From assembly GCA_051294905.1 (NCBI GenBank), contig CM119373.1, positions 3,660,001-3,724,000 on the forward strand: DNA of 64,000 bases. Direction: 5' to 3'. The notes under the pieces are model-generated. The model made no database searches, was not told the origin of the DNA, and saw nothing but the letters and a program-made list of their open reading frames with translations. The position numbers were made by a program, and so were the translations under genes. Below, piece after piece: positions 1 through 64,000 of this stretch. The DNA comes from Botryllus schlosseri. Taxonomy: Eukaryota. Numbering within the stretch: position 1 is the first letter of the stretch; every line of letters begins with the position of its first letter.

Positions 1-549
1 ATATAAATCTAAATTTCTGGTTTTCCTGAAAATGCTACATGCGAACCGCATAATGCGAAACGAGCATGTTGTACAGACAGTTGCTATGCTATTCTCTTGC
101 TTGTCAAAATGAGTTCTGGTTTGATACGAATTGAACTTTATTCAAGGTCAAGGTTTTCGCAAATCCAGTATTTCTAATTCTAATCTGATTTAGAAAAATT
201 CAGTAGCTATAATTCCGATTCTAATATAAATTTTAAAAAATCTGTGTAGTTATAATTCTTATTCGGATCTAATATGCACAAACTGAAAATTTTATATTTG
301 TTCAAGCCTGCCGCCAGTCAACTATTTAGGAATCCTATGTTTTTTTCATATTGTTTTGGAAGCTGTGATGAACTATTAATGGCTCTGGGATGGAAAAATG
401 AATCGAAAGTATAATTCTCGTTTATCATAGAAAGGGGCGTACAATGTTATTAGTCCGAAAAACTAATCTATCATTACTCGACTCAAATCATCATAATTAT
501 TACTCTATTAGGATTTGAGAACTAGAAGTATCATGCAGAGCGTTGGTAA

Positions 550-1360
550 TATGTCAAAATAAGTCGAAATTTTGTCAAAATTGCAGCATTAGGTCAGATA
601 ATTGTCAAAATAGTTTACAGAGTCGAAATTTTTTTGCAACCTGCATCCTGTTTGTATCGTAGATTTTGCACTGTCGGTGAACTTATCATTTGACATTTCA
701 CAGCTTGTAGCCTACTTTATAGGCCTACCGTTGTAGACGGCCCTTTGTCTGCTCATTGTGAATCATAACGGTCAAATAAAACAAATAGGTTGACATGGTG
801 TTATGCTCAACGTACCACAATATCCTAACTGAAGCAAGACTGTCTGGGCATTGCAATAATTGCATGATTCTTACATCAAGAAGGACTTGATAAAATTTGT
901 GATGTAGACAACAAAATGAAGCAACACGGTGTGTCACCAGCAGTGTATTCACAACTTCAGTGTTGTCAGCCAACAATGGATGCTGTTGAACGTTCTTTCT
1001 CCACTCTTGGCAAGCAACTCGTTAAGGACAGATATTTTCTACCCGAGAATGTAGGAAAGCATCTTTCGTTGTTATACAACAAATTTTTATTATTACTACT
1101 GGATTCTTCATAGGCACAGATTTTGTTAAAAGGAAGTTTTACATGTAAAGATTTTTCAGTTTTCAAGTCAAAAAAGTTTTTTTTTACTTCATAAGGACAG
1201 ACAGTTCCAACCAGAAATGAAGATATGTACTACAATTTTAACATTAGGTGCAAAAACACCGAATTTGTATACACCAGCCAAAATTTTGTCGAAATTAAGT
1301 TTTTACAAGTGAAAAATTGTCAAAATTTAAATTATTTTAATTACAAAAAAATCTCCTTAG
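550..1360 (+). mobile_element. Non-autonomous hAT derivative (TAGGG-terminus family) carrying a decayed transposase C-terminus
   Basis: ORF 916-1113 contains QPTMDAVERSFSTLGKQLVKDR...PEN, resembling the hAT dimerisation motif. Homologous copies lie at 14609-15435 (reverse), 26520-27216 and ~53100-53772. Boundaries are approximate. Confidence 0.65.
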
Positions 1361-1842
1361 TAATTATATGAATGGGCAAGGTTTAGTGCATACGCGTGGA
1401 TTGCAAAATCGCCCATGCCTCTGTCATGCCCCATTGTGATGCTGTGATTCTGAGAGCATCATCGTCACATATTGATAACATATCGCCAAGTGGATGCCAA
1501 GAAACACAGAAATTGAGACAGACAGACCCATTATGAAATTATTGAACATTAAGTAATAAGGACGAGGACTGAAATGTATGCCACATTTAAGATAACACAC
1601 CCTTCAAAGTAAATTGAGAAACTCACAACTAATTTCAAGAGGTGCTCTATAGCGAAAGCCAAGATGACTACACCAAGGCAAGAAGCTGCAACAAATCATC
1701 ATTATCATTCAAATCCCTCTGAAAGTTTATCAGGAAGTAAAAAGTTGGAACATTAAATTGTTGATCCTGTCCCCGCAGAAATTACGAAACCATCAGTTGC
1801 TCATTGAGCGCAGTCAAAAGAAGAGATCGCTAGGCAACAACC

Positions 1843-3697
1843 ATGCATCAGATTGGAAAATATAACGTCGTCATTCTGCTGTGCATCCTTATTCAAACAG
1901 GTAAGTTTTATTCTGCAAGCATATTATGAATTGGAATATTGGCTGGTAGTGATGAATGAGTGATGAAACAACATAATTCATGGGATACGCATCAATCAAG
2001 CGTTCAGAACAATGAACACCTGTCGACATCTAGAATTAACTTGCAGTATCATTATGAGATATGATGTTTCAACAAGCAGGATGTTCAATGTATCCAGAAC
2101 ATTATCTTTGTTATGAATTAGGTCTTGCTATCCTCAAATTCCCAAGCTTTATGCCGACCAGTGTCACATATTTGCACATTCAAACTATACAATAATATTA
2201 GAAAATACCCAATCAAATGTATATAATCGGGTGGCTATTTTGCCATAAAACACTGTGTTTGATAATGACGATTTTGAAATGGTCGAAATCAGGTCGAAAT
2301 CATTTATAACAGTGAATGAGTCTACACTATTTTTACTGCACGATATTGTAATCCTCGCTGCAATAAAAATATATTCTTGGACACATGTTTCAGAAATCTG
2401 CTCAATGCGAAGGCACCCATACATAAATCCTATTGAGTTGTACTCAACAGAAGAATGTTACAAATTTTGCAGCACCTAGCCTCCAGCGCCAAGCCTCTAA
2501 AGCAGGGGTCACCAACACGCGGCCCGCGAGGTCCTATTGTGCGGCCCGCGACTTGGTTTAAGATTTCGGAAGAAAGCTAAGAAAACCATTTTGAAATGAT
2601 GAAATTGACTACCGTTCAACATATTGTTGTTTTTGTTGTTTCCAAATAAGCTATTCTCCGTTGCCCAACATCACTATCCGTCACAATAGCTAAAATGGCT
2701 GTGACGATGGCAACAGCATTCCATCGAGGGAGAATCAGCTAATATGAATGAGCAATTGAGCATATTGCCTTGACATGCAACGGCCCAAACACTGACAAGA
2801 CCGCGACGCTTAGAAAACGGCTCAGGGCTGTGGTTCTTGAGCTAGGGACGCGTCCTCCTTGTGGGAGCGTGAAAGCCTCTGACGGAGCCAAGGAGCTGCG
2901 TCCAGCTGAAATTTTTTTCGCGCTTGGCGCGATTTACCACATATTTGTAGTTGTTGCTCTGTGTATAGTATGGAATTCATATTATAGAACTCTCGTCAAC
3001 AGTCATACCCTTCCGTGCCGTCAAGCTATTCGTTGGGATTGCTAGCATTCTGGTTGCATTTTGTGATATGACAATAAGGGGGGCGCGAATTTTTTCAGTA
3101 TCACAAATGGGGCTGTCTAAAAAAGTTTGAGAACCACTGGCGTAGCGCTTCCCCACAATTTCAAGCTTTACGTGGAAATGGTCTTTCAGCAAGTAACGTA
3201 TCTTGCTGACCCCAATATCGATTCCTTAGTTGCTGAAAAGCGTTTCCAGGTATCCTGCACAGCTCAGAGTTCAAAATAAAATAAAATCGATGATAATGAT
3301 TTTTTGTTATATTTGTATTCCTTCAATAAAATATTACTTCTTTAGGGTCACTATACAGTTGTTAGGTAGCACAAAGTTGTACTGACGTAGAGTTTTAGAA
3401 CGTGGTTGCCTATTTATATCGATATAGAGTTCATGCGGCCCGCGGCCGCCACGAGATTTGGAAAGTGGCCCGCGACCCGTTTTGAGTTGGCGACCCCTGC
3501 TCTAAAGACAACATGTACGAATGTCGTAGAATCGGGAACTCGAGACTCCAAGACACTAAATGTCACAAAAAAGACAGATACAAGTCGCACATTTTCACTC
3601 AGCTTCTTCAATTTAACTCAACTGTCAAGAGATTTACTTGTCTTCGATACGGCACAGACGAATTGTCAAGGCGGCGAAGTCAGATTTCCATTAGGAA
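1843..3697 (+). pseudogene. Receptor array copy 1 (subfamily A): signal exon plus CUB-like exon 2 interrupted by a hAT element; downstream exons absent
   Basis: Exon 1 1843-1900 encodes MHQIGKYNVVILLCILIQT with a gtaagt donor. Exon 2 is split into 2480-2502 and 3508-3697 (ASSAKPLK/TTCTNVVESGTRDSKTLNVTKKTDTSRTFSLSFFNLTQLSRDLLVFDTAQTNCQGGEVRFPLG). The second conserved Cys is Arg. No exon-3 homologue was seen before the next promoter at ~4.85 kb. Confidence 0.8.
2503..3499. mobile_element. hAT (Charlie-like) non-autonomous element inserted in exon 2 of copy 1
   Basis: TIRs caggggtcaccaac / gttggcgacccctg; perfect 8-bp TSD ctctaaag at 2495-2502 and 3500-3507. Confidence 0.9.
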
Positions 3698-5068
3698 GTA
3701 AGTATATTAGGCCCTCATTGAAAGATAATTGTGGATAGAAAACTTTGTGGAGTACTGATAAAAAGCATTGTCTTCTCTTGAAGACATTTGATCTCTGATA
3801 TTCATATACGACGTAGATGTCGGATATAAATATGAAAGCGTAAATTACGAATGACTGTCATTCGTTCCGCGCAATATGAAGATGCAATCCCACCCATTTT
3901 ACAGTAATGCAATGGGGCTAAACCGGTGCTCCAACCATTCAGCCACGAAAACTGTCAAACCTTATAGTGATATAAGTAGGCCAAATGATTGGTTTTTTGT
4001 GTTTAGGGTGACCTTTGTAGATAAGTTCACTTCATTGTTGTAATAAATAACTTACTCTTACAATTTGGTGTCCATGGTACTTTATTTGGCTCAAGGTACA
4101 CCTTTACGACACAGAGACTGAGTCAAAACATCATGGGCCATATGTGTTCAATTGAATGGGGAGGAACACAGGAACTGGCGATGCATTGAAATAAATTCAC
4201 CACCTATACTGCAAATGGAAATTAGAAACGCAGTGCTTCATTATAGAACACAATTATATAACCTCCATGGAAATGTATCCCACATTAACACTAATACACC
4301 AATGCACTAAGGTAGAGTTGATCAGTTCATATGATGTTAGGATGAGTCTTAACAGTGACACTATCAATGGCAGCAAAACGTTATCGCAAACAGGGCCGCG
4401 CCACTTGCGACCACGTCAAATTACAAAAAACATCGATGCCATATTAGAGAGATTGATTTTGAAACGAGGCTGCAGATTCTCTGTCTCTATTGCCAGTGTC
4501 TATTGGAGATTCAGACCAACAGCAAACATTTTAAGTGCCTTAAATAGCTGGTTTGCGATACAGCACTTGAAGATTGCTTTCATTGCAACATCCATTGCAT
4601 GCAGCAAGACATTTATTTAAACTTACACTCTTTTCGGATACCCTTTTTCAAGAGTTATCGGCACACCAAAGGGATTTGAATAGATTCAAAATGTAAACAA
4701 ACAGGGAAAAGTGTAACGTAACAACAGAGACCAAGATGTTCAATGCACTCAGTTTCAACTGAGCGATTACCTACATTTACTTTCGATTATTACTCATCAG
4801 CACATTAGAAGATGGCTTGAAAGAGCAGCCCGCCTACGAGCAACGCCCCCTGCCGAGTGGTTCTCTTGCAGGAGCCAGGACGATTAGGTCAACACAGGAA
4901 GCTGCAGCACATCATCATTATCATAAAGTTGATCAGGAAGTGAAAATATGGAACATTAAATAGTTCTACAGTAAATGATTCTACAGCAAACATTACGAAA
5001 CCAAAGCTCAGAAGATATCAGTCGCTTTGTTAGGTGAAGTCAAAAGAAGAGATCGTGGAACCATCACC

Positions 5069-8000
5069 ATGCATCAGATTACAAAATACAAATTCGTCTT
5101 GATGTTGTGGATCCCTATTCAAACAGGCGAGTGTTTTACTAATACAATATGAATATTAATATTGGCTGGAATGAAAAGACAACGAAATTAATGGGAACGG
5201 TTGGTGTTACTAAATCATTAGGAACTTTGAACATCTCGCGGGATCTTAACAATATCGCCCAACATCACAGTATGAGATGAGATGTTTCGCCAAGAAGGAG
5301 GTTCTATATATTCAGAAGATGATTTTGCCTCACATATCCGAATTTTGGTGCATCCTGTATTCACTACCAAGATTCCGACAATAACATGTCAGAATGTTAT
5401 AGAATCGGAAACAAAGGCCTTCAAGACTAGACAAGTCACAAGATGGGTAGCAGTGGTGGCTTTGATCTCAGCTCTGTGAACTTGGCTAGACCTCCAACAG
5501 ATTAAATAGTATTCTAGGCAGAATCGCGGTGAACAAGTTTGCTTTTGTTTCTGCAATAAAGTTTGCGAACCCCTGATCTACACCAGAGTTGGACCAATTG
5601 TAATTTGTAATTGAGCTGAATGTAATTAATTACATTTTTCAATGTAATTGTAATGTAATTGTAATTGAACCATTTTTATTTTGTGTAATTGTAATTGTAA
5701 TTGTAATTTGACAAAAATTTTGCTCAATTACAATTTCAATTACATTAAATTGCTATTGAGACCTGACAAGCACAACATAAAATAATTGACTTATAATGCA
5801 TTCTCTTTAAATGTCGACAAGGAAATTGGTGGATCCATTCGCGGAAGCCCTTGACTGCGCCCTTGCGGGCGAAGTTTTTTTATTTTTACCGCTATGCTGA
5901 CTCACGATTGAATACGCCGAGAAGCGAACTGCTGAGCCGGCTAAAAGCAGCAGAATTGATAGTCCCATAGCTGGCGATCCAAGCGTAGAAATTTGATATG
6001 TATGGTCCTAATCGAAAGCTAGTGTCGCACTGATTCCGCAATAAAAGTATATTTCCAGGCAATGGTACCATCCCAAAATAGTCGTGAAAGTCTGGGAATC
6101 GGCATTGTTCTGAACAATCGCTGGGCGTAATTGATCATTGTTGTGGTCATGCTGCTGCGGCGCTCTCACTTTTCAGAACAGTCGGCCTTAAACGGCTATT
6201 TTGGAGCAGTTACATTGCCCTGACGAGATTTTAATTTGTAATTTCGGAATTAGTACATCAATAGCTTACGATAAAGAACAGATGCATCAAATTTGGACGG
6301 TTGGATCGCCAGCTCTAGGACTACAAAGTTTGCTGCTTTTAGCCGGCTCTGCAGTACGTTTGTCGGTGCATTCATCCGTGACTCACATCTTGCGAATCTA
6401 TCCGTGGGTTGGCAATCTACAATACGATTTCAGATCACGATGCTGCATCGTTACTTCGTCTGGCTAACTAACCATACCACTGGATATTATATAACGTCTT
6501 GTCTGACAAAGCACGGTTTTGTTTTTACTCCTCATCCTAATTCCTACGTCCCTTGATAAAAATAATATTATTTCTTTAATTATATACTATATACGCAATT
6601 CCAACACGTGCATATATTATAATACTTTTTTCAACGACATACTGCATACTGGTATAGTTCGAAAACGTTTTTTCTTTTTATCAATAAACGGGTATTTGCG
6701 TATCATGAATGAAACATGAATACTTGAATTGTTGTTTATTACGACGCTACGGTTGTCAAGGAGCACGGTTGAATTTATGATTATTCAATTACATGTTCAA
6801 CAGCAGCAATTGTAATTGTAATGTAATTGAAGCATGCAAGGAGTAATTGTAATTGTAATTGTAATTTGATATTTTTAGCATGGAGTAATTGTAATTGTAA
6901 TGTAATTAAAACATGCATGAAAGTAATTGTAATTGTAATTGTAATTGAACTGAAATAATGTAATTGATCCAACTCTGATCTACACCATGTATTGGTTAAT
7001 ATGGTGAATCCCAAATTAATGTAGTCATGTTGATATTTCGAAGATACAAGATACATGTCTGATCTGAAGTCGGATAAGGGTGCCTTAGGAAATAAACTAG
7101 AAATGCTGACTGTTGATGAATGATAAAATTGTTTACAGTATCAATCACAGACACAACACTAATCATAAGACTCTAGAAATGTTACTGATACAGTTGGATA
7201 TGAATCGATAAGTAGATATTAATGCTGCTCATAGTAACCAGAACTCGAAGTTTGTCTATTCATCATTATGTGAAATATGATACGGAAATGAACTTTTTCA
7301 AATGATATCGCTCAGGACTCACTGCGTCAACTTCGAAGTTCCTAACTACAACATGTAAAGTGCAACAAGAGGGAGGGATGGACTTCCGGACCATAAACGT
7401 CACGAAAAAGACTGGAGGAAATTGCAAATTCGACCTAGAAAGTCTTAACCTGGTCGACCTATCCAGAGATGTTATTCTATTCGATACAGCACGGCTGAAT
7501 TGTAAAGGCGGAGGAACTGTCAAGTTTCCTTACACCTCTCCGAAAAAAAGTTAGTACTCTTCCCTATTGTTCGGAATTACGCGTACGCCGGAAATTCCAG
7601 ATGTCAATAACTGCAACGTCATCACATCAAGGTCAACTCTCTTTAACCTATCCCATGCTTAAATAAAAGATAAGAACTGAACAATAAAGATTCGTTCAAA
7701 AATTTTTTTTTAGATTCCAAAGATTCAATAATTATATTGTTAGGTTGCCTAAAAACATGCTGCACACCATATTTGGCTCGATTTCAACCAGTAAAAGCAG
7801 ACGCAGAGCCAATTGAAAGTTTTGAATCTATTGTTAAAAAATACAAATTTTAAAATGTTACTGTCAACCTCAAAAGTGTTAAGTTGCCTAAAAGAACGAC
7901 GCATAACAATTTTTGCTCACTTCCACCCGGTAGAAGTGAAGTTACTGCAGTTGAAAGTTTTAAATTTGCAAAAATTCCATTGACAGTGGGAAAACCCAGA

Positions 8001-10546
8001 ATAATTATTGGAAAACTCAAGTAACTCCGCTTCTACGGGTCGGATTTGCGTCAAATTTGCTCTTCATCGTTTTCGTAGAAAAACTCAACAATTCCACGAG
8101 GTTAACAGTAAATTTTTTTAAATATAGAGTATTTTTATTGTTATAATTAATAATAAATATCAATTGGCTCTGCGTGGGCTTCTACTGGTATGAATTGAAC
8201 TAAATTTGGTGTGCAGAGTTATTTTAGGCAATGTAACAATTTATTCTGCCAATCCCCGGTAACCGAAAAAAAAAAGTTATTTCTAATGACCATACTAGAC
8301 AAGGTAGTCAAGCCTCAATCACGACGTCATTCTCAATGGGTAATCTGCTTTATAGTTACTTTATGACATAATGGACCCAGTTTACAAACCCCTGATTTAG
8401 ACCATTGCTTTTCAACATTTTCGGTTCAAATAACCAACTCTCAAAGTTATTGTGATAAAGTCAAACACCGTGTTCACATGACGGGTAAACTGAGGGAAAA
8501 AGTGGCAGGAAAAATCTTTATGCATATCATGATGTCAATTAATCCGAGAGCTGCCAGTAACAATTCAACTATAGCGCTTGGTAATATATCTTGTCATAAA
8601 ACAGCATTCAAACAAGACCAAATAGAGGCTATTTGATGACCGTCCTGATGTTGTACATTATCAACAAATATATATCAGTTGAAACCTACATATTGCTGCA
8701 GTATTTACGGCCACATAGCACCAACAGGCAGAGTCCTTCTTCAAAGTGAACAGACGATTCGAAAATATGAAAAGATTTCCATAAAAATCAGTTAGTACCA
8801 CAACCGTGTCATGACGGTCCGCATTCAATTGCATACAAAGGATAACACTGGCTCATACATATGTAGGATGGATCGGGGCATATATTGTAATTACATTACC
8901 AAAGTGTCTTTAATGTTTAAGATTATGAAACGAGGAATTATTGCAACAACATTGTGGGAGAATGTATGGTGTACAGAAGATTCCTCAAGACCTATCCCAG
9001 GGAAGATGTATTGGGAGTGGTTCGCGGCCAGTTTCCAAATTGTACCAGCTACGTCATCAGGCCGAAATATAAACGGGACATAATCGTAACAAGATCAACT
9101 ACAGCCTTAACCCTAAGATACAAGCTTTTCAGTATTCCAACAGCAACAACTGCATCTTCTCGAGTTTTCGCATTGGCTGATAACATAGACCGTTCCTTGA
9201 CAACAGGTAAGGATGCTATAGAATTGGTCATTTAGAATTAAGACAGGTACGTTAACATTTCAGCATCTCTTATTCCGAATCAGGAATTACTAACGTAATT
9301 TAGTGAATTGTCGATACAAATTTGCCATAAAAATATGGGAGTAGTACTGTTCAGTCTTCATAGAGGATAAGCGATTCACAAAATATCTTCGTTTTAGTTT
9401 CACAAAGCTTACCACAAACGGATCTCGAAACAGTGACAAACATAGGACAAAGAGCAAAGGGAGTAGACACAACAGCAATACCAGATGTGGAAAAAGACAC
9501 CATCTCTTCTACTTTGACAAGTAATAATCTACAACCTACGTATAACACATCAAAAATAAAACAGGCCAAATAATCAGCATCCGCGACAGTAGCAGTAGAC
9601 TTTAGATTATCAAGTTTTTCATGTACATAACTGTATTTTGAATATTTCTGATTGTGAAACTTTCATTGGAGCTTGGCTAAAATTCGTAACGTATCAGGTG
9701 AACACAAAAAGTAGATGTATGTGCTGTGCAACCGGACACATACTGTTCCAATGAATGGTTTATCTTTGTCACAGCTCCCGCCGACGTATCACAAACGAAA
9801 AATGGACCGGTCACAGACGGAAAGCCCACAGAACAGGGAGAAGGCACAAGAGCAGTGCCGGATGAGAAGACAGACGTCACTAAAGCCACACAGTCGGACG
9901 TATCAAGTTTGTATTGAACTTCTTCTTGTGATAAGAGTGAATTTGACTGTTTACCATAGTAACTGATTTAATACAGTGGCTCTATTACTCTGTGAAATTT
10001 CAGTTTTGACTTTTGTAAGGCTATAAGTGACATATAATAATATGTGCGCTTTCCATTCTAATATATTAACTTTTGTAAATGGGAAAATAAGGGGAGAAAA
10101 GTGTCATATCGTTAATACGGTGGCATAATATTTCGGAAAACCAATATTGGTCGCGACATAAATCTGTGATGTTGGGGACAGCCAGAGTAAATTTATAGCT
10201 AAATCTATTCCAAAACTCTGTATAATCCAGGATATTACTTTAGATCTCGAGTCGACCTCGAGCCAACAACCTGCTGCAACTGAAAGTTTGATGTCGAAAT
10301 TAACTGGCGGCCAGATCGCAGCTATTGCCGTACCTCCGGCATTGGGAAGTCTTGCGATTCTGTAAGTAGTCCAAAATTCAAACGATATCACCTTGAAGAG
10401 ATATGAGTAAATTCTATTTTCATAGAGCAAGTTTGATACTGAGCAGACGAAGAAACGGGATAATTCATCGTCACGCAAGGATAATGTCTCTCGATAGGAA
10501 GGAAGAAACCAAAGTACAGCCCGGCCAACAAATTACCTACATGTAG
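5069..10546 (+). CDS. Receptor array copy 2 (subfamily A), ~356 aa type I membrane protein with a CUB-like domain
   Basis: Exons 5069-5126 (GC donor gcgagt), 7316-7549, 8922-9206, 9398-9520, 9775-9906, 10244-10361, 10426-10546 join in frame. Signal peptide MHQITKYKFVLMLWIPIQT; 6 Cys; two stalk exons; TM GQIAAIAVPPALGSLAILASLIL; tail ends QQITYM*. The exon 4 donor is the least certain boundary. Confidence 0.8.
5358..5514 (+). pseudogene. Decayed duplicate of exon 2 within intron 1 of copy 2
   Basis: TTKIPTITCQNVIESETKAFKTRQVT...(frameshift)GFDLSSVNLARPPTD* aligns with copy 4 exon 2 (TAKMKTTCKGAVETGTQDFKTINVT...GFSLSSLNLARLSKD). The acceptor tag is replaced by ctg, and the 3' end is cut by transposon sequence. 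Confidence 0.7.
5584..6977. mobile_element. hAT non-autonomous element with (aattgt)n subterminal arrays
   Basis: TIRs cagagttgga / tccaactctg; perfect 8-bp TSD atctacac at 5576-5583 and 6978-6985. Confidence 0.88.
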
Positions 10547-12338
10547 CTGAAAGTTGTGAACTGGGTTGGATAGTGTGAGCAGCTTTACTCATCCTGATGA
10601 TACTGTAATTATGATGCTGAATGATGACATGGTACTTGGCGATATCAGAATCAACAGAAAAAACCATTTGGCGTTGAAAACTCTATAAAATTTTAGACGG
10701 GTAAAATAAGTTGTTAGCATTATTGTATTTGAACAAATGACTGGTGGTAGTTAATGGATATTTCTACTACAGTCATTACAGCATAATTTATTTAACTCAA
10801 ACAATTGCAGCATGTCACTTGCCAAGAATTGACAGCACAATAATACTGTATTTCTACAAAGACAAGCCAGCAGCTTGGTTCAAATAGCTTTCCGATTTGA
10901 TCTGACAATCTATGCATGGCCTAAAAAATGTGATAGCACCTGATCAAACTATGCCGACCGTCAGGTACTGCGAGCCTAGTTAGATTATGTACAAATTTTC
11001 TCCGTTTTTGTCAAGAATTTTTGGGAGAAAATTGTATTGTTGCTTTTGTTGCTTGTCATCAAGCCCGGGTGTTACAAATCTGTTGTCAGACATGCTAAGT
11101 CAATCATCTCTTGTTTTTAAGCAACCCTGATATCTCTATCATTGTCAACATATATTTAGTACTTACACACTCAAGTGAATCATTGCTTATAAAAACAGGA
11201 GCTTGAACCCCTTCAGTATTTGGTGAGACATGTACAAGACTATTTGATCGTTTACGTTGATATACATTGGCACATCTTATTGGCCTTATCTATTCATAGA
11301 CAATTATGACCAATAGAACAGGTCAGGAACAGGTCATTTCAAGTAACAGTTGTTCATAAGTGTATGGCAGTTGCCCTTATTATATTTTGCTTTTGGAGCT
11401 TGCCAATTGCGTGGGAATTCTCTCCTGTTTGCGATCTATGAATGTTTGTGTATCAATAAAAGCTATCGACAGAAGCAAACCGCGTTGCTTAACGACATGA
11501 ATGAAAAATATATCGCTGGCTGCAACTGATATGTGCCTAACATTGTGGATAGTTTTACTCACTGCCAGGTCGACTACTGACAGTGTCCTATTGAAAAATC
11601 CACAAAATCAGTATTTGATTGTAGATCAGGCATTTACTGTAGACAGCAGAAATATAATTGCATCCAGACAGGCCGAGCAGGAAATAGTAATGTTAAAAGG
11701 AATAAAGAAGCAGATATTACACCTCTATGTGTTAAGTTCTCTGATGATTCCCCCGTTGACTGATTAGACCAATTAAAGTGAAATGTCTCTGCTCTTATTA
11801 TAATTCTAATCTATGAAATACTTCTATGCTACCGTATAATTTCAATTCAAATCTAATTTCTGCTTTTCCTGACAATGTTACATGGGAACTGTATAGTGCG
11901 AAACGAGCATGATGCACAGACATTTTCTATTTTCATGCATACGAGGATGAGTTCTGGTTTGATACGAACTGAACTTCATTCAATATCGAGGTTTTCGCGA
12001 ATTCAGAAATTCTAATTTCAATCTAATTCGGAAAAAAATGAGTAGCTAAAATTCCAATTATAATCTAATTTGGAAACGATGTGCAGTTATAATTTTAATT
12101 CCTGTATGTATAAAAATGTATAGCTATAATGCTAAACTAATTTGGAAAACCAGAAAAACTGCTAGTTGTCCTAATCTGCCGCCAGCCATCTATTTAAGAA
12201 TCAGCGTAATTAGTACTTGATTTCAAAGAAGAATCATGTATGTGCCATACAAAGCAGGAAAAGTAAGAGTTGCCGACCAGCACCGATTGGCCGGGTTTCT
12301 TCAATTTATAAGTTGGGACAATGGTGACAAGATAAGAT

Positions 12339-13262
12339 GATTACCAGTGAACCCAGCCGTCGGTAAACCCAGCCCTCGATAAACCCAGCCCTCGGTGAAC
12401 TCGGCCCTCGGGAACTTTTGTAATTAAGTGTATTAACAAGTATTATTATGAATTATTAAACTAATAATGTTATTATCAACTGATTTGTCGATCTTGTAAG
12501 GAGGTCAGGGCATGTGTAGATCACGCAGTCATTGAAATGCGATGCGTGCAGCATGTGGTGCCACATTGATTGTGGGCTTACCAGTGAACTCAGACCTCGG
12601 TGAACTCAACCCTAATATCCCCCCTCCCCCAACCCTAATATCCCACCTCCGGCAACCCTAATATCCCACCTCCACCAACCCTAATATCCCCCCTCCCCCA
12701 ACCCTAATATCCCACCTCCGGCAACCCTAATATCCCACCTCCACCAACCCTAATATCCCCCCTCCCCCAACCCTAATATCCCACCTCCGGCAACCCTAAT
12801 ATCCCACCTCCACCAACCCTAATATCCCACCTCCGGCAACCCTAATATCCCACCTCCACCAACCCTAATATCCCACCTCCACCAACCCTAACATCCTACC
12901 TCCGCCAACCCTAATATCCCACCTGCGGCAACCCTAATATCCCCCCTCCCCCAACCCTAATATCCCACTTCCGGCAACCCGAATATCCCACCTCCGGCAA
13001 CCCTAATATATCCCAGTAAGTATGTAAGTAAGTGAGCGTCGCGTTATCTCCCCCGCACGCTTGTATAGTATGTGAGCGTCGCGTTATCTCCCCCGCACGC
13101 TTTGTGAAGTATGTGAGCGTCGCGTTATCTCCCCCGCACGCTTGTGAATACAAAATTTCCCGAGGGCCGAGTTCACCGAGGGCCGGGTTCACCGAGGGCT
13201 GGGTTTACCGAGGGCTGGGTTTGTAAGGCTGGGTTTACCGAGGGATGGGTTCACCGGCAACC
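12339..13262. mobile_element. Foldback-like element with tandem-subrepeat TIRs and an internal minisatellite
   Basis: Left arm (gtgaacccagccctcg)n and right arm (cgagggctgggtttac)n are inverted. Direct repeat gataagat(g) lies at 12331 and 13263. Confidence 0.8.
12608..13012. repeat. ~22-23 bp C-rich minisatellite aaccctaatatcccacctcc(ggc/acc) containing CCCTAA
   Basis: Tandem units are directly visible, followed by three ~40-bp units gtgagcgtcgcgttatctcccccgcacgctt at 13032-13143. Confidence 0.92.
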
Positions 13263-13644
13263 GATAAGATGTTAATCTTTCACAATCACAATGCAGCTTT
13301 CCGGTACCAGAAAACTAGACGCACGGACCCATTACACAATTATTGAACACTAGCTACTAATGACCAGGATAGGAATGTATGCCGCATTCAAGATAAAACA
13401 CCCTTCAACGTAAGTTGAGAAACTCACAACGAATATCAAGAGGTGCTCTATAGCGGGGAGCAAGGATGACTACACCAAGGCAGGAAGGTAGAACAAATCA
13501 TCATTATCATTAAAATCCATCTGAAAGTTTATCAGGAAGTGAAGAGTTGAAACATTAAATTGTTGATCGTGCCGCTGTAGAAATTTTGAAACCATTAGTT
13601 GCTCATTGAGTGCAGTGAAGAGAAGAGATCGGGGAACAGCGACC

Positions 13645-16600
13645 ATGCATCAGGTTGCAAAATATGAAGTCATCTTTCTACTGTGCATCCTTATTCGAAC
13701 GGGTAAGTTTTAATTCAATAGCATAATATGAATTGAGAATATTGGAATAGTGGCCAGTTGACGTCTAGAATTATTCTGAAATATCATGATGAAATATGAT
13801 GGTCCAACAAGTGGAAGGTTCAATGTATGCAGAACGTTATGTTTGTCATGACTTGGAGGCTTGCAGTACAAAAATTCTAAATCGCTATGCCAAAAACGAT
13901 CACATATTCGCATGCTAAAAGTAGATATAAACATCAAACAATACGCAATCAAATATACATATAATCGATTGGCTATTATGCCAGAAAACACTGTGCTTAA
14001 TACCTGGCAATTTTGAAATAAGTTTGACATAGTCAGGTTGAAATCATTTATAACGGTGAAAGAGTATATACCATTTTTACTGCACTGTACGGGATATTGT
14101 AGTGCTCGATGCATGAAAAGAATAGTCTGGACCCAATGTTCCAAAAATCTACTCTATGAAAAGGTACCCGTGTATTAAACCTATTCTGTCGTATTCAACT
14201 GAAGAACACTTCTAATTTGGTTGCACCTAGCCTCCACCGCCACGACTCTAAGGACAACATGTGCGCATGTCACAGAATCGGGATCTCCAGACAACGTGAC
14301 ACTAAATGTCACAAATAAGACCAATACCAGTTGCAACTTTGGCCTCAGGTCCTTGAACTTGGGTCAACTATCGAGAGATTTAGTTTTATTCGAAACGTCA
14401 CGGATGAATTGCCAAGGCGGCGAAGTCAGATTTCCAACAGAAGGTAAGTATTAAGTATGTTTGTTTCTGATCGAAAGATAATTGTGGACAGAAACCTTTG
14501 TGAAGTACCGATTAGAAACACTGTCTATTCTTGAGAACGTTTTTTCTCTAATGCCAATATATGACAAAGATATCTGGTGTAGATATTAAAGCGTAATTTA
14601 CTAATGACTAGAGCAATTTTTTTTTACTTAAAAAAATCAAAATTTTGACAATTGCTGACCTTAAAAAACTTAATTTTGGACCATATATTGACCTAGCGTA
14701 TGCAAATTATGTGTTTTTCCACATGTTAGACTTGTACTACTTATCTTCCTTTCTGGTTCGAACTGTCAGTCCTTACGAAGTAGTTGGGCCTGAAAAAACT
14801 TTTTTGACTCAAAAACTGACCAATTTTTTCATAGAAAAACTTTTATTTTTACGAAATCTGGACCTATGAAGAATTCCAGTAGTTACATCCCGAATTATGG
14901 TAAAAATAATTAAAATCTGTTGTAGTACAACGAAAGATACTTTGCTACCTTCTCGGGTAAAAAGTGTCTGTCCTTACTAAGTAGCTTGCCAAGAATGGAG
15001 AAAGAATGTTTACCAGTAGCAGTTGTTGGCTGACAACACTGGAGTTGTCCGTCCGTGCACTGCTGGTGACAAACCGTGTTGCTTCATTCTGGCAATGGTG
15101 TCTACACCACAATTGTTCATCATGCGCTTCTTGATATAAGAACCATGCAATGCCAACACAGTATTGCTTCAGTTGGTGTTAGGATACTGCGGTACGTAGA
15201 GCATAACACCATGTCAACCTATTTGTCTTATTTGAATGTTTATGATTCAAGATGAGCAGACAATGGGCCGTCTACAACAGTAGGCCTATAAAGTTGGCTA
15301 CAAGCTGTAAAACGTCAATTGATAAGCTCACCGACAGTGCAAAATTTACGATACGGACGAAATGCAGGTTGTGAAAAATTTTTGACTTTGTTTGCAATTT
15401 TGACATTTATTTAACAGGTCAAAAAAATTGCCCTAAAAGTTGCAACATGAAGATATTGATTTCTTGCATAATTTTAAACTGTGGGTATATGTATTTGCAT
15501 GTATCCTATGTGTCACAAAGAGCCCATTCACATATTAACGGTCATTAACTGACTGGATGAACGTATAGATTGTGATGAAATTACAAGCCTATACATGGAG
15601 ATTAATTCGGTGAAGTTGATTCACGGCTGTAACATGGCAATAGTTGTGTCATACAATATAGCAATGCCTTCAACTTGTGCGGATGAAAAACAATCACAGT
15701 GCAGATGAAAAACGTGGTGCGGATAAAAATCGTCAATAATTGTTGCTTTTTTTTACGTGGAATAATTCAAATAAACCTAATCGGAACTTGAAGTACAGTG
15801 TCTCCTTAACTTTTGGCATAGTATTGCAAAAACTTGTTTGACTTACGACGCACCTCTAATCGTAGCTTTTACAATAACCTTGTCTCGGCAGTGAACGAAC
15901 AAATTGAACATCTGCCGACTATAATTATTACGTAATCAAAAGTCTGCTTCCAAAGAGTATGTAGTGGCAGGTATACAGTGCATCAGTTCGTCTGGGCGTG
16001 CGAGCATCCTAACAGACATCAATGTCATCATGACGGCCAGAATAGCATGAGGCATGAAGATAGTAGTAAATATCATCATAACAGAATCACTTTTGCAGTT
16101 TCCCACCTTTACCGGTTTTTAAAGTATAGATCACAAAGCATTTCTTGGCCCAAAATCAATATAGGAATTGTAATAAATAAAAATAATTTATAGTCAAAGG
16201 CTCAGAAGAGAAAAATTACTGCAACTCGGACAGATGCAAGGTATACACAAGGAAGCGTAACGAATACACCGAGAAGGATGTCTTGGCAACGGTCAGGAAT
16301 CATTTCCCAACATGCGCTGGATATGACATCGAGAAGAAAGTGGAAAAAAAAATTACCGTGCAAGAACAAACCACATCTTTTACACTAAGATACAAGCTCC
16401 TGATTATCACGCCAGCTCCAACAGCGAATCCTACGAGTTTAGCTGCCACACAGGATGGAGACGCTTCCTCTGTAACAGGTACCAGTGATCGAATATTCAT
16501 CGATTTCCATTGCATGAAAATTTGAGTCGTTCAGAACAGAGTCGAGATTGTTAAGATTTTTGCGAATAGTATCGAAGCATACGATGTTATCTAGGCCGGT

Positions 16601-19600
16601 GGTTCTCAACCATCAGCCTGTGGCAAAGTTATTCCCGGTCCGTCAAATAAATTAGAATTTCATATCTAAATTCCAAAATTATAGAAATAAACATCAAATT
16701 ATATATTGATTTATAACACTGGTCAACACACATTTTGGTGCCAAGAAAATTTCAACGGTTTCAGGGTATATTTAGGTCGCTGAATCCCAAAATGACTTTA
16801 GTTTTTCTGAATTGGCTCGATTTTTTTAAATATTCCATATTTTTGGTTCGAAAAGTGCTAAAAATACGCAAATTGTGACATAGATAAAATGCTCTTCGTA
16901 TACTACGGATCTTTGTATACTCTGGTTTTAGGGCATTCTTATGTCGCTGAATCCAAATATGACATTAGATTTTCTATTCTTTGAGATATTCCACATTTTT
17001 GTTTGGAAAAGTGCTCAAAATAGAGAGTGAGGCACAGATCGCCGAGAAGATTCTAAATCTGCGTAATTCCAAGTATAACTAATAAATAAAAAAATTAAAA
17101 ATATTGATATCTCAAAAAGTAGAGCCAATTCAGAGAAACAGATGTCATTTTCGGGCTCAGCAGCCCAAACATAGCTAGAAACCAATAAAATATCTTTCTC
17201 ACTTGAAAAAAAGATTTTTTTTCGTTGGCCAGTGTAATTTTCGGACGTATTTTTCTGCAAGGTGTCTGTAACAGTGCAAGCGTTTTACAAAACTGCTCAA
17301 CAGTAGCCTACAACTCGTTTCGGACAAGCTATATGTTGTTAAAGCTTTTCAACAAGTAGTTCAGATTGATATCGAAAACTTTTCTAAAGATTTTAGCAAC
17401 ATGCGATGTAATCTCCATAGATGGTTCAGGTTTTATGTCTTCAAAATTGCTATTTTTTTTGTAATTGAGCAGAAATTTAAAGCATTAATTCTACTCGGTA
17501 CCAAAGCTGACTGGTTTGACCCAGGGTTGTAATGACTCGAGTCACAATTTTTTGATGACTTGACTAGAGTGATTTTTCAAATGCGTAAAATGACTCGACT
17601 TGAGTCACTTGCGTATTGACTCGACTTGTACTCGAGTCATTGTGCATCACTCGAATCGAGTGATATGACTCAAGACTAGGACGGCTGAGACACTTCATTT
17701 CATTGTGACTTCGAAGAATAGTGAAGTCACCACATTGGTATTTCGTCTAACCGTCCTGATGCTTGGAAAGAAGGACCAGAAACTGTTTGGATTGAGGAAA
17801 ATTATGATATTATGTTATTACGTGGTGATATTATGAGCGCGAGTCATTCTATATCACTCAAGGAGGGTTGATAAATGTGGGTTGAACTGGATTGAACTCA
17901 AAACTGAGCAGTAAACACAATGACTTGGACTCGAGTCACAATACTATGACTCGGACTAGACTTGGTGGTGAATTGAAAATGACTCGACTAGACACTCCAG
18001 GAATCTTGACACTTGGCTACAACCCTGGCTTGACCACTTCTATGTGAAAATGGCATTATTATACGGTAATCTATGGCTCATCTTTTCCACAGCTTCGTAT
18101 ACCTTATCTCAAGCGAAAAGTGAAACAGCCAGAGACGAGGGAGGAGTTACAACAGCTGCGCCGGACGGGACAAACAAGGTCAAATCTCCTGACGGAACAT
18201 CTTCCACAATAGAGAATGCCGTTTCACAGTCGAGTTCGTATAACGTTAGCAATTCCTGTAGGATCATGACCATATTTTGTAGCAGTCTTTAGTTTGGTAT
18301 TTCTGTGGTAGAAGCTACGAGTTATTTTCATGATTCATGACTCAACCTCGATCAATTTCAATTGAGTGAGATATCATTCAAGTTTGTCACGGCTCATTTG
18401 AGTGAGAAACACTGGATGATGGACTTTTGTGCGTCAAATAACATTGCTCAACAAATTTTCAAAATTTGTTTGCTTCGGATATGAAAAGGATCGATTCTCA
18501 TTAATTTTTGGACACTCAATCCAAAAATGGTATTTACAATTGCTGATTTACTATATATATCCTTTATCGTGATGACTTTTTGTACAGAAACCCAATGTAA
18601 AATATGACATTTGTGATTGAAACGGCTGAACACGATTCAATCTGACAAATGCTAGGGTACTATACTATAATGTGTATGTGCATGGTCAGCACGTTTTGGC
18701 ATGGTGCCATATATATCTATAAGTACAGCTAATCAATGAATTTCAAGTTGATATTCGTGATCAGCTACCCCAAATTAGCCGGGTTTGACCACATTCATCT
18801 CAGACGCAAATTGGCTGTTGGCTAGTGTAATCAGAATTTCTGATAAGGGTTTGGGGGTTGACTTGATTGTCTCAAACAGACCGCGTGAATGTGTGGCCTG
18901 ATACCACTTCGGTTTTTCACTCTAACAATTAAACAGCCCTAATCAATGCGTGACTCGGAATGAATGTTCTATTTTTCACCCAACTGATTCATCTTTTTAT
19001 TCTCGCAGGGCGGCCTAACCTAATAAAATTTGATATTGGTATACTGCAAACATGTAGGCATAATTGAAGAGATGAACACCAATTGCATATAATTATCTCC
19101 ATATGAAATATGTCCTCAAGAGAATTGTACAAAGTACCCATCTAGTTACTTGACGTTCAACTAGCTACTGGTTTTTTGAGTAGTCGACATTCTAGTTGCG
19201 GATTTTGAAAAGTGAATAGCTGTAGTTCTGGTTGCACGTAGTAAACAGGTATCGTCGTTTGGTGGGAATCGTTCTGTTGTGTGATGTTCTTGTAGCCATT
19301 GCTAGCTCCGGAGTCCTCATTCTAACAGTGGCGGAACTAATTCAAGTTCGCAACCCCAGGCTTTTGAAATGCAGATTCAACCTCAAATATTTCTTATCTT
19401 TGTAATTCAGTACTTTGTATTATCAGTGAATAAGCTGCGGATTTTTAAAAGTCTCGAGTTCTAGTTCTAGTGAAACTTTTCACAAGTGAGTTGTTCTAGT
19501 TCTAGCTACGCATTTGAAAAATCCAGTGGTTTAAACAAGTCTGGTCGTCGGCAAGATTCAAAGCAAATTTATCGTTATTATGATTTCTAAACATCTAACG

Positions 19601-19925
19601 TTTTCAGATCGAGAGTCCATCTCAGACAAAGAGCCTGTGACAGACAAAGAGCCCGTGACAACAACTAAAAAGCCAAACTCAAGCCTCACCGCTGGTCAAA
19701 TCGCCGGCATCACTATACCCACGTCATTGGTTGCGACTGTTGTGGCGTAAGAAGATGATAATATTGCCTCGGAACGGGATGAGAATTGACGATTACTGTC
19801 TTTGCAGAGTAACGATGATACTGCGCAGAAGCAGAAACAAAGAAGTTTATCACAATGAAAAGATACTGCATGCCGACGAAGAACAACAAATTGGCGAACA
19901 GGAGCAACAACTTACTAAAATGTAG
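13645..19925 (+). CDS. Receptor array copy 3 (subfamily A), ~315 aa type I membrane protein
   Basis: Exons 13645-13702, 14231-14443, 16200(or 16194)-16478, 18093-18233, 19608-19746, 19808-19925; all GT-AG, phases 1,1,1,1,2, and open. Signal MHQVAKYEVIFLLCILIRT; TM GQIAGITIPTSLVATVVAVTMIL; tail RRSRNKEVYHNEKILHADEEQQIGEQEQQLTKM*. Confidence 0.87.
14609..15435 (-). mobile_element. TAGGG-terminus hAT derivative (same family as 550-1360)
   Basis: Termini tagagcaatttt / aaaattgcccta; the interior is the reverse complement of 600-1330. Confidence 0.75.
17522..18027. mobile_element. hAT MITE rich in gactcgagtc/gacttg subrepeats (high-copy family)
   Basis: TIRs cagggttgta / tacaaccctg; TSD gtttgacc / gcttgacc. 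The empty site ggtttgaccacttc is present in copy 4 at ~28597. Other copies lie near 34580-35010, 49300-49725, 50575-51065, 51544-51990, 55193-55475, 56415-56860, 58395-59460, 61817-62240 and 63090-63326. Confidence 0.85.
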
Positions 19926-20399
19926 TTGAAAGTTGTGCACTCGACAGCACGGTGCGGACAATTTAGATTATGTTTTGACTTCACCTGAACTATGATGCTG
20001 AAAATATGGAAAGTCGACGTTGATACTTTGATCCAACTGACTAAATCATTCTTCAATCGCTTCGGCACAACATTCGATGAGGATCATCAAAGAATATGCT
20101 ATTTAGACGCTATAACACATTACTGTATTTTTATTGTACTAAGACACCGTAATTTTCCAAGTTTAGAACGCCCCCATGTATAATACGCACCCTTAAAATG
20201 GCATGCAAATTCTGGTAAAAAGCCTGTACCCATGCACAGTACGCACCTTGCATTCGCAGTACATGAATAGTTATGTTTTAGTATTCGATGTAAGGAAAGG
20301 AAAGGATTTCGTTTATTTTTGTCCTTGATGTTTTTTGAGGCATATACACCGACTCATGATACACATACACACGATCTGCGCATATGCATATCATGAGTG

Positions 20400-20593
20400 C
20401 ATGATGTGCATATGCCGCTGGACAAGGAAGATGCAGATGTAGCCTTTTACATCTTTCTAAGTCTTGCACCACCCCTCCATGCTATGCATTGCTATGTTAC
20501 TAATCAGGTCTTTGGTCTGACCCGGCCGGGGATCGAACCCACGACCTACCGATCAAGAAGCTGGACGCTTCACCATTACGCTATCTTGTCGGT
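20400..20593 (-). mobile_element. tRNA-derived SINE
   Basis: The minus strand reads gatagcgtaatgg (A box) ... gggttcgatcccc (B box), followed by a non-tRNA body. It sits inside a pogo-like MITE starting at ~20147. The 3' boundary is approximate. Confidence 0.65.
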
Positions 20594-20685
20594 GTGTATG
20601 TCATTCTGTTTTGCGATGTCACTGTCGAACAATCATGACATAATTATCGCTAATCATTATACAATTACCGGCATTGTCTCTAAAC

Positions 20686-20987
20686 CAGTGGTTCTAAAAC
20701 TTTTTTTAGACACACCCCTCTTTTTAATGTTGAAAAATTTCGCGCCCCCCTCATCGTCATATCACAAAATCCCACTGGGATGCTACCAACCTCAACAGAT
20801 TGTTTGGTGGTATGGATTAAGGTTATGAATGTTTATGAGAGAATAAAAAATATGAAATTGGGTCTATATAGAGAGAAACATGCGTGCATTGGAGGTAAAT
20901 CGCGCGAAGCGCGCAACATTTTTTCCGGTGACCGCTTCTTCGCGCCCCCCTTCAGATGTTTCACGCCCCCCAGGTTTAGAACCCCTG
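20686..20987. mobile_element. Charlie-like hAT MITE nested in a pogo-like MITE
   Basis: TIRs cagtggttctaaa / tttagaacccctg; perfect TSD ctctaaac. The empty site is visible in the host-element copy at ~56155-56170. Confidence 0.88.
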
Positions 20988-22066
20988 CTCTAAACGATAG
21001 TAGATAGCAGTTGAAGCCTGCGAGGCCGGCGACGGGATAGTCCAGGCCAGCTACACGACATCTTGCGCACGAAGCCTATTACAGATGCGAATGCTCAGGC
21101 CATTGCGTACCAGGCCTGTTGGAACTGTGACTATAGTTTTTAGTCCAGCGATTACATCTTGCGTGCATGGCGTGTTGTATATGCGATTGTTCAGGCCTGT
21201 CGTTAACGCGATAAATCAGCGAGGACTGCCAAGCGCATGTACAAACGTGTACAAACGGCAAACGTGTACAAACGGCAAACCAACTCGGCAGGAGATCGCG
21301 TGCTGTAGTGCAGCGCAGACAACTCTCGCTAATTGGCAACACGTTTCGTGCTAATTGGCAGCGCGTAACCCTGATAATATAAATTGCTGGATACGATGAC
21401 TGAATGTGATGCGCGATTAAAACAAACACGAAGAAAGGTGTGATTTCGAGTTTCATTTCGAGAGAGATATTTTTCAAGGCTTGTTGTACCCATGCATAAC
21501 AGGCAGAAGTTGTGTTGATTGGGACCAAGCCCATTGTTTTTAGAGGTCGACAAAATGTTGAAACGTCCCTGCTAGAAACAAACACTATGTAGCGCCCGTC
21601 TTAGTCTTCTGTCAACAGGTGTTTGCGAGGGAAAAAATGAACGTTTTAAATCATAGGGCCGATTTCTCCAAGGGGAGCATTTTGGCTCAAACTTCGGATA
21701 AAGGGTACCATGAGATGTAAAAGGTTGGGAACCACTGCCCTACTATGCCACTGAGAGCATGAGCGTCACAGAATGACAATATGTGGCAAAGAAACCCAGA
21801 AACTGACAGCGTATAGAGATTAACTTATTACCGGTACGACACCGGGGAACTAGGAACACAGACTTATCAAACAATTATTAAACGCTAGCTAATAATAACC
21901 AGGATTGAAATGCATATCACATTGATAACACACCCTACAACGTAAGTTGAGAAACTAACAACTAATTTCAAGAGGTGCTCTATAGCGGGGAGCCAGGATG
22001 ACTACATCAAGGCAGGAAGCTGCAACAAATCATCATCATCATTAAAATCCACCCGAATATTTACCA

Positions 22067-22076
22067 GGAAGTGAAA
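22067..22076 (+). promoter_or_regulatory. GGAAGTGAAA (ETS-IRF composite-type motif) in the conserved proximal promoter of subfamily A
   Basis: Same motif at 4936-4945; variants at 13535 (GGAAGTGAAG) and 1733 (GGAAGTAAAA). It lies 110-133 bp upstream of each ATG. Confidence 0.4.
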
Positions 22077-22176
22077 ATTTGGATCATTAAATTGTTGATC
22101 CTGCCACCGCACAAATTACGAAACCTTCAGTTGCTAATTGAGCGCAGTCAAAAGAAGAGATCGTCGGACAACAACC

Positions 22177-25100
22177 ATGCATCAGATTGCAAAATATGAA
22201 GTTATCTTTCTACTGTGTATCCTTATTAAGTCAGGTAGGTGTTTGATGACAGCATATCATGAATTGTAATATTGGCTGGGAGTGATGAGTGATCAAACAA
22301 CATAACTGATTGGAAACAGCAGCATCACTCAAATGTTCAAAACTATGAACACCCGCTCACATTTAGAATTATCCTGCAATATCATGATGAGATGACATGT
22401 TTAAACAAGTGGGAGGTTCGATGTATCCAGAACGATATCTTTGTTATGACTTAGGTCTTGCAGTCCCAAAATTCAAAACCTTTATGCCAACAAGGACTAC
22501 ATATTTGCATGCTCCGAATATAAATATCTATTAAATAATACCCAATCAAATGTATGTAATCGAGTGGCTATTATGCCATAAAACACTGTGCTTCATACAA
22601 GGGCGTAGACAGGTGGAGGTAATTGGTGTCCAATATCCCCCGTTCCCAGGCTCAAATATCCCTCCTCTTGAATGCGAAATCTATCGTATATCTTAGTATA
22701 TTTGCTCATTCATGATTATGAGCGTTCCAACAGAACAATAAATGCGAAGACACCTTTGTTTCTCTAATTCATCTCTTGTCTGTGATGACGGGAGTACTTA
22801 GCATATCATGTTACATTGCAGCAGCATGCACTCAAGCGTAAAGGCTGATTGCAGCCGAAGATCTCGCCATTACGCGTTCAAATAAGCAGGCACACGACCT
22901 CGGCTTGTATCATTAGTGACAGCAGATACCTATAGTACAATAACAGATTGTGCTAATCAAGTGTCCGATGTGGAAACTATCATGTATTGTTCCAATTTGC
23001 GATGATTTAGTTCGGTTGTTGTGTAGTTTTCCAGACTTCCAGTCTTTGTGGTGTGGTATTTAAATTGTACAACTGGGTTTGATATATCTTTTGAAAAATA
23101 CCCAATGTCCCTTTCTTCAAATATCATCCGCTTCTTCTCGGCTGGCTACGCCCCTGGCTTCATACGTGGCAATTTCGACATAAGCTTGACGTCAACAGTT
23201 TGAAATCAATTATAACAGTACAAAAGTTAGAAAGTCCACACCATTTTACTGCACTGTATACTTGAACGATAATGTAATGATTACTGCATTGGAACCCATA
23301 TATAAATCCTATTGCGATATGTTCAACGGAAGTACAATTCTGATTTTGCTGCACCTAGCATCCACCGCCAAGATGAAGACAACATGTAAGGGTGCCGTAG
23401 AAACGGGAACTCAAGACTTCAAGACTATAAATGTCACAAAAACGACCAGTAAAAATTGTGGCTTCTCACTCAGCTCCTTGAACTTGGCTAGACTATCAAA
23501 AGATTTAGTTCTTTTCGATACGGCACGGATGAATTGCCAAGGCGGCGAAGTCAGATTTCCAACATCAGGTAAATATATTTGTTCCTAATCGGAAGATAAT
23601 TGTAGACAGAAACACTTGTTGAGTACTGATTAAAAGAACTGTCCATTTTTAGAAACTTTTTTCTTTAATATTCATATACGACCTAGATGTCGGGCCTAAA
23701 TATTGAAGCGTAATTCACAAACGACAGACATTTGTTCTTTGTTTCATTCGTGTACCTTTATTTTACGTTTTTGCGGCTAACAACTTAAATTGTTAGGTTA
23801 GCTAAAAATCTGTTGTGGAACAAATTTGACTCAATTTCAACGAGTTGACGTGAAACTATCAAAGGTTGAGAATTTTCAATTCATCATGAAAAATTGAAAG
23901 ATTTTTTCAAATTTCACCGGCTAAGTTGTCTAGAAAAACTATGCAAAATAATTGTGACTCAATTCCAGCTCGTGGAAGTGAAGTTATACAAGTTCTTTCT
24001 TAAAAATTCTTTCATCACCCACAGTAAATAGCGCTCTATTTATTTAAATCGACGATTTCAACTCCAATAATTTTGCTTCTGCCAGTTGGAATTGAGCCAA
24101 ATTTGTTGTGTATCGTTTTATCAGACAGCTTGACAACTCCATGGGGTAGACAATAAAATTTGACGAGTGTCAGCCGAAATTTTCAGGTTCAATCCAATAT
24201 GAATATATTATTCAATTTCTTTTATAATAAATTCAAAATTTTACATCTCTGATAGCTACACTTCTACTGATCGGAATTGAGACAAATTTGATGCGCAACG
24301 TTTTAGTAGCGGACCTATCCATTCTAGCTAATAGCCGCGAAAATCTGTAAAATCGTCATTTTCAAACAACCCTTATGAACATACTGGTTTCTTGCGTAAT
24401 TTTCAATTGTTACGTAATTTCATTTATCTCGTGTGTCTCGAAGAGCCCATTTACATACTATTTTGTCTATAACTGACTCGATAAACGTATACATTGAGTT
24501 GGAATTTACAGCTTTTATATGGTGATGAAAAAGGTGACGTTAAATCATAGATGTAACATTATAGTAGTTATGTTATACAATATAGGTATTGTAAAAAATC
24601 AAAAATAAATTGTAATCGAAGGCCCTGGAAAGAAAAATTACTGCGACTCCGACAGATGCAAGGTATACACAAGGAAGCTCAACTCATACAACAGAAATGA
24701 TGTCCTTGAAACGGTCAGGAATCATTTCCCAACATGCGCTGGCTATGACATCCAGAGGAAAGTGGAAAAGGATATAACGGTGCAAAAACAAACTACATCA
24801 TTTACACTAAGATACAAGGTTCTGAAAATCTCGCTAGCGACAACAGCGATTCCTAAGAGTTCAGCGGCCACAGAGGCTGGACACTATTCCTCAGCAACAG
24901 GTAACAATGATTGAATATGAATATTCATAGAATTCCATTGCTTGAAAACTTGAGTCGTTAGGAACAAAGTCTAAATCAGTGGTTCCCAAACTTTTTCCGA
25001 CTCATCGCTCCCTTATCTCGACATATATCTATCGTCACCATATTTTCGGATCGGAGAAAGAGGACATATAAACATGAAATTTATACAGCTAACACTCTGA

Positions 25101-28100
25101 TCGCTGGTAAAATGATTAAAAAAAGTCAGCTTTTGCAGCGAACCTTCTATCTGAGGATAGTTTGTGGCGCGTCGACCTTATTTCAGTCAAACTTTCGCAC
25201 AGCTAGGTAGGTATTATAGGGGTATTGGAGCTTAGCTTCTCGGCCATTTTACAAGGACAATATTTGGCGATAATGAAGCCTGTATTATTCCAATGGTTTA
25301 TTACATACTTTATCGCGGCAGTTCCAGAACAGCCCTTTTCATGTAAATTTTCTGCCGGTATCCAGTTGCCGGGTAATTAACAATGTCTGATTTGGATAGG
25401 CACTGCGCTCCAAAAATGATGCTGTCTCAAACTAAAGCGCAGATCGAAAAAAAAATTTTGGCAGCAGCCATTTTTGTCAGAAAGCCACCTTAACGGAGCT
25501 GCAAATGAATGAATTTCGCGTAGGACCTGTTCCGCTCCAGCTACCGCGTTTCTTAACCCGTTGCAAGTGTATCTTCGCCATTGCACCAACTCGACGCGAC
25601 CTCCATATTGTAGCCTAATTTCTTCATGTAGTATATGGTAAACATATGCTGCGACGCTCAGTTTGCTTCCACATGATACAACAGCATGGACTCACAATGC
25701 CACTTGCAGCATATGCATAATCACTAAGGCAAGTTTTCGTTGCAGTTAAATCCGTGGAAATTTACATTTATTTTGAAAATAAGTTGCAGTAAAAAGTTGC
25801 AGTAAAAAGTTGCATTTATTTTTTCACGAAAGTTGCACTAAAAGACCACATTTTGCTCGGTTGACTAAAAAAAAAAAAGTCAACTTCCCAGTTTGACTGA
25901 AAAAAAAGGTCAATTTTACGGCTCAGCTTCCGAAATACCCGTAAGACCGTTGCTTCAGTGCTGATTTACGGTATTTCAGTCGAATTTGGCCGTGTATTTC
26001 ACCAAAATCAAAAATAATTTCATGAAAAATCGAAAAAGTTGCAAAATGTTGCAAATATTGCATGAAAAAAATGGACAAAATTGCTGAAAGTTGCACTATA
26101 AGATTCCTTCAAACAGCGTAAAACAGCGTTCCACATAACTTACGGGTATTTAAAAAGCTTCAGGAAGCTGTAAAAAAAAGTTGCAAAAGTTGCAAAAACT
26201 TGCCTCGATAATCACCATACTGTCGAGGCTTTGTTGTACACCACTGGTACCCTGCTGTGCCAATATCATCAGATTGATTTGGAAATTATTATAGATCAGT
26301 GGTTCCCAACCTGCGGTACGTGTACCACTAGTGGTACGCGAAGGTCTTCCAGGTGGTACGCGAGTAGATTCTGTTTTTTTTTCGATCAAAGGAAGTTATT
26401 AGTTCAAGGTGGGTTGATTTTAAATTTTTTCCAAGTTTTTTGACCATAGTGGTGAAAAAACAATACCATGCATCTCATCAACCCGGGCTGATAATGCCTA
26501 TAATAGAATTTGTTATTACTAGGGCGATTTTTTCTTTACAAAATTGAGCGTTAAGTCAAAAAATTGTCAAAATTGTTTACAAAGTCAAAATTTTTTGGAC
26601 CCCTCCATTTCGTTTGTATCATAGATTTTGATATTTTACAGCTCATCGTGGGTCATAAACTGTCAAAAGAAACAAATAGGCTGGCGATTGATATGGTGTT
26701 ATGCTCAGCGTACCGCAATATCCTAACTGAAGCAAGACTGCTTGACATTGCATGGTTATTTTATCAAAAAGCTCATGATGATTGTGATGCATGACAACAT
26801 TGTCAGTATGAAGCAACATGTTGTGTGACCAGCAGTGTACGCACAGCTTCAGTGTTGTCAGCCAACAACTACTGCTGTTAAACGGTATTTCTCCATTCTT
26901 GGCAAGTAAGGACAGACACTTTCTACTCGAGAATGTAAGAAAGTATATTTCGTTGTACTACAACAAATTTTAATTAACTCTACCATAATACGTGGTGGTA
27001 CTACTGGGCCAGATATCGTTAAAATTTGTCAGTTTCTAGGTCAAAAACACTTTTTCGTAACAACAGACAGTCCCAACCAAAAATGAATATAAGTAGGCCT
27101 ACAATTTTAACATTATGTGCGAAAACACCTAATTTGCATACGTGAAGTCAAAATTTGGTCAACATCAAGTTTTTTTAGGTCAAAATCCTCCGATTTTCAG
27201 GTAAAAAATTGTCCTAGTTATTACACCTCACATAGCTCAAATACGTGAGTATATCGTCATAAATGGTGAAAACATTTTTGACCGCCTACGGCGTGCGTAA
27301 ATTATGTAGGTGGTACGCGAGCACTGCATAAAACCTCGAAGTGGTACGTGGGTGGGAAAAGGTTGGGAACCACTGTCCACTGTTATAGATGTATAATTTG
27401 TAAATTAAAGAATGCACAATTCACAAAAAAGGTGGTGCCAATCGTGCCTCATTATTATTGATGTAAAATGATAGCATTTTAGTAGTGCATACGGTAAAGT
27501 ACTGCGACAATATCCATTGGCTAAGAAGGTATTCGGTGGCTGTGACTTCATTTGGATAATTCCCTGTAGAGGCCAGCCGTTTCTAATATTAATAGTGAAT
27601 TTGAATGTGTCCTATCTTGGCTACTGTCAGATCATAGGACATTAACATAGCACAGTGCCTGTACCGTACAACCGAGCCTCGACCAGTATGGTAATTATAC
27701 AAATGCTGGCATTGAGAGTCCGTGCTGTTGTATCATATGGATTGTGGAAGCAAAGTGAGTAACACATCATATGTTTCCACGTACCACATAAACAAATGAA
27801 GCTACAATATGGAGGTCGCGTCGAGTGAAGATATTTCGAAAGAACTTTCGCAACAGGTCAAGAAACACGATGGCTGGAGCGGAACGGGCTTATGCAAACT
27901 TCATTTATTTGCAGCTCCATTACGGTGGCTTTCTGAAGAAAATGGCTATGGCCAAAAAAAATTTCGGATCTGCGTTTCAATTTGAGACAACATCATTTTT
28001 AGAGCGCACTGCCCCCTTTAACACACCAACATTTTTGCCCCCGTTTCTTAAAATGGACTACTGGTGGGCGATATCGCCCACGTTGAGAACCACTGATCTA

Positions 28101-31100
28101 CATTGTTAAGTTTTTATAAATATCATCGAAACATGCGATGTTTTTTGGCCAGAGGTTCTCAACCGCTGGTCATGTACAAGTTTTCTGCCGGTCCACCAAA
28201 TGTATAGGCATTCAATATCTAAATCCTAAAATGCAAGTCGGACGCTTGTCCATTACCTATAGAAATAACTATCAAACTATATATTGATTTATAGTTTTTG
28301 ACCATATTTTTCTGCAAAGTGTCGTAATAGAGAGTTATGGTCTGCTTCGAGCGTCCTTTACGAACGTGCCAGCGTTGTACGAAACTATTTCAAAGTTGCC
28401 TACAGCTCCTTTCGAACAAGTTATATGTTCAAGCTGTGGAGATTTTTCAGCAAGTAGTTCATATCGATATGGAGAATTTTACGATTTTGGCAACATGCGA
28501 TGTTATCTCCAGAGTTTTATGTCTTCAAAATTGCTACTTCTATTCGTAACTGGCTTAAATTTACAGCATTAATTCTACTCGATACCAAATCTGGCTGGTT
28601 TGACCACTTCTGTGCGAAAACGGCATTATTATATGGTAATTTATGACGTGTCTTTCCCACAGCTCCATATAGCTTATCCCAAACGGAAAGCGAAACAGCC
28701 AGAGACGAGGGAGGAGTCACAACGGCAGTGCCGGATGGGACGAGCTATGCCACATCTTTGGACGTAACGTCATCAACAACAGAGGATGGCGTTTCACATT
28801 CCAGTTCGTATATTTATTTCTTGTAGAAACATGACGATTTTTTGTAGCAGTCTTTAGTTTAGTATTTGTTTGGTTTAGTCGGTGCTGAACTGAGTTGCTA
28901 GTTATTTTCATGATTCATGACCCAAGCTTGAGTAGGGTCAATTTCGTTCGAGCGAGATACCATTTAAGTTTGTCACAACTGATTTGCGTGAGATATGCTG
29001 ATGATGGATGTTTGTGTGACAAATAACATTATTCAACAAATTTTCAAAAGTTGATTGCTTCCGATAACAAAATGGTCGATTCTTATCAATTTTTAGACAC
29101 TGAATTAAAAAATGGCAATTACAATTGCTGATTAGCGCTAGTTTTAAAAAAATTTGTCTCATAATGAGTTTTTTACAAGAGCACGCTGAAAAATAGGAGA
29201 TTTGTAATAGAACTGGCTGAACAAAGAATGAAACCGACTGCTGCGAGGGCACTATACTATAGTGCAGGGGTTGGAAACCTATTGCTCGCGAGCCAAATAT
29301 GGCTCTTTGGGGTTTTAAGATATGTCTCTTTGCCAAATTTTCATTTTTGTTACTACTTTATCAACATCGCAGCAGTTTTTTAGTAAGTTTTCATCATGGT
29401 CAGAAGAATTATTCTCGTGGAGGCTTAGACATGTGTTTGAAAGGTCAAGAGAGCGGCGTATTCAGTGTTATGGGCTCGGGGCTCCCTTTTCAAAATCCCC
29501 AAATTTAAATTGCTCTCTCGTCGGATACCAATATAACTCGCGAATTCGATGTACCCGACATCGTGCACCTTGAAATTGTGGATAGTACAATATGTTGATT
29601 GATCAAAGAGAATAGCAGACATGGCGACGCCTGTATGAGGATGCAGTTTTCAAATACACATTGTCTGCCTGATCTAAGGCAAGAAACATTACAAACAACG
29701 CCATGACTATCCACGTTCATGATTGGTAAGTAGCTTTGTAGTACTGCTGTTAAAATGTAGGCGTGTAGCGCAACGTTATGTTACTGCAGAATAATTCTTG
29801 GATTGAGAAGTTGACCAATATTTAGATTATTACTTATTTAATTCATTCTCAGTTATTCACGATAAATTGCACTATCACAGGTGCGACTTGGCCCGTCTGT
29901 GCCTTACCTCTCCTTCCGCAGTCTATTTTCGAACAATATAGCTGCAAATTGGGTGATATTGGGAGTAAAAATGTTAAAAATATCCTCATTCATGAACATC
30001 GATAGAAAATGCCAGTATCAGTGGAAGGTTTCACAGTTTTCCTTCCCTCTCCCTGACGACAGGTGAGGCATCGTCACTGACGTATCTCACCTTACAGTGG
30101 GTATGCACTGCTGTGGTTACCATGTTTGGCTCCACCTACACATGTGATCAGTGGTCCTCGCATTCAAAAAAAGCTCCGAGACGAACCTACGATGACCGAC
30201 AAAAGTCTCAAATTTTGTATGAAGCTTGTCCTCACCAATTATCAACCGGACTATCAAAGCCTTCAGAAATACCATGCAACACCGACAGACGCCATATGCG
30301 CAGCCAGAAAGGAGCCAAAGGGGCCAAAATGCACACCAAGCAGATGGAGTTTTAGCCATCACAAAGTGACATGCTAGAAAAATCGCCGGTGATAGAACAT
30401 TGAACGGAGATCGCGCCGAATGGTCTTGTCCTTGCAATCAGAGTCTCGTGGTATCAATGCGACCGGCAATGGGAAATATTAGGCCCCGTAATTGAATGCA
30501 AATTGGGAGTTGTTCGATTCTCAAATAAAAGTATCTATTGCAATTTGTTTTGGTACGTGTGAGCAATCTTTTTTGGGCGACAATTTTCTACGGCGGTCAC
30601 CAAATACCAGCATGCTTAAACTAAGTACTAGTTGTTGACGATTACCCCTGACCGGTGTCAGCCGAAAATATTCGGGTTCGTTTCAATATGAATATACTAT
30701 TCAATTAAACTGAGTATTTATTACTATTGGCCGCCTGACGCTCCTCCTCCAGAAACTCGTGAATAACGACTGACCTCGTGGCATGAACAGGTCAAGATGC
30801 TTAATTACGTGCCTTCTAAAAATCTGATATTGATAGGGTATATGCAATATCCAAGTGACAAATTCATCCACCAACTTTAAAATTCTTTCGCGCCTGGCGC
30901 GGAAGTATTGGCACTCTGATTTTCCATAACATTGGTAATATGCCTGTGGGTGGAAGTTACGTAAAAAGATCCCCCAGAAGTTGTGTTATTGACCCAATAC
31001 GGGCCCAAGACCGGCGTTTTTACGGCATTTTTCTATATCTTCATGAGGGGTTTGTATCTCAGCAAATTTTTCGTCCTCCAAGATTAAATATCTTTTGGGC

Positions 31101-31759
31101 TACGCCCTCGACTCGAAACCCCAGGCTTTAGAAACGCCGATTCAATCAATAATATTTTAGCACATTTGCAATTCAGCAATTTGTTCAGTAATTGGTAATT
31201 CAGTATTTATCAGTTTTAGAGGTCGTGAGTTATGGTTCTAGTACAGGTTTTCAGAAATGAGTAGTTCTAGTTCTAGTTGCTAGTTTTGAAAAGTGAGTGC
31301 TTCTAGTTTTAACTCTAGTCGCACATTTTAAAAATCCGGTAGTTTGTACAAGTCTGGTTCTCCATGGGAGACCCTTAGCAAATTTATCGTTGAATATGAT
31401 TTACGAACATCAAACTCTTTCAGATCAAGACTCATCGACAGACAAAGAGCCCGTGACAGTCAAAGAGCTCGTGACAGACAAAGAGCTACTGACAACAACT
31501 AAAAAGCCATACTCAAACTTGACCGCTGGTCAAATCGCCGGTATCACTATACCCATATTACTCATCATAACTCTTGTGGTGTAAGAAGATGATAATATTG
31601 CCTTGGAAAAAGATATGAGTACATAATTTCTGTCTTTGCAGCGTAGCGGTGATACTGTACAGAAGCAGAAACAAAGAAGTTTATCACCATGAAAAAATGG
31701 TACATGCCGACGAAGAACAACAAATTGGCGAACAGGACAAACTAGCTACTTCCGTATAG
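22177..31759 (+). CDS. Receptor array copy 4 (subfamily A), ~320 aa type I membrane protein
   Basis: Exons 22177-22234, 23359-23568, 24622-24900, 28663-28803, 31424-31580, 31642-31759; all GT-AG and open. Signal MHQIAKYEVIFLLCILIKS; TM GQIAGITIPILLIITLVVVAVILY; tail ends EQDKLATSV*. Confidence 0.87.
22598..23156. mobile_element. hAT MITE in intron 1 of copy 4
   Basis: TIRs caagggcgtag / ctacgcccctg; perfect TSD gcttcata. The empty site gcttaata is present in copy 3 at ~13995. Confidence 0.85.
24977..28095. mobile_element. Nested transposon stack in intron 3 of copy 4
   Basis: Outer Charlie-like element (cagtggttccc / gagaaccactg) contains a long-inverted-repeat element 25399-28013. That element contains a hAT at 25725-26207 (TSD ataatcac) and a Charlie MITE at 26297-27382 (TSD ttatagat), which contains a hAT at 26520-27216 (TSD gttattac). 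Confidence 0.82.
29264..30380 (+). mobile_element. Decayed Charlie/Buster-type hAT with a transposase C-terminal remnant
   Basis: Left end caggggttggaaacc...ctcgcgagcc. Frameshifted MFGSTYTCDQ and MTDKSLKFCMKLVLTNYQPDYQSL resemble Buster/GTF2IRD2-type C-termini. A related copy lies at ~40324-41110. The right end is not defined. Confidence 0.65.
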
Positions 31760-33956
31760 TTGAAAGCTGCAGACTCAACAGCACAGTGTGGATAATTTAA
31801 CTTTTGTCTTGACGTTACCATAACTCTGATGCTGAAAACATGGAAAGTCGACAACAATACCTGGAACATTCCGATCGAACTTTTTTCGACTCGTTGTCCC
31901 CTTATCAAGCTCGACAAATATTTATCCCCGCCAACAATTTCGGATCCGAGGAAGAGGTCATGTAAACAGGAAAATTGTACAGCTGACTCTAACCGCTGGT
32001 AAATTGACTAAAAAAAGGTCAACTTATCCCGATATCAGAGGATAGTTTGTGGCGAGTTGACCATTCTTTTACTCAACTTTCGTGGCAGTTCGAGAATAAC
32101 CCGTTTTTTCACATGTATTTTGTGCCAGAATTCGGTTGCCGGGTAAATCAATATATCAGACTGAACGTTCTAACATTTTTGCCCCCCTATCGCCCCCTCC
32201 GTAAGACAATATCCCTCTGCCTCTAAGTATAATATACATTGTATATGTACTTATTCCAGCTTTACTTCTAGAAATTAGCTTCATTTTGTTTGTTTGTTTG
32301 TTTGGGGATTGAATCCTTATATTTCGGGGTGAGAAAAATCGAGTAACTGAGTGATTGGATTTTGAATCAAGCATTCGAGTTCCACATATTCTGACGTCGT
32401 AGCAATATGGATAATTTGGAAAGTTCAAATATACACCTTTTACAAGACCAGAAATTAAATGATGCCAAGTATACCACTTATCAAAGATAATTTGGAGCTC
32501 ATTCGACCGTACGTTTTTTTATTGCCCTTTGTGACAATGCTACGGGTCGAGAACTATATTATAAAAATTTTGTTCCCTTCAAGGTGTAGTTTCTGCAAAA
32601 TGATAATCATTATTTCGAGGCTCCAAAGGTAGGAGGAAATATCGAAACCGCAATTCTCGTTATTATTAATATCCTTATGGCATGGAAGGTACAATAAATA
32701 ATACTCGAATAGTAGTGCGCAGGCCTAGTAATATTCACAATTGTTTTGATCGGCATCCAGATTCAGTGGCGAGTGTATATATTTCCTATGTGAATGCTAC
32801 AACCAATACCTAAATTCCAAGCTGCCAGTTGGTAAATATTTGTGAGTGTGGAGTCACTTTTTCACGATGGATTAAGTGTCTCAAGTACAATACATATACT
32901 ATTATCTTTTGAATATGAAGAATGTCCAAGAAAAAGTATTGAACCGCATAGTAGTTAATGGTGGCAGCATTGCATATAACACTGGAACAAATTTGATTGG
33001 TTTCAATAAATTCTATTTATTGAATTATACTTATTTAGGAAGGTTTGTATTGAAAGTTGCAGTTGGAAATGACTAATTTGGAAGAAAATTGTAGGACAGG
33101 ACAGATCGATGTTAAAGACACAAAGTATTGATACAAAAAGTGATGCTTTCAATAGAAATTTTGATCAACCTAAGATTAGACAGCAAAAACTAACGAGGTA
33201 GTATAACTGAATATGCTATCACAGACTCTGATAGTGTATCTTAAATGAAATACTGACAATCTTTGAACACCACAGAGCACACCTTACCCAAAAGTTCTGA
33301 GTCACAAACAGCGTGTGTGGAGTTGCCACAGTGATTAAGTGTTCAGAGTCATCATCTCCCAGCAACTTTACACCGGATGATCACAACAGTACACAATGAC
33401 CCGGACTTGGGACAGGCATTGGTTTGCTAGCCCGCAAGCTTGCATATCACTATGAAGAGTATTCGGGTATATAATTGTAAAGATGTTTGTCGTATTAGAC
33501 CTATGAGATCTGTGTTGGCAGTGTGTGACAACCATGTATGTATCAATATCAATATCAATGTCAACACATTTATCCATGAATCTCTTTACTTTCTGAGATA
33601 TCTGGGCCATGGCACAGTGGGTTATCTCTGATACACACAAATATGATGTTATTATAATCAACATCAAATTGCGCGGTAACCGGGAGCGATAACGTAATCA
33701 AACTTTGTATTAGGGGTTGAGTAAATCAGGAAATCGCTTCCGGACATAAATCCGCGGTTGGAATCAACATGATGACATATACACAGGAAGAGGCTGGTAA
33801 TCATCATTATCCTAATCACACAACGGGAGATAAATGACCGTATTTTTCGAGAGAGAGTGTGTGCTCTTCGTCTGCCGAAAATCAGGGATTCATTTTTGCG
33901 TAATCATCAACGCCTGTCAGATTCAGTTTCAAAGAAGAGACAGGCAGCCTCTGAGA

Positions 33957-36900
33957 ATGCATCATATTTCAAAATATGGATATGTCATACTTCTTCTGAT
34001 CTGCCTTCAAACCGGTAATAATTGCATGGTTTGCGCATCTATGATAGGACGCTGTGATATCACATCAAGTGCAATAAACGATGCAAGCAATAGCTAACTT
34101 TCGGTAATCGTTATGATAGCTAGAACATTCGTACCAGTACAGAGTGAGCGAAAAATACAGTTTCTGTGAAGATGTCAGATCACAGCAATCGCTCACATGA
34201 TGCTGGCAGATTTAAGTGTAGATCTGAAAATTATAGCCTCCCAAAGGCTAGTTAGTAGATTTGAGATTTTCAGAGAGGAATTTGGCCTTTGGATTGTAAA
34301 GGAAGGTAGGGCTGCATCTGCAATGAATTCTAGTTATTAGTATGACATATTACATGCTGATTATTTGATCACATGAGATAAAAAACGGAAACCAGTGGGG
34401 TAAGGGGAAATGACAGAATGCACTACTGTTCGTGTGATACACATATGACATGTACCAGTACATAAATGTCATTGTCTTGTTCCAACGGAATAAATAAAAA
34501 CCAAGGGTTGAACGGAGTGAGATGCAAGGCTTCAAAATACATTTTTCACAGGTCTCTAGAATGTCTGTGACCTGCCCACACCTGTGACCGAGTCACAAGG
34601 TTCTGAGTCACTAGTCCGTCCAACGTTTATTAGTTTCGACTCGAGTCAAGGCGAGTCATTTTCCATCGACTATAGTTTCAAGCCCAAGTCATGGAGCGGA
34701 GGGTCGAGTCCGAGTTATTGTATTGACACTCCGAGTTGACTAGACTTGACTCTAGTCAATTTTTAAAATGTGTTAAATGACTCGACTCGTGTCAATTTTT
34801 GTATTGATTCGACTTGAAATCGAGTCATTGTGCATGAATCAAACCAAGTCATCAACAACACTATGACTCGGACTCGACCCTCCACTCACTGACTTGGACT
34901 CGGACTTGACTCGGTGGTGAATAGAAAATGACTCGACTTGACTCGAGTCAAAACTATAAAAGTGGGATTGACTTGCGACTCGGAACCAGGTGACTGGGTT
35001 ACAACCCTGCGAGTCAGTCACGACTCGAGTCACTGCAATCCTGAACCTGCCTTATCAAGACTCAGACACAAATCACCGCGTCTAATATACATTTAGGCCT
35101 ATAAAAGTAATATTTTTTCAGCAACGGGTATCTTACAAAGGACTGGCGACACTTGCTCGGACAGCACGATCACAGAATTTAACAAATTGAGTGGAGAATT
35201 ATATGTTAAAGATGAAACCCCAAACGATTGTGATTGGATTGTCAACTGGCCAGCCGATACGCCAGTCGATGCGATAATCATGCGTATCAATCATGTGTGG
35301 ATCGACTGTGGCACAGGATACCTAAGATTTAAAGACAGTCAAGGTATTGATAGGTGCTGACAATGCTACACTAGTGCAATGCTTGGTGTAACTGAGAAAT
35401 AGTAACAATAAGTCATGTGCCTCCTGTTTCAATACAACAATAATTTCAAATACAAATTACAGAAGCCATGTAGCGTTGCATAAAAATTGCTCAAGTAGAA
35501 TTGTAGGTAATTCAAAAGCATACATACTTGACATAACCTACTGGAATACTCCAAAAAAGTAGGAGTACTTCGTTACTGACCACTAGATCTAAGAAAAATA
35601 CTAGAGTACTTGAGTGATTCAATTCCGAATCGAACACCAGCTTCAAGTCAATTCGACTATTGAGTGCCAATCAATATGATTAGTTTGGAAAGTTCAATTA
35701 TGCACCTTTCATGAGACCGCAAAGAATCCCAGGTGCCAGACAAGATCAGGTATTGTTTAGTGCCGCAAATGTGAATGTTTGTTTTCAAAGTTCGGTTGAT
35801 ATGAATCAGTGGTTCTCAACCTTCTCTCAGTGCAGTGGTGATCAACACACAGTATTGTCACTAAGTGCAATGAAATTGGTATGGTCGAAAAAATAACCTC
35901 AAGTGTGATGTATAACTGACATCATATTCTTTGTGGTCGCATAAAGGTGCCAATTTGAACTTTCCAGCCCAGCCCCAATACTGACCACCTCCGCACACAT
36001 ACTAACGCGTAATCTTCTCCAATTAGGCGACGGTTGCGGCATATGCGAGACCGCGGAATTAGAGGACTCAACGGAATACTGTCAAATATATGCCAACGGA
36101 GAAGTATGCACTGAGGAAGAAATATGGGAGGCCACACACACATACTTCCCGGATTGCACAAAAACCGTTATTCACCGCAGCCTAAACACTATGTCAGTGC
36201 ATTTGGTAACGGATGACAGGCGTTTTCGGGAATTCACTCTGGAATATCAGCTGCACGCTTGCAAAGGACCGGGTGACCGGCTGACAGCATTGCTCGGTTC
36301 GGGTCCAGCGGTATCCAATAAGATATCTGCATTGGATCGGCTGGAGGATAGCTGTCCTGTCGTGGTAAGCTCACAACACAGCATGGTCGAGACATCACCC
36401 TCCCCTGACGCGAGTACAGTTAGTGTGACAACGTATGCTGATGAGCTCATAACAAGTCCTCAAACATATACCGAAGTAGCCAGGTCAAGTGCACATATGT
36501 ATGCCAAAGAAGATATCACAACAGTGCTGACATATACCGATGAAGCAAAGGCAAGTATACATATGCATACCAATGAAGATACAGCAAGCGTGCATATGCC
36601 TACCAATGAAAGCAGGGCGAATACACAAAAAACACCATCAAATGACGTCACGGGCCCAACATCGAACCAGGGTGATGCAGCTGATTCCAAGAATACTAAC
36701 ACAGGTAAGAACCAGGTAATGCCATGCATGGCCAGGGCCATCATGACAGCGCAGTAAGCACTTTGCTCTACTCTATCATGATTATGATTACAGGAAAATC
36801 GCAAAGTGACTGATGATCATTGCTTGACTGCATGTATAACAACAACATCAACTTTGCCATAGTAGTTAAAAGCATACAATGATATACTCAATAATAATTT

Positions 36901-38832
36901 ATAATTGCAATTCTAAACTAATTTAGTAAAGCTGTGTAGCTAATCATAATCTAATTTGTCAAAACTGCTTATTTATAATTCGAATTCGAATCTAAGTTGG
37001 TAAAAACTGTGTAGCTATAATTCTAATCTAATTTGGAAAGACTATACAAGTCTAACCATAATCTAATTTGTCAAAATTGTTTATTTATAATTTGAATTCT
37101 AAGCTAATTTGGTAAAAACCGCGTAGCAATAATTCTAATATGATTTGGAAAAACTATATGTGTATAATTCCAATTCTAATCTAATTTGGAAAAACTGTAT
37201 ATTTATAATTCCATTTATAATCTAATTTGGTGAAAATCTGTGCAGCTATAGTTCTAATTCTACTTTCAAAAGGGTGAAAATTATCAAGTTGTCCCAAGTC
37301 TGCACATTTCAAAATGATGCGTCCAGCGGACATGTATGTTCTAAAATCAAAACACTAATCTACCACCGTTACATGGTTAACGCAGGTCAGCGACGAAGAG
37401 ACCAAGCGGAACGAGCCTTGAGAGAGTGGAAGTTATGTTGGATCCCTGTGATAATCCTCGCAATACTGCTGACTCTCAGCGTTTTGATGCATATTGTTAT
37501 GCTCTGCAAAAGGTAGGAGGCGATCCTTCCATGCCAGTGGTTCTCAACTTGTTTAGCCATACAATGGGAGTGAAAATTTTCAAGACTTGACCAGTTAATC
37601 TTAATTCAGAGACCTCTCCTGGTCGGTGATCGCATCAGTGAAAATCTAGCATCAGTTTGTGGATGGTCTTACGCAATTACAACAATTAAAATCGTGATAT
37701 ATTTAGTGACTGCCGTAGTTGGACCTTTTTTCAGCGCATAATAAACTCATTGCAAGTTCAAGAAAATCATTTTTCTTAGACGGCTTCGCGTCCCCCTTCA
37801 GACGCTTTCACGCCCCCCAGTTTGAGAACCACTGCTCTATGCAGACTTGGACAACTAAATAATTCTGGTTGTCTAATTATAGTAATTATAGGGCAATACC
37901 TGTAGTTTAAATCTAGTCTAATTTGTGAAATGCTTCTATGCTGTAATTTTCATCTAATTTCCGTTTTTTCTGAAAAAGCACAAAACACAGCGCAAAACCA
38001 ACCAAGCTAGGTGTACAGTAGAGGTGTTCAAAAATGACTTTTTTTCTCAAATCGTACTGGCTATATGATAAACTTGTTAGGTTACCTAATTTAGGCCTAC
38101 ACACCAAATTTGGTTCAATTCCAACCAGTGGAAGCGGAGTTATTGCCATCGAAAAATTTGGATTTGTATAATATAGTATTTACGGTGAGGCACCACTATC
38201 ATAAATAATTAAAGAATTTGCCACCGTAAATCCTATTTTATTGATAATCCAAATTTTCCAAAGGCAATAACTCCGCTTCCACTGGTTGGAATTGAGCCAA
38301 ATTTGGTGAACATCATTTCTATAGACAAACTAACACGTTCATGGGGTGAACAGAAGAAATTCAATTATTTTTATTATATATTTTCATATAATAGATAGAA
38401 ACTTTCTTCTCCTGTAGCAACGCGGCTGCAGGCAGGAATTGAACCAAATTTGGTGCGTAGGCTTAAATTAAGTAACCTAACAATTTTATCAAGTTGCCGG
38501 TACGATTTGAAAAAAAAGGCATTTTTGAACACCCCTAGTGTACAGGTATTTGCCATCCTCGTGGTTATGAGAGTAAATGCTGATTAGACATGAACTGAAC
38601 TGAATTTTTACTGTCTTTCTTTTTAATTCAACTCGGTTTCCAAGTTCTGGAAATTTGGAAAGACAAGTGTCTCTGTAATTCTGACTTTAATCTAATTTTG
38701 GAAAGCTGAAATTTTTCCAGAGTTGTCCGTCTCCATTTCCATCATCATACGTAACGAATAACACAGAACCCGTTTTTCAGGAGAAAACACATGAAAAAGT
38801 ATCACGTCGGGAAATCATCAAATTTAGCATGA
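33957..38832 (+). CDS. Receptor array copy 5 (subfamily B), ~378 aa type I membrane protein with CUB-like domain and 11-aa repeat stalk
   Basis: Exons 33957-34014, 35122-35343, 36027-36704, 37386-37512, 38781-38832. Signal MHHISKYGYVILLLICLQT; CUB-like TPNDCDWIVNWPADTPVDAIIMRINHVWIDCGTGYLRFKD...MSVHLVTDDRRFREFTLEY; TM WIPVIILAILLTLSVLMHIVML; tail RRKHMKKYHVGKSSNLA*. Confidence 0.85.
36428..36625 (+). repeat. Coding 33-bp (11-aa) repeat, 6 units, stalk of copy 5
   Basis: TTYADELITSP/QTYTEVARSSA/HMYAKEDITTV/LTYTDEAKASI/HMHTNEDTASV/HMPTNESRANT. Confidence 0.8.
38019..38537. mobile_element. hAT MITE with an internal palindrome (gagccaaatttggtg family)
   Basis: TIRs tagaggtgttcaaaaatg / catttttgaacacccta; perfect TSD gtgtacag. 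Relatives lie near 7690-8280, 23770-24340 and 59465-60030. Confidence 0.85.
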
Positions 38833-39951
38833 TGCCGTCATCGGAGGTGACTCCCAAAGGAGTTTCAAAGCAACACAACTCGAGGAACAATTTGAACGCT
38901 AATCTTTAAGAGCATACCCAGTGTGACCCGGCCATTGGGCGTTATCCTAACTTTGTATTTCGCATATTGAATCAATCTGGGATATTTTGTGGCATATTAC
39001 GTGCATGTAGGATGGATCATAACCTACATTTGGTGTAACTTTCACAGAATATAATTTGATTTGTAAATATATCTACTGACAGGACAATGCGTCGAGGTTA
39101 AGATACCTGCGATGCAGGAAATGACACCTCACTTTTTATGTGTATTCACTTACAATAAACTCAATCGACAATGTAGTAACTTCAACGAAACTGGATATAG
39201 CATGTATATTTATGTTCTTCCAGGCCAGAAGATTAGGACTTTGAAACTTTATTGTACCGTGCAAACACAATATAATGCAATACAGAATGAAGCATTTCCT
39301 CAAGTGATTTGGAATCTGTGCAAGACATAGAGCAGCTGCTTAATTCTACCACGCTCACATTAGTATAGATGCCCGGTATGAATGGATTTGATATCTTCTA
39401 ATCTAAGTCCCATATTCAATTTCTTTATACAAAAGTCCATGTTTATATTGTGTGTTAACTAAAGTATGCTATGTCACCAGCTTCAAAATGAAAAGTGATG
39501 ATATTCTAATGTTAAAGTTGCAGTGTGATTTCGCAAAAAACGTGAAACAGATAGAAGGCTTCATTGCTCATATCTGATTCAGTTTCTACACCTACAGTGT
39601 ACAACCTATGAATGTAGCCCACGCATTAACGTTTGAAAGTACGTTTCATGTTCTTAATGCCATCAACTTATCGCGGGCCTGTCAGAATTGCATCTTGATG
39701 CGGATTTTACCACGAGATGTCGAATGCCCAGGTCTGCTCTATGCCGTGACATTATGCCTTGAGACTCAGGATCAATTTCAAGTTGTATGCCATTTTAGTC
39801 TTAGAAAGTACGGGATCAAGGTTTACTAGTGGTAAATGTTATTTAAAAATAGAGAAGGCTTATGATCTGTGGAAGCTAACGAGTTCATTTTTCCGTTTTC
39901 ATAAATGCTCGTCAGATTCATTATCACAGTGTTAATATACAGTCTGTAAGA

Positions 39952-42900
39952 ATACATCAGATTACAAAATACGTCTCGCTATTGCTGATCTGCGTTCTAA
40001 CAGGTAATATTTGCATAGGAGGTCCTGCATCTAAAGAAGGACAATGATATTTCACATCCAGTTGCTAGTTTCGAAAAGTGGGTAGTTCTAGTTTTAGTTC
40101 CAGTTGCGTAAGTTGGCATGAATCGAGATACCAGTGTTCTGTTGAATGATGTTTGTGCAGCCATTGCTAGCTCAGAGTCATCACTACTAATAGCGGCGTA
40201 GCTAGCGGATTGGATTTTGGGGTCGAAATCTCTCCCATTTCAAACTCGACACTCCATCCTTTTGAAATGTCGATTCCATGTATGATATTTCAGATGACAT
40301 AAAAATTAATGTATTGCGTTCGACAGTGGTCAGGAACCTATGACTCGCGAGCCATATATGGCTTTTTTAGGCATAGGATATGGGCCTTCGCGAAATTTTA
40401 ATTTTTGTGCTCAATTTATCAACATTGCAGCAACTTGTTATCGAATCTTCAGCACGAGCAGTATAATTATTCTTGTGGCAATATAAAAATGTCTTCTATA
40501 GGTTAATACAGTGACGTATTCAGGGTGCGGACCCCTTTTCAAAATCCTTAAATTTAAGTTGCGGTCGTGCCGGTGACCAATATCACTCGCAAATTGGATG
40601 TACCCAGTACGAAATCTTGAATTGCACGATGCATTAATTCATCAAAGAGACAAGGAGACATGGCGGCGCCTGTATCACAATGCAGTTTTCAAATATACAT
40701 TGTCTTCCTGATCTCCGGCGAGAAATAAACTGCCATTTACAATTACAAATTCAAATCACAAACAACTCCACAGCTATCCACGTTCTTGATTGATAACGTG
40801 GCTTTGTAGTCGCTGTTAAAAGGTAGGCGTGTTGCGCAAATGTCACCGCCGAATACTTTGAGAATTGAGAAGTGTTTCTAACTTTATTTTCTAACAATAA
40901 ATAGGCAAATTGTGTGATTTTGGAAGTAAAAATGTTCAAAATCTAGTAGACAGGTGAGGCACTTGCCTCCCCTGACCGCACGTCACGGACGCATCGCAAA
41001 TGGGTATGTATACTAATGTTAGTGACCGTGTTTGGCTCCACCTACGTATGCCATCATGGGTCTTCGCATTCAAGAATAGCATCAAGACAAACTTACGATC
41101 TCGTATAGCTGACTTAATTTCTCTTAATTTCTGTCCTTCCTGTTCTCTTCTGGTGCTCTCACATCTTGGTCTTCTGTACGGATATATTCACACGTATGTT
41201 CATATCTTCTTTCTCGCTTCATTATGTTCAATGACTCCGTGTTGATGAAATGATACATGATTCTGGCTGCGGTGCTCTGCGCCTTGTATCTTGTCTGTTC
41301 GACTGTCGTTGCTACCCTTTGAACCATTAACCAGACTTTACCACTCTCTCTCCAGTCGCCTCCCCCTCAGAACCCGTCAACCCATTTTCATATTCTGATG
41401 GGTGCAGCGTGGAGCATTGTTTGGAGGACTATCAGCGGAAGGCTCCCTATTATTTGCCGGATTGGATATATCAACCGCAGGCGATGTCTGTTAATAAATA
41501 ATATACGACAGTTCATGGTACGTTCTGCCGGGTCGCGTTGCGCCACTGGGAATGCACGGTATATACTTATCGAAAATGTACGGCTTAAGGCTTTCGCATT
41601 GTACAGTTGTGCTTGAAGTTTACGAGGTATTGATGCTACTTTTGCATTATTTAGATCACCCTCAATTTCAATCGCCACTCACCCGCAAATTATTCGATTG
41701 CGATAGCTTTAGCGGTTTTCTCGGTCTAAATTGGGTTGCTGTGTTTCTATAATTCTGATAAGCTTGCCTTGCGTCGTAGCGTGCTGGCACCATTCAGCAA
41801 CATTCTTGATTTGATCGCTGCTCATTACGAAACTCATCAATCAATCATGGTCACACAAATCATTTTCCACAATTGTGTTGGTCAGCGCAATTTTGACCGC
41901 ACAACGTCTGGTATTTTAGTGAAAATTGTGGTGACACTTATTAATGATAAATAATCGTAATCATTTCATTCCCATCATCAATGACCTACATTTCATAAAT
42001 TTCAATGCACCTGCAATTCATGTCCAATAGATATTTCGCTAACAAGTGAATTTTCTGGGGGTAAGTTGAGACATTTGAGCAATGATTTTTGAGGGCCAAG
42101 AAATCCGGGAGTGTGCATTTCAATATAACTTAAAATCTAGTCATGAGCAGTACAGATCACAGGGTTTCCATCGGTATCAAAATTAATGCTCGAAAGACAT
42201 TACTCTCTGAGTGGCATCGAAATATTAAAAAAGCGTCTCATCTTTGCCCGGCATTTACGCCTAAAAAGGATTTCTTGCAGCAACGGGTGTCCTCCAACGG
42301 AATGGCAACACTTGTTCGCAGAGCACAATCACAGAACATGACGAAACGAGCGGTGAATTATATGTTCGAGATGAAACGCCAAACGACTGTGACTGGAGCG
42401 TCAACTGGCCAGAAGATACGCCACTCGACGCGATAGTCATGCGTGTCACTAATGTGTGGATCGACTGTAATACAGGATACCTAGGATTCCAAGACAGTGA
42501 AGGTAATAATAGTTGTTGACAACATACGCTATGTTGGAACTTCTCCAGCCCAACGTTTTGACCAACTCGGAAATGGGTAACGCCGTGAATTTCTCCTATA
42601 CTTTTCTTCATTTTTGGTTGGAACTGAATGTACTTACAAAGCAGCTGTTTGCTGGCAACATTGAAGTTTGGTGCATACTGCTTGAGTGTCAGTGACACAC
42701 TTGTTCCATACCGACATCGACCCTCTTAGAACGGCACACAATTCTGAGTATAACAAACATCTCTCGATCCGCCCAAACGGCGACAGCCACTATGATATAA
42801 GAGTCAATGTCCACCATGGTGACCTAACGCTAGAATTGTGTCAAATTTTTTAATTTTTTTGCAATGCCAAAAATTAAACGACCCACTTAGGAGACTGAGA

Positions 42901-45900
42901 ATAGGTGAAATCTTCGAACACCTATTCTATTACAATGATAGAGGTATTATTTAACATGTTTCTTGCGACAATTCCACACACTGTAGCGATGCTAAGCTAT
43001 CGCGAAACTACTTTCCACTTTCAAAAACCATAAGTGTGAAAAGCGGGGAGTTTTGTCGATAAACAGCTGAGGTAGAAGTTTATGCAGTCTGAAAACAAAC
43101 CCACATGAACAAAACCTACTCGAGTTGTTTTGATGGGGTTTTGGAATGAATTGGTCTGCAAAAATCTGTTTTCTCCTGTGATATCAATAACCACTATTCC
43201 AGAATAATTTCAAGAAGAACTGCTACATAGAAATGACTAACTGGACGTTATATTGGTGCCGTGTATGTTGCAATCGTACCCAAAGGTGTCGTCGAAAGCG
43301 TTATGCATTTTTATTATATTCTCCACCACCTATCTTTGTGGAAATTAATGGATTTTAGGCAGTCATTCATGTCGAATCGACGACATGGATTTTCAAGAAA
43401 TGAAGCTAAGGAATTCGCTTCGCTTCCCAATTTATATATAAATAGTATGATATTATTTTCAAGAAAGATCACTTTTTTGCTGTTTATCACTAGCCTACAC
43501 AGTTAATATTTGCACAAGACATACAGAGCTAAATAGAGAATAATACATAGAGCTCAATTTGAACTAAAACCTGTGGGGTCCACGGGGTCCGTGACTGTTC
43601 AAAGGGGGTCCGCAAAGATAAAAAGGTGAAGAACCACGGCTCCAATACAACAACCCAACAACCGAGGTTTCAACGCTTTCAGGGTGAGAGGAAATTATCC
43701 AAAGAATAATTCTCGCTGATAGTACAACTCATAGTAACAAGGGTCATATAATTTCAATATAGTCAATGGTGCCTACTGCTGCACAACAACAGATATTATT
43801 GTGTTCTGTGCAATATTTATCTATATATCAGTTTATTCACTTTTATAATATATGTTTTTTGATTGATTCATTTATTTTTCCTAGTACATAAAATTCTCCT
43901 TCTCTTTTCACACAAAACAATGTGTTACGCATAATCTGTATTCATCAAATTCTCGGTAGATCATAGGCCACTTTGTGACCTAATGACGTTTAAACAATCA
44001 GCCAGACAATACAAATCAATCAGTGTTTTGAACTGCAAATTAACATGTTTGTTTCTCTCATCATTTGACGAAATGAATCCCTCTCTCTACTGACCACCGC
44101 TACATGCAACAAATAACCACACAAACTAACATGGAATCTCCTTCAATCAGGCGACATCTGCGGTATATGCGAGACTGCGGATATCGAGCACTCGACGGAA
44201 TTCTGTCAAATATACGCCGACGGAGAGGTTTGCACTGAGGAAGAAATATGGGAAGCCACATACAAATACTTCCGGGACTGCACAAAAACCGTAATCCACC
44301 GCAGCCTCCAAAATATGTCAGTGCATTTGGTAACGGCGGACAAGCGCTTTCGGGAATTCACTCTGGACTACCAGCTGCACGCTTGCAAAGGACCAGGCGA
44401 CAGGCTGACATCATTGCTCGGTTCGGGTCCGGCGGTATCCAATAAGACATCTGCATTGGATCGCCTGGAGAATAGCTGTCCTGTCGTGGTACAATCACAA
44501 CATGACGTGGTCGAGACATCAACCTCCCCTGATGAGAATACATTTAGGGTGACAACGTATGCTGACGAACTCGTAACAAGTCCACAAACATATACAGATG
44601 AAACTAGGTCAAGTGCATATACGTATACCAAGGAAGATATCACAAGCGTACATACCAATACCAATGAAGATTCAACAACTGCGCATACATATGCCGATGA
44701 AGTTAAGTTAAGTGCACATACATATACTAATGAAGATACAGAAAGTGTGCATACACACACCGAAGAAGTTAAGGCAGGCGTACATATGCCTACCAATGAA
44801 GGCACAGCAAATACACAAAAACCACCATCACGCGACGTCAGTTACCCCTCAACGAACCAGGATGATGTCACAGTTTCCGAGAATATGAACACAGCAACAG
44901 GTAATTAACAATCTTTGCCTAGTAAACATCTGTATGACAGCGCAGCATGTCGCCTACTCTACTCTCCTACATCATGACTATGATTACAGGAAAATCGAAA
45001 AGTGATCACCCATGATTACCCGACTGCATTTATGACTATCGCAACTTTGTCATTGTTGTAGAACAGTCTTTCCCAACCTTTTAACTTCATTCTCCACAGT
45101 CTCTATTACCCACAACCTAAAATCCTTCAATCCAATCCTTCAAAATTCTCCCTCCGATAAAACAGCAAGGACATTCTATTGACGCAAGTTAAGATGCCCC
45201 ATGATTTATTTTGACGACCCATATTAAGAATAACCAATGATTGTGGTAGTTGCTCGTAATTTTTCTGAACACACGCCAGACCGAAGTTGATTTAACTATG
45301 GTCATGTTTTATTTTAAGTTTGGTCTTTATGTTTTATGAAGTTCACTTAAAGTGATATGCAATTTGTTTATTCAAGTTCACCCAATACCACCGTGACGTC
45401 TGGCAGTAGACATTACCAATCGCCTTTTTCTTCAGCATAAAACTGTTTCAACGAAATCTTTACTGAATATGATGCTGCTCGTGCTAAACATGTTTGTGAT
45501 TCCAATATTAGTTATCCTGAATTCAAAATGAGATTTTGTGAACAACACGCCATGAAATTAGTGACGTATACAGTCCAGAGCAGTGAACTTTCAACCAACA
45601 TCGTGGTGTTATGCCTCTGTACATATTGCATAGATTTTGCCTGTTCCCCACCAGAAACCCTTGAATTACCCACCGGTTGCGAACCACTGTTGTAGAAGAA
45701 CTATTATGACATTCTTGTTTTGGTTTTCAAAACGGGTGCAATTTTAATCATTGGCACCTTGCTTGAAGCTATTAACCTTTGAAATTATAGACAATTGGAT
45801 CAAAATATTGTAGAAGACATTGTACTAGTGAAAAGAGTATTATAAACGCAATGATACGCAAAATATTAAGAATAGGTACCATTATCTGGGTGCCACGACT

Positions 45901-46327
45901 CAGCTAAGCACGGATTCACTGGAAATGAAAGAAGTACTTATATTTTGTGAATGATACAAGTTTTTTTCAAACATACTATTAACCTTTAAAACGTTTTCAA
46001 AATGGCGCTTCCTGCTGCCATGTACGTTCCAAAATCCATACGTTAATCGAACAATGCTAGATGGATAATGCAGGTCAGCAAAAAATAGACGAAGAGACAC
46101 AAGCATCTGGACAGTGGCACTCATGTTGGACAGCGACAATAATCCTGGCAATACTACTGACTCTCAGCGTTTTAATGCATATTGTTGCGCTCTACAAAAG
46201 GTATGTGGCGATCCCACCGTCATCAGACCGAACGGATATCATAGATCCTGTTTTTAGGAGAAAGCGCATGAAAAAGAACCATGTCGAAAAAGATTTGGAT
46301 TCAAAAGTTGACGATACCAAAGTGTGA
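39952..46327 (+). CDS. Receptor array copy 6 (subfamily B), ~406 codons, otherwise intact but the start codon reads ATA (possible pseudogene or null allele)
   Basis: Exons 39952-40003 (IHQITKYVSLLLICVLT), 42281-42502, 44151-44900, 46074-46200, 46258-46327 are open and highly similar to copy 5. Tail RRKRMKKNHVEKDLDSKVDDTKV*. No in-frame ATG lies between the upstream stop at 39877 and the ATA. Confidence 0.75.
44552..44815 (+). repeat. Coding 33-bp (11-aa) repeat, 8 units, stalk of copy 6
   Basis: TTYADELVTSP/QTYTDETRSSA/YTYTKEDITSV/HTNTNEDSTTA/HTYADEVKLSA/HTYTNEDTESV/HTHTEEVKAGV/HMPTNEGTANT. Confidence 0.82.
45064..45689. mobile_element. Charlie-like hAT MITE
   Basis: Degenerate TIRs cagtctttcccaacc / ggttgcgaaccactg; perfect TSD ttgtagaa. 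Confidence 0.78.
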
Positions 46328-46551
46328 AGTATTTATCGGGAAGGAATTGCAAGAGAGATTCAAACCAACACAAGTGGAACAACAATTTGAAAACTGATTT
46401 TAAACAGCATACCCAGTCTCTCTATCCGCCAGCAATTGGCCAGTAACCTAATCTTCAATAAGCATCGGGGATATTTCACAGCAAATTACGTACGTGTGGG
46501 ATTCGTCGAAGCCTACATTTGGTGTAACATTAATGGGACATGAATTAAATT

Positions 46552-47831
46552 CCGCAAACCGGGGTAACATTGGACAATTCTCAACAATTCCGCTTTGTAT
46601 CTTGGAAATGCTAGGGTGTAGGGGAGGCAAGTTTTGTGTTTTTTTGGAGTCATGGAGCAAAGATTAGAATTAACTAATCCAAAATCTTCATGGTCGAAAA
46701 TAAGTGCCTTATTTTTGTAAATTACCCGTGTCCAAAGTTACCCCTGCATGTGGGGTAACTTTGGACAATGTAGTTTTTTGTATGCCTTGACCCTTTATTG
46801 TTTATGAAACCTCGTAAATGAGGCTTATTTGGTAAGAGTTGATGAGAGCAGTGACTAAAACTGAAACAAAATAGTATATGTCTGGCCTATTGCATGATTT
46901 TTACCTAATCCCCCCCCCCCCCAAAAAAAAAAAATTAGGTAGTTTATGAAGGCTAATGCCCCCTTATTCCTCCCTTTACTCAATTTTCGCTTATGCCTTC
47001 ACCAATCGGGACGTATAATAACGTAATGGGGTATCCCACTGGCAGTGTCAGCAAACATTAAGTATGTTAGCGTGATTTATTGCCGATTTCGAATATATTA
47101 CTGTTTTAGAAAAGATATATTTTCCCTTTCCTATGTCCTCTGATGGATATATTTGTCGTAATTTACGATATTCCATATTCAGCAGGCGCATCTTTAGGAG
47201 TATGTGATAAGTTTTTCAAGTAGCTTACACCCGATAATAATCTCTCAGCTCATTGCCTACCCATTTTTTCATATTTTGGCAAACTCTTAATTTATTAACC
47301 TTCTCATTCCATTTTAAGAAGCCATCAGGCCGGTCATAAGGAATATAGTTGACGATACCCTTTGACACAGATGAAGCAGCCACTTTCCAGAGCTCTAAAT
47401 ATCACATTTTTCACTGTCCAAAGTTGCCCCGTTCTGATAAAATTCGACGGGGTAACTTTGGACATCACATTTTCTTGTATTGATCTAAGGGTGAGCCCAC
47501 TGAGATTTTGGCCATGGATTAAGACTACTTAGAGGTGTCTGCTGCCAAGTTTTGAATCTATGAATCAAATGCTATCTATGTTTAGCTGTAAGAAGTTTAT
47601 TGGCCATCAATTTTGACGAAATTGACCCCCTCCATTAATTCATCGATGTTGGGTCAAGTTTATCTGGTAGTGAAATGAATCCACCTTTTATAGAGACTAC
47701 TTGCGGTACTGTTGCCTCATGAAAAAGAATTGGACATCCAGCGGCAACCCTTTTTCATCAATAACCATTTAAATCTTTTACTGCTTAGTGTCCAAAGTTA
47801 CCCTTAAGTCCAAAGTTACCCCGGTTTACGG
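46552..47831. mobile_element. pogo/Tc1-like non-autonomous element
   Basis: TIRs ccgcaaaccggggtaac(a/t)ttggac / gtccaaagttaccccggtttacgg. The gtccaaagttacccc motif recurs internally in both orientations. The TA TSD is not cleanly preserved. Confidence 0.7.
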
Positions 47832-49093
47832 TTGTAACTTGAAGTCTCAAAATCATACACTATATCAAGGCTGATATACCAAGCGTGAACAGACTGATAC
47901 TTTGATTGCAGCTCTTTAAAGATTGCACAAATCGACTTGAATTTCCCTATCTTGCTGAGAGGTTTATACTGATTTCATAACAATTCACTATACCACGTAT
48001 CAGCAATATGCCAGTGTATTATATTGTATTGTATTGTATTAATATTGTTTCCTTCCTCCGTTAATGAACAATTGGAAAATTAAAGCCAGTGCGGCAACAC
48101 AGGGTGAGATGAGTAACTGAACTCTCGAATTAAGTTCACATGAACTTTATAATTGATCAGCTAGCGCATGTCACGTTCGACTCCAGCTGGACACAGATGC
48201 ATATGAACCTTCCAATTGTTTTGTAGGCGGATACTGACCATAAATGCAGAGCTCAGTCAAGAAATTGTCATTAATAGTTGCAGAAAAGAACACACGAAAA
48301 GGAAAAAAGAATTTTTAAAACATAATGAGAAGAGATGCTTGCATTCACTGATGATAACGCTGAACCTGTGTGCCTTAGCGGTCAGGCTTAGCTCAATCAT
48401 TACAAATCTAGTGACTTGAAACGTCATTATGAAGCTAAACATAAAAACTTTCACACCCATAACCTGCCCACGTTGGTGTTACGTAGGAAGAGGCATAATG
48501 TGTTAAAATCTTTCCTAAATCAAAAATCTCACGACAACTTTCAGCAAGGAAACTGACACAACTACTACATCTATCATGGAATATTGCTCCACCCAAACTG
48601 AGTTCGGTTCTCACCAATCCACAATTTCAATCACCTTACTCCATGATGGAGACTCGCAGTGACACCACACAACAATAATCATTATTTGATAGCATACGCT
48701 TCATTTCTAATGACAATATTCGCATTTTTGATTTGTTAATGTGTCGTGGCTCTTTAAAACTTAAGTATGTTCAAAACTAGCTTTGAGTTATGCGGATGAA
48801 ACATGGAACAGGTCTGGGCATTCCTGTGATGTATTGTTGATATAGGCAATGCCAGCTTCTTCTTATCGGTGGTTTACTTGCTATAAGTGTTCATATTATG
48901 GAAATTGGTGTACCAAAAAAGGCTGTGAACAGATGCTATTAGCAATGGGCAAAGGTGTTGACCTCTTTTTTGTAACCTGTATGCAAATTCTGCGGTACTT
49001 CTAGTTTTCGATCATTGTAGATTTCAACCCTGACAATGACTCACGGCTCTGAATCTCTTCACTTTCGACCTGCTATGAATTACAAGTACTCAC

Positions 49094-52000
49094 GGGTTTA
49101 CGCGCAAAAAATCAGCCACATCGGTGTAGTTTGGCAAGGTAGCGGAGAGACCGACGATACGTATCATGCTTTGCTGCGTTTCCACCTGTCGTGCCATTAA
49201 ATACAATTTAAAGACACTCTTCGAGGTACTGAACATCAGTATACCATTAAATGGTATATTCATATTGAAATAAACCCGAATCTTTCTGGCTGACACTCCT
49301 AACCAAGGCTGAAATGACTCGAACCAGGTCATATGACTCGAGACTAGGACGGCCATGACAGACATTTCATTGTGACTTCCAAGAATAGTTAAGTCACTAC
49401 ATGATTGGTATTTCGTCTATCAGTCCTGATACTTGGCAAATAGGGTCAGAAACTGTGAAGACTGAAAAAATTACGATATTATGAATGCGAGCCATTCTAT
49501 ATCCCTCAAGTAGAGCTGCAAAAAGTGGGTCGAACAGGATTGAACTGAAAACTGAACAGTGAACACAATGACTTGGACTCGGACTCGAGTCACAACACTA
49601 TGCCACGGAATCGACCATCTACTCATTGACTTGGACTTGACTCGATGGTGAATTGAAAATGACTTGACTTGACTCGAGTCAAAACTATAAAACTGAGATT
49701 GACTTGTGATTTCGTTACAGCCCTGATATTAACCAACTAGTAGAGAATTGGAAAATACTTTGTTCATTGACAATTGTATCACCAAACATGACGTCAGCGG
49801 CATGAAATTTCAGATAATCGAGGCAACGAGATAGCTTGAGCTTAATGAAATTTGAGTAATTGAGATAATACCGTCTCTTATGACTGGACGGACTCGTCAC
49901 AATCAATACCCCGCTTGGATTCAAGTACTTGAATGTTATGCATAGCAGTACCGTTGCTAGTGACACTGATAAATCTTCCGTTATAAAAAGCTTTTATTGC
50001 CAACATAATGCTTCCGTTCATTGTACGTTTTCTTTTCTTTGGCCAGAGGTAGAATGGGACTTTTCAAAGGAATCTAGGCTAGAGCTAGCGGTAAATTTAA
50101 TTTGAAAATGCAATAAAATAATAAATCTCTAGTGAAGAAATCACAATCATTCAATTTCGCTTACAAATTGACAGGCGATCTTAGCGGCAGATTGAGCGCC
50201 ACTGTCCAGTCTTGGTAACTGGCAACACTGATACGCAGTGCAACTAATTGAATGCGTTCACAAAATGAGACAGTTATGCTACGCTTGATCGTGCACACGA
50301 GAGACAGCAATAGCCAACATCTCAAATTTTGTTCAAATTTGCCGAATACAGATGAGCTGGGAAATGTTGGAGATAGAATCTGTATTTTAAAAGAAGAGGC
50401 TGTCAATTTGTATATCTAAAAATAGTGCAAAGAGCTTAAGCCATCTGTTCACTTCGATTATCCGAATTTTAATGACTGTGATGTCATATCTCGTCATATC
50501 TCTTTAAATTCTTTTCTGGTTCCTAACAATTACCTCTAACCGAAGATATTGTGGTTTAATTCAATATGAGTCAGACTCGAGTTGCGATTTTTTGGTGACT
50601 CGACTCGACTCGAGTCGTTTTCTTTAAAATGAAAATTGACTCGACGCGAGTCAATTTGAGTATTGACTCGACTTGTACTCGAGTCATCAAGCATGACTCG
50701 GAGCAAGTGATGTGACTCGAGACTGGGTCTACCAAGACAGGCATTTCATTGTAATTTCGAAGAATAGTAAAGTTATCGCACTGCTATTACTTGATCTATC
50801 AGTGCTGGTATTGGAAAATGCTACCAGAAACTGTTAAAGTGAGGTAAATTAGTATATTATGAATGGGACAGATTCAATATCGGGAGCTGAGTTGTACAAA
50901 GTGGGTTTAACAAGATTTTAAATTGAAACCGAACAGTCAGCATAATGACTTGGACACGGACTCGAGCCTAAGCTAGCTTACTTGGACTCGGACTTGACTT
51001 GAGTCAAATCTAGAAAAGTGAGATTGACTTTTGACTCGGAACCTTGTGACTTGGTTACAACCCTGGGATTTTCGAACCGCAAAAAAAAAATATGGGTAGG
51101 CCGCTATTTCTTGCAGAAATGAGAGGATTTAGAATTACTACGTCCTAATCCAACCCAAATCCGAAGCTTCAAATCCTAATCTAAATCCTAATCCAGAACT
51201 TTTGTATATTCAAATCCACGTCCAATCCTAATCCGACGGACTCTAGCTTGAAATTCAGAAAAAATGCTAATTTATGTAAGGGAGGAATTGGAAATTTTCC
51301 TTTCCCAACCAACAATTCTCTTGGTTTAAGATAACTTGGCATATCATGTTCATTGGCACCGAGTGTACCATAAGTACATTAGTACTGATCTGAATAAAGT
51401 TTGTCGCCATTCGCCACACGACATATCAATCTCCCAGAAAATCGATAAATCCAATCCAAGTCCTAATCCGTTCCAAAAAAAATCTCTAATCCAAATTCAA
51501 TCCAAATCCGACAAAATCTCACAAACCCGGTTTATTCAAATCCCAGGGTTGTAACCAAGTCACAAGGCTCCGACTCACAAGTCAATCTCACTTTTATAGT
51601 TTTGACTCGAGTCAAGTCAATTCAAGTCAGCGAACAGAGGGTCGAGTTCGAGTCATGGTATTATGACCCAAGTCCAAGTCATTGTAATGACTGCTCCGTT
51701 TCCAGTTAAAGCTTTGTTAAACCTACTTTTTATAACTCTGTTTATGATATCAAATGGTTCGCATTTACAATATACTAATTTTCCTCACTTTTAGCAGTTT
51801 CCGGTCGCATTTCAAGTACCAATAGCAATAGACGAAATCCCAATAGTGTGGTTACTTTACTATTGTTTGAAATTACAATGAAATGTCGGTCTTGGCCGTC
51901 CGAGTCTCGAGTCAATACACAAACTGACTCAAGTCGAGTCATTTCCGTATTTTGAGAAAATGACTCGAGTCAAGTCGAGTCATCAGAAATTCCGTACTCC

Positions 52001-55000
52001 GTGTTACTCTGCATCTGACACCACGATACATACCTGCCGCAATGTCCTAGCCACCAGGGTCTCCAGGACCGGACCGCGCTCGTCGTGCAGGAGATGGACT
52101 TCGTCTATGATCAATAACCGGACCAGCTGCGACAACGCCGTGTCTCCCACCGCCTTTCTGGTCACCACGTCCCATTTCTCCGGGGTCGTTATCAGCATCT
52201 GATCGAGAGTAATAGGGAAGCAACGATGCGATTTCGGAGAGGAAAAATGGTCGTGTTTTTAGACTCCTGACACTTTGGAGATTGAAAATAAGACGGGCAG
52301 GTTTTTGCAATTTTTTCAACTTTTTTCACAGCTTCCGGCAGCTTCATAAATACCCAGAAGTTATGTTGAATGGTGTTTTAAGCTGGTTGGAGGATTCTTA
52401 TATCGCAACTTTTTGTAACTTTTTGGATTTTTCATGAAACATTTTGCAATTTTTGTCCATTTTTCATGCAAAATTTTTGCAATTTTTTCGATTTTCCATG
52501 CAACTTTTTACTCGAAATATTTGGCACTATACCTAAATATATCGCTTGATTATTTCACTGTCGTTTAAATTTTAGGTCCTTTCCGATTTGACGTACATTC
52601 AGGCTAGAACGTCGAGAATTCTATTTTCACCGGGTCAATTTTTCAGGCTGTTGATTTTGTTGAAGTCGACCACAATGAGTTTTTCTACAATGCCTTGGAT
52701 ACGAATCAGTTCGATCATTTCATACCCTAATAATTTCAAGGAACTTGTCCAATTTAGGGCTGTTTAAAAATAAACTTTTTCATCAGATTTCTCTGCCTAC
52801 TTGATGAAATTGTTAGGTTGGTTAAAACAACGCTGCACACCAAAACTTTGGCTCAATTCCAACCACTAGAAGCGAAGTTAATGCAGTAGAAAATTTCTAA
52901 TTCCATCATTTTATAATCAATAATTAGCCACCGTAAATACTATTCAAATCCAAATTTTTCTACTGCAATGTCCATAAATGCAACATTTTAGTGCAACTTT
53001 GTGAAAAATAAATGCAACTTTTCACTGCAACTTTTGTGATAAATAAGTGCAACTTTCCACGGTTTGCACTGCAACAAAAACATGGCCTAGTTATGATTAT
53101 GCCAATTTTTTTGGACATGTCAAAAAAGGTCAAAATTAGGTGAAAATTGTAGCGTTATGTCAAAAAATGTCAAAATTGTTTAAAAAGTTGAAACTTTTTT
53201 GCAACCTGCATTTCGTTTGTATCGTAGATTTTGCACTGTCAGTGAACTTATCATTTGACATTTTACAGCTTGTAGTCTACTTCATAGGCCTCGCATTGTA
53301 GACGGCCCATTGCCTGCTCATTGTGAATCATAAACATTCAAATGAAACAAATAGGTTGACATGCTGTTATGCTCAACGTACCGCAATATCCTAACTGAAG
53401 CAAGACTGCGTGGGCATTGCATGGTTTTTATATCGAGAAGCGCATGATGAAAAATTGTGTTGTAGACAACATTGTCAGAATGAAGCAACACGGTTTGTCA
53501 CCAGCAATATGTAATGTAACTACTGGAATTCTTCATAGGGACTGATTTCGTTAAAATAAAGTTTTTTCATGCCAAAATACTTCGTAAGGACAGACAGTTC
53601 CAACCAGAAATGAAAATAAGTGACACAATTGTAACAGTATGTGGGAAAACACCTAATTTGCATACGTCAGGTTAAAATTAATCGAAATTAAGATTTTTAA
53701 AGTCAAAAAATGTCAAAATATGGATTTTTTAAGTCAAAATCTTTTGTTTTTTAGGTTAAAAAAATCGCCCCAGTCATGAGTTTTCACAAGTACCACGTGA
53801 CATCACCGCATATCACGTTAAGTGAATATATTTCCTAAGATTGCACCTATTTGTAGTTAAATCTCGCATTTTGCGTTGCTAAAGTACATCCTGCAAATTT
53901 CAAACGTCGATCATGGGAGCTAGGGTTGTTCAAAATAACTTTTGTACCAGATTACGGGGGATTCACCGAATAAATTGTTAGGTTGGCTAAAAAAGATGCT
54001 GCACCCCAAATTTGGCCCAATTCCAACCAGAAAAAGTGGCCAATTGAGACTTTTTTTTATGTATTATTAAAAAAAATTTAAGCATGCAAAAAGCAGATAT
54101 TTGCTCACCTGGGTTTCGGCGATTTCGCTTTTCGTCAGCTGCATGTCACCCGTGAGTTCTCTCACTTTGATGCCGAGCGATTCCAGGCGGCCGCCGAAAT
54201 TGCGAGTCATTTCCGCGGCCAGAGCCTTCATCGGCGCCACGTAAACGATCTGTAATAAACACAACGTCGCAATGATTCGTCTACAGTTATTATACTGTCC
54301 TTACCCCCAAGAGTTTATTCACAAATATAATTAATGAATAGTATATTCATATTGACATGCTTTACGGCTGACACTCGTCAGAGGTAATCGCCAGCAATTA
54401 GTAGAGAATTGGAAAGAACATTGCATCACAATATTCTTTCCAATTCTCTCCTAGTAGCTGACGATTACCCCTGACGAGTGACCGCCGAAAACTGTTAGGT
54501 TCATTTCAATACGAATACACAATTCAATTGTATGTAGAAGTTCTATGCCTATAAGAAGCTCTACAATGGGAATTATAGTTTCGATACTAGTTTTCAATGT
54601 GGAAGGCTATAAAACTCGGTGTCGCAACCTACGAAACATATAGTACAAAGCTACCGACTTTAGTGGGAATGAAAAATCTGTGTGGTCATCAGTAGCTCAC
54701 AGCATTGTCACAAAATTCGACGAAATAGGCATGGTCGAAAAGTACGAAATCATCTTTAATGTGATGTAGAACTGGAAGTATACTCTCTGTGGTCGCATAA
54801 AAGGTGCGTGTTTGAACTTCCCATATCTTTCATACTGTTACGATATCATATTGAGGAACGCCTAATACTTGATACAGAATCGCATCAATTATTCAAATTA
54901 ATATAAAAAAGCTTCTCACAGCGCAATGCAATTCACACACACACGCAGACGTTTACCTTGAAGTTATTCCTCTGTATGACGCCGGCTTCGATATTTCTCT

Positions 55001-58000
55001 TGATTTCTCGCACCACGGTCAGCATGGCCACGTTGGTTTTACCTGCTCCGGTAGGCGCGCATATCAGAAGGTTCTCATTGGTCTTGAACGCCGATTCGAA
55101 GACGCACGACTGTATGCGGTTGAGCTGGGTCATGCCGCGAAACGCCTCTCGCGACACCTGGAATTTAAAGAGTGTTTGTCACATTCACAGATCAGGGTTG
55201 TAACGAGTCCGACTCGAGTCAATCTTTCAAATGCGTAAAATGACTCGACTCGAGTCAATTTTTGTATTGACTCGACTTGTGCTCAAGTCATGGCGCATGA
55301 CTCGAGACTAGGGCGGCCAAGACAGACTTTTTATAACAACTTAGAAGAATAGTAAAGTCACGACATCATTGGTAGTTCGTCTATCAGTCCTGATACTAGA
55401 AAATAGGACCAGAAACTGATGTGGACTCGGACTCGACCCTCTACAAGCTGATTTGGACTCGGACTTGACCCTGTCACAGATGTGAACAAAATAAAATTAG
55501 CTAAATTTTCATCAGGATTGTAATTGTAATCAGTCAGAAGGTCCTGAATCACAGCTCAATTTTACCGTAATTTTCCATGTATAATGCGCAGAATTTTACC
55601 GATTTTTGCCCTAAAATAGCGGGGTGCGTATTATACATGGGTACAGCAAGCCTTGAAAAAAAATCCCTCGATCAAAAACTTGAAATCACACCTTTCTTCA
55701 TGTTTGTTTAAATCGCGCATCACCTCTAGCCATTGGGCCCCCCGTAATTCGTATTATAGAGTGTAACGCGCTGCCAAATTAAGAAGCGTGTTGCCAATTA
55801 ACGAAAAGTGTGTTTCCAATTAACGTGCAAAGCACGCGATCTCTTGCTGAGTTGGTTTGCAGTTTGTACGCGAGCAAAATCAGGTCGCTGATTGCTACAA
55901 GCGTGCGCGGCAATCCTTGTTGATTCATCGCGTCAACGACAGGCCTTAGCAATTGCATAGACTAGAGGCCATGTGCGCAAGATATAATCGCTTGCGTAAT
56001 CAGTCGCAGCTCCAACAGGACTGGTGCGCCCGACATAACCGTAAGCCTAAGCAATCGCATCTGTAATTGTAATAGGCCTCGTGCGCAAGATGTCGTGTGT
56101 CGCTAGCCTGAACTATCGCGTCGCCGACCTCACAGGCTTTGGCTGCTATCTACTGTCGTTTCGAGACAATGCCGTTAATTGTATTATGATTAGCGATCAT
56201 TATGCCATGATTGTTCGACAGTGACATCGCAAAACAGAACAACATCGAATACTAAACCGCAACTATTCATGTACTCATGTACTGCGAACGCAGGGTGCGT
56301 ACTATACATGGGTACAGGCTTTTTCCCAGAATATACATGTCATTTTAAGGATGCGTATTATACATGGGGGCGCACTATATTCGGAAAATTACGGTAATTG
56401 CTACAGTATATTGTTTTGACTCGAGTGAAGCAGAGTTATTATAATCAATTCATCACCGAGTCAAGTCCGGGTCCGAACCAGGGAGTAGCTGTTCGAGTCC
56501 GAGTGAAAGTGTTAAGACTTGAGTCCAAGTCATTCTGTTAACTTTTCATAATCAAGTTCCACTCACTTCCCTGTAACTCTCGGGTGACAAAAAATGGCCT
56601 GTATCCTTATTTTTCTCACTCTTAACGAGTGCATTCAGGCAGATTAAAGACAGTTAATGGGCTTATTTTTCAAGTGTCTGTCCTGGTACATGAGACATAA
56701 ATCAAGTCAGCTACAGTGTCTCGAGTCACATGACTAGGTCGGGTCACGTGCAATGACTCGATTACAAGTCGAGCAAATACACCAATTGACGCAATAGAAG
56801 TCTGGTCGTCTTCCATTTATAAGAAAATGACTCAAGTCAAGTCGAGACAATAAAACCCTGATTTTTAGCCTACATACCACTGCTTCTGACACCATCTAGT
56901 TTGTGTCAGCGAAAGGAGCGCGTGTACCACTTGAAAATAGTACATGGAGCTTTAGCGATCTGCTTGGCTCAAAACTTTCGAGTTTTCACGCATGTAACGT
57001 CATAATTGGTGATACGGCTATTGATATAGAATGTTCTTTCCAATTCTCTGCTAGTTAGATGGATAGATAGATAGATAGATAGTCTTTTATTCGTCACATC
57101 AATATATAAAGAAGTATACAAAACAAATTGCGGTATAGACTGGGAGACGACGAGGGGCCGTCAGGCCTTCAGAGTCAGTCGCCACCAGTTTTGAGTGCTT
57201 GATGCATAAAAGGCAATTACTAGGGCAACTTTTTGCAACATTTTGCAACTTTTTCGATTTTGGTGAGATACACGGCCAAATTCGACTGAAACACCGTAAA
57301 TCAGCACCGAAGCAACGCTTTTACGGGTATTTCGGGAGCTGAGCCGGAAAATTGACCTTTTTTTTTGTTAGTCAATCTGGGGAGTTGGCCTTTTTTTTTA
57401 GTCAACCGAGCAAAATGTGGTCTTTTAGTGCAACTTTTGTGAAAAAATAAATGCAACTTTTTACTGCAACTTTTGTCAAAAATAAATGCAACTTTCCACG
57501 GATTTAACCGCAACAAAAACTTGCCCTAGTAATTACGTGAACATAATATACATCCAAATCACACACATATACGTAGAGTCCACATTTAATATACATACGA
57601 CTAATAACGCGATGTTAAGCTTTAATGAAGGTGTAATAAAGGTTAAATTTAAAACAAGCATTGTATAAATGAAGAAGACGATCGCCCCTGACGAGTGCCA
57701 GCCGAAAATATTCAGGTTATTTCAATATGAATATCACGTTCTACTACTGAATGACACAACATTTGACTGACCCGTCCATGAGCACTGTTTAAATCATATG
57801 TTTGATAGCAGCAAGAAACAAGGTGTCAAATAAGTCAGCAGTTTCCAATCCCTGCAAATAATAACTGGTCGTATCATACTACCTCATCTAAATCCTTGAT
57901 TTTCACCAAAGGCTGGTCGAATCTCAAGTTCGCGTTTTTCACGGGGATCCTAATCTCCTCGTATTCCTTTGTGGATTTCGGGATGAATCCCTCGGGTAGA

Positions 58001-61000
58001 GACATCTAAATACTCAAAATGGCGAGGTAATAGCCTGAAAATTTCACAGATGCATCCCAAACAATTTAATCGGTGAATCTCTGGAATTCGAAGAAAAAAA
58101 AGTTATAATCGGACGACCCTGTTAGACAACCTGAATAATCTAGTCGTCAAAGTTGAGCAAAAAAGTGACGTAAAAAACAGTGCTGCGATCAACCCACTTT
58201 TTTTCCACCCGCGAACGCAGCGCTCTGACCGGCGCTGATCCTAGAATCGTAAACATTCGGATAACGCTCTTGGATTGCAGCCGGCCCGCTTTTATTCGAA
58301 AACAGTGGCGCTGTAGCGGCCCGTAGCAGCTCCAATTCTCTAAACGGAAGACCAGGACCGATCAGAACTGCTCGAAAATCATCAGGTCACCTGGCAGGGT
58401 TGTAATGACTCGGCTCGAGTCACGATTTTCTGATGACTCAGCTTGACTCGAGTCATTTTCTCAACGACTCGACTCGACTCAGCCGTGTATTGAATCGACT
58501 TGGACTCGAGTTATGAGCACGACTCGAAATTCAGACGGCTGAGATCGACATTCCAATGTAGTTTCGAAGAATAGTAAAGTAACTACACTATTGGGATTTC
58601 GTCTATTGGTACTGGTACTTGGAAAATGCGACTAGATACTGACAAAAGTGAGGAAAATCAGTATATTATAAATGTGAACCATACGATATCACCAAACAGT
58701 CATAAAAAGTGGTAACAAGTCACAAGGTGGCGAGATAGCGCAGTGGCTGCAACACCAATGGGTACGGGTTCGAGTCCGACCGAGGTCGACTTCCGAATTC
58801 TGATACATAAGTGTTGGAGGTTTACCTAGGCTCCTCCTCGCCACCTCATCCGCGTCAGCGGTACCTTACAAAAGCCTAGAGGTGGGCCGTGCTACAAGTC
58901 GGCAGTTACGGAAAATAAGAAGAATATCGGCATGGTGTAAATGACCATAGTGGTCGACAAACACCACAAAACAAGTCACAAGGCTCCGAGTCACAAGTCA
59001 ATCTCACTTTTATAGTTTCGAGTCGAGTCGAGTCATTTTCAATTCACCACCGAGTCAAGTCCGAGTCCAAGTCAGCGAGCAGAGGGTTCAAGTCCCAGTC
59101 ATGGTATTATGACTCGAGTCCGAGTCCAAATCATTGTGCTGACTGCTAAGTTTCCAGTTGAAGTCTTGTTAACATCACTTTTTAAAACTCTGTTGGTGAT
59201 GTCGAATGGTTCGCATTGATATTATACTAATTTTCCTCACTTTTAGCAGTTTCTGGTCGCATTTTCATCTACCAGTACCAATAGACGAAATCCCAATAGC
59301 GTGGTTACTTTACTATTCTTCGAAATCACAATGAAATGTCGGTCTTGGACGTCTGAGCCTCGAATTATGTGACTTGGTTCGAGTCATGCGCAATGACTCG
59401 AGTCCAAGTCGAGTCAATACACAGATTGACTCGAGTCGAGTCATTTCCGCATTTTGAGAAAATGACGCTGCACACCAAATCTGGCCTAATTCCCACCAGT
59501 AGAAGCATGATTCTTGCAGTAGAAAATTTTGAATTTATCAAATAAAAAATAATAAATTAAATTTCAAATTTTTTCTGCCGACCCCATAAAATTGTTCGGC
59601 TGTCAGCAGAGATGATGCACACCAAATTCGGCTCAATTTCAACCACTAGTTGCAAAGTTATTGCGGTAGCAAAATTTTTAATTCCCTGATTTCATAATAA
59701 ATAATCAAAGAGTTAGCCACCGTGAATACTATTTTATTCAAATCCAAATTTTTCTCCTGCAATAACCTCGCTTCTACTGGTTGGAATTGAGCCAAATTTG
59801 GTGTGCATCGTCTCTACTGACAGCCTAACAATATTATGGGGTCGGCAGAAAATATTTGATATTTTTCATTTTTTTTTATGAATATTTCAAAACTTTCTAC
59901 TGCAAGAATCTCGCTTCTACTGGTTGGAATTGGGACAAATTTGGTGTGCAGCATTGTTTTAGCAAACATAATAATTCTATCACATAGCCAGTGAAATTTG
60001 GAAAAAAAATTGTTTTTGAACATTCCTAAGTGGATTGATCACTACGTCATAGACATATAATTTCCAATAACGTTCAAACCTTTGTAATACATGTTTCGTA
60101 TCCTATGATAAGACCAAATGAGGTTTCAAGGCTGCCCAATTGGAAAACAGTATGGAAACTATAATTCTCGTGAATAAATTAACACTTATTGGCATGGAGC
60201 GTATAATTCAAGTACTGGAAATAGTCCTCTCTCACGGCTCAACCCGACTCATTAGAATTAATGCTCCATTCAGAATCAAGTACTGGAATTATTGTGCTCG
60301 GCCCTATTTCGAACGTTAAGCATCACTCTTTATATTTACCTTTTCTCTTTCATGCGCCGAAAATCGAGAGGGTCCATCGTCGGGTCACTCTCCCCCTCCT
60401 CGTTAAAACCCCCCTTTTTGGCGGCTCTTTTCTCTTCCTTTCTGAACGCTTTCGAGGCTTGCCTTTCCTGTTCGGTCTACAAAAAATTGGGTTCACGCAG
60501 AACATAAAAATCACTCGAAAAAACAAAGAATTCCAGATTAGCGTCGCAGAGAAAAACAGATTTGTAGTTCGGATATCAATTTCTGATATTTTCAAAACTG
60601 GATTTGGAAATATAATTTATAATAATTTGCAATTCTAAAGGTGTAAAATTTACATGATTAGTGAATAGCTACTACAATTTGGACATGATGATGAACTTAT
60701 GCAAATGAACTCCGGAGTTGGGTTTAAACACGGAATTTCGGACAGTTTACAAGTTTTTCCAAAAATTTTTGCACGAAGTTCTCGTGATTACCAGATGAGG
60801 ATTAAGATTCGGACCTGATACGTAATGAACTTTGGGTCGGTTTTTCGACGCAGGATTTTTGATAATTGGCAATTTCTTTGGAACTTTTGAATGCAATTTT
60901 AATCAACATCAATTTTCGACTACGTTTTGCACATTACACAAAACGATCTCCGGATATGCGCTTGGACATAGAATTTGTCAGTTTATGAAACTTTTGAATA

Positions 61001-63723
61001 CGATTTTACTTTTGATCCGATTTTGGACATATGAGATGAACTCATAGCGTTGGATTTGACAGAGAATTTTTGATAATTTACAGGCTTTTGTAGGACTGCT
61101 GAAAAAAAGTGATTGCCAAATTAGTATCAGCATTTGGACATTATACGAAACGAACTCTGGGTTTGGACTTCGAAGTTTTTAAGGTAATTTTGGAATACTA
61201 TTCAAGTGATTACCAAATATTAACCAGAATTTGGACATGATATGAAATCTTGGAATTGGTTGGATACGAACATGAAATTTCCGATAATTTGCAATTTTTA
61301 TGGGACTTTCAGGTACAATTTTGGTGATTACCAGTTACGAACAACGATTTTTTACTTAAAAAGCATATATGTCTCATCTGACAAACACCCTTACCTGTAT
61401 AACAACCTGACAGCCAAAGCCTGGATTGGGGTCAATGCTTTTCGTCCTCTGTCCTAAACACAGAAATTTTAAACAATTATAAACATGCACAAGATAAGAA
61501 ATTCAGTCAATTATTAAAATACACAAAAAATACAGTAGCTCTGGTGGATTATAAATACCTTTGATCGGAGAGTCGCAACACAATGACCTATTGCGTTGCT
61601 GCGATTGTTCAGAACAATGTCTATTTTCAGACATTAGGGGATATTTCGGGGTGGTTTCATCGCCATGACCAGATTTTAATGTACGTTCTCAGACTCAATA
61701 CGACGCTAGCTTTCGATTAAGACCAGTTTTTTTAATTTTGGCGCTTCGCTCGCCAGCTATAGAAATAGCATTTACGCTGGTTTTTCCCTGCGCAACAGTA
61801 AACTGTGTATTCAAACCAGGGTTGTAACCAAGTCACAAGGTTCCAAGTCACAAGTCGATTTGACTTTTACAGTTTTGACTCCGACCAAGTCATACGACTC
61901 GAGACTAGGACGGCCAAGACAGACATTTCATTGTAACTTCGAAGAATAGTAAAGCAACCACATTATTGGTATTTGGTCTATCAGTCCTGATACCCGGAAA
62001 ATAGAGCCAAAAACTGTTAGGACCGAGGAAAATTACTATATCATGAATGCGAACCATTCCATATGACTCGAGCAGAGTTGAAAAAAGGGGGTTGGCTTGG
62101 ATTGAACTGAAAACCGAACAGTGAGCATGGTGACTTGGACTCGAGTCAAAACCCTACGACTCAAACTCGACCTTTACCCTCGGACTTGACTCGGTGATGA
62201 ATTGAAAATGACTCGACTTGGCTCGAGACAAAACTATACAAGCGATATTGATATTGAAATTTGTAATGCATACCCTCAGAATCGTCCAAAATTCGCAAAT
62301 GCTGTTCTTTGTGGAATTCTGAGCACATTAAAAAAAAATTAATAAATTTCAGCGGTTCAAAAGATGATGCCATATAAAATTCTCTTGTCACTAGGTGGCG
62401 CTACATGCAAAAATCTTTAAAATCCTTATTTTTTGCTTCAAAGGTGGTAGAGAACCAATTATAATGCTTAACTATGCAGTTCTGGGGCAGTAAATTGAAA
62501 AAAATCAACTTTTTCGCTCTAAACTCAATGGATAAAAAGTTACAGATGAAAGAAAATGGGGGGGGGACGGACTTGAAAATCCATGTAGGAATCCGTTAAC
62601 ACGAAAAAAAATTATTGTAAGACATACTTTGAAGCGGTGTGATCGATACAAAATGGGATTTTCAAATTAGACTCTATTCCTCAACAATCAATCCAATTTT
62701 TTATCAATCGTACTGCTTCAAAGTACGTCTTGCAATAATTTTATTTTTGTGTTAACGGAATCCTACATGGATTTTCAAGTCCGTGCCCCCCAATTTTCCT
62801 TCAACCGTAACTTTTTTCCTTCGATTTTAGAGCGAGAAAGTTGATTTTTTCAATTCCTTGGCCCCAGAATTGGGTTATCAGACATTTTAATTGGTTCTCC
62901 ACCATCATTAACGCATATAATAGGGATTTTAAAGATTTTTGCACGCAGCACCACCTAGTGACGAGAGAATTTTGACTCGCGTCATCCTTTGAACACCTGA
63001 AAATTCTTCAATTATTTTACTTTAATCTACTTGAAATTTAAAAAAGAACATTTGTAAATATTGGAAAACTCTGAGGGTATGCATTACAGCCCTTGCTAAG
63101 TGATAACGGAATTAGCCTGTTTAGCATCGAGGTCAAGCCAGGCTCAACTCACTTAACTGCGAAACTTGTGAGTGATATCGAAAGCTACGAGAAGGATATG
63201 AGACACGAAAAAAGTCATTGTGTCAAATCACATGACTTAATCGAGTCAATTCACTTTCAATTTTTAAGAAAATGACTCAAGTCGAGTCGAGTCATCGAAA
63301 AATTGTGACTCGAGTTGTTTTACCCTGATTCAAACCTGGCCCCTGGAGTTGTGTAGGTTCACAGGATAGCAATCGTTACCTGAATTCAGTACTTCCTTTC
63401 TCTTGATGTCTTTCACCAAATCGTTTCTGCGCTGCAGCAATTCTTGGATGAGGTCGAAACAATTGAAGCCCAGCAGGTCAACAAGCTGGAAAACAGACTC
63501 CACTTCCAGAGATAGCATAATGGTGATGGGTTCGGCTATTCGATCGAGTCGGATTAAGACGCGAAAATTGGCATCAGCGGCTATCCCGCAAGGCCGGGGA
63601 TTCACAAACTAGGGGTCACGCTGTGTAGCTTTCGTGCGTACCTCGTTTTGAAGATTGTCGTTTGACGTCGGTGACTGAAGCAGCGCTACGATGTTTGCCG
63701 ACAAGGTAGCGGAGCCGAAATAC
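49094..63723 (-). CDS. ASCC3: Activating signal cointegrator 1 complex subunit 3 (Ski2-like DExH helicase), internal exons covering the N-terminal region and first RecA domain; partial
   Basis: Ten GT-AG exons in consistent phase: 63642-63723, 63380-63485, 61395-61453, 60340-60476, 58198-58339, 57883-58005, 54957-55157, 54109-54249, 52034-52198, 49094-49185. Motifs include [30 protein letters not shown] and [35 protein letters not shown] and [10 protein letters not shown] match ASCC3 rather than Brr2/SNRNP200. Confidence 0.93.
54331..54529. mobile_element. Short hairpin MITE
   Basis: Imperfect palindrome ggctgacactcgtcag...agagaattggaaagaa / ttctttccaattctct...ctgacgagtg. Half-copies lie near 24160, 30645 and 57685. 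Confidence 0.65.
55565..56394. mobile_element. pogo/mariner-like MITE
   Basis: TIRs ccgtaattttcc / ggaaaattacgg flanked by TA on both sides. A reverse copy lies at ~20147-21400. Confidence 0.85.
57221..57528. mobile_element. TAGGG-terminus hAT MITE with tgcaac subrepeats
   Basis: TIRs tagggcaacttttt / aaaaacttgcccta; TSD gcaattac / gtaattac. Same family as 25725-26207. Confidence 0.8.
58726..58969 (+). mobile_element. tRNA-derived SINE
   Basis: A box tagcgcagtgg (58736) and B box ggttcgagtcc (58767). Flanked by a 14-bp direct repeat aacaagtcacaagg (58714-58727 and 58970-58983). Confidence 0.8.
60540..61340. repeat. Degenerate ~110-125 bp tandem repeat in an ASCC3 intron
   Basis: Recurring gtgattacca...atttggacat...atgaactc...gttgga...gataattt units. 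Confidence 0.55.
62262..63088. mobile_element. ~825-bp foldback (near-palindromic) element
   Basis: Ends tgtaatgcataccctcaga / tctgagggtatgcattaca; the arms are complementary almost to the centre at ~62675. Confidence 0.85.
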
Positions 63724-64000
63724 CTTGAAAAATATTGATGTTACATTGCGAAAAGACGCCTAAAATAATCTACGTAGTCATGGTTAGAATTTAGACAGGA
63801 ATATTTTCCTCTTATCACAAGAACTGCGTCAAAATTTAGTCAAAACTAAGTTTTTTAAGGTTAAAAATGTCAAATTTTTGATTTTTTAGGTCACTCGTCT
63901 CTTCTTTAGGTAAAAAAGTCGCTCTACTAATACAATAATATATCAGTCAAATGCATACTCGCTTTGATGTGTCGACCCAACTGTGGTCGACCTAAAATCA

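Follow-up and report, generated by a model that had tools for sequence, protein, structure and literature searches.

Lineage-specific receptor arrays are common among invertebrates. No invertebrates are more closely related to vertebrates than tunicates, whose repertoires of receptors for microbes, allogeneic cells and gametes have been catalogued only in part. Single-pass CUB receptors such as CDCP1, Kremen1, the neuropilins and NETO consist of a signal peptide, a CUB module, one transmembrane (TM) helix and a short or tyrosine-bearing tail, and the spermadhesins are secreted single-CUB proteins of seminal plasma. The canonical CUB domain is about 110 aa long, has no helical insertion and contains four conserved cysteines in two disulfides; in the calcium-binding subtype (C1r/s, MASP, cubilin) the acidic ligands include an Asp before the 'YL' strand. 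Among nested genes, LRRTM genes reportedly occur one per alpha-catenin host. In Botryllus, the fester family (FF) and the fester co-receptors (FcoR) are described, in the accessible parts of PMC12582321 and PMC12065747, as paired genes of proven polymorphism encoding Ig and sushi domains, three TM segments in FF and ITIM or hemITAM tails. HrSMLP1 is a single 100-kDa gene in the accessible part of PMC6916515, on which ground its identity with the array described below was rejected; comparison with the accessible part of PMC9265791 led us to reject Themis and vCRL1 as well.

The locus lies in a 64,000-nucleotide stretch of Botryllus schlosseri DNA (the window; G000:C3:3,660,001-3,724,000, C3 being contig CM119373.1), and positions without a contig name are window positions. 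Two GH6 matches in the genome point to a tunicate, GH6 being a hallmark of this group among animals. We give about an even chance to the reading that its 15-unit family encodes type I proteins, with a likely CUB head on a likely O-glycosylated stalk, that act as innate recognition receptors for molecules of foreign or partner cells. Array members would have the same architecture as CDCP1, Kremen1, the neuropilins and NETO, and Kremen1 and NRP1/2 were among the structural matches. However, those receptors are conserved, few-copy and multi-domain, whereas the array is a lineage-restricted set of 15 units in which a mucin-like stalk bears a single divergent head, or two in u5. The array resembles FF/FcoR in comprising clustered tunicate type I receptors with birth-and-death turnover and with both short- and tyrosine-tailed kinds (PMC12582321, PMC12065747); it differs from what the accessible parts of these papers describe in that the exons scanned gave no Ig or sushi Pfam hit, the 12 tails scanned lack an ITIM and the evidence on its fold points to CUB. 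What makes the locus worth following is its putative CUB head with an inserted helix, the presence of 15 units in a single intron and the tyrosine-rich tails of two members.

Genomic organization of the array

Self-comparison of the window and three-frame reading revealed six related signal-type exons, at 1843, 5069, 13645, 22177, 33957 and about 39949. The original prediction of a six-copy array was right as to the existence of the array but not as to its size, since nine further units (u0-u8), reaching back to C3:3,580,119, came to light upstream of the window when the genome and 120 kb of upstream sequence were searched. The whole array thus has 15 units, genes and pseudogenes together, in 126 kb, about 80 kb of it upstream of the window, and offers 12 or so intact candidate receptors. 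A repeat artefact was rejected as the exons are conserved in frame while the introns are filled by unrelated repeats, and an assembly duplication was rejected as, over introns, the closest pairs are only about 75-84% identical. Outside the array, a segment of about 9 kb located 12 Mb away at C3:15.92-15.93 Mb (C3:15,921,700-15,930,340) holds a copy of u6 (v1) and a broken exon 2 of u7 (v2). Near this segment are two ORFs, one of the C2H2 zinc-finger type and the other retroelement-like. Genome-wide searches with six other family exon queries gave no locus besides those known, and these counts are lower bounds.

Gene models in the window

The units of the window (g1-g6, all on the plus strand) comprise an A type (g1-g4) and a B type (g5 and g6). 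Five of the six signal exons are 58 nt long, start with ATG and end at a phase-1 donor, which is GC in g2. This GC donor (5127) is common to g2 and its duplicate u8 (C3:3,650,281). All six exons are homologous, but the expected 'MH..KY' motif holds for five of them because the g6 signal exon has ATA in place of ATG; it is also 6 nt shorter than that of g5. The layout of g2-g6 is constant: the signal exon is followed by two exons for the Cys-rich head, by those for the stalk, and by one each for the TM segment and the tail. Phase 1 is found in all ectodomain introns and phase 2 in the intron that closes the TM segment. Spliced at AG/GT(GC) sites, these genes give frames of 317-407 codons with a terminal stop only, the other two frames containing 9-26 stops. 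The stalks have 103-192 aa (S+T, 24-34%; D+E, 13-16%), and beyond the best 19-aa TM window there are 19-34 further residues. The five predicted copies with in-frame exons for Cys domain, stalk, TM helix and tail were confirmed, and their single-pass receptor-type architecture was supported. Clean gene copies are nevertheless fewer than six, as g2-g5 are ORFs with an ATG whereas g1 is broken and g6 has no ATG.

The pseudogene g1 (1843..3697) retains a signal exon (1843-1900) and an exon 2 (2480-3697) interrupted by a MITE-like insertion of 997 bp (2503..3499, without assigned strand), which is bounded by terminal inverted repeats and by a target-site duplication of 8 bp, a length from which we take it to be hAT-like. 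This unit has lost its second Cys and has no TM, tail or exon 3 (none in 3698-5068). Gene g2 (5069..10546, 356 aa) has exons 5069-5126, 7316-7549, 8922-9206, 9398-9520, 9775-9906, 10244-10361 and 10426-10546, and its intron 1 contains a degenerate, frameshifted extra exon-2 copy (5363..5520, plus strand). Downstream of g2, a 23-nt tandem repeat of 17 registers, rich in CCCTAA-like units (12515-13078), lies between inverted repeats, which are found at about 12341-12422 and 13149-13260. The exons of g3 (13645..19925, 317 aa) are 13645-13702, 14231-14443, 16194-16478, 18093-18233, 19608-19746 and 19808-19925, and those of g4 (22177..31759, 320 aa) are 22177-22234, 23359-23568, 24622-24900, 28663-28803, 31424-31580 and 31642-31759. 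Exon 3 of g4 uses an unusual AAG acceptor just downstream of the position that corresponds to the acceptor of g3. The B-type gene g5 (33957..38832, 378 aa) has exons 33957-34014, 35122-35343, 36027-36704, 37386-37512 and 38781-38832. Finally, g6 (39949..46327, 407 codons) has exons ~39949-40003, 42281-42502, 44151-44900, 46074-46200 and 46258-46327, its TGA lying at 46327 as claimed. No in-frame ATG was found in g6 back to the upstream stop at 39877, so that it may be a start-loss allele, a young pseudogene or a gene with an unseen first exon. Repeats of 33 nt in the coding sequence lengthen the stalks of g5 (36451-36587) and g6 (44575-44810) differently.

Units upstream of the window

Complete frames were found in u0-u3 and u5-u7. 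The most divergent member, u0 (C3:3,580,119-3,583,666), has a short stalk and an acidic 57-aa tail ending in YYQV, while u1 (C3:3,586,347-3,589,450), also divergent, has a 157-aa tail with 12 Tyr; the tail and exons of u1 match only themselves in the genome, this gene being single-copy. Through an internal duplication of two exons, unit u5 (C3:3,624,247-3,631,000) has two heads in tandem that are 86% identical; its tail exon is uncertain. Because of an A-run that would shift its frame, unit u4 stays in frame only with an alternative acceptor, while u8, a recent duplicate of g2, carries stops.

Nesting within an ASCC3 intron

The minus-strand neighbour of the array is ASCC3, of which the exon tested is single-copy in the genome. 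In alignments with chain 8alz_B, its exon at 49094..49185 (minus strand) covers residues 240-268 and the following exon, 134 kb away at C3:3,575,343, residues 270-319; a phase-2 split codon joins both exons and their phases match. Judging from this exon order and phase, all 15 units lie wholly inside one ASCC3 intron of 133,750 nt (C3:3,575,344-3,709,093, minus strand; 1..49093 in the window), on the opposite strand, as a nested cluster does; this nesting had been overlooked in the original prediction. Elsewhere, a Brr2/SNRNP200-like helicase match (C9:223,289-223,474) falls in a 1,794-aa open frame and is largely intronless, unlike the intron-rich ASCC3.

LRRTM genes are likewise nested in alpha-catenin introns (accessible part of PMC3933685), and in s-Themis/v-Themis a surface-recognition gene is nested antisense in a host intron (PMC9265791). 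The accessible part of the latter describes one nested gene per host, whereas a single intron of ASCC3, a housekeeping helicase, houses 15 units over 126 kb. A literature search, supplements aside, found no paper on genes in an ASCC3 intron. Having fixed ASCC3 exons on both sides eases the comparison of copy number and alleles between individuals and species.

A divergent, probably CUB-like head

The exon-2 profile had cubilin as its sole PDB match at E<=10 (E 0.015). The 7 rows obtained with a profile of B-type sequences only included spermadhesin PSP-II (E 0.11) and cubilin (E 0.22); the first row of a mixed exon-2 profile was the unrelated PeiW, and the exon-3 profile gave 0 rows in the PDB. 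In the VIA structural comparison, 15 of the top 50 rows were CUB proteins, with spermadhesin 1spp as the best CUB match, and the predicted beta-sandwich overlaps CUB residues 37-113 of 1spp_A. In the ESM Atlas, the three best clusters (scores, 0.85-0.86) either bear the name CUB or contain PF00431, and exon 3 alone gave no usable match there. Alignment with 17 CUB domains of the same genome by hhalign scored 21.3, whereas none of 60 column shuffles exceeded 15.7. PSP-I/PSP-II (1spp) and cubilin (3kq4) share with exon 2 the pattern C..CxW..I/V..C..gYL, and with the head the terminal F-x-L-x-Y strand. Four lines of evidence, each weak alone, make a CUB fold the likely best guess for the head.

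That these features were established CUB ones, as first stated, was an overstatement. Pfam scans of 9 and 13 exon or partial proteins gave no CUB, Ig or sushi hit (the contig-derived protein P0002 lacking its first ~45 residues), none of the 146 PF00431 matches in the genome is on C3, and Foldseek returned nothing at E<=0.001 with both half-domain models. The head would thus be a divergent, CUB-like one with an inserted helix. Its core has about 136-159 aa (about 140-150 aa versus 110 when compared with PF00431), it falls below every Pfam threshold, and an additional strand and an 11-residue helix are predicted, the helix at model residues 56-66, in the best-confidence part of the model. Of the four CUB cysteines, the first is present in 15 of 16 heads and the others in 16 of 16, together with two more invariant Cys; this extra pair is accompanied by further cysteines in the B type. 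At the calcium-binding Asp position the heads have Gly or a gap, compared with 'TDYL' in cubilin. The head would have a core of the CUB jelly-roll kind, held by two CUB-type disulfides, and a strand-helix insert pinned by a third, and it would be a new CUB variant to solve. Canonical CUB matches are clustered on C6, C10, C11 and C15, some in open frames of 750-3,085 aa, which suggests other CUB gene expansions in this genome.

Both the best B exon-2 profile match and the best CUB structural match being spermadhesins (1spp), the products could be gamete-surface binding proteins, i.e., membrane-anchored spermadhesin counterparts that bind egg coat or sperm and turn over fast under reproductive selection. 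Like PSP-II ('CGKEYV'), the family has no Asp before the Tyr, which cubilin has ('CSTDYL'). According to the accessible part of PMC9265791, proteins of the vitelline coat are bound by a CUB domain of HrProacrosin in ascidians, and an s-Themis intron contains v-Themis in antisense orientation. The near-absence of the family from three RNA runs might fit stage- or tissue-limited expression. However, the spermadhesin matches are weak and level with those of other CUBs, all intact models have a stalk, a TM helix and a tail, unlike spermadhesins, the host gene is a housekeeping helicase and no partner determinant, and no positive selection was seen in pairwise head dN/dS. We consider a gamete role rather unlikely and retain innate recognition as the preferred reading.

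Family relationships, turnover and selection

Exon profiles of A and B types matched each other in HHalign (90% for exon 3 and 68% for exon 2). These matches, the common motif and the phase-1 ectodomain introns throughout agree with the earlier claim of shared motif and phases, and both subfamilies are homologous and form one family. In an alignment including array and v1 domains, five Cys are invariant in 16/16 heads and a sixth occurs in 15/16, with pairwise head identities of 11-86%. In the tree, which has an A clade and a B clade, u0 and u1 have long branches and stay unplaced; the sister pairs are g2/u8, g3/g4, g5/g6, u3/u4, u5a/u5b and u6/v1. Such recent duplicate pairs, together with the broken units g1, u8 and v2, support the predicted birth-and-death turnover.

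Pairwise whole-domain dN/dS of the heads was 0.23, 0.27, 0.31, 0.34, 0.56 and 0.79 in the six of eight pairs that were computable, two distant pairs being saturated. These six values gave no sign of positive selection on the head and reflect coding constraint, relaxed in g3/g4. Purifying selection only, stalks that are long and rich in S/T and, for most members, short tails without motifs would also be expected from ordinary adhesion or surface-coat glycoproteins of an epithelium or the tunic interface. Such proteins, with a small capping domain on a mucin-like stalk, would have no self/non-self role, and drift would have multiplied them in a tolerant intron. The only Pfam rows of P0002, sub-threshold matches between its stalk-TM part and small membrane proteins such as TMEM154 and podoplanin, are in line with this. 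Yet heads down to 11-20% identical keep their Cys frame, suggesting different binding partners, and tyrosine-rich tails are kept in two members. We regard this as a fairly improbable alternative to recognition receptors.

Tails and proposed function

The ITIM pattern [ILVST]xYxx[ILV] is absent from the 12 tails scanned, a set without u5 (whose uncertain tail has 58 aa) and u8. The u1 tail has its 12 Tyr in contexts such as YLVP, YTAP, YFVP and YEVV, and that of u0 has 4 Tyr including its terminal YYQV, a possible PDZ- or SH2-binding end. The other scanned tails have 15-34 residues, are basic near the membrane and contain 0-2 Tyr. By analogy, tyrosine motifs of u0 and u1 might dock SH2/PTB adaptors, with u1 as the best candidate signalling chain.

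Under the preferred reading, the heads would be ligand-binding modules, held off the cell on glycosylated stalks, that bind surface molecules of microbes or other cells; as they are so little identical, different members may bind different ligands. Members with short, basic, motif-free tails, the majority, would serve as adhesion, tether or decoy receptors, whereas u0 and u1 would pass a signal through SH2/PTB adaptors. New copies would arise by local duplication inside the intron and be lost by insertions, stops or start loss. It is more doubtful, and in our opinion quite unlikely, that short-tailed, haplotype-variable chains signal via one or two tyrosine-tailed chains of the array, forming a CUB-based, rather than Ig- or lectin-based, non-self recognition complex encoded in one intron of an essential gene.

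A clustered birth-and-death family mixing short- and Tyr-tailed members also recalls FF/FcoR (PMC12582321), so that the units could be allorecognition determinants or receptors, i.e., haplotype-variable clusters deciding fusion or rejection. In contigs of run X1, depth is 5-10 over the unique sequence of g1/g2 and 0-1 over g3 exons 1-3 (13391-16492), a hint of possible presence/absence variation, although filtered records can leave holes and a hole proves nothing. X1 contigs differ by 1-8% from the window, a range from one assembly without background control. However, in the accessible part of the source FF/FcoR are paired Ig/sushi genes with ITIM or hemITAM tails, none of which was found in the array exons and tails scanned, and we judge this role very unlikely.

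Splicing and expression

One X1 contig (depth 12) joins exon 2 to exon 3; over 13 letters at the joint it agrees with the predicted junction of g4 in 12 and does not agree with that of g3, which also supports the AAG acceptor of g4. Run X1 was taken as RNA by guess, and it also holds intronic sequence. Another X1 contig (record 5) starts to match exactly at 8922, the exon-3 acceptor of g2. P0002, from a 2,077-base Logan contig, spans exons 2 and 3, the TM segment and the tail with no intron in between, and its junctions are placed as in the g5 and g6 models. Its head is 66% identical to that of u7 and 51-52% to those of g5/g6, indicating a relative or paralogue and not a window gene. A processed copy in the assembly was rejected as source of the spliced junction because 8/8 exon-3 and 10/10 exon-2 matches are split array exons. 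The run search returned 16 runs with shares up to 0.42, none recorded as RNA. Raw RNA runs X19, X23 and X17 (6, 13 and 3% read), mapped over 1500-17000, a span upstream of g4-g6 and downstream of the upstream genes, gave almost no exon depth and none of the listed exon joints. Spliced transcripts therefore exist in part, as one A-type junction (g4) and one B-type relative (P0002) against nearly blank raw RNA, and expression is real for some members and likely low or restricted.

The blank runs could also be taken as those of a mostly dead array of decaying copies carried in a large intron, in which g1, u8 and v2 are broken, g6 has no ATG and u4 needs an alternative acceptor. But most units keep complete multi-exon frames at sister dS of 0.2-0.4 with dN/dS <1, and spliced forms exist, which makes this explanation extremely improbable.

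Distribution of the family

A literature search found no paper on a CUB-like array family; supplements, which were outside its scope, may list the genes under locus ids. Among 167 pattern matches in JGI metagenome contigs, 0 were confirmed. A word-index protein search gave one genomic-exon relative and, among longer proteins, none for the B exon-2 or A exon-3 alignments, the latter being weak evidence. The profile search of 1.84 billion protein representatives identified 4 relatives, all unnamed singletons from Logan or ENA, and so narrow a distribution is that expected of the lineage-specific family proposed initially. Pfam does not see the family and protein databases hardly contain it, so surveys that rely on domains would miss it. 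Two of the relatives, P0003 and P0004, are 30-40% identical to A-type heads, so that the family is probably older than its host species.
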